DNA of 63,650 nucleotides, the filler included, from Malassezia furfur (Eukaryota): NCBI GenBank assembly GCA_052055015.1. It is 13 parts of 13 records of this genome, joined end to end, with 100 filler letters (N's around TTAATTAATTAA, not from the genome) between each part and the next. Parts side by side here need not be neighbours in the genome. Positions count along the whole stretch, not along the records: positions 49,321 to 54,051 come from JBQJIT010000653.1; 12 more parts are not named here. The stretch is one strand, 5' to 3'. The notes below the pieces were generated by a model. The model had not been told where the DNA came from and searched no databases. It worked only from the letters and a program-made list of their open reading frames with translations. The position numbers and the translations under genes are program-made. This document shows, piece after piece, positions 1-63,650 of this stretch. The first letter of the stretch is position 1. Each line of letters begins with the position of its first letter.

Positions 1-568
1 CGATCGATGCGTCGCCGTTCGCCTTGCGCCGCTTCTTCATGGCGCGCGACGCAGCACGCGTGGAGGCATTGCCGCCGCGCAGCTCTGCCATCGTCGCGCC
101 GCCCATCGCCTGCGCGGCATGCTTGTCGCCGACGTACGCGTTCGGCGCATTCGACGATGCCGCGTACTCGCTCGGGTTCCGCGCATAGCCAAGCATCTCA
201 AATGTTCGCTGCTGGTTGCGGAAGTCGAAGTCAGACATGGATGTCTCTTCGACCGTGCCTGAGAGCGTGTGGCGCACACGCGACAGCGTCTGCTGTTGTA
301 TGCCATCGCTCTGCACGAGCTGCGTCGCGTCGAGTGCACGCTCTTCGACGTTGGGCGCGACGCTCTGCACCACGACGGCCGTGGAAGAAGGCGGAGGCGG
401 CGCGCGCGTCTCCTGCCTGCGGAGCTGGAACGTGTCGTCTGGCGGCGGCGCATCACTGTCACTATCCGAGTCGTCGCTCTCCGCCGGCACGTCCTGCGCC
501 GGCGGTGGCGCGGCGACGCGCGGTGCCTCGTCCTCGCTGTCCGAACGGTACGCGCTCAGAGCGTCCAT
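1..568 (-). CDS. PRP17: Pre-mRNA splicing factor Prp17/CDC40, N-terminal part (runs off window start)
   Basis: Not in the ORF track; hand translation from ATG at 568 gives MDALSAYRSDSEDE...TLSGTVEETSMSDFDFRNQQRTFEMLGYARNPS...YVGD...KKRRKANGDASI, resembling the conserved CDC40 N-terminal block (LSG..E....DF.F..Q.RTF...GYA..PS). Confidence 0.8.
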   Translation of the reverse strand, partial: MDALSAYRSDSEDEAPRVAAPPPAQDVPAESDDSDSDSDAPPPDDTFQLRRQETRAPPPPSSTAVVVQSVAPNVEERALDATQLVQSDGIQQQTLSRVRHTLSGTVEETSMSDFDFRNQQRTFEMLGYARNPSEYAASSNAPNAYVGDKHAAQAMGGATMAELRGGNASTRAASRAMKKRRKANGDASI

Positions 569-581
569 CGTCGTGGATGGA

Positions 582-593
582 TGTCACGTGACA
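582..593. promoter_or_regulatory. Palindromic E-box TGTCACGTGACA in the 65-bp PRP17/RPE1 divergent promoter
   Basis: 12-bp perfect palindrome with a Cbf1/USF-type GTCACGTG core. Confidence 0.55.
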
Positions 594-633
594 CCCGCCC
601 CATCCGCCGGTGTCGGGGCCGCTTGGGCCCGCA

Positions 634-1543
634 ATGCCCTCGATCAAGATTGCGCCGAGTGTCCTGGCGTCCGATTTGGGCAACCTAAACGCAGAATGCA
701 AGCGAATGATGGAATGCGGGGCTGACTGGCTTCACATGGGTATGCAGCACGCGCTCACGCAGACATCATGGACGGCCACTTTGTCCCCAACATTGTGCTG
801 GGCGCTCCCGTGCTCAAGTCGGTCTACCAAAACGTGCCAGATATTTTCATGGACTGCCATATGATGGTTTCAGAGCCCGCAAAGTGGATCAAGGATATTG
901 CAGACGCAGGTGGCGCATCATACACGTTCCATCTCGAAGCGACAGGTGCGCCCCACTGACCACTTACCCAGACGACCCACTCGACGTCGTGCGGCAGATC
1001 AAGGCCGCCAACATGCGTGCTTCGGTCGCCATCAACCCGGGCACACCTGCGAGCGAGATCTCGGACGAGCTCGGGAAGGCCGTGGACATGATTCTCGTAA
1101 TGACTGTCTGGCCCGGCGCGGGCGGGCAAAAATTCATGAAGGAGTGCATGCCCAAGGTCGCCGAGCTCCGTGCGCGCTTCCCAGACCTGGACGTGGAGGT
1201 GGACGGCGGCGTGGGTCCCAAAACGATTGACCGCTGTGCGGACGCGGGTGCGAACGTGATTGTGGCTGGCACTGCCGTGTTCAACCACTCAGATCCCAAG
1301 GCCGTGATTGCCTTCCTGCGCAAGCAATGCGAGCGTGCGCAGGAGCGCATCCGCGAAGAGCGCGAGATGCTTGCGCGGGGCGAGTCGCTCAGCGACCTCG
1401 ACAAGAACAAGGGATACACCTCCGGTTCGGTCACGCCCTGGTCGCATCCGCGAGTATACATGCCTCGGCGCCGCAGCTCGGGCACAAAATCGCCCCCTAC
1501 TGGCAAGTTTGGCAGCAGCATCACCATGCAGCCCATCCATTAG
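634..1543 (+). CDS. RPE1: Ribulose-phosphate 3-epimerase
   Basis: KIAPSVLASD, WLHMDIMDGHFVPN, YTFHLEA, LVMTVWPGAGGQKF, VEVDGGV, GANVIVAGTAVF; introns 740-762 (23 nt) and 946-971 (26 nt) join three ORF-track pieces. Confidence 0.95.
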
Positions 1544-1614
1544 TCCCGTCCATAGGGATCTGTACGTAACACCAATGTGGAGGCCCAGGCGGGGCTGGTG
1601 CGTGGCAGCCCACC

Positions 1615-2838
1615 ATGTCGGAATACTTTGCTTATGCGGGGCTCCTGAGCACCGCATCAGCGTGTGTGTTTGTGGCGAGCTATGCTGCAATGCATACACC
1701 CATGAAGACACGCGAACTGCGCAAGGAGGCAGGCATCGACGTGAACCAGGACGAAGAAGAGGGCCAGTCCCAGAACCTCTCGTCGGAGAATGCGTACATC
1801 TTTCCGGTGATTGGCAGCGTCGCACTGCTCTCGCTGTACCTGGCATTCAAGTACTTTGACAAACAAGTCATTAACTTCCTTCTGAACTTTTACTTTGCTG
1901 TCGCCGGTGCGTTTGCGATCCCGGGCGTGGTCGAGCATCTGTCCAAAGTCGCGCGCGGCGGCACCGAAGCCTACCTTGAGCCGTTGACGATTCACTTGCA
2001 GCTGGTGCCGCGCTCCAAGCTTGTTCTGCGGCTCCGTCTGCCTTGCCCCTCGCGCTGGGCGCACGAGAGCTCGTCCAAAACGGCGGGGGCTGCACCGCCG
2101 ATCACCGACGTGCACAGCCTCCCGATCGCGTCGACGCACACACACACCGTGGACCTGCTGGGGTTCGTTGTGATGGGAGTGTACCTGTACACGCGGTCGT
2201 GGTGGGTAACGAACATTGTGGCAGTGAGCTTTGCGATCCAGAGCATCATGCTCATCACGCTCGACTCGTTCAAGACCGGGTTTATTTTGCTCGCAGGCCT
2301 CTTCTTCTACGACATCTTTTGGGTGTTTGGGAGCGCGCGCCTCGTCAAGTCGGGCCCCTCGGTGATGGTGAGCGTGGCGACCAACTTTGATGGGCCGATC
2401 AAGATTTTGTGCCCCAAGAATCTGGTCCAAATCGCCACGGCCTGGTCACAGTCCAAGACCGTGCCCAAGCTCGCGTTTGCCCTGCTCGGCCTGGGCGACA
2501 TTGTGATCCCCGGCGTGTTTGTGGCGCTAGCACTTCGCTTTGACCAGCTGCATGCGTCAACCAAGCAGCCGGGTTTGCACTTTACGCGCTTCTTCCGCGA
2601 CTTCCCCAAACCCTACTTTACGGCGTGCCTGGCGGCGTACGTGGGCGGCCTGGTGACAACCATGGTCGTGATGCATGTGTTTGGTGCGGCCCAGCCGGCC
2701 TTGCTCTATCTTTCGCCTGCATGCTCGCTATCGGTGGTGGCTGTTGCGCTCCAGCGCGGCGAACTGCCCGAGCTCTGGCGCTGGGAAGACCGTTCCATTG
2801 AGCCCTCGCCGGTGGAGGAGAAATCGAAGGATGCGTGA
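1615..2838 (+). CDS. Signal peptide peptidase (GxGD intramembrane aspartyl protease, A22B)
   Basis: YDIFWVFG, LGLGDIVIPG and QPALLYL motifs; multiple hydrophobic segments. Confidence 0.93.
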   Translation: MSEYFAYAGLLSTASACVFVASYAAMHTPMKTRELRKEAGIDVNQDEEEGQSQNLSSENAYIFPVIGSVALLSLYLAFKYFDKQVINFLLNFYFAVAGAFAIPGVVEHLSKVARGGTEAYLEPLTIHLQLVPRSKLVLRLRLPCPSRWAHESSSKTAGAAPPITDVHSLPIASTHTHTVDLLGFVVMGVYLYTRSWWVTNIVAVSFAIQSIMLITLDSFKTGFILLAGLFFYDIFWVFGSARLVKSGPSVMVSVATNFDGPIKILCPKNLVQIATAWSQSKTVPKLAFALLGLGDIVIPGVFVALALRFDQLHASTKQPGLHFTRFFRDFPKPYFTACLAAYVGGLVTTMVVMHVFGAAQPALLYLSPACSLSVVAVALQRGELPELWRWEDRSIEPSPVEEKSKDA

Positions 2839-2880
2839 AATATATAGCCTCCACACGTGCGAAATTTTCGTGCATCCAGC

Positions 2881-4877
2881 ATGGCGTGGCGTGGACGACC
2901 TGCCAAGGCACGGTCTACAACGCGCCTTCCGGCGGCACTGCGTGATGAACTGGGTCTTGATGCGAACGGAATCCCTAGCACGAATGAGCCCCGTGCAAAG
3001 CGCCCGCGGCTGAATGCAGCTGCATCGCGCAAGGAGCAACGGAAGCAGCAGCGGCATGCGAAGCGTGGGCCGACGCCCAAGCGACCCTGGCATACGCACG
3101 AACAAGGCGCACCGGGGGTACAGAAGGAGCCAAAGGAAACACAAGCACCCACGCGGGGGCGCCCTGCGGCACAAGAGTCGCCGCGCGCACGTCCGTCCGC
3201 ACCGGCCAAGCAGGCCACTGCCCCGCGCAACCCTACGACGTCCAAGACCGCGCCGTCTTCGGACCAGGATACCACGCGCACCATCATGGACCCAATTACG
3301 GGTACCACCCGTGTGGTGCGCAGCCGCTCGTCTGGTGCCGGCCCGACCAAGCTCGAGCGGCTCATGGCCAAGTCGGGGCTGCCCGCCGAGGCCCCAGAGC
3401 GCCCGTCTGCGCCGCGGCCCAATCGGCCACTGAGCGCGGCCGAGCAGGACGAAGAAGACGAGATCCGGTGGCTCGAATACCAACTGTATGGTAAAAAGCG
3501 CGCAAATGTGCAAGAAGGCGACGACGTGGATGGTACGTGCGAAGACACTTACGCAGAATTGCTCGATGACTTGGACCGCCTGCACGCTACGTTGGGCGAG
3601 CCGGGCAGTGAGGAAGGCGAAGAAGAGGAAGAGGAAGAAGACGACGCAGAAAATGCGTCGGATGCAGAGGGGTCTATGAGCGATGATGCGTTTGGTGCAG
3701 ACCTTGATGAGCTCGATGCGATGGTGGACCCGGGTGTGTCCGATGAGGTGGACGAGGAGAGCGAGGAGGAAGAGGATGAGGAGGAAGAGAGTGACGAGGA
3801 GGAAGAGGGTGACGAGGAAGAAGAGGAAGAAGCGTCTGACGACGAGGCAAGCGAGGAAGAGGTCGATGCCGACAAGCAGTCCACCGAGGTCGAGGCCGGG
3901 CAACCTGCCGGGCCGTCGTCGGCCGCGCCGACCAAGTATGTCCCACCCGCGATGCGTGCGGCGGCCAAGGACCGTGACGAGGCACATGCGTTGCAGCAAC
4001 AGAAACTGCGTCGGCACGTGAATGGTCTGCTGAACCGTCTGGGCGAGGGCAACGTCGACACCATCCTGGGTGAGCTGGAGTCGCTGTACCGCACGTATGC
4101 ACGTGGCGACGTTACGTCGATGCTCACGCAACTCGTCCTGGATACCATTGCGGCGCGCACGCAGCTGAGCGAGACGATTGTGGTGACGTATGCGGTGTTG
4201 CTCAGCGCGATGCACCGTGTCGTCGGTGTGGAGTTTGGTGCGTTCTTTGTGCAGACGTGCATGTCGCGCCTGCTCGCCGTGTACACGACGTACCTGTCGC
4301 GCGCCGATGCGAGCGACGAGGAACAGAGCGCGTGGAGTCGCGAGTGTGTGAACCTGGTGCTGCTGCTGTGCCACCTGTTCAACCACAAGCTGCTGTCTGC
4401 GGGCCTGGTGTACGACTTGGTGCGCCTGTTCCTCGGGTGCGACTTCGTCGAGATGGTGCCTGCGACGCACGGCGGCAAGCGCATCACGGAGCTCGACATT
4501 GAGCTGGTGCTGCGCATTGTGCAGAGCAGCGGTGCGCAGCTGCGCCGCGACGACGCCGCGTCGCTCAAGACGATCGCCGAGCTGATCAAGCAGCGTCTGG
4601 ACGAGGCACACGGCGCGTCGGACATCGTGGCGGACTCGAGCCGCGCGCGCTTCATGCTCGAGACACTGCAGGACCCGCGGCAGCACAAAAAGGCCGCGGG
4701 CACCGCCGGCAGCGACACCGCACAGCGGCTCGGCAAGTACCTCTCGACGCTCGAGCGGCGGCGCACACTGCGCACGCACACAGCGCTGCACGTCGGCCTG
4801 CGCGATCTGCAGGACGCCGAGACCAAGGGCCGGTGGTGGCTCGTGGGCGCGGCGTGGGCCGGCCACGGCGCGGACGA
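2881..4877 (+). CDS. SGD1: Nucleolar MIF4G-domain protein Sgd1/NOM1, 3' truncated at spacer
   Basis: Basic N-terminus, acidic tract, KYVPPAMR, GLLNRLGEGN, SGAQLRRDD, KGRWWLVGAAW; probable in-frame intron 3533-3556 (24 nt). Confidence 0.9.
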
Positions 4878-4977
4878 NNNNNNNNNNNNNNNNNNNNNNN
4901 NNNNNNNNNNNNNNNNNNNNNTTAATTAATTAANNNNNNNNNNNNNNNNNNNNNNNNNNNNNNNNNNNNNNNNNNNN
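4878..4977. other. Artificial contig spacer
   Basis: N44-TTAATTAATTAA-N44 (stops in all six frames), identical at 12 sites. Confidence 0.99.
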
Positions 4978-5168
4978 CCGGGCGCCGCATAGGGGCGCTC
5001 CGTGCGGGGCTCGCCGCGCTTCGTGAGGCCGCGGAGAAGCTGCATGCGCGCGGCGACGGCGGAGCAGAACAGGCCGGCGGGCGCTTCGCGTGCGGCGGCG
5101 GGCGTGCGGTGGAATTCGGCCGAGGAAAAAAGTGTGGGGCTACGCGGGGGGGCCGGACCCAGGGCTAC

Positions 5169-7407
5169 CTACGCATCCACGCAATAGCGCGCGTTCAGCG
5201 CCGCGACCTCGCGGCACAACCAGCTCCACGTGACGCTGCGTTCGCCGGCGTGGGCGTACGCGGCGTAGGGCAGGCCGTACGCGCCGCGCCCGGCGCCCAG
5301 CACGATGGGGCGGCTCGGCGTGCGGTGTATTGGCCGTGGGGCGGCGGCCGAGCGAGGCGGCGATGCGCGTCTCCCACGCGCGCAGCTCCCAGAAAAAGAG
5401 GAGGTGCGGCTGGATGAGCACGTTGAGTCGCCGGCTGCGCACGAGCAGGTACGCATCGATGAGTGTGATGTCGAGGTGCGCCATCGCGTACGCAATGACC
5501 ACCGTCGACGAGCGGCTGACGCCCACGCGGCAGTGCACCAGCACGCGGCCGCCGCTCACGCGCGCGCGCTCGACGAACTCGACGGCGTCGCACAGCGCGG
5601 CGCGCAGCGAGTCGGTGCCGTCGTCCGCGACGTTGGTCACGTTGTGCACCTCGATCTGCCCCGCGCGCCGCGCGGCGGCGAGCGAGTGGGGGTCGTCGTC
5701 GTCCTCGTCGGCGACGCACTCGCCGACGCTCACGACGTGCGTGATGCCGATCGCGCGCAGAAGGCGTGCATTGCGCGCGTGGCCCAGGTTGCCGAGGTAC
5801 AGGAACGGCAGGATGCGCGAGGGCAGACTGCCGTCAAAGTGCGCGTCGTCGAGCCAGTCGTCGTGCGTCGGTGCGGGCGCGCCGTGGACGCGCGCCTCGA
5901 CGGCGCGCAGCAGCTCGAGGTCCTTGCCGAACACGAAAAAGGGGCGCTCGGCGCGCAGCTGCAGCTGCAGGTAGGCCTGCACGAGGCGCAATCCCTGTGC
6001 GTGCATCAGGTAGGCGAGTGCAAACACGGACGACTCGGTGTATCCGTCCGCGCAGTGTATCAGCGCGCGGCGCGCGGTGCGGGGGTATCGGCAGTGCGCG
6101 GGCGAGACGTGCGCCTCGAGCCACGCGCACAGCGTGAGGATGTCGCGCGCCGCGCCGTCGGTCTCGTGGGGGTGCTGCCAGGACAGCGCGCCGGTGGGGC
6201 ACTCGAGGTGCGCCGTCGGGACCTGCACGCGGCGCCCGAGCGCCACGTCGCGGTCGAACGCGGCAAAGCTCTCGGCCGCAGAGCGCAGGAACGTCGTGGT
6301 GGGCGGGTCGTTCCCCTCGAACGCGTCGAGGCCGATGGAGAAGGTCGGCGCCCCCGTGTACGGCGCGTCCTGCGCCAGCGCAATGTTGGGCCGGAAGTCG
6401 CGCGAGGGGCCCAGGTATACGTTGGTATCGATGCGCGAGACGGACGCCATGCGGTACATCTCGTCCTGCTCGCGCTGCAAAAAGTCGAGCGCGTTCCGCG
6501 GCCGGCCCTGCGCGTCGACGGCCACCAGCTCGGGACAGGCGCGCTCGAGCGCGTCAAACGGCTCGGTGATCACAAACACGTTGTAGCGCAGGCCGCCGAG
6601 GCGCTCGACAAGGCGCTCGTGCCAGTACTGCTGCTGCGCGTACCGGAACGCCAGCGCGACGCTGCGCGCCGCATCCGTCAGACCCGCGGGGCTGTACACC
6701 ACGACGTCCGACACCATCGTGTAGTTGATGCTCTGCGCCTGGAAGTTGCGGGTGCTCACGCGCCGCGCCGCGCGCTGGTGCCGGAAGCGCGCGTCGTGCG
6801 CATCCACGGGGCCGCGCGCAGGGACGTAGCGCAGCGTCTCCTCGGGCGCCTGCGACGCGAGCAGCAGCGCCCGCTGCGCGGGCGGCGCCAGTGGCGGCTC
6901 CTCGTCGTTTTGTGCAGGGAGCTGCTTCGCACACGCCTCGAGCTCGTCGCCGACACGCACCACCGTCAGCCCACGGTAGGCCGGCGCCGGCACCACGCCC
7001 GACGCACTAAAGAAGCGCGTCTGGGCCGTGGGGCCGTGGTGCCCGCAGTATAGGTAGGGGAACACGACTTCGTGCGGCACATCGAGCGTGGTGTAGTCCG
7101 TGTACATCGCCGCAAATTGCGCCGCGCTCACACCACGCACGGGCGGCGCACTCGCGAGCCGCACCGGCACCGAGTCGGTGCTCAGGTCGCTCGTGTCGAT
7201 GGGGGGGTATACGTCGAGGTTGGCGTGGCGCAGGCCCCACGCGGCCGTGTCGCTGGGCGCGCCGGGCACCGAGGCACCGCACGGCAGCCCACGGGCGCCC
7301 ACGGGCGGCACCGAGGGCCGCGCCGCGTCGGGCACGGTGCGGGACGCACCGCTTGGCACGCGCCGCTCGCCCCGCACCTTGTGGGCGTCGGTCGCGAGCG
7401 GCGGCAT
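5169..7407 (-). CDS. PPS1: Pps1-like tandem dual-specificity protein phosphatase (apparent +1 frameshift near 3' end)
   Basis: Degenerate first motif IHCADGYTES and catalytic VHCRVGVSRS; GSLPSRILPFLYLGNL; family-like tail WSWLCREVAALNARY lies in another frame ending at 5169. Confidence 0.85.
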
Positions 7408-7582
7408 CGGAATGCCGGTCGCGGTCCTGACAGTAGGCAGGGATAAGACGTCCCAGTCCGCGCTTGGTGCGCTGTTTTAAACAAAACGCAGCGCCGCTGG
7501 GCTGGGCGCCCAGCAGCGCGGATCGCCCGCCAGGTCCCGCAACGCCACCAAATCTCACGCAGTAGGGTCTGCACCGTGACAA

Positions 7583-7596
7583 TTATGACGTCATAA
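7583..7596. promoter_or_regulatory. CRE-type palindrome TTATGACGTCATAA in the PPS1/MRPL9 divergent promoter
   Basis: 14-bp perfect palindrome with the ATF/CREB core TGACGTCA. Confidence 0.5.
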
Positions 7597-7715
7597 GCCA
7601 ACGCTGCGCGCAGCGTGGAGGGCGACTGGTTGCGCCGCACGCGGTGGAGCAGGAGTGACGTCGCTCGGCGCCGGGTCACGTGCAACGGTCGTTCTTCGCG
7701 CCTTCTGCGACCGTC

Positions 7716-8678
7716 ATGCTCGGCCTCGAGGTGTTGTGCCGTGCACGGCCCTGGCACGCAGCGCAGGCCGCCTGGCCTGCGCGCCTCTTGTCCACCTCCG
7801 CACGGCTCCTGGAGAAGGAGGCTGCGCCGTCGTGGACGCCGCTCTCGCGCCGTGTCGGCCTCATCACACGCAAAATGGGCATGACCACCCTCTTTACGCC
7901 CGACGGGAAAAAGGTGCCGGCCACCGTCCTGTACGTCGACAGCAACCAGATTTCGATGCACGTCGGCACCGAAAAGCAGGAGAATGGCGAGGACGCGCCA
8001 TACACCGCGCTCCAGGTCGCAGCCGTCCGCGCCCGCAACCAGACGAACCCGCGCCGCGGCCACCTGCGCAACGCGGGCATCGACGAGCCCAAGCGCGTCC
8101 TGCGCGAGTTCCGCGTGACGCCCGACGCCGTCGTGCCGCTCGGCACGCAGCTGTCCGCCGCGCACTTTGTGCCGGGGCAGGACGTCGACGTGCGTGCCAT
8201 CACGCGCGGCAAGGGGTTCCAGGGCGTCATGAAGCGCCACAACTTCAAGGGCGGCAACGCGTCGCACGGTGCCTCGCTCGCGCACCGCACGCCCGGCTCC
8301 ATCGGCCAGAACCAGGACCCGGGGCGCGTGTTCCCGGGAAAAAAGATGCCGGGGCGCATGGGTGGTACGGCGCACCGCACCGTCCAGAACGCGCGCGTGC
8401 TCCGGATTGACGTGAAGAACGACCTGATCTTTGTCAAGGGCATGGTGCCGGGTCCCGAGGGCGGCGTCGTCTATGTACAGGACGCGCTCAAGAACCTGGT
8501 CAAGAGCGCCTACTTTACGTTCCGCAAGGGCAAGACGTCCACGGGCGAGCTGATCGATCCGGCGCGGGGCGTGCAGCAGTACCTCTCGAACGGCGTGCAG
8601 AACCTGCCGTTCCCAGCGGGCACCAAGGAGCTCGCCCAGACGCTGCCGGATGTCATCGAGGTCGGCCCCAGTGCATAG
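7716..8678 (+). CDS. MRPL9: Mitochondrial ribosomal protein uL3m
   Basis: RVGLITRKMGMT, GQDVDVRAITRGKGFQGVMKRHNF, HRTPGSIGQNQDPGRVFPGKKMPGRMG; Arg/Ala-rich presequence. Confidence 0.95.
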   Translation: MLGLEVLCRARPWHAAQAAWPARLLSTSARLLEKEAAPSWTPLSRRVGLITRKMGMTTLFTPDGKKVPATVLYVDSNQISMHVGTEKQENGEDAPYTALQVAAVRARNQTNPRRGHLRNAGIDEPKRVLREFRVTPDAVVPLGTQLSAAHFVPGQDVDVRAITRGKGFQGVMKRHNFKGGNASHGASLAHRTPGSIGQNQDPGRVFPGKKMPGRMGGTAHRTVQNARVLRIDVKNDLIFVKGMVPGPEGGVVYVQDALKNLVKSAYFTFRKGKTSTGELIDPARGVQQYLSNGVQNLPFPAGTKELAQTLPDVIEVGPSA

Positions 8679-9048
8679 CGCTCGTAGTCGCGACGCCGCG
8701 ACCGGATTTCAGTGCACGTGGATGACGTCAGGGACCGCCATGGACCCTGGCTGAGTCAGCCATTCAATCTTATCGACGATGACGTACCTGCAGGGCAGAT
8801 AAGATTCAGGGTCTGCTGACGACGTCAGACCGCCTTGAAACCCTATCGGATAAAGAAACAGGGTTGCGCAGAAAAGTTTAATGCATGCATGCAACCTCTA
8901 TCACGTGCGGTTGCATACGGCCTGGATTCGGCCGTGCAGGGCAGCGCGCGGTATGACGTCGCGTCGAGCGTCCGGGGGCGGCCGAGCGCGCTGCTTGGCG
9001 CACGCGCCGTGCGGTGGGCGTGGCGAGGGGGGCATGGGTTCTAGGTCG

Positions 9049-9854
9049 CTACTGATGGACCTGTGCATACAGATCGTAGACCGATTCGCGGATGCGGCGG
9101 AGACCGGCAGACAAGTTGCCCTCGATCACGATCCGCCCCGAGCTCTCTTTTTGCACAGTGACGCTGCGCATCGCGTCCGAGGCCTTGCGCCCTGCGCTTG
9201 GCGCGCCGTCGCACACGAGCACGCCCTCGCCCGCAAAGTCGGCGCGGATGCGGTGCTGGCGCGCGAGCTGCGTCTTGAGCGCGGAGAGTTTGAGGTCGCC
9301 AATGTACAGGGTCGTCGGCGCGGTGCGCTCCACGTCGTGCGCCGCGTGCTCGTCGCGCACGAGCACCGGCACGTCGTCCGTAGTAAAGTCGGGCAGCGCG
9401 CGAATCGGCATCACGTTGTAGTCCTCGATCATGCTCCAGTGCGCGGGCCCCAGCAGGGTGTCGGCGAGCTTGACGCTGTACGAGTGCGTCTGCTCGCCGA
9501 TGCGCACCGTCGCGCCCGGCGCGGGGAGGAACAGCTCGCTGTGGAAGCCGCGCAGAGCGCTGAGCATCGCGTACAGGTCCGCGTTCGTCGGCGCATCGCC
9601 GTTGACGAGGATCAGGCGGCGCGGCTGGAGCTGCGGGAGGAGCATCTTGAGCGCGCGGCCGTCGTTGAGGCCCTGCATGTCGACAAACATCACATGGCAG
9701 CGCACCGCGACGCGCATCGGCTCCACGACAAACTTGGACGGCGGCTCGGGCTGCGCGACGCGGAGGTGCTCGTCGGCCGGCGCATGGCGCGTCGGGTCCA
9801 GCTGGTCCTCCTGCTCGGTCTCGAGGCGGCGGCGGCGGCTGAGCCACTTGCCCG
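9049..9854 (-). CDS. CFT2: CPSF100/Cft2 cleavage and polyadenylation factor, C-terminal part
   Basis: FVDMQGLNDGRALK, LQPRRLILVNG, LYIGDLKLSALK, ADFAGEGVLVC, IVIEG. Confidence 0.9.
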
Positions 9855-9954
9855 NNNNNNNNNNNNNNNNNNNNNNNNNNNNNNNNNNNNNNNNNNNNTT
9901 AATTAATTAANNNNNNNNNNNNNNNNNNNNNNNNNNNNNNNNNNNNNNNNNNNN
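9855..9954. other. Artificial contig spacer
   Basis: N44-TTAATTAATTAA-N44. Confidence 0.99.
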
Positions 9955-10435
9955 CGCGCCGCCGGCGCCGGCGCACCGCGACACGGCTGCGGTGCTCAAG
10001 AGCACGGCGCAGGCGGCGACGCAGGTGCTGTACGATATCGGTGTGCTCCTTGGGCTCACCGGCACACGCAATGCGCAGGTGCCGAGCTACGAGGCGTGGC
10101 GCAGCGGCGCAGCGCCCGGCGGGCCCGCCCGCCCGTCGCTGCTGCAGGCGCTGCTGCGTGCGCCGTTCAAGTTTGTGGCCCAGGTCGTGAGTGTGCTCGG
10201 GCGCCTGCTCCTCGACGCGACGAGTGTCGTGCTGCTGCTCAGCGTGCTCACGGCGGCGCTCCGGCGGCTGTCGGGGCGCGGCGACCCGTGGGTGGTGCTG
10301 CGGCTGCTGTCCCAGGCCAGCGCGCGGCTGCGCTTCTTCCAGGTGGCCGCGAATCGCCGCGCGGCGTTCCGTGCGCTGCTGACGAGCGCGCTGGTCGGCG
10401 GTGTGGTGATGGAGTCGCGGAACCATGTCTCTTAG
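9955..10435 (+). CDS. C-terminal fragment of an unidentified protein with a hydrophobic, probably membrane-anchoring segment
   Basis: Open from contig edge, GC3-rich codons, VLGRLLLDATSVVLLLSVLTAAL; no family recognised. Confidence 0.55.
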
Positions 10436-10634
10436 ACGGACAGATACCTAGTGTGTGTGGGGAAAAAAGGAGCGACGCGGCGCCGTCTACGGTGTGGGCG
10501 GCGCCGGCGAAGGCTCCGGCGCTTCGCACGAGGCGGTCCGTGCGCGGTCCTAGGCTGGGGTCCACGGCAGCGGCGCGCATGCGCGGCACGGCCTACGGCG
10601 CCTGTCCTACATTCTCTTCGGCGTTCTGCGCCTC

Positions 10635-11386
10635 CTATCCGCGGAAAATCCACGTCTGGTCCGCGGTGACGAGCGCATCGAGCGGCACGTCCGTCTCGCC
10701 CGTCGGCACGGGCTCGGCGCTGATCTGCTCACGGAGCGCGACCGCGACTGGGTCAGCCGTGCACGTACCGATGTAGGGGACGCGCGCCTTGCGCTCCTGA
10801 GCGAATGCGTGCGCACGGCGGATGTAGCGGTCGTAGTACCCCTTGCCATGCCCGAGCCGACCGCCGTTCGTGTCGAACAGCATGCCCGGCACGATAATCA
10901 GGTCGAGACCGGCGCCGCCCGTGAGGAGCGCTGCATGAGTTAGGTGCGCACGTACCGTCTTCGCGCGCGGCGCCTTCGCGCAGCGGCGGGGGCTCGGCAA
11001 TGCCCCACTTGTTCGCCGTGAGGCCGTTGTCGAGTTCGTGGACGTCGTGCACGCGGAGCATCTGCATGTCTGTGGTGAACTTGTGGTCTTCCGACGCGCG
11101 TGCGCCCGCGCTCAGCGTCGAGAAGCGCGGCACGTACAGGCGCTTGCCGAGCGTGAGCGCGGCGCGGCTCAGGGCCCACGTGTCGAGTTCGCCGGAGGGC
11201 ATGCTGAGATAGATGCTGACGTTGTGCGCGTGCTGGAAGGCCGGGAGGCGCTGCACGGCCTCGCACACGGCGTGTGCTGTGTCAAGTGTGCGGCGTACCC
11301 TGCTCGTCCAGCGAGGCGCGCGGCACGCGCGCGAGCACCGCCGCGGCGTGCTTCCGGCACGCCGTCTTCGCGGCCGCCAGCGACAT
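10635..11386 (-). CDS. FAU1: 5-formyltetrahydrofolate cyclo-ligase
   Basis: SIYLSMPSGELDT, NKWGIAEP, LDLIIVPG, RLGHGKGYYDRY; introns 11277-11298 (22 nt), 10931-10955 (25), 10748-10768 (21). Confidence 0.93.
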
Positions 11387-11462
11387 GGTGCGTGTGCTTC
11401 ACGTGACTCGGGCTTGGGACGAGGCCTTCATGGACGTTGTGGGCCGCGGAGCGCACGGCACG

Positions 11463-14108
11463 ATGCGTGTGCGGCAGACGCACACGCCGGACATTGAGGC
11501 GCGCGTGCCCGAAGCGGGCGGCGTGTCGAGTGCGGAGCGCGAGAAACTGCTCGCGCAGGGCGGCGCGGCGGGCGGTGCGGAGCGCGAAGTTCCGCCGCGG
11601 CCGCTGCCCGGCATCCAGCGCGGCGAGTACTTTGCGCTGGGCATCGTGCTATTCGTGGCGTTGTTTGTGCGCTTCTGGCGGCTCGACCGGCCGAGCAGTG
11701 TGGTGTTTGACGAGGTGCACTTTGGCGGGTTCGCGGCCAAGTACATCCGCCGCACCTTCTTTATGGATGTGCACCCCCCGCTGGCGAAGCTGTTCATCAC
11801 GCTGGCGGCCTGGCTGCACGGCTTTGGGGGCGACTTTGACTTTAACGAGATCGGGCGCGAGTACCTTGTGACGCCCGACTCGGAGCCGGTGCCGTACGTC
11901 GCGATGCGCATGGTCGGTGCGACGTTTGGCTTTCTGACGATTCCGCTGGCCTACTTCACGCTGCGTGGGCTGCACCTGCGCCCCGCGAGCGCGCTGCTGG
12001 GCACGGTGCTGGTCACGTTTGAGAATGCGCTGGTCACGCAGTCGCGGCTCATCCTGCTGGACGCGCCGCTGGTCTTCTTCGTAGCGGCGGCGCTGTGTGC
12101 GTGGGTGCACTTTAGCAACGTCGACGCGCATGCGCCGTTCACGCGGGTGTGGTGGGCGCTGCTCGCGGCGACGGGCGCGGCGCTCGGCGCGGTGGTGTCG
12201 TGCAAGTGGGTCGGCCTGTTCACCATCGCGGCCATCGGCGTGGCGGTGGTGGTGCAGCTGTGGTACCACCTGGGCAACGTGCGGATCCCCGTGCGCACGG
12301 TCGGCGCGCACGTCGTGGCGCGCGCCGTGTGCCTGCTGGGTATCCCCGTGGTGATCTACACGCTGACGTTTGCGGTGCACTTTGCGGTGCTGTCGCGCGC
12401 GGGCAGCGGCGACACCTTCATGTCGTGGCCCTTCCGGCACACGCTCCAGGGGCACAAGACGCCCGACACGCTCGCGGACGTGGCGCTCGGCTCGCGCGTG
12501 CGCATCCAGCACTACAACACGGTCGGCGGCTACCTGCACTCGCACCCCCACGCGCTGCAGACGGGCAGCAAGCAGCAGCAGGTGACGCTGTACCCCTTCT
12601 TCGACGACAACAACGAGTGGATCGTGCTCAAGGCGCCGCGCGACAACGAGTTCGCAAAGGACGCCAACGGCCACGCGGTCGCGCCGGACGACGAGGTGTC
12701 GCGCTTCGAGCACAACGTGACGCACCTCGCCGACGGCATGCGCATCCGCCTGATGCACGAGCAGACGCGCGTGCGACTCCACTCGCACAGCAACCATCGC
12801 CCGCCGGTGAGCGAGAGCGACTACCAGAACGAGGTGAGCGGGTACGGCTTCCCCGACATCCAGTTCGGCGGCGACGTCAACGACGACTGGTTCGTCGAGA
12901 TCGAGCGCCAGGAGCACCATGTGCCGTCGCGCGCGAGCGACCGCGTCGTGGCGCTGCGCACCGTCTTCCGCCTGCGGCACGCGCAGCTCGGGTGCTACCT
13001 GTACTCGCACGAGGTGGCGCTCCCCGACTGGGCCTTTGGGCAGCAGGAGGTGACGTGCAACGGCAGCCCGACGCTGCCCAACTCGCTGTGGTACATCGAG
13101 ACCAACACCCACCCGGTGCTCGAGCAGGACCCCAAGGCGTGGCGCGTCAACTACGTGCTGCCCACCTTCTGGCAGAAGCTCATCGAGCTCAACACGGCCA
13201 TGTGGAACGTCAACAAGCGCCTCACCGACCACCACGTGTACGAGTCGCGCCCGAGCCAGTGGCCGCTCCTGCGCCGCGGCATCAACTTCTGGACGAAGCA
13301 CCACCGCCAGGTGTACCTGTTCGGCAACCCGCTCATCTGGGCGCTCGGCACGCTCTCGGTCGCGCTGTACGTGGCCGTGCGCGTGCTGCTCGTGCTCCGC
13401 GCGCAGCGCGGCTACCGCGACTTTGCGAACTCGACCGTGGTGTTCTACGACCGCACGTGCGGTCTGCTCGCGCTGATGTGGGCGATGCACTACCTGCCGT
13501 TCTGGGCCATGTCGCGCCAGCTGTTCCTGCACCACTACCTGCCCGCGCTCTACATCTCGATCCTGCTCAGCGCCGCCCTGTTCGACCTGGCGACCGGGCG
13601 CCTGCGCCCGCGCGTGCGGCTGCAGGCGGCGCTCCTCGTCGCGGTGCTCGCCGCGCTCGTGTTCTGGCGCTACTCGCCGATCGTGTACGCGTCGCGCTGG
13701 ACGGGCGAGCAGTGCCAGCGCTCGATCTACGTCAAGACGTGGGACTTCAACTGCGTCGACTTCCCGGACGACCCGCACGAGTACGACCGGTACGACTCGG
13801 TGGTGCAGAACCCGAACGCGTCCGCACACGCGCACCCGTGGCTCAGCAAGGGCGCCGACATGCTGCACCGCATCGCGTTCCCCGCGCCGAACGCCGCGCA
13901 GTCGAAGCCCGCGACCGCCAGCGGGCACCGCGCGTTCGACCTGGACGCAAGCGCGTCGGCGAATGCGACGACGAGCCCCGCGTACGTGCCCAACATGTCG
14001 GGCCTCGACCAGGCGCAGCGGCAGCAGGCCATGCTCCAGGGCACGCAGTCTGCCGTGCCGAACCGCGCGCCGGACGCGAGCTCGAGCCGCAAGCCCGGCG
14101 AGGCATAG
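11463..14108 (+). CDS. PMT1: Dolichyl-phosphate-mannose protein O-mannosyltransferase, PMT1 subfamily
   Basis: VVFDEVHFGGFA, DVHPPLAK, MIR domains (YLHSHPH, QQQVTLYP), LFLHHYLPAL; start may instead be ATG 11430; the ORF-track start 11274 overlaps FAU1 and is unlikely. Confidence 0.93.
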   Translation: MRVRQTHTPDIEARVPEAGGVSSAEREKLLAQGGAAGGAEREVPPRPLPGIQRGEYFALGIVLFVALFVRFWRLDRPSSVVFDEVHFGGFAAKYIRRTFFMDVHPPLAKLFITLAAWLHGFGGDFDFNEIGREYLVTPDSEPVPYVAMRMVGATFGFLTIPLAYFTLRGLHLRPASALLGTVLVTFENALVTQSRLILLDAPLVFFVAAALCAWVHFSNVDAHAPFTRVWWALLAATGAALGAVVSCKWVGLFTIAAIGVAVVVQLWYHLGNVRIPVRTVGAHVVARAVCLLGIPVVIYTLTFAVHFAVLSRAGSGDTFMSWPFRHTLQGHKTPDTLADVALGSRVRIQHYNTVGGYLHSHPHALQTGSKQQQVTLYPFFDDNNEWIVLKAPRDNEFAKDANGHAVAPDDEVSRFEHNVTHLADGMRIRLMHEQTRVRLHSHSNHRPPVSESDYQNEVSGYGFPDIQFGGDVNDDWFVEIERQEHHVPSRASDRVVALRTVFRLRHAQLGCYLYSHEVALPDWAFGQQEVTCNGSPTLPNSLWYIETNTHPVLEQDPKAWRVNYVLPTFWQKLIELNTAMWNVNKRLTDHHVYESRPSQWPLLRRGINFWTKHHRQVYLFGNPLIWALGTLSVALYVAVRVLLVLRAQRGYRDFANSTVVFYDRTCGLLALMWAMHYLPFWAMSRQLFLHHYLPALYISILLSAALFDLATGRLRPRVRLQAALLVAVLAALVFWRYSPIVYASRWTGEQCQRSIYVKTWDFNCVDFPDDPHEYDRYDSVVQNPNASAHAHPWLSKGADMLHRIAFPAPNAAQSKPATASGHRAFDLDASASANATTSPAYVPNMSGLDQAQRQQAMLQGTQSAVPNRAPDASSSRKPGEA

Positions 14109-14166
14109 CCGCCATAGAGCACCCCCCGGACCTGAGACACTAGTGGAGGAAGAAATTGCGCCAATT

Positions 14167-14825
14167 CTACTGTACATCCCCCGCGCGGTACGCCGCGGCG
14201 CGCCGCAGCGCCCACGACACGTTTTCGTACGCGACAAACGTCACGCACGTCCCCGGCAGGATGCGGATGGCGTTCGTCGCGAACCCGCGGTAGAAGCCAC
14301 GCATGCCCTCGTTCCGCATCGTGCGCTGCACACACACCCACACACTGGGGTACAGGTGCGCGGCCGCATGCGCCTGCACGCGCGAGCGCACCACCTGGTA
14401 GGGGTACGTGAGCGTGATGGCAAAGAGCTTGGCGACGCCGGACAGCACCGTGTACTCGGTGTTGCTCAGGCGCACGTCGTCCAGCTGGCGCTCGGAAAAC
14501 TGGCCGTCCGGCCGCTCGCGGCGCAGGCGGCGCATGCCGCGCCACTGTTTCAGCTGCTCGTACGCCATAAACTGGATCGCGCCGTTCGACACGCCGAGCA
14601 CCGCGAGGCCCACACCCTTGTACAGGCCACGCACGCCCTCGTGCCGCGCCGTCTGCACGAGGCCGTCCCATAGGCTGCGGTACGCCACCGGCGTCTCGCC
14701 CGGGCGCCCGACCATGCTCGGCGTGCCCGCGAGCGCGGGCACGCTCGTTGCGCTGCGTGTCCCCGCGGCGCTCGGCGGGTGCGGCGTGGGGCGCCGCTGC
14801 GTGGTGAACATGCGCGTCTTGACGA
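14167..14825 (-). CDS. FLX1: Mitochondrial FAD/folate carrier (SLC25A32/Flx1), C-terminal part
   Basis: GLYKG, GVSNGAIQFMAYEQLK, LSNTEY, TYPYQVVRSR, PGTCVTFVAYEN. Confidence 0.88.
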
Positions 14826-14925
14826 NNNNNNNNNNNNNNNNNNNNNNNNNNNNNNNNNNNNNNNNNNNNTTAATTAATTAANNNNNNNNNNNNNNNNNNN
14901 NNNNNNNNNNNNNNNNNNNNNNNNN
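14826..14925. other. Artificial contig spacer
   Basis: N44-TTAATTAATTAA-N44. Confidence 0.99.
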
Positions 14926-16283
14926 CAAGCGCCGCGGCGAGCGCCGCGCCCGCGCCCGATGCGCACGCGCAGGCACGCAAGCTGCTGCGCTGGCACTACC
15001 TGGAGCCGAGTGCGCGCGTGGAGCTCGAGTCGTTCCTCGCGAGTGCGCCGAGCACCGCAGCGCCGCCCGCCTGGCTGGCGTCGGAGCTTGCGCGCGCGCG
15101 CGCGTACCGCACGGCGCGCAGCCGTGGCTGGCTTCCGAGCGACGCGGACCTGAAGCGCGTGGGCTACGATACGCTCGATGCGTTCCTCGACCGGGAGCTC
15201 GCGACGCTGCGCACTTCGCTCGAGGCCGGCGACGTCGGTCGGTGCACGCTCGAGGAGCTCGAGTCGATGGATATCCAAGAGCAGGCGGACCTGCTCCTGC
15301 TCCCCGTGTGGCAGCAGATGCCCGCCGAGGCGCGCGATGCAGCGCTGCTGCGTGCCGCGTTCGACAGCGTGCGCAAGCTCGGCTGGCGCGCGGGCTTCTC
15401 GGCGGGCTACCCTGGCTCGCCCGTGGCTTCGCAGCCGCGCGCGCGCGCCGACTCGGCGGCGTGGCGGCGGCTGCAGGAGGACGAGGCGGCGCGTGCGTGG
15501 GAGGCCTGGCAGGCGCTCACGCCTGAGCAGCGCCGCGCCGAGTGGGACACGGCGTGGCAGCAGCGCGACCGGTCGATGGTGTACGTGGACGATGCGCCGA
15601 CGACGCGCGTGCTGGGCAGCGTGGCGCCCCGCTGGTACACCGAGCCACAGCGCGCCGGGCAGCTGCAGTTCCTGCCCAACTTCCCCGTGCGCCTCGTGCG
15701 CAACTACACGCCCGCGGGCCAGGCCTACGACCCGTGGAAGGCGACGTTCCGTGTGCCGCTCAACGTGCACAAGCACACGCTGCGCTCCTTCCTGCTCGCT
15801 GTGTACGGTCTGCGCACGACGTGGGCGCGCTCGATGGTGTACCGCTCGCGCGTGGTGTTCAACGTGCAAAAGATGCGCCGGACGTACGGCCGCGACCGCA
15901 CCTTCAAGAAGGTCGAGGTGGGTCTGCTCGAGCCGTTTGTGTTCCCCGGCCTCTCGAAGGAGTTCCTGCGCACGCACCTCTTCTCGCAAGAGATGATGTA
16001 CGAGGAGCGCCGCATGATGCTCAAGATGACCAAGGGCCGCCGCTGGCGCGCGAGCAAGAGCATCCGCGGCCTGTCGGATGCGATCGACCGCAACTACGCC
16101 TACCAGAACGCCGGTGCGCCCGACACGCAGCCGGGCACCAAGCCCACCGCGCAGCTGCTCACGCGCTCGGGCTCGATCCCGACCGCGCGCCACGGCAACA
16201 TCCTCGCGGTGCTGGCCGAGCGCCGCAAGGAGCGCCTGGCGCGGGTGCAGCAGTATATCGACGAGCAAAAGAACAAGGCATAG
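14926..16283 (+). CDS. MRP20: Mitochondrial ribosomal protein uL23m with long N-terminal extension (5' truncated)
   Basis: FLPNFPVRLVRNYTP..YDPWKATFRVPLNVHKHTLRSFLLAVYGL...TFKKVEVGLLEPFVFP resembles fungal mito L23; frame open back to contig edge. Confidence 0.8.
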
Positions 16284-16285
16284 GG

Positions 16286-17266
16286 CTATAGAAATCCGCG
16301 CAGGCCTAGGATATTTCGAACGTCGGACGCGTACCGTAGCCCGTCGAGGATCGGGAGCAAGTCGAGCAGCGCGACGTCGTTGGGGTCGTGCGTCCAGCCC
16401 TCGACGGGGATGCCGTTCGCCTCCTGCAGCACGTAGCTGATCGGCGAGTTGTCGACGAGGCACACGCGCCGCAGGTCCGCATCCACCACAGTCAGGTCCT
16501 TCAGGTAGGAGCCGTCGCGCAGCGTGCACGACTCGCGGAACAGCCGCCCGCTGATCAGGCCCTGCCCGCCATCGAGCCAGTCGATCACGGGGTCCGCGTA
16601 CTCCTGCATCGAGGCGGTGAAGATCACCACCTGGTACCACGACGCGACCTTCCGGAGGAAGTAGTCGACCCATGGCCGCTTGTACACCTGATAATATACA
16701 CTCCGCCCATCAATCGACACCTCGATCACCGTCGGCTGCAGCCGCGCGTGCGCCGACGTCGCGAGCGGAGCCGTAGTAGACCGTGTGCCGGTGCCGAGGC
16801 CCAGGAAACTCAGCAGGCGGCTCGCGCTGCGGGAGCCGACCGCCTCGGGGCTGGTGAGACTTGTGCCGTACGCGGCCCTGCCGCCCAGCACGCCCCAGCG
16901 CCCGCCCGAGCGCAGCTTGGAGTGGATCAGCGTTTCGTCCAGATCGAGCACCAGCACCTTGGGTGTCTGCTGGATCACGCTGGATGGGCCGCGTGGCACG
17001 GTGGCGGGCGCCTTGCCACCCGCCTTTTCGTCCTGGCCCTTGTTGTGTGCCGTGCGGCCCGACGAGGCCGACGCAGAAGACGCGGAAGACGACGCGGGGC
17101 GAGCGTCGTCGGCCGTGGGGGTATCCTGTTGTTGGGGCCGTCGCCGCTGGTGCACGAGCGCCTCGAGCGACGGCAGATGCGCAGTCGCGCGCGATGCGGC
17201 CTGCGTGTCCTCGTCGGGTGCGCCGGCGCCCGCTGCGGGCGCCGCTTCCCCCGGGTCCGGCGGCAT
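16286..17266 (-). CDS. NEM1: Nem1/Dullard-like HAD (FCP1-family) phosphatase
   Basis: LVLDLDETLIHS, VYKRPWVDYFLRKV, FTASMQEYADPVIDWLD, VDNSPISY, DVRNILGLR. Confidence 0.85.
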   Translation of the reverse strand: MPPDPGEAAPAAGAGAPDEDTQAASRATAHLPSLEALVHQRRRPQQQDTPTADDARPASSSASSASASSGRTAHNKGQDEKAGGKAPATVPRGPSSVIQQTPKVLVLDLDETLIHSKLRSGGRWGVLGGRAAYGTSLTSPEAVGSRSASRLLSFLGLGTGTRSTTAPLATSAHARLQPTVIEVSIDGRSVYYQVYKRPWVDYFLRKVASWYQVVIFTASMQEYADPVIDWLDGGQGLISGRLFRESCTLRDGSYLKDLTVVDADLRRVCLVDNSPISYVLQEANGIPVEGWTHDPNDVALLDLLPILDGLRYASDVRNILGLRGFL

Positions 17267-17341
17267 CGTTCACGCACCTGGGAGGGGGGCCCGTGGTGGT
17301 TGGGGAAGTATGCAGTGGAGGGCAACCAACACACCACGAAG

Positions 17342-19185
17342 ATGGCGACGCGCCCCACGTCGTCCACGGGGCAGTCGTACCCCGCGGTGCTGGGCTACCA
17401 GATCGTCCAGCTGCTCGGCGGCGGCGGCTTCTCGCGGTACGTGCGCCCGCTCACCCCAGCGTGTTCCGCGCAGTGAATCCTCAGTCTGCCGAGCACCCCC
17501 AGGCCGCGGTCAAGGTCGTGTCGTACGCCTCGACGACGCACCGCCAGCCGGTCGACCGCCGCGCGCTCCAGAAGGAGGTGCAGATCCACAGCATCTTGAA
17601 GCACCGCAATGTGCTCGAGTTCCTCGGCAGCGTCGAGTACACCGCGTCGTCCGCCGCGCCGAGCAACTACGTGCGGGGCCTCTACATCCTGCTCGAGCTC
17701 GGCGCGGGCGGCGACCTGTTTGACAAGATTGGTACGTGACGGGCTCACAAGGCAGCGCCTGATGTCGGCGTCGACGAGGACCTCGCTCATTTCTACTTCA
17801 CCCAGCTCGTCTCCGGCCTCGTACGTCGCGCGCTCTGACCCAGACCTACATTCATACCCAGGGCGTGACCCACCGCGACATCAAGCCGGAGAACATGCTC
17901 CTCGACGCGCAGGGCAACCTCAAGATCGCCGATTTTGGGCTGTGCAGCGTGTACAAATACAAGGGCAAGGAACGCACCCTGCACGGCACCTGCGGCTCCC
18001 TGCCGTACATTGCGCCCGAGATGAATGGGCAGCCCTACCACGGTGAGCCCGTGGACGTATGGAGCTCGGGCGTGGTGCTCTTTGCGCTGCTCGTGGGCAG
18101 TACGTCGACCCACTCACACAGACACGCCGTGGGACGAGCCGACGAGCCGGAGCCCAGAGTACCGCGCGTACCTCTCTGGCGAGCTGCTGCGCCTGGACCC
18201 GTGGACGCGGATCGGCGGCGACGCACTGTGTACGTCGCTTGCTTCGCTAACCCAGCGCTGCTCCGCCGCATGATGCACCCCGACCCCAAGCGGCGCTCGT
18301 CGCTCGAGCAGATCCAGCGGCACCGCTGGTTCACGCGGCCCAATGCGCTGCTCACATCGGGCAAGTGCAACGACCCCGTGTCGCTTGCCGAGCGCCTCTT
18401 GCAGGGCCTCATTGTCTCTGGCGACGTGCAACTTGCGCTGCACAGTGACGGCCAACGCGCGCCGGTCCCGGAAAAGTACGTCGCCCGCTCACACAGCGTG
18501 TCGCTCTCGCAGCCGGAAGCGATGCAGTCGCGCTCGCTGGGCCTTGGGCGCGACGACGCGATGCCGTCGTCGACCGCGCAGCCGGCGCTGCACCCCCGCC
18601 GCGGCCTCGCCGCGTCGCAGTTCGCGCGGCCGTCGGCGACGCAGCTAGAGGACCACGCCGCAGAGTTTACCCAGGCACTGGGCTACTTGGTACGTGGCCT
18701 TCCTGACCCAGACGCAGTCGAGCGCTGTGCCGTACGGCACCGCCATGGCCGTGCACCTCACGCGCTTCTACTCGGGCGACGAGCCGCCGCACGTCGCTAC
18801 GGCGCTCACTGCGGCGCTGGAGCGGCAAAAGGCGCAGTTCAGTGTGGAGCCGTTGGGGCAGGACACGGAGCTGCAGGAGGCATACGAGGACATGGAGCTC
18901 GGTACGGACGGCGAGACGCGGCCATCGCAGCCGCTCGCGGGCGCGCGCGGCGTGCGCATCCGCCTCGGACTCGTCGACCGGCGCAAGTGTGCGCTCAAGG
19001 GCGAGATTCGCATCGAGCGCCTCGCCGAGCTGCCCCCCGAGCTGGCGCATGCGGCCAAGGGCACCGCGCCGAGCTTCGTGTTGATGCGCCGCAGCAAGGG
19101 CAACCCGCTCGAGTGGCGCCGTCTATTCCGCAATGTGTGTGCGGACGCGGGCGTGCGTGAGCTGATCGCGCGCCCGGCTACATAG
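17342..19185 (+). CDS. CHK1: Checkpoint kinase Chk1
   Basis: GGGGFS, GGDLFDKIAPDVGV, HRDIKPEN, DFG, GNTPWDEP, C-terminal LTRFY and KGNPLEWRRLF; introns 17437-17459, 17732-17755, 17821-17843, 18100-18121, 18230-18255, 18476-18496, 18690-18711. Confidence 0.93.
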
Positions 19186-19189
19186 CTAC

Positions 19190-19725
19190 CTACCCCGATA
19201 CATCCCACCGCGTCTCGGGGTTTGCCAGGAACGCGTCGTATGCCTCGCGGTTGAACAGCGAGAGCTCCGTCTCGTTTTCTGCATGAGTGTGCACCACATA
19301 CCGATGCCCAGCTCCGCGAGCGGCGGGCCGTTTTCGTCGTTTTGCAGGATCCACTCGGGGTGGTCCAGGTTGATGATGAGGTTGGTCGTCTTGGCGCCGT
19401 GGGCGCGCGTGTACAGCTTGAGGGTGTCTGGGTCAGCGGCGCACGTACCAAGCTTGTCCGCGACACTGCGGTACGCCTTGAACGCCGGCTGCGTGCGCAC
19501 CGTCTCGACACACCGCGTGCGCAACTGCGCGGCATTGGTTTGCGTCAGGTCGACGTGCAGGACGAGCGGCTTCATCGTACGGTACTCAAAGCTCTTGATC
19601 ACGCGCACCGTGATCACGGCATCGGTGAGCGGACGCGCGCGATTCGTCTCGGTGTTGTCTAAGAACTCTGCCTGCGGCGCAAACGCGTGCGGCACAAACC
19701 CCTCGGTGCGCACCGCGTCGCTCAT
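19190..19725 (-). CDS. AIM29: UPF0538/DUF2340 family protein (Aim29/C2orf76-like)
   Basis: ITVRVIKSFEYR, DTLKLYTRAHGAKTTNLIINLD, GIENETELSLFN; introns 19428-19448 (21 nt), 19279-19301 (23). Confidence 0.85.
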
Positions 19726-19774
19726 CGTCGTGCCTACAAACCCCGATCGCCCGATGCCGTGCCCATGGCCAAGT

Positions 19775-19874
19775 NNNNNNNNNNNNNNNNNNNNNNNNNN
19801 NNNNNNNNNNNNNNNNNNTTAATTAATTAANNNNNNNNNNNNNNNNNNNNNNNNNNNNNNNNNNNNNNNNNNNN
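19775..19874. other. Artificial contig spacer
   Basis: N44-TTAATTAATTAA-N44. Confidence 0.99.
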
Positions 19875-20651
19875 CAGGAGAAGACGGTCGGCAGCCGCAG
19901 CAAGCTGCTTGCGCAGCGCACCGCCTTCAGCAAGCAGCTCGACGACCTGTTCCAGGCGCGCCGCGACCGTCTCAATGCGTACCATGCCGAGAACGACAAG
20001 TACTACGCCAAGATGACGGCCGAACGCGAGAAGCGCCAAGAGGCCCAGCGCAAGGAGCGCGAGCAGGCCGAGGCCACGCGCCAGGCGCTCGAGGACGAGG
20101 AGATCCGTGAAAACGCGGCGCTCCCCGCCTTTGCCAAGGAGATCGAGGACTGCGACGTGCTCATCCGCTACTTTAGTGGCAGCACCGATACGGCGCCCTC
20201 GGCGGCGGCTGGCGCCAAGGAGACGAACGGCAAGGTGCCCTCGCTGCCCGAGCCGCGCCAGGCGGACGTCAGCGTGCCCGAAGGCGCGGTGATTGCGCCG
20301 CGCAAGGGCGAGGAGGAGAACTACTTTGTGGCGGGCGCTGGCAAGAAGAAGAGCGCCAAGGGCAAGAAGGTCAAGGGCCAGAAGCTCTCGCTGAACGACG
20401 ATGAGGCGGGTGCGCCTGCCGCCTCGGGCTCGCTGCACGTGCCGTTTGGCATGCTCAGTGCGCTGCTGGCGCTCAGCATCCCGCCGCCGCTCAACCAGGC
20501 CGACCTGCCGCGCGTGGTGGACAACGTGAAGCTGAAGCGCGAGTACTTTGTCTCGAACCAGGCGCGCGTCACCAAGGAGAACATTGAGAAGGCCGAGAAG
20601 CTCATCGCCGACCGCCAGACCAAGCGCATGGCCGCTGCGGGCGAGGCGTGA
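19875..20651 (+). CDS. BFR1: Bfr1-like coiled-coil RNA-associated protein, C-terminal part
   Basis: Coiled coil, EIEDCDVLIRYF, YFVAGAGKKK, LSIPPP, YFVSNQARVTKENIEKA. Confidence 0.8.
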   Translation, partial: QEKTVGSRSKLLAQRTAFSKQLDDLFQARRDRLNAYHAENDKYYAKMTAEREKRQEAQRKEREQAEATRQALEDEEIRENAALPAFAKEIEDCDVLIRYFSGSTDTAPSAAAGAKETNGKVPSLPEPRQADVSVPEGAVIAPRKGEEENYFVAGAGKKKSAKGKKVKGQKLSLNDDEAGAPAASGSLHVPFGMLSALLALSIPPPLNQADLPRVVDNVKLKREYFVSNQARVTKENIEKAEKLIADRQTKRMAAAGEA

Positions 20652-20686
20652 TTCGATTTACGTAGTTTCGGTGTGCTACTGTACAA

Positions 20687-22479
20687 CTACGCATCAGACG
20701 ACCCCTTGATCGCGCGCGCGGTGCCAACGTGCGTGGCATGCACCTTGCTCGCGAAGCGCAGCGAGCACAACGTCTCGCCGAGGTGCGCTGCGAGCGGCGA
20801 GAGTGCAAGAAGCATCAACCTGGTCATTAGCACGAGGCCACGTACGTCTTGGCATTGCCGCCCAGGCTATGCTTCAACAGCCAGGTCAGTGTCGAGTTGC
20901 GGTATGGCACGTGGCGAGCGGCGCCCGCGCCACCGAGCGCGCCGATCACGTCGGCAAGCGCGCTGAGCGACTTGTTGATGCTCTGTGCCTCCTTGAGGCG
21001 CGTCGGGTCGCTGGCGGAGCCGCTGGTCGCCAGGCGCTCCGAGCCGCTGGATGAGTCGGGGGGGGGGACGTACGCAAGATCCACGAGATTGAGCGTCGCG
21101 TCGCTCGTCTCGTTCGTCGTGACATTGTGGCCACGCACGCGCAGTAGAAACACACTGTGTGAGCGGCTCGACCGCTCGTTCATCAGTGTCGCGGCCACCT
21201 GCCGCCGTTTCTTGGCGCGTGTAAGTAGCGCAAAGACATCCTGTGGGCCGTTTAGCGGCACAGTGACCGTGTTGGTGACGGTGGTGTGGTGCTCCGTGTG
21301 CCGCACTTCGTGCTTCTCCTTGTCCGACGCCGGGGTGCCAAGCAGGTCGTAGATGTGGTCGAGGTAGATCTGCAGCATCTGTGCCTCGAACGTGTATGTC
21401 CATCCCTGCGCGCCGAGGCGCTCGGCGACGTCCCACAGCATGTGCATCGCGCGGGGGATCAGGCCCGCCGATGCACTTAGCGCCGACGTCGCTTCGGGAC
21501 CGTCCGCACCACCCTCGAGCGTGTGCGTTTTGCCCGAGCCCGTTTGGCCATACGCAAAAATGGTTGTGTTGTAGCCGTCCAGCACGCTCTGCATCAGGTC
21601 CGCGACCTCGGCAAAGACGTCTTCCTGCGAGGCCTGTGGCCCAAACACATGGTCAAACGCAAAGTGGTGCTGGCGCACGGTCGGTGCACCTACCGCGTTC
21701 TCCGTGTGCGCTGCGACCTCGATCTGGGTATGGAGCATCGTGTCAGGGAAGCGGATGGTGGCCTGTGCGCCGTCGTTACGCGGCGGGCGCACACGCGCAT
21801 ACACACGCACGTTGCCCCGCAGCTCCTGCACCTGGTTGTGCAACTTGCGGCGCAGCGACTCGGCTGCGATCAGATCGTGTTCAAGCTGCGCATTGCGCTG
21901 CTTCGTCGCCGCGACGTCGGCGTGCAGCGCATGTGCGCGGGCGTCGTAGGTCGCCAGCTGCGCCTGTAAATCGGCGACTTGCGCGGCGAGTCGCTCGTTC
22001 GTCGCGGCCAGGCGCGCGTGTGCCTCATCCCGCTCATCTGCAGCTTGGCGCAATGCATGAATCTCATTGCGCTGCTGCGTGATTTCCGCACGCAGCGTGC
22101 GCTGCGCCTGCTCGTGCTCGGCACGGAGCACATCGACCTCGTAGTCGTTGTAGCCGCGCCAGGCCGGCTCGGGCGCGCGGTTTTCCTGCGCGAGCTTGCG
22201 CTCGTTGCGCAGCGCTTCTTCCATTTCGCGTGAGCGTTGCGTCTGCTGCGCGTGTGCCTTGCGCTCCTGGTCACGTAGTTGTTCGCGGCGCCGCGTCTCG
22301 AGCGTGACCAGGTCGTGCATCGCGGCGCGCTGTGCATCATCGACGGGCTGTGCGCGCATCGCGATGCCGCGTCCGGCATCTCCTGTGGCTCGACTTCGCT
22401 CCGGATCGGCGGCGACCCGCATGCGCTTCGGCGGGACGCGCGGATGCATCCCCGGCGGCACCGTGCGTCCAAGCGGCAT
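20687..22479 (-). CDS. KAR3: Kinesin-14 (C-terminal motor)
   Basis: Coiled coil then RRKLHNQVQELRGNVRVYARVRP, YGQTGSGKT, NERSSRSH, LVDLAGSER, HVPYRNS; introns 21047-21073 (27 nt), 20820-20845 (26). Confidence 0.93.
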
Positions 22480-22633
22480 GGTCGGAGAACAACACTCAGC
22501 ACGTGATCGCGTGCGCGGCCGCCTGGGGAAGGGGAGGGGCGAGGAGCGGGGGGTGCGCAGCGCGGCACAGTGCGGCTATGGCGAGGCGTGCATCGTGCGG
22601 TGTCGTCTACCGGAAGGCTCACGTTGCGGGTAT

Positions 22634-23019
22634 CTATGGCGCTGCGGTGGACGCAGTGGTGGGCGCGTCGGGCGTGTCCTTAAAATTCTCTGGGGTCGCG
22701 TCGACTGAGTGAGTGTGGGCCACACGTACCCCAGGGCCGCTTGCACATGGGGCACAGCGGTTCGTGCTTTTCCGAGAGCCATTTGTTGATGCAGTGTAAG
22801 TGGAACTCGTGACTGCATTCGCCAAAGGCTGCGTGAGCAGCGGCGCAACGTACCGAGGGGGCACGCGTCGCCCGGGTCGCGGCATGCGCCACACACGCCG
22901 TCAAAGTAGTTTTGGCAAATCCCACACACGTCGTCTGGATCGCGCACGTCCCAGTCTGTGTGAGTGAGCGACGTACGCCAATAGGCAACCGGGTGCCACT
23001 TGTGCAGGTGCACCTTCAT
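22634..23019 (-). CDS. APC11: Anaphase-promoting complex RING-H2 subunit Apc11
   Basis: MKV..KWHPVAYWHWD, DVCGICQ..FDG.C..C..PGD.CPL, GECSHEFHLHCI.KWL, CPMCK; introns 22956-22976 (21 nt), 22829-22853 (25), 22705-22729 (25). Confidence 0.93.
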
Positions 23020-23094
23020 GGCGGCGCGAGCGAGCGTACACGCCTCCATACGTGGAGGCACGGCCGCTCCGTCCACGACTGCGCCTGGCTGGCC

Positions 23095-24718
23095 ATGGGC
23101 AACACGCCGTCCTCACACGAGGACGCCAGTGTGCAGCGGAGTGGCAAGCGTACGCCGGCGCGGGCACGAACTTCGCGCACGTCGGCGGACTCAGATGCGC
23201 TGCGAGCTGACCTTGCGCCGTCCGCAACCGGCAACGTCGCGCCTGATGCGACCGTCACCGTGCACCGACCCGGGCACCTCTACTCGCACAGCATCAACCT
23301 TCCCGCGCACGGCGCAGCAACAAGCGACGATGAAGAGCTAGCTTCTCTGCGCCGGCATCCATACAGCAGCTGGGACCACGGCGAGCAACCGGGTGTTGTG
23401 CTTTCGGGCATGCCCTATGCGCGTGGCCCACCGAGTGACTCGAGCATGCGGCGCTCGCAGAGCTCGCTCACCGACTCGAGCACGCAGCGCAGCGACAGCA
23501 CGCACTGGGGCTCGAACACTGACGCGTTCGACAGCGACGCAGAACACCGCGACCCGCCCCGTGCCGGCGCGTATGTCCCCTATCGATTCCCGCCGATCCA
23601 GACCGATGCGGCGCACCACGACGTCGAGGGAGCACTCAAGACGCCAACACAGCCGTCTAACGAGCTACATGCACCTAACACTCCGCGAACAGGCGATACA
23701 GGACCGCACGACCCTCAGCGAACACCCCTCTCGCGCAACGAGGGCTTTGCTGGCGGCCGCGTGCATATCCCCCACCGTGCGTCGTTGATCATCAGTGAGG
23801 AGGTGGCGCCAACACCGCACGAGATACCGTCATCGCCCGTGCTTGACCGCCAGGCGCGCGCAGACGACGCGGCGAACCGCGCGCCAGGGCGCGATGGTCG
23901 CCGGCTGCGGACGCTGCCGTCGTACCTGCGCATCCCTACGGCGATCCCGCGCGAGTTTACGAGCACCGCACCGAACACGACCACGGACGACGCTCCTGCG
24001 CCCGACACTGGCGCACTCAAGACGCTCGATATCCTGCATATGCCCATGTACAGCGGCTCAACCACGGAGCGCTCGAACGTCGTTGCCGCGGCCCCCGCGC
24101 ACGAGGCCAGCACCGTGGCGCGTCCTGGCATCAGCCGCGCACAGACCGAGCCGCTGCTACTTGCGAGCCCGCGTGTGTCCGAGCCCGCAGACGCGGAGCC
24201 CGCCGAGCCTGCGAGCGCGACGGCCGCGTCGCCGGCCGAGCCCGTCGAGGCGGTGACTGCGCCGACGCATGCGGCAACCGACGGCGCAGCCGCTGTTGGC
24301 GGTGCGCCGGCCGACGACCAGCCGCGGCTCACGCCCGTGAACCTCATGTGGCGCGGCAAGGGGCGCCAGGTGTACGTCACCGGCACCTTTGCGGACGAGT
24401 GGCGGAGCAAGATCCCGCTGCGCCAGCTGCGGCCGAACACGCCCTTCCTGTGCACACTGTACCTCCCGCCCGGCACACACCGCCTCAAGTTCGTGGTGGA
24501 TGACCGATGGCGCATCTCGAACGAGCTCAACACCGCATCTGACGGCGAGGGGACGCTCGTCAACTACGTTGAGATCCCCCACACGCGCGAGCGCCTCTCA
24601 GATGGCTCGGCGCTGGCGCCGCACAAGCAGGGCGATGCGGAGCTGCGCCCCGCAGATGACCCACGCTTTGCGGACCCCGCGTGGGCGAGCGCGATGGACG
24701 ATTTGCGCCGGCAGCACC
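23095..24718 (+). CDS. SNF1/AMPK beta subunit (Gal83/Sip2-like), 3' truncated
   Basis: MGNTPSS myristoylation-type start; glycogen-binding CBM: WRGKGRQVYVTGTF...LPPGTHRLKFVVDDRW...NYVEI. Confidence 0.88.
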
Positions 24719-24818
24719 NNNNNNNNNNNNNNNNNNNNNNNNNNNNNNNNNNNNNNNNNNNNTTAATTAATTAANNNNNNNNNNNNNNNNNNNNNNNNNN
24801 NNNNNNNNNNNNNNNNNN
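24719..24818. other. Artificial contig spacer
   Basis: N44-TTAATTAATTAA-N44. Confidence 0.99.
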
Positions 24819-24924
24819 GGCGGCGCAGCAGCCGAACCGTGCGACCGGCCTGCTGCTCGCGCAGCTCCTCGGCACGCACGGCAGCAAGACGCCCGAGCTC
24901 GCGGGAACGCCGAGCTCGACATAG
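24819..24924 (+). CDS. Possible last codons of an unidentified gene
   Basis: AAQQPNRATGLLLAQLLGTHGSKTPELAGTPSST* open from contig edge with GC3-rich codons. Confidence 0.3.
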
Positions 24925-25088
24925 ACATAGCATGGCGTGCCTTGTGCGTACTTCCCGAGGCACGCCGCCCTCAACCCCTTTGGTCTTTCGATGGTACAAG
25001 CGGCGCGCCGGTGCGCAGATGCGCGCGCGGCGCGCTCCACTCGACCCCATTGTGTCGCCCCAGCGTCCGTACCTCCACCTCCACGTGC

Positions 25089-28000
25089 ATGGCCGCGACG
25101 GCGCCGACGTTTGCGGCGCACGGCACGGCGTCGTTCTGTGCGCCGGCCAAGATCAAGGTGCTGCTGGTGCCGGCGTCGCCGCTGGAGCATGCTGAGTTTG
25201 AAAAGTGGGTGTCTTTTGTGCGCAATTTCGACTGCCTGCGCCTCCGTGACGTGCCGCGGGCCAAGTCGAACGTGTTTCCTTCGAGCGCGCTGTACCAGCA
25301 GGGCGAGGTGCACGTCTCGTTCGTGACGACGTACGACCCGGCACACGCATACCTTGCCCCTCTCCAGCTGCACGAGCAGGTGCTCGGTGTGCTGGGCCTC
25401 ACAACCTACGACGCCCGCGCACCCGCGTGCAGCCAAGAGCTACCCCACGTCGCGGGGCACCTGCGTTCCGCACACCCCAATGCACTTGTTCACCGCGTGT
25501 TTGCCTTTGACGTCGACCCGAGTGACGAGGACGCGCGCGCGGCCGCGGGCGACGGCGACCTCGGCGTCGCCTCCGAGGAGCCCGCGTCCGACTTCCAGCC
25601 GCCGCCCACGCACGCGCCCGGCTTCAGCGGGCGCCGCGACGGCGGGTTGTTCGTGTTCCCTGCGGTGCGCCGCGATGCGAAGGATGTGCGGTTCTACCTG
25701 CGTACGCAGCTCGCCGAGTTTGTCGGCGCCCTGCTCGACCAGCTCGACACGCTCGTCGGCGCGCTCGAAGGCACGCCGCTCGAGACGCCGCGCGAGACGC
25801 TCACCGACACCGTCTCGCCGGCGATCCGCGCAGCCATGAACAAGAGCGCGACCAATGTGTGGGGCCGCGGGCACACGCCGCTCGACGCGCCGCCGCTCCC
25901 GCCGCGGCACACGCAGGCCGCGTCCACGCCGCCGCCGGGCGCGGCGTCCAAAGTGTTTGGCGCGCTGAGCAAGCGGCGTACCTCGGCCACGCCGACGCCC
26001 GCCGCCCTACCCGCCACGGGCCCGCTCGGCTCTGCGCGGCACACCAAGGTACGCGGCGACCTTGCGCTGCTGAGCGGCGACCTGTGGGGCGCGCTCGAGC
26101 TCTACGACGCGCTGCTTACCGTGTCGAACCGCGAGCGCGCGCTGGCCGGCGGCCAGGACGCGGTGTGGTTCGCGTCCGCGCTCGAGGGCTGGGCAGTGGC
26201 GCGGATGCTCGTCGCGCGGCTCGGCGGCGCGGCGCACAGCGAGGCGCCGTGCCTCGCCTTTACGCTGCACCACGCCAAGGACAAGGACAAGGACAAGGAC
26301 AAGGAGGTGCGCGAGCCCGTCATCCCGGCGCTCGCATGGAAGGACATTGCCGAGGCGTATGCGCTCGCGCTCACCGTGTACGCCAAGTGCCTTGCGCCGC
26401 CACAGGTGCAGCTCGAGGCGCAGCGCTCCGTGACGAGCGACACGCCGCGCGACTATACGCCGCCGCTCGTGCACGCCTCGGCGTGCTTGGCATACGCACG
26501 CTTCCTGCTCGCCGTGTGGGCGTCGGGCGGCTGGAACGGCGAGGCATTTGACCAGATGCTATTTGGCGGCACACCGCCTGCACTCGTCGCCGGAAGCACG
26601 CGGCACACAGAGCTGTCGGCCAACTCGGGCGTGTACCGCGACGAGATCGCGCGGGCGGCGTGCACCGCACTGACGCCCGCGCTGCGTACGCTGCCCGCCA
26701 CCGACCAAATCGCGACGCTCGGCGCGGTCGCCAAGCTCCTTGGCCTCGTGGGCTACCGCCGGCGGCTCGCGCACGTTGTACGCCTGCTGGACGGTGTGGT
26801 GTCGACGCTGCTTGCGCGCTCCTTCCGTGCGCGTGTGCAGGCGCCGGGTCGTGCGCCGTCGCTCGAGACGCTGCTGCACGAGGCGCTGCGCCTGCGTGTC
26901 GCGACCACCGACACGCACCTCGATGTCGGCTACGAGTTGTCAGGGATGCACGATACAGCGAACCCCGCGCTGGTGCTCGGCCTGCTCGCCTGCGACACGT
27001 ACGGGATCGACTTGCTCACCTCGCCGCTGCTGCATGTGCCGAGCACGCACATCCTCGAGCGCGCGCGCCGGCGCGTCGTCGCCGAGCAGTACGGCCCGCT
27101 GCTCGAGAGCATTGTGGGTGCAGAGGCACCCGCAGCACGCACGCTGCTCCCCGCGTTTGCACAGAGCGCTGAGGCGGCGCGCTCGGCCAAGCCGCCGTTT
27201 GGGTGGACATCGCTGCAGGTGCAGCTGCTCAAGGATCTCGTGGTGCAGAGCGAGGCCGTGGCCGACTACGTGTCGATGGCCTTCTTTGCGACGCTGCTCT
27301 TGCGCGACTTCCAGGAGGTGCTGAGCGCCGAGGAGCACGTCGCGCTCCTCGACGGCTTGCGCCGTGTCCTGCCGCACGCAAGCACCTCGGCGCCGGGCCT
27401 CGCACTGCGCTACTGGGGGCCCAAGCAGCTGCTTGTCGCGCTCGAAGTCGCGCCACTCCCCGCGCACCGCCGCACGGTGCGCCGCACGCGCGCCTCGTTC
27501 GACCCGCCGTCGCCCGAGCACGGCGCACCGCTCCCGGCGGGCGTGCAAAACCCCTTCTTTTGGAATACAGCGCGCGTTGCCAAGCCAGCCGACACGCCGA
27601 CCCTCGTCGCGGGCGAGCCGTGTGAGGTGCAGGTGACGTTGCGCAACCCGCTCGGCGTGCCGCTGCGCATCGAGGCGCTCGCGCTGCACTGCACGGGCGT
27701 TGAGGCAGCGACACCGCCGGTGCGCACCCTCGTCCCGCCGCACGCCGTGCAGACGCTGCCACTCCGCGTGACGCCGCGCGCCGCGGGGCGCCTTGCGGTC
27801 GAGGGGTGCACCGTCACGCTGTGGGGCGCGGCGCCCGAAGTGCACCGCGTCGCGCGCCCCACGCCGCTGGGCGTCGCGGCGCCGGCGAGCAAGGCAACGG
27901 GTCTTGACGCGCGGCCAACCGTCGCGGCGCTCACACGTGCGGCGCAGGCTGCCGCCGCGGGCGACGCACGCGCATGGCAGGGCAGCGACGTCGATGCGGC

Positions 28001-29360
28001 GCTGACAGCGGCCGCCGCGCCGCCGCCTCCCGCCTGCGACGTTGTGCCGGCAATGCCGCTGCTACACGCGTCGCTCCCGACGCTTGGGCGTACGGCGCTC
28101 ACGCTGCTCGAAGGCGAGGTCGCTACACTGCCGCTCACGCTCACCAACGCATCCGACGAGACAATTGCGTTTGTGCGCTTCGAGCTGGACGACGACCTCC
28201 AGGCGCCGATGCGCGCGGCGATCGCCGACGGCAAGCTGCTCGCCGGTGACGTACACGAGCTCGAATGGCAGCTGCTGTACCAGCCGGTGCTCGCCGTGGG
28301 CTCCGACGCACGCTCGCTGGAGCTGGCGCCGCGTGCGTCGTGCACCGTGCCGCTCCACGTGCGTGCCAAGGCGGAGTGTGCATGGGCGAGCGTGCGTGTG
28401 TGCTATGGGAACCCGGCGGCAGAGGACACGACGCTCGTCTTGCGCACCGTGTTGCTGCCCATCCCGTTGAGCGTGCGGCCAAGCGTCGAGTGCCTCCCGC
28501 TGGGGTTCGCGGCAGTGGACACGCACAGCGCCGAGCATCTCGCCGCGCAGCTCGCACATACCGACTCGGTGACCCTGGGACCGAGTTTCTTGCTGCGCCT
28601 CGACCTGCGCAACGCGTCGGAGCGGTGGTTGGACGTCGTGGTGGACGCCCAGGCGGCGCCCGACGTCGCGCTGCACATGGAACGCAGCGTGCTGCCGCAC
28701 ACCACGGTGTGCATCCACGTGCCGATGGCGAAGCAGACGCTCACGACTGCGGCGCTGCAGGCACCCATCCCGAAGCAGTCGCCGCGCCAGTTTGTCGTGG
28801 CCAGGACGCCGCTCTCGGACGAGATGCAGGCGGCGTGCAATGCGCAGTTCTGGCTGCGCAATGCATTGCTCGACAGCGTGCGCGTCACATGGAGGGAGCC
28901 GCACACAGCGCACACTGGCGACGTATCGCTCCGGTCGCAGTGGCCGTCGATCGACGACGTGCGCATCTTCTCGCAGCCCAAAGTGCGCATTGACCTCCAC
29001 CTCGCCCAGCCGACGGTCACGCGCGAGGCGCTCGTCGAGGTGGTGGCCACGCTGACGAACCGCACCGAGACGCCGCTGCAGCTGCGGCTGCACCTCGCGC
29101 CCACCGCGGGCGCGCGCCTCGATGAGGAGCGTGCCGAAGCGTTCGCCGCCGCGCAGGTGCTCTTTGCGGACGGCAGCGAGAGCGCCGCCGTGCACCCCAG
29201 CCCACTGGCACCCAACGCCGTCGCCGAGGTGCGCAAGACGCTCTGTTTCCTTTCCTCGGGCACATTCGCTCTGCATGCTACGGCACAAGTGATTCCCGAT
29301 ACGCCCGGCGCGCCAGCCACCGTGTTCGTGAGCACGCCGCTTCCCGTACATGTTCCATAG
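25089..29360 (+). CDS. TRS120: TRAPPII subunit Trs120/TRAPPC9
   Basis: ~1420 aa; IKVLLVP, KVRGDLALLSG, DAVWFASALEG, YRRRLA, FGWTSLQ, YWGP, NPFFWN, LVAGEP..V.VTLRNP. Confidence 0.88.
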   Translation: MAATAPTFAAHGTASFCAPAKIKVLLVPASPLEHAEFEKWVSFVRNFDCLRLRDVPRAKSNVFPSSALYQQGEVHVSFVTTYDPAHAYLAPLQLHEQVLGVLGLTTYDARAPACSQELPHVAGHLRSAHPNALVHRVFAFDVDPSDEDARAAAGDGDLGVASEEPASDFQPPPTHAPGFSGRRDGGLFVFPAVRRDAKDVRFYLRTQLAEFVGALLDQLDTLVGALEGTPLETPRETLTDTVSPAIRAAMNKSATNVWGRGHTPLDAPPLPPRHTQAASTPPPGAASKVFGALSKRRTSATPTPAALPATGPLGSARHTKVRGDLALLSGDLWGALELYDALLTVSNRERALAGGQDAVWFASALEGWAVARMLVARLGGAAHSEAPCLAFTLHHAKDKDKDKDKEVREPVIPALAWKDIAEAYALALTVYAKCLAPPQVQLEAQRSVTSDTPRDYTPPLVHASACLAYARFLLAVWASGGWNGEAFDQMLFGGTPPALVAGSTRHTELSANSGVYRDEIARAACTALTPALRTLPATDQIATLGAVAKLLGLVGYRRRLAHVVRLLDGVVSTLLARSFRARVQAPGRAPSLETLLHEALRLRVATTDTHLDVGYELSGMHDTANPALVLGLLACDTYGIDLLTSPLLHVPSTHILERARRRVVAEQYGPLLESIVGAEAPAARTLLPAFAQSAEAARSAKPPFGWTSLQVQLLKDLVVQSEAVADYVSMAFFATLLLRDFQEVLSAEEHVALLDGLRRVLPHASTSAPGLALRYWGPKQLLVALEVAPLPAHRRTVRRTRASFDPPSPEHGAPLPAGVQNPFFWNTARVAKPADTPTLVAGEPCEVQVTLRNPLGVPLRIEALALHCTGVEAATPPVRTLVPPHAVQTLPLRVTPRAAGRLAVEGCTVTLWGAAPEVHRVARPTPLGVAAPASKATGLDARPTVAALTRAAQAAAAGDARAWQGSDVDAALTAAAAPPPPACDVVPAMPLLHASLPTLGRTALTLLEGEVATLPLTLTNASDETIAFVRFELDDDLQAPMRAAIADGKLLAGDVHELEWQLLYQPVLAVGSDARSLELAPRASCTVPLHVRAKAECAWASVRVCYGNPAAEDTTLVLRTVLLPIPLSVRPSVECLPLGFAAVDTHSAEHLAAQLAHTDSVTLGPSFLLRLDLRNASERWLDVVVDAQAAPDVALHMERSVLPHTTVCIHVPMAKQTLTTAALQAPIPKQSPRQFVVARTPLSDEMQAACNAQFWLRNALLDSVRVTWREPHTAHTGDVSLRSQWPSIDDVRIFSQPKVRIDLHLAQPTVTREALVEVVATLTNRTETPLQLRLHLAPTAGARLDEERAEAFAAAQVLFADGSESAAVHPSPLAPNAVAEVRKTLCFLSSGTFALHATAQVIPDTPGAPATVFVSTPLPVHVP

Positions 29361-29415
29361 CCCCGGCACCGTCTCGGCGCGCCGTTGCGCCGCGCCACCG
29401 ACCACGTGGGACACG

Positions 29416-29653
29416 ATGGCGGACCGACCCGCCCTGCGCGCCGCACGGCACGCGCTGCGCCATGTCCCCATCGCATCAGGCGCCCCGCACGGCCCACGCC
29501 GCATCGCACACGCGCCGAGCAGCACCAGCAGCGACCACACACTCTCGAGCAGCTCACGCGACCTCGCGCGCGCCCCGTCGCGCAAGCGGCCCTACACACC
29601 CGGCCCGCCCGAAAGCTCGCCGACGCCGGCGTGCGCACCGAGCCCCAAAAGCC
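29416..29653 (+). CDS. N-terminus of an unidentified protein (3' truncated)
   Basis: ATG preceded by CACGTG; open to spacer; Ser/Pro-rich with RKRP. Confidence 0.4.
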
Positions 29654-29753
29654 NNNNNNNNNNNNNNNNNNNNNNNNNNNNNNNNNNNNNNNNNNNNTTA
29701 ATTAATTAANNNNNNNNNNNNNNNNNNNNNNNNNNNNNNNNNNNNNNNNNNNN
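29654..29753. other. Artificial contig spacer
   Basis: N44-TTAATTAATTAA-N44. Confidence 0.99.
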
Positions 29754-29802
29754 CGGCGGGAACGTCGAGATGGCCATCGACCGGTTGCTAGAAATGACGT
29801 AG
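29754..29802 (+). CDS. C-terminal end of a CUE/UBA-domain protein
   Basis: GGNVEMAIDRLLEMT* resembles the last helix of CUE/UBA domains. Confidence 0.55.
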
Positions 29803-31725
29803 CTACTTCCGTTGTTTGGTCATCTTCTTGGCCGCGGAGCGCTGCGGGAGCGGCACCTTCTCGCGCCGTGCGCCAAGCTTGCGTGCCGCCTTTTCGCCCT
29901 GCTTCTTGGCCTGCTTCTTCTGCAGGCGGCGCGCCTGGCGGTCGGCGTCACCCTTTTTGGCGGCGGCGCGCTGCTCCTTGGAGAGCGTCGCGAGGAACGA
30001 GGCCTTGGACGCGTGCTCTTTCGTGGAGCGCACCGTCGGCGACGAGCCGTTGGGCGTCGGTGCGCCCGAGGAGCGCACGCGCGCCGCGTCCATGCGCCGC
30101 TTGACGGGCGTGCGCGGCACGTCGTCCGCCTTGCGCTTGCCCTTGCGTGCCTCGGACACGCCCTGGGTATTCTTGCAGCGCGACAGGCGCAGCGCGCGCT
30201 TGCGCAGCTTGACGCGCCGCCGGAAGGTCTCGCCGTCGGCAAGCTGGATGGGGCGCGCGACGCGCTGCGGCTTGCCGCGCACCTGCGGGCGCTTGGACGC
30301 GACAAACGCCTCCTCGGCCTCGTGCAGCGCCAACAGCTCGTCGACACACGCCGTGTCCAGGAACTTGACGTACGCAAAGCCCTTGCCGAGCTGCGTCGCC
30401 TTGTCGCGCACGATGCGCACGCTCTGTACCCACTCCTGCGCCACCGGCGCGCCGCTCGGTGCGCCATCCAGGCGCAGCGAGGGTGCGGCCTGCATCGGCG
30501 GCGCGCCACGCTCCTCGCGCACGAGCTTCTCAAAGAGCGCACGCACCTCTTCCTCGCCCGCCTCGAAGTCGAGGTTGCCGACAAACACGGTGCGCTTCAG
30601 ATCGGCCTGCGTAGGCGCGCCAAGCGACGTGCCGTCGGCGAGGCGCAGCCTGTCGAGGCCCGACTCGACGATTTCTTGGGGGGTCAGCGGCGCCACCAGA
30701 TCCGCCCGCAGGTGCCGCTCGGCAAACAGGGTATTGGTAATCGCCCGCGCCACAAGCGCCGCGAGGAGGTGCCCAGTGACGCGGGGGTCGAGCGGCGCCT
30801 CGGTCTTGTGCTGCTGCGCGAGCTCGGCGTGCACCTTGCGGGGGTCGCCGAGGCGCACGTACGCATTCACCGCGTCGGCACGCTCGTTCAGCTCGTGGTT
30901 GATAAACGCAATCTTGCGCTTCTGCTGCGCGGTCAGCGGCGGCGGGGCGTTGGGTGCGGCGTCCTTCTCGCCAAGACCCTGCTTCTCCCGGAACTTGCGT
31001 GCGCGCTCGCGACGCCGCGACGCGGCCGTCGCTGCCGCCTCGTCCTGGGCAAAGTCGTTCGTAGGCGTCTTGAACGACACACTGCGGAAGCGCAGCGAAA
31101 CGATCTTGGTGCACTCGGGGTACGGCGAAAGCTGCTCAAGATGCCGGATCAGCTGCTTGCGCAGCGCACGGCTCGTCGTCGCCGCGATGGGGATGTTGCC
31201 CACAAAGAGGGTGCGCAGGTTCCGGGCGGCTTCGTCCTCGTGCACGTCCTCAAGCACGCGCTTTGGCCGGCTCTTTGTGGGTTCAGGGGTATCCAGGAAG
31301 GCCTTGAGCTGTGCCTCGTCCATGTCCTCGACATCGGAGATTTCCTCCAACGTCCCATCGTACGAGGTCGGCACAGCGGCGTCAGCGGCAGTGTCGTCCG
31401 CCCCGGCCTCGCTCGGGGCCACTTGGCTCGCGACCTCTTCCTCATCCTCATCCTCCTCGGACTCTTCCTTGTCCTCCTCATCCTCCTCGTCCTCCTCGTC
31501 GTCCTCATCCTCCTCGTCTTCATCCTCCTCCTCATCCTCCTCGGACTCCTCGGACTCAACGCCTACGCTTTCGCTCGCCTCGCTCGCTTCTCCTGCTTCA
31601 TCGTGCTGCACACGCGTGGCGGGCGCCTGCTGCGGCGCACGGAACATTGCATCGAGCTCCGCATCAAAGCCTCCCTTCGACGCGCTCACGTCGAACAGGG
31701 CGCGGCCCTGTGCTGCCTTGCCCAT
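29803..31725 (-). CDS. NOP12: Nucleolar RRM protein Nop12/RBM34
   Basis: Acidic N-terminus; RTLFVGN, SLRFRSV, NAYV, RTVFVGNLDF, VRIVRDKATQLGKGFAYVKF. Confidence 0.92.
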   Translation of the reverse strand: MGKAAQGRALFDVSASKGGFDAELDAMFRAPQQAPATRVQHDEAGEASEASESVGVESEESEEDEEEDEDEEDEDDEEDEEDEEDKEESEEDEDEEEVASQVAPSEAGADDTAADAAVPTSYDGTLEEISDVEDMDEAQLKAFLDTPEPTKSRPKRVLEDVHEDEAARNLRTLFVGNIPIAATTSRALRKQLIRHLEQLSPYPECTKIVSLRFRSVSFKTPTNDFAQDEAAATAASRRRERARKFREKQGLGEKDAAPNAPPPLTAQQKRKIAFINHELNERADAVNAYVRLGDPRKVHAELAQQHKTEAPLDPRVTGHLLAALVARAITNTLFAERHLRADLVAPLTPQEIVESGLDRLRLADGTSLGAPTQADLKRTVFVGNLDFEAGEEEVRALFEKLVREERGAPPMQAAPSLRLDGAPSGAPVAQEWVQSVRIVRDKATQLGKGFAYVKFLDTACVDELLALHEAEEAFVASKRPQVRGKPQRVARPIQLADGETFRRRVKLRKRALRLSRCKNTQGVSEARKGKRKADDVPRTPVKRRMDAARVRSSGAPTPNGSSPTVRSTKEHASKASFLATLSKEQRAAAKKGDADRQARRLQKKQAKKQGEKAARKLGARREKVPLPQRSAAKKMTKQRK

Positions 31726-31766
31726 CGCGTACGGAAGCCAAATTTTTCGAATCACGTGGTCTACGT

Positions 31767-33253
31767 TTAGGCACGCTGGTAGAAGCGGCGGTACTTGTCG
31801 TCGACCTTCTCGAGGTAGTACGAGCCGGGCCACAAGTCCTCCAGGCTGCCCTTGGGGTCGTGCGCAACGGCGTTGTGCGTCTCCTCACGCGTCTTGAGCG
31901 CGTCGACGTAGGCGTTGCACGGCACGACCTGCATCGCAGCAAGGCGCTCCTTCAGGCGCAGCGCGTCGTGAATCTTCTGCGTAGAGCCAGCGACGCGCAC
32001 GACAAAGAACGACGCGGCACAGCCGGAGCCGAACGAGTACAGGAGAATGCGCTTGCCCTGCAGCTCATCACTGCTCTTGTTCGAAAGAATGGAAGCCAGA
32101 CCGCCGTACAGCGAGCCGGTGTACATGTTGCCGCAGCGGCGCACCGTGTCCATACCAGGCTCGAGCATCTCGGCGGCCATCGGCTTGGTGAGCGCCACGA
32201 ACTGCTTCTCGAGGTCCTTGTTCGTGATGGTTGACCGGCGCTCGAGGTCTTTGTACTCCTTCGGCACCTCGGCGTACTTCTCGTTGGTGGGGTCAGCAAG
32301 GTAGTCGTTGTAGAGCTGCGTGTCAGAAAACACCACGTACCAGACGCGAGAAGCCCTTCTGGACAAGCTTCGCGTAGGGCGAGTGCATCGCGACAAAGTC
32401 GACGTCGGCCAGGCTAAAGTTGGCGCGCGCGTCGCTCGACGTCTTGCTCTTGTTCAACGGCAGGCCCTTGGACTCGGCGAGCTTGCTGTACTTATTCCGG
32501 AATGCGTCGTACGCCATGTCGACCGAGCCCAGGTAGGTCTGCAGCGTCTCGGGGCCGTCCACGGTGGGGTATTCGGACGTGAGGTCCGGCTTGTAAAAGT
32601 CCCACGCATTGGCCATGTGCGTGCCGTGGATCGCTGCGTGTGAGTCAGGGATACGTACGCTCCACCACCAGCGGCGCGTTCGGGCCAATGAGCATAGCAA
32701 CAGAGCCTGCACCACCAACCGGGCGCGCGCTTCCCTCGGCGTAGATGGCAATGTCACCGGCGAACACGATGGCGTCGCGGCCGTCCCAGGAGCTGGACTC
32801 GACCCAGTTGACCGCGTTGAAGAGCGCGGCAGTACCACCGTAGCACGCGTTCTTCGAGTCAATGCCCTCAATGTCCGTGTTGCCGTGCGGCGCAAAGAGC
32901 TCCATGAGCATCGTCTTGACCGCCTTGGACTTGTCGATGATCGTCTCGGTACCGACATCGAGACGGCCGATCGACTTGGGGTCGATGTTGTAGTTCTCCA
33001 TCAGCTTCGACACGGCTGCATGTGAGTGGCGCGCACGTACCCGACAGCGCAAACGAGTTGATGTCCTCGCGGTCGTCCGTGAAGGCCATGTACTGCTGGC
33101 CGAAGCCGATGGTGTATTTGCCCTTCGACACACCATCAAACTCCTCCAAGTCTGCCTCGGAAATGCACTAGATGGTCAGACGACAAGACGTACGCGCTTG
33201 GGGAAGTACACTTCCATGGCTTTGATGCCAACGTTCTCAGGTCGCGAGGTCAT
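31767..33253 (-). CDS. ERG13: HMG-CoA synthase
   Basis: [52 protein letters not shown]; introns 33168-33193 (26 nt), 33016-33040, 32634-32658, 32316-32340 (25 each). Confidence 0.97.
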
Positions 33254-33397
33254 GGCCGATTCGATGCTGAATGCGAAGCTGCTAACGCGCGCCCCCGGAA
33301 GTTTCTGAACGTGGCATTATCTGCTTACGTAGGCCGACAAATGGCGTGGTTTCGCCCAGTCACGCGCGCCGCAGTCCCCCAACTCAAATTCGCGCAG

Positions 33398-34572
33398 CTA
33401 CGCAGGGCGATCGAGGGCGCGGCTCACGCCCCAGACCCATCCGTTGGGGTCCTCGCCCGAGGGTCCTGCCCGGGCATCCATTCGGTGTTTTTTGCGCGCC
33501 TCGACAAAGTCGGCCGGCGAGGCCGCATGCTCGTGGCGCCGCTTGAGCAACGCACTGTGCTCTTTCCGCGCACACACCGTCCGTAGCGTTTGACAGAAAT
33601 CGTGCCGATCCTGCATCCACGCCGACGAGACATGCCGGGAGCGCGCCCCCCGCCGTGCATCGCCGGCGCCGCGCTCGAGCTCGTCGATCGCGTCCATATC
33701 GGCAGAGAGCGTCGCCATGGCCGACGACGTCCAGCTCGCGGCACCTTCTTCGTAGTCGTCCAGGGCCGCCGCAAACTCGCTGTCCGCGCCATCGAGCCAC
33801 AAGTGGTCCATTTCGGCGGTCTCCGCGCCAAGCGCCGGCGGGATGTCGGACGGCCGCGCGCGGCGCGCACTGTGCCGTGGCGAGCGCCGCTCGGGACGAG
33901 CGTATGGATGTTTGAGCGAGGAGGGCAGGGTATACGAGTCGGGCCGCGGGCGCGGCACGAGCTGCTCGAGCGCAAAGTCGGCCCAGATGCTCACTTCGGC
34001 GCCCGCGTCGTGCGACCAAGCGCTGCGGAAGAGCGACGCGTAGGGCCGCGCGCTGGGCCCGGGCCCATAGTGCGGAAAGGGCCAGGTGGGCGGCTTCGGC
34101 ACCGACACAATCTGCGCGCGCATCTGCAGGTGCGGCGCGAGGCTGACGGAGCCGTCAGGGTGCAGCGTGTACGACGGGACCCCGGCCTGTGCCTCTTCGT
34201 CCGCGTCGGCGTCGTTCTTCTTGTCCTCGATCGCGGCGCGTGCACTCGCTGAGCCGGACGCGACGCGCATCAGCACATCCTCGCGCGCGGGGTCGTGTGC
34301 GGCATGCATCGCGAGTTTCGAGTGCATGCGTGGATCCAGTTTGGGCTGCGACGAGCCGGCGGGCTGCAGCGTGCTCGGCGCATGGTGAATAAAAAAGGGG
34401 TTTCCGAACGGGTACGAAGGATGCTGCTCGATCGGCAGGGTATCCGAGTCCAGGTCTTCGGTGGGCGGCAGAAGGTGCTCGGGCACCTGCACCACTTCGC
34501 CGTCGAGCGCGGGGATGGGCAGCTGCTCGGACTCGAGGAGCGGGTGCTGCAAGATGGGGTTATGGAAGCGCG
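33398..34572 (-). CDS. Unidentified protein, C-terminal part
   Basis: >380-aa open frame from contig edge with normal protein-like composition; family not recognised. Confidence 0.6.
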
Positions 34573-34672
34573 NNNNNNNNNNNNNNNNNNNNNNNNNNNN
34601 NNNNNNNNNNNNNNNNTTAATTAATTAANNNNNNNNNNNNNNNNNNNNNNNNNNNNNNNNNNNNNNNNNNNN
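34573..34672. other. Artificial contig spacer
   Basis: N44-TTAATTAATTAA-N44. Confidence 0.99.
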
Positions 34673-37600
34673 GCTCGGGGTGCTCGGGCGCAAGGAAGGC
34701 GCCGCGCGCGCCCTCGAGCAGGTGCGCGATGCGCCGCGGCGCCGCGGGCAGCGGACGCGGCGCACCCTCGTCGTGCAGCACGGCGAGCAGGCGGAGCACG
34801 GTGAGCGCCTGCTGCCGCAGCGCGACCGACGGCACACACAGCAGGTACACGGCGCACCCCTCGATCTCGTCGAGCGTATCGAGCGCGGGGTCCGGCGCGT
34901 CGTCGTAGCGCCGCTGCATCCACCACACGTCCAGCAAATCGATGAACAAACCGACCGTCTGCGTGAGCTTCGGGAGCAGCGTCTCGGCGTGCGGCACCAG
35001 CTCCCAGACGAAGCCGTCCTGGCGGATGGCCCAGCGCAGGTAGGCACGCACCACGCTGTGCGCCCGCTCGTTGCTCTGCCGCGCGATGCGCAGCAGCGCC
35101 GCGGCCGACGCACGCTGCAGCGCAGGCTCCGCACTGTACTGCGCACGAAACAGCGTCGTGAGCATCGTCGGCAGCGCCAGCGTCGGCGACGCACACAGCG
35201 GCCACGCGTCAAAGCACGCGCGCAGCAAGTCCAGGTACGCCTGCTGCTCGCGCGCATACACCACCGTAAATGCGCCGTGGACGTGCGTGCGCACCACAAA
35301 CTGCTCGCGGTCCAGCGCCGAACGGTCGCCGGGCACACTCGGCAGCGCCGTCCCGCGCGCCACGAGCGTGCGGGGGTCAAACACGCTCGTGTCCTTCACC
35401 TGGTAGTCGGCAATCAGCGCAATCTGCCCCATCACCTCGAAAAAGGTGGCGTACGCCGCGCCGATCGCCGCGCTGGGGTACGCCGGCGCGCCCAACGCGT
35501 CGGTCCGTGCCTCGGCCTCCGCCTCGGCCTCGCCCGCGCCCGCGTGCGGAAAGGGCGGCGCATCGCCCGTCGCGTAGCACTGCGCCGTGCGCCACACGGC
35601 ACGGATCGCGATGCGCATGCGCGTCGGCTGCAGCAGCTCCGGCTGGTGCACCACCGCACGGTCCTGGAACACGGTGTGGCGCAGCAGCTCGAGCACCTTG
35701 TCGCGTCCGTACTCAAACTGCCGGAAGAGCACATAGTGCAGCTGCGCGACGTTCGGGTCGAGGTGCGCGTCCGACGGCGCAATGCCCCCGCGCTGCGGCG
35801 TGAGCAGCTGCGCAAAGAAAGTGTCGAGGCGCTTGTGCGTCGCATTCGTGCCCTCGTGGCAGTGGAAGAGGTAGGCGTGCAGCAGCTGCGTCGCGCACTG
35901 CAGCGCCACCGGCCGCGCGCCGCGGTCCTTGACGTGCGCCTGCGCCGCGTCGAGGCACGCGGACCACTGCGCCATGAGCACCTCGGGCGGCGCCGCACAC
36001 AGCGCCGCGGTCCACAGCGGCTGCGCGACGCTCCAGTAGCGCGCGCGCGCCGCCATCTGCTGCGCCTTGGGCAGCAGCGCATGCAGCGCCGCCTCCCACG
36101 TCGGGTGGTGCCGCTCGGCAGACGCGGTGCTCGCGACGGGCAGTAGCAGCGCACATAGCACGCGCGCAAACGCCCGCTTGATGCGGTAGCCATGCGAGTG
36201 CGCAAAGAATTGCGCGAGCGCCGCCACCAGCTCCGCGCCCTCTTCAAACTGCTCCATGGGGTACACGGCAATACGCACGTAGCGCATCCCCAGGATCGCC
36301 GCCTCCGTCAGCAGCTCGTGGTCGCGCGAGGCGCTCATCGCGCTCGACTGCCGCAGGATCTGCACAAACTGGTCGCCCAACGCGGCAAGCCGCAGCCGCG
36401 AAAACGCACCGAGCACACGCGCCACCGTGTCAAAGCACTGCTGCTGCAGCGTCGCATGCAGCTGCGCCAGCGCCACGCGCTCGTTCGCGCGGTCCATCGA
36501 GCACAGGTGCAGCATGTGGAACAGCGCGCCGATCAGCGCGTCGGGGCACATCGCCTCGGCATCGTCGCCGGCACCCACGCGCTCGGGCACGGCATGCAGC
36601 AGCGCGCGGCTCACCAGGTAGGTCACAGCAAGCCGCTTGCGCCGCACGAGCGCATCGTCGAGCGCGCTCGACGGCGCGCCGCTCCCGGCATCGCTCCCGC
36701 GCCGTCGCATCGACGCGACACTCGAAGCAGGCGACGCATTCGGCGCGGTCGTCACACCCAGCGCCGCAACAGGCGCATCCATCGCCGCCGCTCGCCACGC
36801 CAGCAAGCTCTCCATCACCGGCACGGGGCTGTGCCGCGCCATGTGCCCCAGCGCATCCAGCACCGCGTCAAAGTGCGCCGCATGCATCGACGTGGGGAAC
36901 AGCGCACGCATCGCATCCACGCCGTGCGCCGTGTGCAGCACCGCCGCAAGCGCATCGTCCGCTGCCGCGCCAAAACGGCGCAGCACCTGTTCGAGCGCAA
37001 ATGCGAGCGGCGTATGCACCCCACCGACGGACGCGCGCGGCACAACGTCTACCAGCGCACCGCGCCGCACGCCCAGTGCCTCGGCACCCACGTCGCTCGC
37101 CTCATCGCCCAGTGCCCAGTCCGACGCGCCGGTCGCGTCGGGCAGCGACACAAACGTGTCGCTACCTGGCAGCGGCGGCGGGCCGTGCACGCTGTTGGGC
37201 GACAAGCTGCCCGCCTCGAGCGAGTGCTCGGAAAAGTGCGAGCCGTGCCGTGCGTGCTGCCGCGCGCGGGCGCTGCGGCTGGGGCTGCGCAGCGATGACG
37301 CACCGAGCGACATGTCGGCATCTGCCGCCGACGCCGCAGACGTCGACGCCTGACTCGCCGACTTCGCATGCCGCCGTGCAGGACGCGCAAGGCCCGTAAC
37401 CTGTGCAAGCCCCGACGCGGCGCTGTCCGCGCCGCGCGGCGTCACGCGCCGCGCGTCTTCGGGCGACATGGGGTCGTGCGCCGACTGCCCTTTGATTGCG
37501 GCGCGCAGCGACGCAAACGAGGACTTTTTGACCGGGAACGAGAACGGGGTCGTGGGTGTGCGGTCACTCGTGCGCGGGGGGGTCGCAAAGTAGTCGAGCG

Positions 37601-37805
37601 CCGCGCCGTAGCGCGCCGCGTCGCCGCTCGGCGCGCCGGCCGTCGGTGTGCGCAGGCGCCGCGCGTCATCTACAGGCGTCGACCGCCCATCGCTTGCACT
37701 CCACGTGCCTGGGCTCTGGAGCGGCGGGGGCGGAGCGAGCGCCGTGTCTGCGAACCACTCGGCGTCGTCCAAGTCGGGGATCACCACCTGCCCCTCGTCG
37801 TCCAT
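34673..37805 (-). CDS. TAO3: RAM/MOR network scaffold Tao3/Mor2/Furry, N-terminal part
   Basis: Start MDDEGQVVIPDLDD; LGHMARHSPVPVMESLLAWR, ILGMRYVRIAVYP, FAHSHGYRIK, EIEGCAVYLLC. Confidence 0.88.
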
Positions 37806-37883
37806 CGCGCCGCTCGCACGGTGGCGTGCTGAGTCAGCAAAAAAACCGCGGCGACGCTCTTCGTAGCTCCCTCCACGGTCGCG

Positions 37884-39477
37884 ATGCCCAAGCGGACGCA
37901 GCGCGAGCCGCTCGTCGCGGGGGCGCTGCGCAGTGCGGGGCTGATCGACAAAGAGTCGAGTATGCCGATCGATGATGACGGCAGTGCCTCCGGGCCGCAG
38001 CTCAAGCGCGGGCAGCGCCGGCGCCTTGCGCGCGAGGCCGCCGACCCGGTCGGCAAGCGCCCAGCGGCCGCGCGGCGCGGCGTCAACATCAACAACCTCG
38101 CGCGCCCTGCGAACCAGCGTGCCAATGCCAAGCCGCTGGCTGAGCGTGTCGCGGGCGGCGGCGCGACGGCGGACGTCAAGCCCCAGACCAACGTCGTCCA
38201 GACGCTGCGCACCTTCCTGCAGCAGCGCTACGACGCCGCCGCAGGGCTGCTCAACCTCGAGAACATGCAGCAGGATGCAGTGCTTGCCGAAGCGAACATC
38301 AAGCCGCCCGGTGCGCCCGGTGCGCACAAGGACCTCGGCACCGCGATATGGAAGCTGAGCAGCGAAATGTTCCCGAACCTCACCACGCTCTCGCTGGCGA
38401 ACAACGCACTGACCTCGCTGCAGTCGCTCACTACGCTTGGGCAGTACCTGCCCAAGCTCGCGAACCTGTCGCTCGAGCGCAACGAGCTGCGCTGGGTGCG
38501 CGACTTGGACGTGCTCGCGTCCAAGCGGCACGGCCTGCACGCGCTCACGGAGCTGTTGCTCGTCGGCAATCCGATGGAGCAGAGCGCCGTCGACGCGGGC
38601 AACACGGACGGCTATCGCCGCGATGTGCTCGCCAAGTTCCCGTCGCTGCGCATCCTCGACCGGCGGCCGGTGAGCGACGTGGAGCACGGCTTCTCGCAGC
38701 TGTTCCGTGGACGCAGCGCCAAGAAGGCGGGGCCCGAGGCCGCGCAGGTGCCGCTGCGCAACTTTCCGCTGCAGCTCAAGCCGGGCTTTGTGGACGGGGA
38801 CGCGGCGCAGGTCGTGCCCGAGTTTCTGTCGAGCTTCTTTGCGCGCTACGACCAGGACCGCGCGCAGCTCGCGCCGGTATACAGCGCGAATGCGCGCTTC
38901 TCCTTCGCGCTCAACAGCAGCCCGCCGCCGCGTGCGCGTGCCGAGCGCCTGATGCACACGATGCCGCACCAAAAGGAGCTCGTGTTTGACCGCTACATCG
39001 ACCTCGGCTCGCGCAACATCCTCCGCTCCCACAACACCAAGGCGCTCCTGCGCAACCTGCACCATGGCGCCTCGGCCATTGTCGCATTCTTGCAGCGCCT
39101 GCCCAAAACCACCCACCCGCTCCACGACGCGTCCAAGTTTGTTGTGGACGCCTGGGTCCTCCCCAACGTCGACGTCCACGCCTACACCGCCGCCAACGAG
39201 CGGCCCGACGCCCTCTTGTACATTACGGTGCACGGCGAGTTTGCCGAGGCGCCCTCGCAGGGCCTCCGCTCGTTCGACCGCACGTTCGTCGTGGCGCCCG
39301 CCGCGCCCACGTCGGAGGCGGCGCAGAACGGCTGGCCGTGCACGATCGTGTCCGACATGCTCACCATCCGGCACTACTCGAAGCCAACCGCGTGGCAGCC
39401 AGACACACTCCCCGTGGGACCCGTGGACGCGGCGCAGATGCCCGCGCCGCCGCCACCCGCCGCCGCCGCGCCGGCCC
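37884..39477 (+). CDS. MEX67: mRNA export factor Mex67/NXF1 (LRR + NTF2-like), 3' truncated
   Basis: FLQQRYD...LLNL, TLSLANN, LPKLANLSL, ELLLVGNP, FPSLRILD, LPKTTH, HGEFAE, LRSFDRTFVV. Confidence 0.95.
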
Positions 39478-39577
39478 NNNNNNNNNNNNNNNNNNNNNNN
39501 NNNNNNNNNNNNNNNNNNNNNTTAATTAATTAANNNNNNNNNNNNNNNNNNNNNNNNNNNNNNNNNNNNNNNNNNNN
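39478..39577. other. Artificial contig spacer
   Basis: N44-TTAATTAATTAA-N44. Confidence 0.99.
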
Positions 39578-39716
39578 CGCGAGCCGAGTGCGGAAGCGGC
39601 GAGCGTTTAGCCACAGCCCGGCGCACCCTCCGCGGCGCGGCCCGCCGGCGGTGCCCGCCGCTCGTGCGCCTGGTGCGTCTATGGTGACTCCATGTTCATA
39701 GTGCGTCACTCTACCG

Positions 39717-41411
39717 CTATTGCAATCCCCGTGCGCGGTACAACAAAATGTACGCCACCGAATCCTCGCCGCCGCCATAGAGCGTCTGGATCTTGTCCGA
39801 GTTGACCACCGCGACCTTGTCGTCGTTGAAGTGGTACCACTCGTTCGAAGGCAGCGTGTCAAACTCGTCGCCAGACGCATTCTCCTTGCGCACCCACGAC
39901 ATGTAGTGCCCGGCGTCGGCCGCCGCGCCCTTGTGCGTGACGATCGCCGCAAGGTCGTACAGCGCGCTCGGGTTGCACCCCGTGTCGCTCTTCAGCTCGG
40001 GGTCGATCAGCGCCTCGATGTCGGCGCGCTCCTTAGCCCGCAGCGCACGCTCCTCGTCGTCGGTGATCGCGTTGCCCTCTTGCCGCTCGGGCGCGTCGGC
40101 AGGCGCGTCGGCGGGCGCATCGCCCGACGCGTCGCGCGCCTTGGACGCGTCTTGCTGGCGCGCCTTGACGCGACGGCGCACCTTGGCGCGCTCCTCACGT
40201 TCCTTCGCCACCGCCTTGACCTTCTGGCTGAGCGGCGCGACGCGCTGCTTCAGGTCGTCGGTCGCAAACACGCTCGCGTCCAGCTCGAGCGGGAACTTGA
40301 CCTTGCGCATAATCTTGGTTTTTCTGCGTGAGTCGCGGCGACGTACTTGTTAATGTCGCGGCGCCAGTAGAAGCGCACAAAGTGCACCGACAGGTACATG
40401 GGGAGGCGCGCAATGCGGCTCTGCTCGGTGTACAGCGCCGTGCGGCCGAGGTGCTCCGAGTGCTTTTCGATCTGCTGCGTGAGCGTCTCGAGGATGCCCG
40501 CGGTCATCTCGTTCGTGGTGTTCGAGATGTTGCACTGCAGCACCAGGAACGGATCGCTGTGCTGCGTCTTGGGCTCCTCGGGCGCTTCGGGAATCGAACG
40601 TCTGATCGGTCAGCCGCGCGCCACGTACTCAATCGACATGTGCCCGGTAAGGTACTCTTGCACAAAGCGGTCTTGACCGCCGTTCAGCGCGAGGTAGGCG
40701 CCGAGCGCGTTGAGGATGCGCACGTACGCCTCCTCGGCGTCCTGCTGCGCAAAGCCGCCGCCGCCCTGCGCCATCTCGGCAAACTGCGGCGCGACCTTGC
40801 GCAGCAGCGTCAGGAACACCAGCGGCGGGAACGCCTCGGGCGCCTTGTTCATCTCGCGGAACAGGTCGCGCAGCGACGCCGTGAGGCTCGCCTCGCCGTC
40901 GCTCGCACCGACGCTGCCCGCGTACTGCTCGAGCGCCGTGTTCAGCTCGGGAATGCACCGCAGCACCTGGAGCGTCGAGTTCAGATAGCACGTATTGCCC
41001 AGGTTCACAAGCCCGACCTTGTGGCCGCTCTGTGGTAAGCCCATATACACGTACAGCCTGCGCAATCTCATCGTCCTGCATGTCTTCGAGGAACTGCACG
41101 GGCTTCGCCGGCGCCTGCGGCAGCGCACCTGCGGCACCCAGCACCATAAACTGCTGACCCTGTGTGAGCGCCACGACGTACCGCACGCGCGCCAATCTTG
41201 GACAGGTCCGTGTCGTCCTTGAGCAGACCACCCTTGACCATCACCTTCTGGCGCTCCGGCGGGACGTGCGTCAGCTCGGCAATCGCGTCCTTGAACGCGC
41301 GGCCCTGCGCACTTGTGTCGAGCTGCACATCGTACTGCGTCAGACAAACACGCCACGCACCACTTTCCCGTTGTGCTTTACTTTCACCGGAACCGTGCTC
41401 ATCTTGGCCAT
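39717..41411 (-). CDS. UBP6: Proteasome-associated deubiquitinase Ubp6/USP14
   Basis: UBL VPPERQKVMVKGG, GLVNLGNTCYLNS, QQDAEE, VTHKG..ADAGHY; introns 41335-41360 (26 nt), 41160-41181 (22), 41030-41054 (25), 40602-40628 (27), 40324-40346 (23); start may be 41402. Confidence 0.96.
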
Positions 41412-41505
41412 GAGCGACGCTAGGGCGCTGCGCGCCGCACCGCGACGCGTGGCTCGACCGTTGCGCTCGGCCGAAGAAAAAAAGTGGTGCCCCTTCAGCT
41501 CCACG

Positions 41506-43536
41506 ATGGCCAAGGTCGCGAAGCGCACCAAAAAGTTCGTCAAGAACCGGCTCGAGCAGACGCTGCAGGAGCGGCGCGACCACAAGAAGCGCTCGGCGCA
41601 TGTGCGCGAGCGCCAGGCCAAGCAGTCGCGCCGGCCTGAGCGTGCGGCGAACCACGACGACGAAGAGGACGACGCGCCGGTGCACGACGCACCGCAGGAC
41701 ACGTGCGTGTAGAATGACTGACGCAGGCCCGCCAACGACGTGGATGCCTTTTTGCAGGGCGGATTCGAGGCCGACATGGGCAGCGAGAGTGAGGACGACG
41801 AGGCGAGTGCCGCAGACGACGACGACCTCGACGCGATGGACGACGTGTCGGACGACGAGGGCGGGCATGTGCAGGACCTCGAGAAGCTCAAAGAGACCGA
41901 CCCCGAGTTCTACAAGTACCTCCAAGAGAACGACCGCGACCTGCTGCAGTTTGGCCAGGGCGGTGACGAGGCGGAGGCGATGGACGCCGACGACGACGAG
42001 GAGGAGGCGGAGGCGAGCGACGAGGACACCATCCCTGTCGTGACGCCCGAGATGCTGCGCCAGTGGCAGCGTGCGCTGCTGCGGCACAACTCGCTGCGTG
42101 CGCTGCGCCGCCTGCTGCTCGCGTTCCGCTCGGCGGTGTACACAGGCGACGAGGAGGGCGAGTATGCCTACCGCATCGAGGACGGCCCCATCTTCTCCAA
42201 GGTGCTGCTCACCACGCTGAAATACACGCCCAAGGTCGTTGCGCACCACGCGCCGGCGCGGCGCATGCCTGACGGCCGGTACAAGGTGCCGACGCACACG
42301 AAGAAGTGGAGCACGTTGGTGCGCCCCATCCGGAGCTTCTTCTTGAGCGTGGTGCAGCTGCTCAAGACGCTGCCGGAAGCCGACATGGTGTATGTTGCGC
42401 TCACCGAATCGGCCAAGATGATTCCCTACCTGCACCAGGACCGCCGCGTGGCGCGCGAGTACATCAAGCAGCTGCTGCACCACTGGAGCAGTGGGCAGGA
42501 CAAGGTGCGCCTCGCGGCCTTTTCGTGCCTGTATGTCGCGACGAGTGCGGCGGCGGACGAGATGGTCGACTTCTGCCTCAAGGGTGCCTACCACACGCTC
42601 GTGCGCAGCACCAAGCAGACGACGCCGCACACGATGCCCAACATTGTGCTGATGAAGAACACGGCGTGCGAGCTGTTTACGCTGCACCCCGACGCCGCGT
42701 ACCAGCAAGCGTTTGGCTTCATCCGGCAACTAGCCATCTCGCTGCGCAACTGCCTCAAGCTCAAGACCAAGGAGCAGTTCCAGAGCGTGCTCAACTGGCC
42801 GTACCTGCACTGCCTCGACTTCTGGTCGATGGTGCTCGCCAAGACGTGCTGTGACGAGCGCGAAGAGGACGGGCCGAGCTACATGCGCCCGCTCATCTAC
42901 CCCCTCGTGCAGGTGGCGCTCGGTGTCGCACGCCTCGTGCCCATCTCGCGCTACTTCCCGCTGCGCCTGCACATCGTGCGCGCGATGCTGCGTGTGATGC
43001 AGGCCGCGCACGTGTATATCCCGCTGGCGGCGCTCGTGCTCGAGGTGTTTGAAAGCCCCGAGTTCCAGCGGCGCGCCAAGGGCGCGACGCTCAAGCCGCT
43101 CGATCTCGCGACGACCTTCCGTGCGCCGGTCGCGTACGTGCGCACGCGCATCTACGCCGAACAGCTCGCCGACGAGTTTGCGTTCGTCCTGCACGAGTTC
43201 CTCGCGACGCAGGCGCGCAGCATTGCCTTCCCTGAGCTGATCATCCCCGTCACGACGCAGCTGCGGCGCGTGCTCAAGACCGGGCACAACGTGCGCATGG
43301 CCGAGGCGCTGCGCCCCGTGCTCGACAAAGCCCAGCAGAACGCCGTGTGGATCGAGCAGCGGCGGCAGGGCATCGAGTTTGCGCCGCACGACCACGTGCA
43401 GGTCGAGCGGTTCCTCGTAAACGACACGGCCGAGGCGCCGCTCGATGCGGCGCTGCGCCTCGCGCGCAAGGTGCGCGTGCAGAAGCAAAAGCTGCTGGAG
43501 CAGAACGCACACGTCGTGGGCGACGACGAAGAATAG
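41506..43536 (+). CDS. NOC2: Nucleolar complex protein 2
   Basis: TKKFVKNRL, LKETDPEFYKYLQEND..LLQF, YQQAFGFIRQLAI.LRN, LIYPLVQV, SIAFPEL; intron 41703-41726 (24 nt). Confidence 0.95.
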
Positions 43537-43557
43537 CTTCTTAGCCCGTCCTATCTC

Positions 43558-44356
43558 CTAGTATTCGTGCAGCGAGCGCTCGAGCGCCGCGCGCAGCGCA
43601 GCGTCCTCGTCGTCTTCTGCCACGGCTGCCGCATCGCTCGAGCGCCGCGACGCGCCGTGCGGCTCGTCGAGGTGCCAGCTGTGCGCGAGGCTCGGCGGGC
43701 TGCGCAGCGCATGGCGCGAGCCACTCGGCTCCGCGGCGCGCAGCATCGGCGAGCGGGCCGCCCATGCGCCGATCGACGCCGGCGAGCGCCCCGTGCGGTC
43801 CGGTAGCGAGCTCGGGCGCATCTCGGGCCAGTCGCGCTCGCTGTCGAGCTGCAGCGGCGTGCTGCTCAGAGACGAGGTGTGCGTCGACGCAGGGCTCGTG
43901 CCGAACCGCGCGCTGCGCGGTACCGCGACGGTGCGCAGCTTGCTATGGGCGCCCAGATGGTCGCTCGTGTTGCGTGTGTGGACGCCAGCGTGGTGCAGCG
44001 TGTCCCATGCGCGCGACGGGGGCGACGCAAGGTGCGAGAGCGTCGGCGAGACGATCGGCGCCGCGTCGCTGTCGCCGTCGCCGATCTCGAGGTGCAGCTC
44101 ATCGTAGAGCAGTTCGTACGGCAAATCGCCATCATCTGTGGGCGGCGGCGGCGGCGGCACCGCCGTCTCGCGCGAGAGCATCAACGCATAGTCCAGTGCG
44201 TCGTCCTCGTCGAGCGTGCCCTGGATCGCGGCACGCGCCGCAGCACGCTCGGCCTCGGCCGCCGCCTGCTCGCTGCGCTCCGCGTCAAGCAGCGCCTGCT
44301 CCTCATGCACGACGCGCTCCCACTCGGCACGCGCGCGCCCGCGGTCGGTAGCGGCG
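43558..44356 (-). CDS. C-terminal part of a protein with two UIM-like motifs (possibly an F-box/WD40 protein)
   Basis: DEDDALDYALMLSRE and EDDEDAALRAALERSLHEY; the F-box/WD40 assignment is inference only. Confidence 0.55.
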
Positions 44357-44456
44357 NNNNNNNNNNNNNNNNNNNNNNNNNNNNNNNNNNNNNNNNNNNN
44401 TTAATTAATTAANNNNNNNNNNNNNNNNNNNNNNNNNNNNNNNNNNNNNNNNNNNN
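44357..44456. other. Artificial contig spacer
   Basis: N44-TTAATTAATTAA-N44. Confidence 0.99.
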
Positions 44457-44775
44457 CGACAAGGCGGCGCCGGCCACGAACGGCACCGCGCGTGGGCCCG
44501 AGCCCGCGCAGGCCCGGCAGCTGCACTACTCGGTCACGGGCGGCGGCGGCGGCATCCTGATGCTCCTCGACCGCGAGCCGTCCAAGCCGTTTGCCAAGGT
44601 CACCATGCACGGCAACGACGAGTCGAGCACCGCGCAGGAGCAGCAAGAGACCGCAGATGCCCTCAAGTCTGCGCCGGATACCGATGAAAAGGCGCCGACG
44701 GGCGTGGCGGGCACCGAGCGTGCCGAGGGCCAGGCGGACGACGTCGAGATGTCCGAGGCGCCCGAAGCGAGGTAG
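44457..44775 (+). CDS. RPN2: Probable C-terminus of proteasome base subunit Rpn2
   Basis: GGGGILMLLDREP followed by an acidic tail, resembling fungal Rpn2 ends. Confidence 0.55.
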
Positions 44776-44812
44776 ACACCGTAGGCTACCCAGATTGACT
44801 GTGCACATGCGC

Positions 44813-44934
44813 GCAGGCCGAGCTGCCTGCGGGCCGAGCCTCCTGCGGGCCGAGCCGCCGCGGGCCGAGTTGCCGTGGGCCGAGTCGCCGTGGGCCGAGC
44901 CGTCGCAGGCCGAGGCGCCACGGGCCGAGTCGCC
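44813..44934. repeat. Intergenic minisatellite, 8 copies of a 15-16 bp unit
   Basis: Units such as GCGGGCCGAGTTGCC and GTGGGCCGAGTCGCC; invariant core GGCCGAG. Confidence 0.85.
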
Positions 44935-44980
44935 CACCCTCTGGCACACAGCCCCGCCTGCCTGTGGTCCACGCTACGTC

Positions 44981-46177
44981 CTACTCCGTTTTCTTCGCGG
45001 CGTCCATCGCGTCCAGAATCCCCTCGAGGCGCTCCACGGCGTCGTCGCGGATCTGGTAGTGGAACACCATGCGGGGGCACCGGATCGTCATGGGCGGATC
45101 AAGCGCCTCGGCACGCCGCGAAATCTCGTCGGGGTCATACCCTGCCACAGCCGCGTCGAACCACACCATGTTGGTCTCGCACGGGACCGTCAGCGGAACC
45201 CCACGCGCCGCAAGCATGAGCGCACAGCGCCGCGCCAGGTCGTGCGTCCGGCGCAGCTGCGGGAACGTGTCGTGCACCGCGACGTGTGCCGCCGCTGTCA
45301 GCACACCGAGCTGCCGCATGCCTGCGCCAAACAGTTTGCGGAACTTGCGCGCGCGGTCGATCATCGCTCGTGGGCCCACGAGGATCGAGCCGATCGGTGC
45401 GCCGAGGCCCTTGCTCAGACACAGACTCACCGTGTCGAACGGCGCACACAGCTCGGAAAGCGGCAGGCCCGTCTCGGCCGCGGCGTTCCAGAGGCGCGCG
45501 CCGTCGAGGTGCATCGCTAGCCCATGCTCGCGCGCCCACGCACTGATGCGCACAATCTCGTCTTGCGGGAACACGAGGCCGCTCAGTGTGTTTTCCAGCG
45601 AAATCACGCGCGTGAGCGCATAGTGCTGGTTCTCCTCCACGATTGCATGCTCCTGTACATCCTCGAGCGTGAGGTGGTGGCCGTTTTGCGGCGCGACGGT
45701 CTGCGTCGCTGCGCGCGAGTGGTACGCCATACCACCCGTCTCGTACTGGTACACATGCGCGCGCTGGTCACACAGGACGCTCGCGGGACCACACGCCTGC
45801 AAGATGTGCAGGTGCAGCGCAAGCTGGTTCGATAGCGTGCCCGAGGGCATAAATAGCGCAGCCTCTTTCCCAGTGAGCTGCGCAATCTGTTCCTGGAACA
45901 GCACCGTCGGCGGGTGCACCTGGTGCACTTCGTCCGCACACACCGCCTCGGCCATGGCCTTGCGCATTTCCTCGGTCGGCAGGGTGACCGTATCGCTGTA
46001 CAGGTCGTATGCCAGCTTCCCATACGCCTCGTCGTTGTCGGCGGCCGTCGGTGTGCGCAGCGGCGGAATTAGCGGTTTCGTCACATCCACGCCTGCAGGA
46101 AGCACGGTCTCGCGCACCATGCCATTCACCGCGCTCGATACGGCGCGCATGCCCATCTTGATCGGATGGTAAACCAT
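44981..46177 (-). CDS. GLY1: Low-specificity L-threonine aldolase
   Basis: SDTVTLPT, GKEAALFMPSGTLSNQLA, ISLENT, HLDGARLWNA, CLSKGLGAPIGS, GMRQ. Confidence 0.93.
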   Translation of the reverse strand: MVYHPIKMGMRAVSSAVNGMVRETVLPAGVDVTKPLIPPLRTPTAADNDEAYGKLAYDLYSDTVTLPTEEMRKAMAEAVCADEVHQVHPPTVLFQEQIAQLTGKEAALFMPSGTLSNQLALHLHILQACGPASVLCDQRAHVYQYETGGMAYHSRAATQTVAPQNGHHLTLEDVQEHAIVEENQHYALTRVISLENTLSGLVFPQDEIVRISAWAREHGLAMHLDGARLWNAAAETGLPLSELCAPFDTVSLCLSKGLGAPIGSILVGPRAMIDRARKFRKLFGAGMRQLGVLTAAAHVAVHDTFPQLRRTHDLARRCALMLAARGVPLTVPCETNMVWFDAAVAGYDPDEISRRAEALDPPMTIRCPRMVFHYQIRDDAVERLEGILDAMDAAKKTE

Positions 46178-46315
46178 CGCGGTGCGCAGATAAGGCGTGC
46201 CTCCTCGTCCCCAAATCATGCGCCTACCGCACCGCTCGCCCGATTGGCAGATTGGTCCAAGCGTCAAGGGCGATCGGGGCATGCAGGGCGTGATTTGTGT
46301 GTCCAGATTGCCACC

Positions 46316-47308
46316 ATGGCCCAACGCTTGTTCGTCGTCGGAGGAAACGGGTTTGTCGGTAAGTGCTGCCCGCTCACACAGGCTCGGCGGTGTGCCGCAC
46401 GGCACTTGCACGCGGATGGGAGGTGCAGAGCATTAGGTACGTTCCTCGCCGCAGCCGCTGACCGCCAGCGGGAGCGGCCGTCCGTTCCGCACGCCCAAGG
46501 GCCACGCCCCGGCATGGACCGAGTCGGACAAGATGCATTGGCACAAGGCCGATGCACTGCATCCCGACCAATATAAGGAGATCGCTGCGTCGTGCACGGC
46601 CGCCGTCCACACCATCGGCATCCTGATGGAGTCCAAGTACAAAGGCAGCAAGGGCTCGGCTGCCGGCATCTTCCAAGGCCTCGCCAAGGGCTGGGGGCTC
46701 GGCGACAAGGGAAACCCGCTCGACACTCAGGATGCACTGACCTACGAAAAGATGAACCGCGACTCGGCGATCGCGGTTGCCTCGACGTTCGCCGAGGTCC
46801 AGCAGGCAAAGCACAACAACGAAGTGCCATTTGTGTACATGTCGGCAGAGGACATTATGCGTCCGATCATTTCGCCGCGCTACATCTCGACGAAGCGCGA
46901 GGCCGAGGTTGCGATCGCGACCATCGCCGAGCAAGAGTTCCCGCCGATTTTGCGCGCGGTGTTCATGCGTCCTGGTACGTGGTCCGGCGCTCACACACAG
47001 GGTTGATGTACCACCCGCACAACCGTCCGTGGTCGACGGTGCCCGCAACGCTCATTGATGCATCCAACTACATGCACCGTCTGCACCGCAAGTGGAAGCT
47101 GCCGATCCCGTCGCCGGCCGACATCCTCGCGAGCCGTGCGGTGCCGCAGGCGCTGCATCCGCTGTCGGCCGCACTGACCACGCCGCCGCTCCATGTCGAC
47201 ACGGTTGCGCACGCGGTGCTTGCAGCAATCGAGTCGGAGCATGTGCGTGGTGCACAAAATGTCGAGGCAATCCGCCAGCTCGCCGGCTGGCCCGCCCAAG
47301 TTGAGTAG
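46316..47308 (+). CDS. COQ11: Atypical SDR / NAD(P)-binding protein, Coq11-like
   Basis: VVGGNGFVGSAVC, VHTIGIL, TYEKMNRDSA, FVYMSA, RYISTKREAE, RPGLMY; introns 46359-46381 (23 nt), 46437-46468 (32), 46975-47000 (26). Confidence 0.85.
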
Positions 47309-47474
47309 AACCAAGCAGCCGCCACGCGCCGCGACGTCGGCTCCCGGGCCGCGCGCCCGGCCTTGATGCCCGCTCTCCACATGGCCCGTCCACCGTGCGC
47401 CCCACGCCGCGCGAATCACGTGGACGCTACGCTGGCTGGAGATTGTACGCAGCGGACCCCAGTAGCCGACGACC

Positions 47475-49220
47475 ATGTCGCTCTGGGCCGGATTCACCTG
47501 GTACGTACGCGTGTACCGAACTAATGCAGCTATGTGTCCAAAGGTACGCTACATGCGCCCGGGAAACTCACCGCACAGAGACGTATACGTTTGTGCCCAC
47601 GAACCGCGGCGACCCACCGCGCCCGCTGCAAAAGCTTGTGATCGACCGCAAGACTAGCACGCTGTCGCTCCAAGGTAGGTGTTGCGCGCACTCACATGCC
47701 AGACACCGACTCGCTTGATGTGCCAAAGTACGACAAGCAGTTCATTGTGCACGGGATCCTCGGTGTGCTGTCGCTGCACACCACCGACTTTATGGTGGTG
47801 GTGACGAACCGCAAAAAGGTCGCGCATATCCTTGGTGCCAACGTGTACCTTGCGACCGACTTCCGCATGCTGCCGCTCAATACAGAGGCGAACCCGACGC
47901 TGCTGCGGAACCCGATCGAGAAGCGCCTGCTGAGCTTGGTGAAAGAGTCGCTCTACTCTGGCCCGCTGTACTTCTCGTACGAGTACGACGTGACGAGCTG
48001 CCTGCAGCGCCAGGTCAAGCACGAGTTTGGCCCGGATGGCTCGAAGCTGCCCATGTGGAAGCGCGCGGACGAGCGTTTCTTCTGGAACTACCACCTGCAG
48101 GAGCCGCTCATGCGGCATGCGCAGGACCTGAGTGCATTTATCATGCCCGTCATGTTCGGCTTCCTGGAGGTGAAGGTCGCCCAGATCCACCAGCGCGCGT
48201 TTGTGCTCGGCCTGGTCGCGCGCCGTTCGCGCTACCGTGCCGGGACGCGCTACTTCTCGCGCGGCATTGACGCCGAGGGCCATGTGAGCAACTACAACGA
48301 GACGGAGCAGTTTGTGCTGGTCGATCCGCCGAGCGGCAGCGTGCCGACGAGCATGGAGGAGATCGAGGGCAAGGCGCGCATGAGCTACGTGCAGACGCGC
48401 GGCTCGGTGCCCGTGTTCTGGGCCGAGGTGAACAACCTGCGCTACAAGCCGGACCTGCTTATCCCCGCGGATCCCCGCACGGTGGTGAGCGCCCGCCGGC
48501 ACCTGGACGAGCAGGTGGAGCTGTACGGGAAGAACTACCTGGTGAACCTCGTGAACCAGAGTGGCTACGAAAAGCCCGTCAAGGACGCGTATGAGCAGGT
48601 GGTCCAGGAGGTGAGCCATCCGCTGGTGCAGTACAACTACTTCGACTTCCACCATGCGTGCAAGGGCATGAAGTTTGACAATGTGCAGCTGCTCATTGAC
48701 CAGCTTGAGCGCGAGGGCCTGCGCCCGGACGACTACTTTATGCTCGACACGAACGGCACGCCGCAGGTGCAGCTGCAAAAGTCGGTGGTGCGCACCAACT
48801 GCATGGACTGCCTCGACCGTACCAACGTGGTGCAGAGCATGCTCGCGCGCCTCGTGCTCAACGAGCAGCTGCGCTCTGTCGAGATTTTTGGCGCGGGCGA
48901 CCGCGTCGAGGACCACCCCGCGTTCCTGTACCTCTTCCGCAACGTCTGGGCGGACCATGCAGACGTGATCAGCAAGGCGTACTCTGGCACGGGCGCGCTC
49001 AAGACCGACTTTACGCGCACCGGCAAGCGCTCGATGGAGGGTGCGCTGCAGGACGGGCTCAACTCGCTCACGCGCTACGTCAAGAACAACTTCTTTGACG
49101 GGGCGCGCCAGGACGCCTACGACCTGTTCACCGGCGCGTGGGACTCTGCGACGCAGACACCCGAGGTGGTCGTGCAGCCGTGGACGGTGCGCATGATGCC
49201 GTGGCTGCTGTGGGTGTCGC
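47475..49220 (+). CDS. SAC1: Phosphatidylinositol-4-phosphate phosphatase Sac1, 3' truncated
   Basis: RRSRYRAGTRYFSRG, QTRGSVP, RTNCMDCLDRTNVVQ, YSGTGALKTDFTRTGKR; introns 47501-47529 (29 nt), 47544-47578 (35), 47675-47702 (28). Confidence 0.96.
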
Positions 49221-49320
49221 NNNNNNNNNNNNNNNNNNNNNNNNNNNNNNNNNNNNNNNNNNNNTTAATTAATTAANNNNNNNNNNNNNNNNNNNNNNNN
49301 NNNNNNNNNNNNNNNNNNNN
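49221..49320. other. Artificial contig spacer
   Basis: N44-TTAATTAATTAA-N44. Confidence 0.99.
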
Positions 49321-49380
49321 GATCGGGAGAAAAAAATTTAGGGGGCCGCGATCCGATAGTCTTCGCGTAACCTCCACACC

Positions 49381-50541
49381 ATGGGCAAGCGGGGGCGCGG
49401 CAAGCTGCGCACGGCGCTCGCGAACCACCACGCGCGCGTGCAGCAGCGGCGCGCCGAGAAGCAGCATGCCGAGGCCGTCGAGGCCGCAGGCAAGCGCCGC
49501 ACACGCGCGCCGCACACGCCGCACGCGCCGCAGCGCGCGCCGCGGCACGTCCAGCCGTTCGCGCGCGACGATACGGTGCTGCTCGTCGGCGAAGGTACGT
49601 GCGCCGCTCACCAGGCAACTTTTCGTTCACGCTCTCGCTTCTACGGGAACCCCACAGCCACCCGCCGAGCCAGCTGCTCGCGACCAGCCTCGACACCGAG
49701 GAACAGGTGTGCGAAAAGTACCCTGACGCACGTGCGATCCTCGCCGAGATCCGGGCGCGCGCAGGGCCGTGTGCGGACCGCGTGCTGGCGTTCGGCGTGG
49801 ACGCGGGCGCACTGCACAAGTGCGCGGCGGTCACGGGCGGCAAGGGCGCCGCGCCGCGCCGGTGGAGCAAGGTCTGGTTCGGCTTCCCCCACGTCGGTAC
49901 GTTGCCGCACGACTCACGCAGGCGCGGGGCACAAGGACGAGCAGCGCAACGTGCTCGCGAACCAGCTGCTTATCCTGCGGTTCCTCGTATCGGTTGCGCC
50001 GTACCTGACGCACGGCGCGGTGCCGACGTACGCCGCGAACGTCAAAAAGGCGCGCAAGGCCGAGAGCGACGACGAGGACGACGACGAGGGCGACGACGAG
50101 GACATCGACGGCGGCAGCAGCGACGCGTTCGCGGCGCCCGCGGGCGACGCGACGTGGCGCCCGCTCGCGCCGCCGGCGCGCCAGGGCTCCGTGCTGATTA
50201 CGCTGCGCAACGCCGCGCCGTACACGCAGTGGAACGTGCCGATGCTCGGCAAGCGCCTGCGCACGGTGCTGCCCGCGATCGCGGCCGCGGCGCCCGCGCT
50301 GCCGAAGGCGATGCGCGCGCCGAGCGTGCAGGACGTGGAGCGCAACGACGCACAGTATACCCTATGGCGGAGTTTTGCCTTTTTCCCCGAGGACTGGCCG
50401 GGCTATGCCCACCGGCGCACGATCGGCTGGGTCGAGGGCCTGAGCACGTCGCACAACGAGGACCTGCTGCGCACCGCCACGGCCGCCGGCGCGTGCCGCA
50501 CGTTCGAGCTGGGCCTCGGCGCGCCGGCCGCCTCCACTTAG
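49381..50541 (+). CDS. BMT5: 25S rRNA m3U methyltransferase Bmt5 (DUF2431)
   Basis: After splicing 49595-49614 (20 nt) and 49897-49921 (25 nt): [42 protein letters not shown]. Confidence 0.9.
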
Positions 50542-52148
50542 AAGCCCCAGTGGAACTGGGCGCCGCCGCCGCCAAACTGCCCGCCGTGCTGCCGCGCAAA
50601 CTGCTGGAACGCGGCGTTCTGGAACATCTGCTGGAACGCGTCGCCGTGCGCGTACGCGTCGCCGTAGTTCGCCTGCCCGCCCGTCGGATCGTTCGGGTCG
50701 TCGCCCTGGTCGTAGCGCGCACGCAGCTCGGCGTCGCCCAGCACGCCAAACGCCTCGTTGATCTCGGCCATCTTCTCCTGGCTGCCGCCCTTGTCGGGGT
50801 GGTGCTCGCGCGCGAGCCGGCGGTACGCCTTCTTAATCGTGCGCTCGTCCGCGTCGCGCGCCACCCCGAGCGTCTTGTAGTAGTCCTTGCTCTTCGACTG
50901 CTTCAGCAGCTTCTGCGCCTTGACGAGCCGCGCGTGCACATCGCGGTCGTGGTGCGAGTGCACAAACGCGTCGTTCAGCGCCGCGACCGCCTCGTCGTAC
51001 CGCCCGTTCGCCAGGTGGTCCTCGCCGCGTGCCACCAGCGCCGGCACACTGTGGGGGTCGCGCGCCAGCAGCTTGTCGCAGAACGGCATCGCCTTCTTGA
51101 ACAGCTGCTGCCCGCTGTACGCGCGGCAGTACAGCGTCTCGAGGTCCGCGACAAGCGCGCTCTGCGCCGCCGCATCGCGCACGCCGCGCGGCAACAGCGG
51201 CTCGCCGTCCGCGTCGGGCGCCTGCGCGTCCGCGAGCACCTGCTGCACCTCGTCGAGGACCGTCGGGCCGCCGACCTTGGGGCCCTTGAGCGCACTCACG
51301 ACGGCCGTCCAGCTGCCGGCGTCCGCAAACTGGTGCGCCTTGCCGAGCGCCTTGCTGATCCTGCGCAGCTGCTTGTGCGCCTGGCGGCACGCGCGGTTGT
51401 CGGGGTCGTTGTGCAGGCACGCCTTGAGGTGCGCGAGGCCCGCGCGCTGCATCTGCGAGTCGTACGTCCCGAGCACGTAGTAGGAGAGCAGCGCGAGCCG
51501 CCGCTGCAGCGCCGGGCTCGGCGCAAGCGCCGCGACGCGGTTCCAGTCGCTCACGGCGTCGTCCAGCGCGCCCTGCGCGACGTGGCACGCCGCGCGGTGC
51601 CGCCGCGCCGCGAGGTCGTTCGGCGCGTCTTTGAGCAGCTCGCTGGCGAACGCAATGCACTCGGTCGCATGCCGCGCGTCGGTCGGCAGCTTCGCGAGGC
51701 GCGCGCTCAGCTTCGCGTCGTGCTGCACCGCGCGCTTCAGCGCGTCGGCGTCGGCGTCCGCCGGCGCGTGCGCCGCGAGCGCCGCGAGCACGTCCGCCGC
51801 GCGCGCATACTCGCCCTCTCGGCGGAGCAGCTTGGCCTCCTGCACGTACGCCTTTGCGAACGACGGGTGCCGCGCGCGCGCCGCCTCGAGGTCCGCGAGC
51901 GCCGCGGCGGTGCGTCCGAGCGCCTGCTGCGCCGTGGCGCGCCGGAAGTACGAGAGGTATGCGTCGGGGTCCAGCGCAATCGCGTGGTCAAACGCATCGA
52001 GCGCGCCGGCGTAGTCGGACGACGTCAGCGCGGTGTTTGCGGCGCGCAGCCACTCGGACACGGAGCGTGCCTCCTCGGCACACACATCCAGCACGCCCGC
52101 AAGCAGCAGGGCGAGCGCGACCAGCGCGAGCCGCACGAGCGTCTGCAT
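50538..52148 (-). CDS. ER-luminal TPR/J-domain co-chaperone (DNAJC3/P58IPK/Jem1-like)
   Basis: Signal peptide [21 protein letters not shown] repeats, [22 protein letters not shown]. Confidence 0.92.
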
Positions 52149-52168
52149 CCTTCGCGCACGCTCCAGTC

Positions 52169-52178
52169 GACGTGGAAG
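52169..52178. promoter_or_regulatory. UPRE-like element GACGTGGAAG between DNAJC3-like gene and BXI1
   Basis: Resembles the XBP1/Hac1-type TGACGTGG element; lies in a 125-bp divergent promoter of two ER-stress genes. Confidence 0.5.
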
Positions 52179-52273
52179 GAGGAAGTATGCGTGCCGGGAA
52201 TTATGGCACCGCACGCCCTCGCCACCCCGCATCCGCACTAGCGTGGCGCACCCTTGTCCGGCCCCTCCTCGCG

Positions 52274-53097
52274 ATGCCCGCCGACGCTCCCCCGCCGTAC
52301 ACGTACCACTCCATCTCGCAGGACGAAGAGGCACAGCTCGCCGACAGCGACGCGTTCAAGGTCGACGTCACCGTCGAGCAGAGCGACCCAGAGGTCCGCG
52401 CGCTGTTCGTCCGCAAGGTCTACAGCGTGCTCTTCCTGCAGCTGCTCGGCACCGCCGTCGTCGCAGGCGCCATGTCGACGTCCGGCGCCGTCGCTTGGGT
52501 CCAGCAGAAGTACGCCACACACACTCACGCAGCTCGTGGTTCCTGTTTGTGCCGCTCATCGGCTCGCTCGCCTCGCTCGGGGCGCTGTACTGGAAGAGCC
52601 AGTCGCACCCCGCGAACCTCGTGCTCCTCGCGCTGTTCACACTGATGGAGTCGCTCCTCCTTGGCACCGTCGTCTCGGTCGTGGACGTCGCGGTGCTCTT
52701 CAAGGCCGTCGTACTCACTACGCTCGTGTTTGGCGCCTTGACGGCCTTTACGCTACAGACGCGCTACAATTTCGAGTCGCTCGCATCCTACCTGTACTAT
52801 GGGCTGATGCTGCTTGTCGGCGTCGGGCTCGTGCAGCTCTTTTTCCCGTACAACCACACGTTCGAGCTGCTGTACTCGGTCGCGGGGTGCGCCATCTTTT
52901 CGGGGTACATTTTGTTCGACACCTACCTGATCCAGCAGCGGTACGTTTCTTATTTTTTGGGCTAATCCAGTTTGTCGCCGGACATGTGGGTGCTTGCGAA
53001 CGTGTCGCTGTACCTCGACGTGGTCAACCTGTTCCTCTCGGTGCTGCGCAGTACGTCGAATGCTCACGCAGTCCTCAACGCCACTTCGGACGACTAG
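52274..53097 (+). CDS. BXI1: Bax inhibitor-1/TMBIM family protein
   Basis: [48 protein letters not shown]; introns 52510-52532 (23 nt), 52941-52970 (30), 53051-53071 (21). Confidence 0.92.
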
Positions 53098-53132
53098 ACG
53101 ACGCACGGCGCAGATGTGGCGGCACGCGGCCC

Positions 53133-53265
53133 GTGACATGGCGGCCGTGACATGAGCAGTCAGTGACATGGGCGCCGCTGGCCTTGCCCCTGGCACCCCT
53201 TGGCCTTGGCACCCTTGGCTTGGCGCCGCTCGGTCCTCGGCCCACTTGGCCTGGCACCGCTCGGC
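53133..53265. repeat. Degenerate intergenic repeat array
   Basis: GTGACATG x3 (53133, 53147, 53163) then ~6 copies of GGCRCCNCTYGG with ~15 bp period. Confidence 0.65.
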
Positions 53266-53358
53266 GACGGCGGCCTTTGCTTCGTCACATGCAGAGTACA
53301 CTACAAAAGTACAGAGCGGTGGCCCATCACCATTCCGGGACGGACGCGGGTATACAGA

Positions 53359-53904
53359 TTAGGTCATGAACGACTCGCCACACCCACACGCGTCCTTGAC
53401 GTTGGGGTTGTTGAACACAAACTTGGCCGACAGCTTGTCCTCCTTCCAGTCCATCTCGGAGCCGATGATACTGAATAGCGCGCGCGAGTCGATCAGCACC
53501 TCGACACCGTCCTGCTTGACGCGCTCGTCAAAGCGCCCGGCCTCGGACGGGTCGATGTATTCCAGGTGGTAGCTCATGCCGGCACACCCCTTGTTGCGGA
53601 CGCCGACGCGGATCAGCTTCGGGCCCGACGCATTGTCGCGCAGCGCGCGGATGTGCTCGACGGCCTTGGGCGTGAGCGTCATCGCGGCCTTCTTCGCGGC
53701 CCGCTGCTGCAAACGCTCCGAGACCGAGTTGCGTTTCTCTTGCACACTCGACGGCTTCGCCATCGGCGGCGGCGACGACGCCACGGGCGTCTCGCTCATC
53801 CGCTTCTTTTCAATCGCGCTCCGCGGCACACTCGTCGAGAGCAGGCGGGCCGGCGGCACACACGCCGCACGGCCCCCTGCGCGCAAAGCCAGGCGTCCGA
53901 GCAT
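53359..53904 (-). CDS. ISA1: Mitochondrial A-type Fe-S assembly protein
   Basis: Presequence; LTPKAV, GVRNKGCAGMSY, IIGSEMDW, FNNPN..ACGCGESF. Confidence 0.95.
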   Translation of the reverse strand: MLGRLALRAGGRAACVPPARLLSTSVPRSAIEKKRMSETPVASSPPPMAKPSSVQEKRNSVSERLQQRAAKKAAMTLTPKAVEHIRALRDNASGPKLIRVGVRNKGCAGMSYHLEYIDPSEAGRFDERVKQDGVEVLIDSRALFSIIGSEMDWKEDKLSAKFVFNNPNVKDACGCGESFMT

Positions 53905-54051
53905 GCTCGTTGCGTGTGGCGTGACGGGCGGCGGCGCCGCCTGCCGCTGGGCCTCTATGCTGACTCAGCTACGGCGCCGCGGCCAATCACCGCCGTGGAT
54001 TACTCACCCGCCACGCGCACGGGCGTGGCGTCCGCGGGCGGCGGCGCCGTA

Positions 54052-54151
54052 NNNNNNNNNNNNNNNNNNNNNNNNNNNNNNNNNNNNNNNNNNNNTTAAT
54101 TAATTAANNNNNNNNNNNNNNNNNNNNNNNNNNNNNNNNNNNNNNNNNNNN
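54052..54151. other. Artificial contig spacer
   Basis: N44-TTAATTAATTAA-N44. Confidence 0.99.
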
Positions 54152-54233
54152 CGAGCCGCTCGTTTGGCGGCGTGCTCGACTATGCGCGCGACGGCACGCG
54201 GCAGACGTCGCGGCGGTACTGCGTGCCGCTCCT

Positions 54234-54270
<37 letters not shown>

Positions 54271-54507
54271 TCGCGCACGAGTCACGCCGCGTCGCTCGGT
54301 GCGCCGGACGCGTCGACGGACCAGGTGCTGGGCCTCGCCGAGGACGAGTCGATGCTGCTGCCCGCGCAGGGCGACGAGGGCACGCTGGAAATGATCGCAG
54401 CTACGGAGGACGAGCTGCGGAAATTACATCTCGAATGGGAGTCGAGGGATGCAGGCTCGCCACGACAGCGCGCGTGGACGGAGCCAATGGCCCCGGGCCT
54501 TGGGTAG
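54152..54507 (+). CDS. C-terminal fragment of an unidentified protein
   Basis: Open from contig edge; includes a (GACGCC)n DA repeat near 54241-54270. Confidence 0.45.
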
Positions 54508-54553
54508 ATGCGTAGGCGCGGCGCCGGGGCGGAGTGCCTGCCGCACAAACCGT

Positions 54554-55863
54554 CTACTTGCCGAGCGTGTCGAGCGCGCTGTCGTTGAAGCCGGGCGCGC
54601 CGTGGCTCGGCGGGAAGGGGTTGTTCACCGAGCCGTTGGTCTTGAGGCTCTCGGGTGCCTTGGCGCGGCGCGCGCGCACACTGGGTCAGTTGGGCGGCAA
54701 CGTACCCCTCGCGCAGCTTGTCGAGCGCCTGCACGGTGGTCTCCCACGAGATGCACGCTGCGTCAGTCTGGCTTGTACGTACCATCCGTGATCGACTGGC
54801 CGTACGTCAAGTCGGCGGGGCCCGTCGGGGGCATGCTCTGCTTGCCCTCGACGAGGTGGCTCTCGAGCATTACACCAAACACGTTCCACGCGTTGCTGTC
54901 GCCCTGTGCGAGCTGCTCGGCGATGTTGTCCACGACCTTGATCTGGTTCTGGTGCTTCTTCTCGCTGTTGCCGTGGCTGCAGTCGATCATGATGCGCGGC
55001 GAGAGCGAGTTCTTCTCGAGCGCCGCCGAGGCGCTCTCGACGTGCTCGCGCGCGTAGTTCGGGCCGGTGTTGGAGCCACGAAGGATGATGTGGCAGCTGT
55101 CGTTGCCGGCGGTCTCGACAATGGCCGAGATGCCCTGCTTGGTGACCGACAGGAAGGCGTGCGAGCTCGAGGCCGACTTGATCGCATCCACGGCGATCGA
55201 CACCGAGCCGTCCGTGCCGTTCTTGAAGCCGATCGGCATGCTCATGCCGCTCGTCAGCTCACGGTGCACCTGCGACTCGGTGGTGCGCGCGCCAATCGCG
55301 CCCCACGAGATCAGGTCCGCGGTGTACTGCGGCGAGATGGTGTCCAGGAACTCGGTGCCCGCGGGGAGGCCCATCTTGGCGACCTCGAGCAGGAAGCCGC
55401 GCGCGAGGCGCAGACCCTTGTTGATTTGGTAGGAGCCGTCCAGGTTCGGGTCGTTGATCAGGCCCTTCCAGCCGACCGTGGTGCGCGGCTTCTCAAAGTA
55501 GACGCGCATGATGATGTGCAGGTCGTCCTTGGCCTGCTCCGCGTACGCCTTGAGGCGGTTCGCTGCGTCAGTGGGCACGCCACGCACCGTACTCGAGACC
55601 CGCCCGCACGTCGTGCAGCGAGCACGGGCCCACAATCACAATGAGGCGGTCCTGCTGGCGCTTGATGATCGCCTCCGTGTCGCGGCGCCCTTTGAGCACG
55701 GTCTCGGCCGCCTCGATCGAGAGGGGGTATTCCTCCATGAGAATTTGCGGCGGGATCACTGCGTCAGCACACACTACGTACGCGGCTTGATGCTCTTGAT
55801 GCGCCGGTCATCGAGCTCGTTCAGCGCATCGGCCAAGTGCAATGGGGCTGTCGTCTGAGTCAT
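54554..55863 (-). CDS. ARO3: DAHP synthase (class I), probably the Phe-sensitive type
   Basis: DDRRI, VGPCSLHD, MRVYFEKPRTTVGWKGLINDP, GAIGARTTESQ, IDCSHGNS, YGQSITDACI; HAFLSVTK has the Ser of yeast Aro3 rather than the Gly of Aro4; introns 55759-55781 (23 nt), 55563-55587, 54758-54782, 54681-54705 (25 each). Confidence 0.93.
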
Positions 55864-55977
55864 GGTGCAATTGTAATAGGCCGGAGCACGTTCGCACCTG
55901 CAGGGCACCTTCCATTCGTCACGTGGGCCCCTGTCCAGGTGGAGCGGGGCGCGAGCGACGCGACGCGTTGCAACGCG

Positions 55978-56449
55978 ATGTCGGAGGACGAGCGGGATTT
56001 CGGAGGAACGGGCGCGCCGGACGATGAGGAGCTGTCGCTCCCCAAAGCCACGATCCAGAAGCTGATCCAAGACTACCTGCCGAACGATATGAGCTGCGCG
56101 AAAGACACGCGCGATCTCCTGATTGAGTGCTGTGTCGAGTTCATCCACCTCGTCTCGTCCGAAGCCAACGAGGCGTGCGAGAAGGACTCGAAGAAGACGA
56201 TTGCGCCGGACCACGTCGTCAAGGCGCTTGTCGACCTGGGATTCGAGAAATATACGCGCGAGGTGCAAGATGTGCTCAACGACCACAAGCAGCACCAAAA
56301 GGTACGTGGGGGCGCGCGCGCTGACCGATCAGGAGCGGGAACGCAAGGCATCGCGGTTCGAGATGAGCGGACTCACCGAGGAGGAGCTGCAGCGGCAGCA
56401 GGAGCAGCTGTTTGCTGCAAGCAAGGCGCGCTTCGAGGCCGCTAACTAG
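55978..56449 (+). CDS. NCB2: Negative cofactor 2 beta subunit (Dr1)
   Basis: LSLPKAT, LIECCVEFIHLVSSEANE, KKTIAPDHV, SGLTEEEL.RQQ..LF; intron 56302-56332 (31 nt). Confidence 0.95.
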
Positions 56450-56534
56450 TCTCGTACCCCCATAGTGTGGCCAGCGCCGTCGGGCACGGCCGGTCCAACG
56501 ATAATTCCCCAACACTGGTTCGCCGGACGCGCAA

Positions 56535-58859
56535 ATGCTGCTGCGTACGACGCGGGGCCTCTTTTCTTGGACCGCATTGTCCGCACGCCGTCCGTGTGTA
56601 ATTCCGCGTGTTTTGGACCGCCGCTGCATCATGACCGACGTTGACATGCACCGTGACAAGCGGATTGACGGCACGAAGCTCGCCGCGTACGTACCCAAGC
56701 GCCGCGCTCACACCCCAGATCGATCCGCACCTCTGTCGCCGAACGCGTCGCCAAGCTCAAATCGGAGCACGACGGGATCGTGCCGCACCTCGCGATCGTG
56801 CAGGTCGGCAAGCAGAGCGCGTCGTCGACATACATCCGCATGAAGATGCAAGCCGCCGAGCAGTGCGGCATCCGCGCGACGCATGTGCAGCTGCCGGAGG
56901 ACGCGGACGAGCGCGCGATTTCCGCCGAGGTGCGCCGCCTGAACGAGGACGACAGCGTGGATGGCATCCTGGTGCAGCTGCCGCTGGGAGACCACATTTC
57001 CGCGGACGCCGAGCGCCGGATCACCGAGCTGGTGCAGCCGGACAAGGACGTCGACGGCTTCCACACGCTCAACATTGGGCAGCTGTCGTCGCGTGCATGC
57101 AATCCCAACTTCCTCCCGTGCACGCCGGCGGGTGTGATTGCACTGCTGAAGGACGCGGGGCTCGACGACCTCTCTGGGAAGCATGCCGTGGTTATGGGCC
57201 GCAGCGACATTGTGGGCAACCCGATGGCGAGTCTGCTGCGTGGGCGCAATTGCACCGTGACGCAGGTGCATTCCAAGAGCCAGAACGTCAAGGAGCTCGT
57301 GAAGCAGGCCGACATTGTCGTGGTGGCTATCGGTGTCCCGCGCCTCATCGAGGCCGACTGGATCAAGCCCGGCGCGGTGGTGATCGACGTCGGCACTAAT
57401 TACGTGCCCGACGCGACGAAGAAGTCGGGGCAGCGCCTCGTGGGCGACGTCAACTACGAGTCGGTGGTGCCCGTTGCGGCGGCAATCACGCCCGTGCCCG
57501 GCGGCGTCGGCCCCATGACGGTCGCGATGCTCATGGAGAATGTGCTGATCGCTGCGACGCGGCGCAGCGTGCGGCTGCAAGCGCGCCCGCGGGCGGTCAC
57601 CACGCCGAACCCGCTCAAGCTGGAGCGCCCCGTGCCGAGCGACATTGCGATTGCGCGCGCGCAGGTGCCGCGCCCGATCAGCCAGATTGCGCACGAGATT
57701 GGGCTGCTGAGCAGTGAGCTGGAGCCGTACGGCGACGTGAAGGCCAAGGTGAGCCTGAGCGTGCTCGACCGCCTGCGCGACCGCATCGACGGCAAGTACA
57801 TTGTCGTGGCGGGCATCACGCCGACGCCGCTCGGCGAGGGCAAGTCGACGACGACGATTGGGCTGGCGCAGGCGCTGGGCGCGCACCTGAACAAGCCCGC
57901 GTTTGCATGTGTGCGGCAGCCGTCGCAGGGCCCGACGTTCGGCATCAAGGGCGGTGCGGCGGGCGGCGGCTACGCGCAGGTGATCCCCATGGAGGAGTTC
58001 AACCTGCATCTCACCGGCGACAACCACGCGGTGCAGGCGGCCAACAACCTGCTTGCCGCGGCGATCGACACGCGCATGTTCCACGAGGCTACGCAGAAAG
58101 ACGGCCCGCTGTTTGACCGGCTGTGCCCCGCGAAGAAGGGCGTGCGCACCTTCTCGCCGGTGATGCTCAAGCGCCTCGCGAAGCTCGGGATCGACAAGAC
58201 GGACCCCGACTCGCTCACCGACGAGGAAAAGGTGCGGTTTGCGCGCCTGGACATCGACCCCGCGAGCGTGACGTGGCGGCGCGTGACGGACACCAACGAC
58301 CGGTACCTGCGTGAGATCACCGTCGGCGAGGCGCCCACCGAGAAGGGCCTGACGCGGCACACGGGCTTCGACATTGCGGTCGCGAGCGAGTGCATGGCGG
58401 TGTTGGCGCTGAGCCGCGACCTGAAGGACATGCGCGCGCGCCTCGGCGACATGGTGATCGGCTCGAACAAGCGCGGCGAGCCGGTCACGGCCGACGACCT
58501 CGGCGTGGGCGGTGCGCTGGCCGTGCTGATGAAGGACGCCATCAAGCCGAACCTGATGCAGACGCTCGAGGGCACGCCCGTGTTTGTGCACGCGGGTCCG
58601 TTTGCGAACATTGCGCACGGCAACTCGTCGATCCTCGCGGACGCCATCGCGCTCAAGCTCGCGGGCCGCGAGGCGAACGAGCCGACGAGCCGCATCGGCT
58701 ACGTGATCACCGAGGCCGGCTTTGGCGCGGACATTGGCATGGAGAAGTTCTGCAACATCAAGTGCCGCGAGAGCGGGCTCGTGCCCGATGCCGTGGTGCT
58801 GGTTGCGACCGTGCGTGCGCTCAAGTCGCACGGCGGCGGCCCCGACGTGTCGCCCGGCA
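56535..58859 (+). CDS. ADE3: Trifunctional C1-tetrahydrofolate synthase, 3' truncated
   Basis: [61 protein letters not shown]; intron 56687-56718 (32 nt). Confidence 0.96.
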
Positions 58860-58959
58860 NNNNNNNNNNNNNNNNNNNNNNNNNNNNNNNNNNNNNNNNN
58901 NNNTTAATTAATTAANNNNNNNNNNNNNNNNNNNNNNNNNNNNNNNNNNNNNNNNNNNN
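58860..58959. other. Artificial contig spacer
   Basis: N44-TTAATTAATTAA-N44. Confidence 0.99.
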
Positions 58960-61900
58960 GCGCCGCGCCCGTAGCGCGCGCCCGCGTCGAGCTGGCGCGC
59001 GACGATGCTCGTCACGTCGCGCATCCAGCCGGCCGGCGCGGCGGCGTGCGGCGACGGCGTGTCGCGGTACACGTCGCCCCAGTCGCACACGGCGAGCAGT
59101 GCGTTGACGAGGCCGCAGAGCGCCTCGGGGAAGTGCGGGTTCGCCTCGACGGCGCGGCGGTAGTAGGTGATCGAGTCCTGTGTGCGCCCCTGGTCCTTGA
59201 TGGCGTTGCCGAGGTTGGCGAGCGCCACGTCGAACGACGGGTTGAACTCGACGGCCTTCTCGTACATCTTGATCGCCTCCGCGAGGCGGCCCATGTCCTT
59301 GAACAGGCTGCCGAGGTTCGTGAAGAGGTGCGAGTGCGTCGGGTCGAGCTGCAGGCCCTGCGCGTAGTAGCGCACGGCGAGCAGCTGCCCGGTGAGCTGC
59401 ACGCGCTCGCCACTGAGGCCGACGGTGGTCGTCGCGACGGGCAGCGACGAGAGCAGGATGCCCAGGTTGTTGAACATGCTCGCGTTCGGGTTCATGCTCA
59501 GCGCGAGGTAGTAGAAGGGCAGCAGCAGCGACACGCTCGGCGGGATGCCGCGCAGCGACAGCTGGCGCGCCGCGCCGCCGCTCGCGTTCGTCGCGGCGTC
59601 CTGGAAGAGCTTCGCGAGCGCCAGCAGGATCGTCGAGCCGATCTGCGCCGCCTGCTTCGCGACGACGTCCATCGACGTCGACGCGTTGTTGTTGCCGTTG
59701 CCGCTGCCGTTGCCCGTCTTGCTCTGCGCCGCGCGGCTGCCGGACGCCACCACACCGCTCACCACCGGCAGCACGCCGTGCGTCGGCGCAAACAGGATGC
59801 GCAGCAGCAGCGCCACCTGGTCCGGCAGCAAAAACACCACCGGGAACTGGTCGCCGCCGATGCGCAGCAGCCGCGCGACCGCCGCGTCGCCCGCGTCGCG
59901 CACGAGGCCCAGCACGCCGTCGGGGTGCAGCCGCGTGTACTGCCCCTGCGTCACGACCGCCGCGTGCGCGGGGTTCGCCATGTCGATGCCAAACGCCGCC
60001 GCCAGCTCCGCGGCGGTGAGCAGCGCATCGCGGCCGGGCACCACCGCGCCGAACGACAGCACCGCCACGACGCAGATGCCCACCATCACGTCGCGCACCG
60101 TGCTCCCGGGGCGCCCGGGCGTCGAGAAGAGCACCTCCACCGCGCGCTGGTACTCCTCCGCGGCGGACGCAATGCCGTGCCCCTCGAGCACGTACTTGAG
60201 GTTGCCCTTCGCGTAGAACAAATTCTGCACGCGCGGCAGCTGCGACAGCGGCAGCTGCGGCGGGAACGGCTGCGCCTCCAGCAGGCCCGCGCTCCCCTTC
60301 TCCATCACACGCCCCGCGTGCGCCCGCGCGCCGCGGCCCTCGTCGGCCACGAGCGTGCGCCGCGTCGGGATGATGTGCGCCTCCACAAACTCGCACAGCC
60401 GCAGCGCCGTCGCAAACTGCGGCGCACGTGCCTCGGCGTGCGCCGCGTCCGCACTGCTGCTCGCCGGCGCACACAGCACGCCGAGCAGATTCTCAAACGC
60501 GTCCCAGTAGCCGGGCAGCAGCTGCAGCGCGCGCCACCACCACGTCTCGGCCTCGCGCGCATACCCAAGCGCGCGCAGCGCCGTGCCAATGTTCGACATC
60601 GCCTCGACGTAGTGCGGGTTGATGCGCAAAATCCGGTTGTTGTACCACAGCGACGCGGCCAGGTTGCCCGCCGTGTAGTACGTGCACGAGAGCAGCAGCA
60701 GCGTCGGCAGGTGCTCGGGGTGCATCTCGCACAGCGCGTGCAGCAGCGGCAGCAGCGTCGGGTGCAGCGGCACGCCGCGCCGCTGCCACGCGCGCGTCGC
60801 CTTGAGCGAAGGCACGGTCTGCAGCGCCGCGTCGCCCTCGCCCTCGCCCTCGTGCTCGGCGCCCTGCGCGACACTCTTCGAGTACAGGTAGTGCGCGTAC
60901 TGCAGCAGCTCGTCGCGCACCGCCGCCGAGCGCGTGTCCTGGCCCGAGGCGAGCGACGACGCGCTGAAGAGGTGGATCGGATCCTCGGCGTCCGCACTGC
61001 GCTCCAGCGGCGACACGGGCGGCGTCTCGGTCGAGGTCCAGTTCAGGATCGGCACCTGCGGCGGACCGTCGGACGGGAACGCCATCGACGGCTCGCCGCG
61101 CTCGCCGCGCGGCGCCACCAGCGCGTCGTCGAGGATCGACGCCGTGGCGCCCGGCGGCACACCCGGCACCGACGCCGCCACCGAGATCCCGGGCTCGTTC
61201 GGCGCCGACGTCGCACGCAGCACCGGCACCGACCGGCCGCGGCTCGACGTGCGCGCGCGCTTCGCAGTGGGCTGCTCCACCGCTCCAGGGCTCCGCCGAT
61301 GCGCAAGCTGCGTGTCGGCGCGCGCGTCCGTCGCCTTCGGCGCAGGCACACTCGTGGGGATCGGCGCCTCGGCCGTCGCCGCCACGCTGATCGCCGGCGT
61401 GCTCGTGCCGGCCGTCGCCGCGGCCGTCGTCGTAGGCGCCGTCGTCGCCGCCGACGTCTGGGCGGGCGCCGACGTCGACAGCATCGGCGCAGGCGCATGC
61501 GTTGCAGGGATGTTGGTCGGCGCACTCGTCGCCGGCGCTGTCGCCGGCGCCTTGGTCGACGGACCCGCCGCGCCGAGCGTCGTCGGCACACCGTCGGCCG
61601 CGGGCGCTGTCGGCGCCTCGGCCGCCGTCGTTGTCGGTGCCTCGCCGGTCGTCGTCGTGGGAACGCCGTCGGCGACCGGCAGCGACGACTCTTCTGCCGC
61701 CGTTGTCTTGGGAACGCCGTCGGCGACCGGCATCTCGGGCGCCTGCGTGCCGGGCGCATCGGTCATCTCTTCGGGGCCATCGCTCATGCGGTGCAGCTGG
61801 TCCTCAAAGAACTGCGTCACCGACATGCCGTCCTTCGACACGCCCTTGCCGCCCTCGCTCTTGGTCGGCACATAGAGCTGGTCGCCCTCCTTCTCGAGCA

Positions 61901-63041
61901 GGTGCTGCGCCTGCGCCTGGCGCTCGGGGCCGTCGAGGCCCACCCATGCACGCAGCGCCGCGGCGACCGACGCCTTCTGGTCGTGGCCGAGCGGCGTGTA
62001 GGCGCGGCGCTCGCCCTGCGGCCCGTGCGTCGTGACGTGGAAGACGGTCTTTTGCGCGGTGACGCGCGCCGCCTTGGTCGCGAGCGACGCATAGACGTCG
62101 TTGCGCGACGTCGCGGGCATCTGCGGCATGATCCCCTCGTGGCTGTCGCCCGACATGTTGGGCAGCACGAGCGGCATGTCGTCCCCCGGGATCAGGCCGG
62201 GCATCTCGACGTCCTCCGAGATGCCGAGCGACGTCGAGGCCTCCTTGGTCTTGGGCGCCGCTTGTGCCCCGTCGCCGTCGACCATCAGACTGTCGCCGTC
62301 GGACGATGAGCCCGACCTGGCCTCGTGCAGCGGCTTTGCAATGAACGGCAGCACGAGCGACACGTCGTCCAGCGCCTGGTCCCACGCATTCGAGCCCACC
62401 GTGTTCCACGACTGCCGCCGCGTCTGCTGGTCGCTTGACGATGACGACGACGACGACGACGGCTTGCTGGGGTACGGACTCAGCAGCTCCTGCAGGCTCG
62501 GCGCGGGGCGGATCGAGTCGCCGTCGAAACCGCGCGTGCGCGGCGGCTGCGCTTCGTTGGTCGGCATGGGAGGCGCGCCGTCGTGGGGCACCTCTTCGGT
62601 GCCGCCGTCGATGCCGTCGGCGACGACCGTGTCTTGGCCGGTGACCTGCTCGGCGCCGTCCACCATCGGACTGTCGGGTATCTTGGACGACGCGGCGGCC
62701 CCGTCGTCGCTCTGGTCGTCCGCGCTGGCCTGCTGGCCCTTGCGCCGGTGGTGGGGCAGGCTGCGCATGCGGTTCGACACATGCACATCCGCACCGCCAT
62801 ACAAGTCGCGCAGCCGCTTGTTGTGCACGCGCGAGGGCACTTCGTTGAGCATCGCGAGACTCCGCCGCGCTGCTTCGCCCTTCTGGTCGTTATGCTTGGT
62901 GGCCTTGAGGCCGGTCGTGAGGTGGGTCTTGGACGGGCCAAGGCCCTCGGTTTGCTCGTTGGGCACATGTGCCTGGACAGACGAGTTGGTCGGCTCCCCG
63001 TCCACAGGCACATACCCCTCACCATCCTGGGATGGCGCCAT
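58960..63041 (-). CDS. Fungal O-GlcNAc transferase-like (GT41) protein: disordered N-terminus plus TPR region; catalytic part missing at spacer
   Basis: HLPTLLLLSC, YVEAMSNIGT, HLFTNLGSLFKDMG, FDVALANLGNAIKDQGR, AVEANPHFPEALCGLVNALLAVCDW (the TPR-end CDW signature of OGT/SEC). Confidence 0.8.
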
Positions 63042-63650
63042 CGTGTCTCACAAGGGGATGGCGGTTCACAACGAGTCTCTTGCCGTAGATCGATGCACTC
63101 CTAAATGACCATACGGCTTTTGCACCCAGTGGCAATCGGCACGAAGCTTATGACCCAATGAAGCGTCATTGCGCACCAGGGTAATGGGCACCCAAAGTTT
63201 ATTTTTCGCATTCCGTTCCGCCCATCCACTGCGCGCACTTTTCATTCGGCCTTGCATATTGTCCATCGCCCACCAAACAAGACTCGAGTCCGCCACTCGA
63301 CCGCTCCGATTTAGACCAACCACGCTGCGAGATCTCTTGTCGCTGCGTCATTCTGCCAAGGCACCGTCACGGCCTCGTCGCAAGTATGACGTCGATTTTG
63401 TAGCAATGCCACGTGCGTCGACGGAACCGGATTGACCCTATCCACTATGACGTCAGAGATGAACACGGACCCAGGCCTTGGGGCAGACCAGCGTAGCGCC
63501 ACGTGGCACACCTGCCGCGTGGCCACGCGCGCTGCGGATCTCCTGGCTCGGTGCCTTGCCGCAGGCCCCGCACCGATCCACGTGCACGGCGCATCTAGAG
63601 TTTCGCCGCCGCCCGCACGGACGCGGCCGCGCCGCGTCGCGCTTCCGCGT

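Follow-up and report, generated by a model that had tools for sequence, protein, structure and literature searches.

Results

Genes and introns of the window

The window, the whole 63,650-nucleotide stretch of Malassezia furfur DNA analysed here (GCA_052055015.1), consists of 13 contigs of ~4.9 kb each with N spacers between them, and belongs to a hybrid genome whose second copy (the homeolog) we used for comparison. Genes were called with a self-trained HMM, its signals learnt from its own calls and its length prior from homeolog-confirmed introns, and lengths <20 nt were penalised in the last run. With this learnt prior, the HMM predicted 47 introns <40 nt in 17 genes (one of 20 nt, five of 21, four of 22, eight of 23, three of 24, eleven of 25, six of 26, two of 27, one each of 28, 29, 30 and 31, two of 32 and one of 35), all with GT-AG ends and a G at +5. 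An initial annotation had listed 47 GT..AG introns, 20-35 nt long and spread over 17 genes, and our own gene model returned the identical list and histogram.

Unless indicated otherwise, the introns that follow are supported by the HMM, the homeolog and Pfam. RPE1 (634-1543, +) contains introns at 740-762 (23 nt) and 946-971 (26 nt), and both junctions align without a gap against other fungi; an apparent 14-nt loop in the second intron was rejected, as a second branch word lies at -6 and the first word is lost in the homeolog. In a MIF4G-domain gene running from 2881 to the contig end (+), the intron at 3533-3556 (24 nt, a multiple of 3 and open) was called from motif and homeolog only. A 5-formyl-THF cyclo-ligase gene (-) has introns at 11277-11298 (22 nt), 10931-10955 (25 nt; 21 in the homeolog) and 10748-10768 (21 nt). 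Seven introns interrupt the protein kinase gene named CHK1 in the initial annotation (+; 17437-17459, 23 nt; 17732-17755, 24 nt; 17821-17843, 23 nt; 18100-18121, 22 nt; 18230-18255, 26 nt; 18476-18496, 21 nt; 18690-18711, 22 nt), where a motif restored by splicing adds to the evidence. The same holds for the kinesin gene named KAR3 (-; 21047-21073, 27 nt, 24 in the homeolog; 20820-20845, 26 nt) and the DAHP synthase gene named ARO3 (-; 55759-55781, 23 nt; 55563-55587, 25 nt, 28 in the homeolog; 54758-54782, 25 nt, 23 in the homeolog; 54681-54705, 25 nt).

Four further minus-strand genes carry introns: a DUF2340 gene (19428-19448, 21 nt; 19279-19301, 23 nt, 22 in the homeolog), an APC11-like RING gene (22956-22976, 21 nt; 22829-22853, 25 nt; 22705-22729, 25 nt, 24 in the homeolog), HMG-CoA synthase (33168-33193, 26 nt; 33016-33040, 25 nt, 29 in the homeolog; 32634-32658, 25 nt; 32316-32340, 25 nt) and a UBP6-type deubiquitinase gene (41335-41360, 26 nt; 41160-41181, 22 nt; 41030-41054, 25 nt; 40602-40628, 27 nt, 21 in the homeolog; 40324-40346, 23 nt). 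The last is supported by the HMM, the homeolog and alignment, all five junctions aligning to smut-fungus homologs without insertion. The remaining genes lie on the plus strand. A Noc2-family gene has one intron (41703-41726, 24 nt), and the gene at 46316-47308 has three (46359-46381, 23 nt; 46437-46468, 32 nt, 31 in the homeolog; 46975-47000, 26 nt), supported by the HMM and the homeolog; a Pfam scan of two of its exons gave no hit. In a SacI-domain phosphatase gene (47501-47529, 29 nt; 47544-47578, 35 nt; 47675-47702, 28 nt), an exon of 14 nt separates the first two introns. A BMT5-like gene (49595-49614, 20 nt; 49897-49921, 25 nt) is supported by the HMM and Pfam, no homeolog of its contig having been found; its first intron is the shortest of the window, with the predicted branch A at position 16. 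The same two lines of evidence support a Bax-inhibitor-family gene (52510-52532, 23 nt; 52941-52970, 30 nt; 53051-53071, 21 nt), for whose introns no homeolog was found. Single introns lie in a histone-fold (CBFD_NFYB_HMF) gene (56302-56332, 31 nt) and a C1-tetrahydrofolate synthase gene (56687-56718, 32 nt).

A log-uniform length prior recovered 46/47 introns plus one 85-nt call, the 3' part of which is the 47th, and GT..AG pairs alone, without a branch model, already gave a visible peak at 21-26 nt (59/241 calls). The combined donor, branch and YAG motif occurred 49 times at 20-35 nt in the window (3.2 ± 1.9, maximum 8, in 30 Markov simulations), compared with 3, 5 and 7 times in the 36-51, 52-67 and 68-83 nt classes (~3 simulated). 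At 14-19 nt it occurred four times (0.8, maximum 3, simulated), an excess that we read as putative second GT words within real introns. Among longer window calls, one of 45 nt was rejected because its AG is lost in the homeolog, and four of 53-241 nt because they scored below 0 in the log-uniform-prior run and lacked a homeolog; no Rfam family was found in the window. The earlier statement that no long intron occurs is thus true of the window and false for the genome, where introns of ~40-50 nt and one of 157 nt were called.

All four motifs that the initial annotation described as restored by splicing were absent from the six unspliced frames and present in the spliced models (4/4). Its further claim, that most introns are forced by homology, holds for ~19/47: two in RPE1 and five in the UBP6-type gene by alignment, and ~12 by Pfam, the last figure being our own reading of domain positions that continue within ~1 residue over the junction. 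For the other window introns the evidence is the motif, the reading frame and conservation in the homeolog.

Conservation between the two genome copies

GT and AG were kept in all 42 window introns lying in homeolog-aligned DNA, and in a larger copy-versus-copy set GT was kept in 112/112 and AG in 111/112. Intron length differed between copies in 22/111, and for 19 of these the difference was no multiple of 3. Internal exon length, by contrast, was identical in 62/63, the other one differing by a multiple of 3. (The raw count of coding-DNA indels, 45/81 multiples of 3, proved too noisy, and whole-exon lengths were used instead.) Divergence between the copies was 0.34 in the intron spacer and 0.27 at fourfold sites, and 0.00 at G+5 and the branch T-2.

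Intron sizes and branch geometry in a larger sample

We extended the calls to 375 kb (2.7% of the assembly), which gave 248 strong calls of ≤60 nt; 22 calls >60 nt and six weak short calls were left out of this set. The median was 24 nt and the mean 25 nt, 224/248 being ≤30 nt, and the short introns had a GC content of 62%. Multiples of 3 were not depleted (74/248). Introns spread over 20-50 nt, with one of 157 nt, and so do not have the near-fixed length of Stentor introns. Long HMM calls were mostly short introns merged with small exons, or coding skips; several calls of 86-339 nt do carry good signals and stand as candidates, with no Rfam match to account for them.

Branch points were computed from sequence: a CTNAY-type word was present in 237/248 introns, and one clear branch could be assigned in 233. 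The predicted branch A lay at -6 in 139/233, with a distance to the intron end that varied from -5 to -9 or more and a degenerate word (CTGAC, CTCAC); the constancy of this A between copies is in part a product of the method. The resulting plan begins with a donor of 6 nt (GTACGT), followed by at least 5 nt of free spacer, a CTNAC branch word and a ~5-nt tail ending in CAG. Measured from the 5' end, the predicted branch A lay at position 16 or beyond in 230/233 introns, exactly at 16 in 40 and at 15 in none; three lay before 16, against 27.9 expected (minimum 16; 10,000 permutations), and of these three, two proved to be mis-parsed and one to have the wrong branch assigned. A 17-nt intron call was in truth 21 nt long, and another call, of 21 nt and with an apparent loop of 13 nt, was the 5' end of the 157-nt intron. 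An earlier branch-like word was contained in 16/248 introns.

Spliceosome components

The U2 branch-pairing region, whose GUAGUA can pair with the branch word, and the U6 ACAGAGA box are canonical, and U5 was found in two copies. Loss or truncation of splicing factors, which the initial annotation had suggested surveying for, was not seen among U2AF65, SF1, U1-70K, U2, U5 and U6; METTL16 and SNRNP27 are likewise present, and the motifs of the U1-70K RRM and of the SF1 KH domain appear canonical. Searches of the genome by Rfam family and by pattern did not find U1 snRNA; of two candidate pairs, one was an intron donor of a ubiquitin-conjugating gene read on the opposite strand and the other the 5' UTR of an ADP/ATP carrier gene. 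Donor position +4 carries C, to which a changed U1 might be matched. Loss of METTL16 or SNRNP27 is linked to donor +4 in budding yeasts; as a cause of the +4 C here it was rejected, both genes being present.

What did change is U2AF65, whose RNA face is eroded. RNA-face residues of both RRMs are lost in 19 Malassezia-clade proteins compared with 101 other fungi (clade membership of some rests on tree position, support 0.988), while the UHM and the ULM are kept. For RRM2, Malassezia proteins scored 0.51 against their own relatives, below the 0.73 of distant fungi, whereas the UHM was in step with phylogeny (0.57 vs. 0.49). Two aromatic residues of RRM2 are retained in 19/19 Malassezia-clade proteins, and the U2AF65 of the M. 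furfur genome retains the Y152 equivalent. From these protein sequences, the drift of the RRMs amounts to a correlation within a single lineage.

Discussion

Conservation in the homeolog and junctions forced by homology support the window introns, as predicted from sequence, as real spliceosomal introns, and at 20-35 nt they are too short for human geometry, the human B complex requiring an intron of ~50-52 nt. They are probably introns of the ordinary U2 type, handled by the major spliceosome, reduced across the genus to hardly more than their signals and removed through the following mode of recognition. The intron would be recognised as one whole unit, its branch word read by SF1 and U2 snRNA and its 3' AG reached through nearness to the branch. 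With no pyrimidine tract to bind, U2AF65 would act mainly as a protein bridge through the retained UHM and ULM, its RRM surfaces drifting. Sixteen nucleotides would be the shortest span from 5' splice site to branch that allows assembly or activation here, and such a limit would imply that the extended helices seen in the human B complex, U6 with the 5' splice site and U2 with the branch, are shortened or rearranged here. Longer introns would also be removed, the spliceosome having no fixed ruler.

It is highly improbable that these segments are retained coding sequence, frameshifting inserts or assembly errors. The assembly is fragmented, and 7/47 segments are multiples of 3 and free of stops, but a frameshift or a stop would follow from retention of any of the other 40, and the segments occur in both genome copies with conserved ends and lengths free to change. 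Moreover, RNA-seq in M. sympodialis backs 99% of 5350 introns with a mean of 30 bp (PMC5389616). We give equally little credence to a recent introner (transposon-derived) family or to minor-spliceosome (U12) introns, to which the narrow length range, the shared strong donor and, for U12, a short branch-to-AG distance might point. Similarity among the introns does not extend beyond their signals: spacers share low-complexity words at most, with longest common substrings mostly of 2-4 nt, near those of shuffles, and an apparent set of four identical introns traced back to double counting of one locus. The donor and branch words are U2-type, fitting the U2 and U6 found in the genome, and do not match the U12 consensus.

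Two other readings concern the machinery, and we consider each of them possible but less likely than not. Any unmodified fungal spliceosome might splice such introns, compaction having shortened them, with the 16-nt floor a general fungal limit and the U2AF65 drift a harmless consequence. The presence of U2, U5, U6 and the five searched proteins, the canonical-looking U1-70K RRM and SF1 KH, and the predicted splicing of longer introns all agree with this; a 3' pyrimidine tract is missing in most fungi, and the branch-to-AG spacing of Yarrowia is the same (PMC2483917). Against it stand the Ustilago maydis intron median of 95 nt, the inability of the human B complex to span less than ~50 nt, and the low RRM2 value of Malassezia U2AF65 beside a UHM that tracks phylogeny. 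No likelier, in our judgement, is that early splicing has been re-engineered, with U2AF65 a bridge that reads no tract, branch word and AG fused into one ~9-10-nt block, a U1 snRNA altered beyond the reach of family and motif searches, and a U1 that binds in turn with U2 or compactly beside it, down to a limiting loop of 16 nt, one third of the minimum in humans. For the preferred account of shrunken U2-type introns, we infer that the spliceosome is adapted to such substrates, as the initial annotation proposed. The branch A of Stentor coeruleus lies at position 10-11 of introns of 15-16 nt (PMC9505925). The catalytic core itself is therefore not bounded at 16, and the floor may be due to efficiency or mutation-selection balance rather than to a steric wall.

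The tiny size is not new for the genus, as the initial annotation had anticipated. The RNA-seq-curated annotation of M. sympodialis (Zhu et al., 2017, PMC5389616) describes the same size class, which automatic annotations had put at 50-65 bp; in the accessible text the size is a table row, with no signals, branch geometry or spliceosome account. The annotation of M. restricta set the minimum intron to 15-20. This prior publication limits the surprise. No account of Malassezia branch geometry or of U2AF in the genus was found in the literature searched, subscription papers and bioRxiv supplements lying outside it. Like M. furfur, Stentor has GT-AG ends, a branch A at -6, a 5-nt tail and canonical U2/U6 pairing regions; its introns are of fixed length and AU-rich, with a weak branch consensus and a 10-11-nt loop (PMC9505925), unlike those of M. 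furfur, which are GC-rich, have strong donor and branch words and a loop of at least 16 nt, vary in length and coexist with tolerated long introns. Myxobolid myxozoan and Dicyema introns fall in the same size class (median 22-27 bp), are U2-dependent and coexist with U2AF subunits, but their splice-site motifs are reduced and U2AF is described as conserved (PMC13644364), whereas M. furfur has strong motifs and drifted U2AF65 RRMs. Ciliates, microsporidia and dicyemids are the earlier exceptions named in the accessible part of that paper, where Malassezia goes unmentioned. Yarrowia lipolytica, Trichomonas, Giardia and Entamoeba share the lack of a 3' pyrimidine tract and a branch anchored near the AG, the 2-nt spacer of Yarrowia placing the branch A at -6, the mode in M. 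furfur; their introns are long, with a median of 204 in Yarrowia, and have a strict branch word at a fixed distance from the AG, in contrast to the minimal 5' part, degenerate word and variable distance here (PMC2483917; bioRxiv 10.1101/2022.06.08.495308).

The initial annotation's warning of mis-annotation was borne out: among the public Malassezia models aligned, gaps or inserts fell at the junctions in 3/5 RPE1 and 4/6 UBP6 models, errors that we attribute to tiny introns. It is an open question how introns far below the ~50 nt that known structures require can support spliceosome assembly. Organisms known for tiny introns are mostly ciliates, parasites and nucleomorphs, while Malassezia is culturable and has thousands of such introns, and transformation and CRISPR tools exist for it (bioRxiv 10.1101/638429). 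The sharp lower limit and the candidate protein change in U2AF65 are both open to reporter tests. If a re-engineered early pathway were true, a culturable, transformable yeast would offer a model for assembly on substrates below the length that the known A and B complexes can accommodate.

Short introns in the window and in the second genome copy

The assembly comprises 13.7 Mb in 1856 contigs, 13 of which, each of ~4.9 kb, make up the window; the spacer at 4878-4977 (N44, a 12-base linker and N44) and 11 further spacers are concatenation artefacts, and genes are cut there. For one RPE1 exon, identity to Malassezia obtusa and M. psittaci proteins is 95-96%. Since most window contigs have a second copy elsewhere in the assembly, at 80-94% identity, we judge that the genome is that of a hybrid Malassezia, a state described for some M. 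furfur assemblies (PMC4634964). For contig C653 (window 49321-54051), our search of the assembly found no second copy. In the public M. cuniculi protein model P0021, RPE1 is fused to the next gene (PF04258) with the neighbour order of window 634-2838, and this fusion is probably a missed gene boundary.

Genes on both strands were modelled with a purpose-built HMM, its training set being the window plus 20 other 10-kb stretches. With introns defined by their GT..AG ends alone and under a length prior that was log-uniform, it placed 59 of 241 calls at 21-26 nt, and these shared GTACGT and a CTNAC word; with learnt signals and no length preference, it called 46 short introns in the window plus one 85-nt intron concealing the 47th. 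Under a learnt length prior, the model reproduced, bin for bin, the histogram of 47 introns in 17 genes reported in the initial annotation. The intron motif occurred at 20-35 nt 49 times vs. 3.2 ± 1.9 in 30 simulations, and its longer length classes were at or near chance in the same simulations.

The second copy served as a built-in comparison for intron conservation. GT and AG were kept at all 42 window introns within aligned DNA, 9 of which differ in length between copies, 6 by other than a multiple of three. Across the window and 10 additional locus pairs, GT was kept in 112/112 and AG in 111/112; intron length was altered in 22/111 (out of frame in 19), internal exon length was kept in 62/63, and intron spacers and silent sites diverged similarly between copies (0.34 vs. 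0.27). The proteins of RPE1 (740-971 (+), 2 junctions) and UBP6 (40324-41360 (-), 5 junctions) align to other fungi free of insertions only once spliced, and Pfam positions run on across ~12 additional junctions. The earlier claim that homology forces most of the introns thus holds for ~19 of the 47, which is fewer than 'most'. Retention would break the frame in 40/47. We consider it close to certain that the intron feature is real.

An apparent minimum span from donor to branch

Surveying 375 kb gave 276 calls, from which 22 longer than 60 nt and 6 weak ones were excluded, leaving 248 introns (median 24 nt, mean 25 nt; 224 of ≤30 nt), with at least one such intron in 107 of 219 gene models. 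The donor is GTACGT in 142, GTATGT in 31 and GTGCGT in 22; the acceptor is CAG in 233, and four consecutive U occur in only 10. Branch points were computed for the 233 introns that hold a single clear branch word, leaving out 11 that lack one and 4 that are ambiguous. Counted from the 3′ end, the branch A lies at -6 in 139/233 and at -7 to -9 in 80/233; counted from the 5′ end, it lies at position 16 in 40, at position 15 in none and earlier in 3, vs. 27.9 early cases expected under a limit on total length alone (10,000 permutations, minimum 16). Given this dearth of early branch A's, the length limit seems to act on the donor-to-branch span rather than on total length, with the caveat that branch points are computed and 16/248 introns hold an earlier branch-like word. 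The three exceptions to the 16-nt floor are as follows: a 17-nt call is a mis-parse of a 21-nt intron, a 21-nt call is the 5′ end of a 157-nt intron, and the third intron carries a second branch word.

Longer introns

Of the 97 introns called in each copy on its own with no length prior, 95 measured 21-36 nt, one measured 40 nt and one was a merge; calls of 43 nt and 50 nt have conserved ends. A 157-nt intron in a multi-RRM gene, which we take to be MRD1-like, lies at L088:3483-3639 (+) and L089:3483-3639, on stretches of the assembly beyond the window, and shows that long introns are evidently still spliced here. It contains a probable box C/D snoRNA with a long closing stem (Rfam Afu_335, 28.5 bits, E 0.0028, under the cut-off of 50). 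Further long calls with strong signals (86-339 nt; L009:9695-9953, L015:1970-2308, L020:158-413 and L005:7295-7380) had no Rfam match and may be either true long introns or fused short ones. Read by eye, the ADP/ATP carrier gene carries a 38-nt intron in its 5′ UTR in both copies (L105 and L106, ~1500-1560).

Splicing RNAs and proteins

The initial annotation had proposed a survey for loss or truncation of splicing factors, and no such change was seen for the following: U2, with a canonical branch-pairing region, U6, with a canonical ACAGAGA, and U5 are present, and U2AF65, SF1, U1-70K, METTL16 and SNRNP27 are all encoded, the SF1 KH and U1-70K RRM motifs looking canonical by eye. Heuristic searches of the assembly, which is incomplete (U2 in one copy only), gave no match to U1 snRNA; for these reasons we do not read this as a sign that U1 was lost, and finding U1-70K speaks for its presence. 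In the upstream regions of snRNA genes (L001, L108, L109 and L053), we noted that U2 and U5 have in common the words AACGGCC and CGGAAWTATTT and a TATA box, the first word also preceding U6; patterns built from the U2/U5 words matched U2 and U5 only. In both U2 (L001:1501-1693 (-)) and U5 (L108:1501-1617), the Sm site ends in U-run-CG, not U-run-G; the stem IV loop of U2 differs from the Rfam consensus.

The U2AF65 gene (L065:3-1289, contig C938; second copy L066) keeps its ULM and UHM. Aligned to human, it carries F197→R and F199→V in RRM1 and Y302→I in RRM2; the second copy has the same residues within the overlap, and both RRM1 RNP1 stacking positions are non-aromatic in both copies. Apart from Y152, F262 and F304, the residues' roles and numbering are presumed or were counted along the alignment. 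We compared 120 hits, minus one same-species duplicate, plus the query: 19 proteins clustering with named Malassezia proteins (tree support 0.988) and 101 from other fungi. The Malassezia clade departs from other fungi at Y152 (Tyr in 3/19 vs. 99/101), F197 (aromatic in 9/19 vs. 100/101), F199 (aromatic in 8/19 vs. 100/101), R227 (R or K in 3/19 vs. 101/101), N289 (kept in 0/19 vs. 100/101), Y302 (aromatic in 4/19 vs. 101/101) and Q333 (kept in 2/19 vs. 101/101); F262 and F304 are aromatic in 19/19 Malassezia-clade proteins. Y152, F262 and F304 stack on uridines (PMC7408900). Mean identity in 7 named Malassezia vs. 15 other Ustilaginomycotina was 0.52 vs. 0.67 for RRM1, 0.69 vs. 0.79 for RRM2 and 0.68 vs. 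0.66 for the UHM (controls: UBP6, 0.65 vs. 0.70; RPE1, 0.77 vs. 0.73). Malassezia U2AF65 is mostly 440-510 aa vs. ~560-730 aa in full-length smut-fungus relatives.

How such introns could be spliced

These introns are most likely removed by standard two-step U2-type splicing through intron definition. In the shortest, the first six bases would be used by U1 and later by U6, roughly five would be free and four would pair with U2, base sixteen would be the branch A, and five more would follow, ending in CAG. Human introns need ~50-52 nt from 5′ splice site to branch, a span set by two extended helices 15 nm apart (Keiper et al., PMC6692369); since the 16 bases computed here are too short for that layout, assembly presumably must differ. 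Stentor manages a branch span of 10-11 (PMC9505925), below the 16-nt floor; the limit here therefore probably arises during early assembly or activation rather than from the catalytic core.

The chief rival is that any fungal spliceosome could remove such introns, Malassezia having only shed spare bases.

Most fungi are described as lacking a 3′ tract (PMC2483917), yet keep the U2AF65 residues; the Malassezia drift, a correlation in one lineage, would thus fit introns too small to accommodate a U-tract at any point.

Relation to published work

As the initial annotation anticipated, short introns were already known in the genus: for M. sympodialis, 5350 introns averaging 30 bp are listed, 99% of them with RNA-seq support, vs. 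50-65 bp in automatic sets (Zhu et al., 2017, PMC5389616); a review mentions 'very short introns' (PMC7426719), M. restricta was annotated with a minimum of 15-20 (PMC6473144), and automatic M. globosa sets give 76-79 (PMC4634964). Small size is, given the first three of these sources, familiar to Malassezia annotators, though not clearly to the splicing field. In the parts covered, a 2026 study of the smallest introns in animals mentions ciliates, microsporidia and dicyemids but not Malassezia (PMC13644364); two reviews lack the word Malassezia (PMC8624252, PMC10158995); PMC8476143 presents M. sympodialis as intron-poor, its intron size unremarked; and PMC3560662 and PMC12506658 add nothing on Malassezia intron size. 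The literature searched gave no account of Malassezia branch geometry or U2AF; the 16-nt floor, together with a branch A at -6, and a drift of the U2AF65 RRMs specific to Malassezia thus appear to be new, and together they make a testable mechanism of what was a mere table entry.

Follow-up and report, generated by a model that had tools for sequence, protein, structure and literature searches.

The 20-nt segment GTACGTGCGCCGCTCACCAG at bases 49595-49614 (plus strand) of the window, the whole 63.6-kb stretch of Malassezia furfur DNA that was analysed, is, as judged from its splicing signals and from the protein obtained on its removal, a genuine U2-type GT-AG spliceosomal intron, and it is predicted to be the shortest in the window of a modular intron design of the M. 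furfur clade. Its predicted branch adenosine lies at intron position 16, and no intron among the 46 kept in the window (0/46) requires a branch A before this position. The best explanation, which we regard as moderately probable, is that this is a genuine shortest modular intron and that the bound at 16 represents the minimum helix spacing of this spliceosome.

What sets the minimum size of an intron is an active question, which includes 2026 work on the shortest animal and ciliate introns. In most lineages with ultra-short introns the branch site is too degenerate to be located, whereas here it is nearly invariant, and therefore the distances from the 5' splice site to the branch and from the branch to the 3' end, and with them the limit, can be read directly from the DNA. 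These distances point to the spacing between 5' splice site and branch as the limiting one, as in human biochemistry, at one third of the human value.

The BMT5-like gene and its 20-nt intron

The short intron interrupts a gene for a BMT5-like methyltransferase, the parts of which are as follows.

49381..49594, plus strand: exon 1 of the BMT5-like 25S rRNA (uridine-N3) methyltransferase gene; the N-termini of P0007, P0008, P0023 and P0026 align with it
49595..49614, plus strand: intron 1, 20 nt, GT-AG, phase 1, predicted from signals, Pfam and relatives
49595-49600, plus strand: 5' splice site GTACGT of intron 1, within the 20-nt intron
49601-49605, plus strand: linker of intron 1, 5 nt
49606-49611, plus strand: branch box GCTCAC of intron 1; predicted branch A at base 49610, position 16
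49612-49614, plus strand: CAG of intron 1, directly adjoining the branch box
49615..49896, plus strand: exon 2, starting (G)NFSFTLSLL; PF10354 positions 7-88
49897..49921, plus strand: intron 2, 25 nt; predicted branch A at position 20, 5 nt before the intron end
49922..50541, plus strand: exon 3 including the stop codon; PF10354 match
50538-52148, minus strand: convergent DnaJ-TPR gene, the end of which overlaps the BMT5-like stop

The host gene starts with the ATG at 49381, and exon 1 ends in ...DDTVLLVGE followed by one G of a glycine codon. When the 20 nt are spliced out, the junction G/GC gives LLVGEGNFSF and the protein continues as NFSFTLSLL. The LLVGEGNFSF-type N-terminal motif, which would bind the methyl donor, was obtained only once the 20 nt had been removed. 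Both the reading frame and the conserved protein were restored by this removal, as seen with Pfam and in the alignment of relatives. Exon 2 alone matched the Pfam BMT5-like profile PF10354 at positions 7-88 with 52.6 bits, and exon 3 alone matched it at positions 92-168 with 38.1 bits (cut-off 24.7 for both). Because the match of exon 2 begins at profile position 7, the six missing positions correspond to the LLVGEG that ends exon 1.

The search with exon 3 gave 27 relatives, and the named matches include '25S rRNA (uracil(2634)-N(3))-methyltransferase [Malassezia cuniculi]'. In the protein alignment, P0007, P0008 and P0023 (Malassezia cuniculi) read unbroken through ...DDTVLL(V/I)GEGNFSF..., and these represent either intron-less genes or spliced models. 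The ORF-called protein P0004, from a relative that is 62% identical, starts just before NFSF, which is what an intron at the corresponding site in that relative would produce. Similarly, ...FPHVGAGHKD is unbroken in the relatives across intron 2, and profile positions 88 and 92 flank this intron. Thus, the claim of the sequence-only reading that removal of the 20 nt at 49595-49614 gives LLVGEGNFSF was borne out by the G/GC junction, by PF10354 and by the relatives.

The signals within the 20 nt were found to be complete. The GT at 49595-49596 and the AG at 49613-49614 are U2-type termini, the 5' splice site GTACGT is the organism's own consensus as seen in the 46 kept introns, and the branch motif GCTCAC places the predicted branch A at A16. 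Adenosines occur at positions 3, 16 and 19 only, and A16, as the sole internal one, is the only possible branch nucleophile, in agreement with the earlier placement of the branch A at position 16, 4 nt before the intron end. All modules of this intron abut, with lengths of 6 + 5 + 6 + 0 + 3 = 20.

The common plan of introns in the window

Gene models were made from the 63.6-kb window alone with a Viterbi finder that combined codon log-odds with a donor matrix and had no branch term. Usable models were obtained with a maximum intron of 70 nt; with 250 nt, antisense frames were joined by false long introns, and finding introns by codon bias in short flanks was too noisy and was dropped for the Viterbi finder. 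Of the 52 candidates, 49 came from the finder and 3 were in-frame introns included on account of their signals; 46 of the 52 were kept. Six candidates at the ends of models (15010-15029, 10079-10104, 5140-5172, 5314-5377, 11397-11456 and 46297-46363, one of which is 20 nt) were dropped as gene-end artefacts without consensus donor, YTNAY motif or homology; any of these, if real, would fall outside the common intron plan. A 28-nt version at 41154-41181 was tentatively replaced by a 22-nt version in view of the first-AG rule and of the human USP14 sequence. The window has a G+C content of 66% and masked N blocks approximately every 4.9 kb, and an Rfam scan of it found no snRNA and no other RNA family.

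The kept introns measure 20-35 nt with a mode of 25, and 41/46 measure 20-29 nt, so that a length under 30 nt is the norm within the window. When 79 exon translations were scanned with Pfam, the profile coordinates ran end to end across many predicted introns, as in ribulose-phosphate epimerase (1-31, 33-91 and 96-198), DUF2340 (1-53, 56-94 and 97-120), kinesin (1-297 and 299-325), DAHP synthase (9-35 and 39-257) and, likewise, HMG-CoA synthase and APC11. The 27-nt intron 21047-21073 was confirmed by its splitting the invariant kinesin DLAGSE motif, and its read-through appeared as a 9-residue gap.

All 46 kept introns (46/46) share one plan, that is, GTACGT, a linker of 5-16 nt, RCTNAC, 0-4 nt and YAG. 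In the donor, A was found at position 3 in 42/46, C at position 4 in 43/46, G at position 5 in 46/46 and T at position 6 in 41/46 introns. The branch box has R in 40/46, C in 45/46, T in 46/46, A in 46/46 and the final C in 40/46, and the 3' end is CAG in 45 introns and TAG in 1. The weak signals of the ciliate and myxozoan class of ultra-short introns were not found; the signals of the window introns are nearly invariant. A single YTNAY was present in 41/46 introns, with 5' distances of 16-27 and 3' distances of 4-8, and the remaining 5 were ambiguous, so that the site with a 3' distance of 4-8 was taken. In 7/46 introns, among them those at 49595 and 19428, no adenosine other than the predicted branch A occurs between the 5' splice site and the AG. 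With the predicted adenosines (n = 46), the distance from the 5' splice site to the branch was 16 in 7 introns, 17 in 5, 18 in 10, 19 in 6, 20 in 8, 21 in 3 and 22-27 in 7, and the distance from the branch to the 3' end was 4 in 1, 5 in 30, 6 in 2, 7 in 6 and 8 in 7.

Several of the introns at distance 16 are multiples of three without a stop codon, and therefore each of the seven was checked separately.

49595..49614, plus strand: 20-nt intron, BMT5-like gene; A16 at base 49610; Pfam and relatives
10748..10768, minus strand: 21-nt intron, 5-formyltetrahydrofolate cyclo-ligase gene; A16 at base 10753
17732..17755, plus strand: 24-nt intron, CHK1; A16 at base 17747, 8 nt before the intron end
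18476..18496, plus strand: 21-nt intron, CHK1; A16 at base 18491
19428..19448, minus strand: 21-nt intron, DUF2340 gene; A16 at base 19433, the only internal A
22956..22976, minus strand: 21-nt intron, APC11 gene; tandem CTCAC at A12 and A16, A16 at base 22961
53051..53071, plus strand: 21-nt intron, Bax-inhibitor/lifeguard-family gene; A16 at base 53066

All seven carry the full GTACGT and RCTSAC. The 7 read-through residues of the intron at 10748 correspond to a 7-residue gap against human MTHFS (3hxt), and the MTHFS orthologues on two metagenome contigs, L002 and L004, are intron-less with contiguous DNA at this site. The intron at 17732 contains an in-frame TGA, and its flanking exons match Pkinase 23-88 and 113-193; the two matches are separated by a 21-residue exon. 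The 7 read-through residues at 18476 are missing in 8/8 other species and are kept in the public M. furfur model P0037; those at 53051 are missing in 4/5 homologues (P0029, P0030, P0033 and P0034). At 19428 the DUF2340 profile segments 1-53 and 56-94 abut across the intron. For the intron at 22956, read-through residues 2-55 stand against human APC11 2-46, which leaves 9 extra residues and gives partial support. On these protein comparisons, all seven introns at distance 16 have protein-level or frame support, which for 22956 is only partial. The earlier observation that the five 21-nt introns and the 24-nt CHK1 intron at 17732 also have the A at position 16 held in every case, with CTSAC in all six. 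However, A16 in all the 21-nt introns restates the modal 3' distance of 5; the informative ones are the introns of 20 and 24 nt, whose 3' distances are 4 and 8, respectively.

Introns of 21, 24 and 27 nt without an in-frame stop are invisible to ordinary gene finders. The public M. furfur models P0037 and P0028 keep 7 spurious residues at such introns, and neighbouring conserved blocks are missing from them. A 144-residue read-through of a CHK1 exon was 100% identical to 'chk1 [Malassezia furfur]' (P0037), and for the lifeguard-family exon the identity was 84% with a protein of M. furfur and 75% with one of M. brasiliensis; these matches place the window in the furfur clade of Malassezia. For these skin yeasts, which are of medical relevance, annotation calls for a model that takes the branch site of very short introns into account.

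The lower edge at position 16 and its possible causes

The window was also scanned independently of the annotation for the donor GTRYGY followed by CTNAY at a distance of 10-40 and then by YAG. At distances of 16, 17, 18, 19 and 20, the scan gave 9, 4, 10, 7 and 8 matches, respectively, against 0.2-0.7 per bin in Markov simulations. The 9 matches at 16 were the seven introns and two matches on the intron 10931-10955. At distances of 10-15 there were 8 matches, of which 6 were GTGYGY words nested 4-7 nt inside true donors and the remaining ones were the second site of the intron at 22956 and an antisense chance match at 24142; an independent match with a good donor was not found at these distances in the scan of the window. 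When normal, gamma and lognormal distributions were fitted to the 46 distances, 2.8-3.8 introns were predicted below 16, the probability of a minimum of at least 16 was 0.02-0.06, and that of none below 16 together with at least seven at 16 was 0.001-0.005. A gamma fit with free origin placed this origin at 15.55. The abrupt onset at 16 in the 46 introns exceeds chance; these statistics, made post hoc on 46 introns of one 63.6-kb window, are indicative only because the tests were chosen after the data had been seen.

A metagenome scan with a PMT protein gave 31 loci, and introns of the window's type were found only in L001/L002, which are one organism with a GC of 0.67, and in L004/L005, with a GC of 0.57. 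L002, L004 and L005 together contain about a dozen short introns, in which the smallest distance is 17 and none lies at the boundary; below 16 these contigs gave only a single nested word and two isolated ones, 17-18 nt long.

The alternative that survives best is that the limit is soft. The value of 16 would then be the edge of a 46-intron sample, branch adenosines at 13-15 or introns of 18-19 nt would occur rarely across the genome, and the boundary would reflect deletion pressure acting against a gradually falling splicing efficiency with no hard threshold. The small sample and the post hoc statistics favour this reading, as does the lognormal fit, which still allows a minimum of at least 16 with P = 0.06. 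Furthermore, in the annotation of M. restricta described in PMC6473144 the shortest allowed intron was put first at 20 and later at 15, which suggests that very short introns were expected. However, a pile-up of 7/46 in the lowest bin was obtained in only 0.1-0.5% of the smooth-fit simulations, and the lack of independent good-donor matches at 10-15 in the scan also argues against a soft limit, which we consider rather unlikely.

A further alternative is a floor near 12. For two introns the sequence-only reading had noted a CTGAC at A14.

946..971, plus strand: 26-nt intron, ribulose-phosphate 3-epimerase gene; CTGAC at A14 and CTTAC at A21; profile positions 33-91 and 96-198 flank it
32634..32658, minus strand: 25-nt intron, HMG-CoA synthase gene; overlapping CTGAC (A14) and CTCAC (A18)

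Both were found to have a second site downstream, as had been claimed, at A21 in the former and at A18 in the latter. In all, 4 kept introns (22956, 32634, 946 and 52941) contain an additional YTNAY at A12-A14, against 0.88 expected from shuffled linkers (P = 0.009). If the A12-A14 sites were used, always or in alternation, and the 3' splice site lay 9-18 nt beyond them, the floor would be lower than 16. Apart from the excess itself, it speaks for such use that three of the four upstream motifs are perfect CTSAC and that other fungi commonly have 9-18 nt between branch and AG. On the other side, all four introns keep a downstream YTNAY that obeys the rule of the 41 single-site introns (5' distance at least 16, 3' distance 4-8), and a rule-conforming downstream site arising four times by chance is estimated to be rare. 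In addition, the upstream sites would have 3' distances of 9-18, whereas no single-site intron exceeds 8, and two of the upstream motifs are 4-nt tandem copies (CTCA-CTCA and CTGA-CTCA) of slippage-like appearance. A floor near 12 is thus held to be improbable.

It would also be conceivable that the bound lies on total intron length, at 20 nt or more, and that the 5' distance merely follows. The 21-nt introns cannot separate the two, as a 3' distance of 5 gives A16 by arithmetic. The separation comes from the 15 introns with 3' distances of 6-8, which could have 5' distances of 12-15 and still be at least 20 nt long, but none does: their 5' distances are 16, 17, 18 (four), 19 (four), 20 and 23-27, with the minimum at 17732. 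The 31 introns with 3' distances of 4-5 have 5' distances of 16-25 and the same floor of 16. In the lone 20-nt intron the 3' part is cut to 4 and the 5' distance is still 16, and in the 24-nt intron at 17732 the 3' distance is 8 and the 5' distance is again 16. The lack of a negative correlation between the 5' and 3' distances (Spearman +0.21, P = 0.16) also speaks against a length bound, and so does the human extract, in which it is the distance from 5' splice site to branch site that limits and not the length, as far as described in PMC6692369. Since a long 3' part does not bring the 5' distance below 16, the sequence comparison favours a floor on the distance from 5' splice site to branch and not on total length, and we give the length bound little credence.

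That 49595-49614 is a frameshifting assembly error or a pseudogene lesion and no intron at all is extremely improbable in the face of the full 5' splice site, branch box and CAG in standard arrangement, the exact rescue of frame and motif, and the beginning of the 62%-identical P0004 just before NFSF.

In the preferred explanation, that of a minimum helix spacing, the lower bound of 16 would be the minimum spacing between the helix at the 5' splice site (with U1 and later U6) and the helix of U2 with the branch site, leaving 4-5 unpaired nt between the two helices. This minimum would be made up of the footprints of the two recognition helices and a short linker, and the signals of Malassezia are long and strong (6 nt and 5-6 nt). 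The total intron length would then be bounded at 16 plus a minimal branch-to-AG distance of 4, which would account for a shortest intron of 20 nt.

That the floor is caused by steric strain in the lariat loop is a plausible hypothesis; it could equally result from the spacing needed by the recognition helices of 5' splice site and branch site, or by snRNPs, before catalysis. Candidate limiting steps are the co-occupancy by U1 and the branch-site factors, the geometry of the B complex and the lariat loop itself. The proposal in the sequence-only reading of a 16-nt loop as the steric minimum stood in part: 0/46 introns require a branch A before 16, seven are predicted at 16 and 16 + 4 = 20, whereas the excess of motifs at A12-A14 and the A10 of Stentor stand against it. 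We infer that the predicted adenosines are those used, that the edge is hard genome-wide and that a spatial constraint underlies it. For the spliceosome of this yeast, a genuinely hard limit of 16 nt from 5' splice site to branch, with a 5-nt free linker between two fully canonical and strongly conserved signals, is proposed tentatively and has somewhat less than an even chance of being correct.

Comparison with known short-intron systems

Very short introns in Malassezia are already known, and the 16-nt floor is a testable refinement of this knowledge. In M. sympodialis, 5350 introns with a mean of 30 bp were 99% supported by RNA-seq, as summarized in PMC5389616; the median intron of M. restricta is given as 30 bp in PMC9241646, and a review of the genus speaks of 'very short introns' (PMC7426719). 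These published introns, from the same genus and likewise GT-AG of ~20-35 nt, are described by means, medians and annotation settings in the portions of these papers that bear on introns. Neither the modular plan nor the constant spacing of 5 between branch and AG nor the 16-nt floor was found described in those portions of the Malassezia intron literature, supplementary figures aside; Supplementary Figure S8 of PMC5389616, on intron size distribution, may bear on the floor. The literature on Paramecium bursaria and on fungal intron loss gave nothing on branch geometry.

The lineages with introns below 30 bp named in a 2026 paper are ciliates, Microsporidia and dicyemids, and Malassezia is not named in its excerpted text (PMC13644364). 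Myxozoans and a dicyemid have ultra-short introns with medians of 22-27 bp, and they resemble the present case in introns of <30 nt, compact genomes and compatibility with U2-dependent splicing, according to the same excerpts (PMC13644364). In these animals, as far as described there, the conserved adenosines lie farther from the AG in longer introns, so that the variable part lies 3' of the branch (PMC13644364), whereas the window introns have a fixed 3' part, a variable 5' linker and strong signals in place of reduced ones.

In Stentor coeruleus, the branch is described at A10 in 15-nt and at A11 in 16-nt introns in the sections of PMC9505925 on branch position. The likeness, to the extent of these sections, lies in ultra-short GT-AG introns with a branch A at a fixed place, a 3' distance of 5 and an argument from steric clash in a tight lariat. 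The loop, however, is 10 nt against 16 here, and the branch region of Stentor is U-rich and has no strong consensus, while conservation at the 5' end is limited to GUA. The long and nearly invariant signals of the window introns may themselves set a larger minimum than in Stentor. Given the A10 of Stentor, 16 would be at most a lineage-specific value and no general limit of spliceosomal chemistry.

A parallel is provided by the human Smu1/RED study, in which the distance from 5' splice site to branch site, and not intron length, limits spliceosome assembly and activation in extract, at ~50 nt, in the passages of PMC6692369 on this point. As here, the distance between 5' splice site and branch is limiting, and the cause proposed in those passages is a physical constraint between the U6/5' splice site helix and the U2/branch-site helix. 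The geometry of the human B complex is stated there to need ~52 nt (PMC6692369), against 16 here, about one third, read from the sequence alone. Because 16 is far below the ~52 nt of the human B complex, the pre-catalytic geometry would have to differ. If the hard value of 16 is true, the minimum in this yeast would be about one third of the human ~50 nt, with a pre-catalytic geometry unlike that of human B complexes, and since Malassezia is transformable, with Agrobacterium-mediated transformation reported for M. furfur and M. sympodialis (PMC5654937), it would offer a tractable fungal system for defining the minimum of lariat formation base by base.

Public protein models at tiny introns

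At the tiny introns of CHK1 and of a lifeguard-family gene, splicing appears to be wrong in the publicly available M. furfur protein models, at the following window positions.

18476–18496, 21-nt CHK1 intron
17821–17843, 23-nt CHK1 intron, and the neighbouring CHK1 introns
52510–53071, lifeguard-family gene

The seven residues of the 21-nt intron are still present in the chk1 model (P0037), which lacks blocks common to eight other species such as the YIH.QG block, and this block is preserved under the 23-nt intron call. Similarly, the lifeguard-family model (P0028) still contains seven residues at the 53051 site and is devoid of a 12-residue stretch. CHK1 (17342–19185) was found to be the densest intron cluster in the window; seven introns of 21–26 nt lie inside a 1.3-kb span of this gene.

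Intron length, turnover and genome compactness

At least five introns were found to be multiples of three in length and free of in-frame stop codons.

10748, 21 nt
18476, 21 nt
22956, 21 nt (APC11)
53051, 21 nt
21047–21073, 27 nt (kinesin)

Thus, their retention would insert seven to nine residues, leaving the reading frame intact and introducing no early stop codon. Multiples of three accounted for 11 of the 46 introns accepted in the catalogue, against 15.3 expected under random length.

The window MTHFS gene was compared with orthologues on two related metagenome contigs.

10748–10955, window MTHFS, with introns of 25 and 21 nt
9400–9570 on contig L002, orthologue lacking both introns
9230–9400 on contig L004, orthologue lacking both introns

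This absence indicated that gain or loss of these tiny introns has taken place among closely related lineages.

At 50538–50541 the BMT5-like gene (plus strand) and the DnaJ-TPR gene (minus strand) converge, and their stop codons share a four-base overlap, indicating a compact genome. A candidate 14-nt micro-exon was noticed between two predicted introns of 29 and 35 nt (47501–47578); the SacI-domain gene may carry this micro-exon near its 5′ end, though homology gave no support for it.

Splice signals and second branch motifs

Second branch-like motifs upstream of the branch box were in excess (four observed, 0.88 expected), in these introns.

22956–22976
32634–32658 (HMG-CoA synthase)
946–971 (ribulose-phosphate 3-epimerase)
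52941–52970

In two of the four, the branch box is repeated in tandem at a 4-nt interval. The second motifs may have arisen by slippage, or may serve as back-up sites or decoys. The branch boxes are mostly CTCAC and CTGAC, and CTAAC is rare in the window (6 occurrences, where base composition predicts 60). Across the window the 5′ splice sites share the consensus GTACGT, and position +4 is C in 43 of the 46 accepted introns. Together, the donor, the scarce CTAAC and the CTCAC/CTGAC boxes suggest a possible co-variation of the snRNAs. Most fungi use GTAAGT or GTATGT as the 5′ splice site, whereas the window introns use GTACGT.
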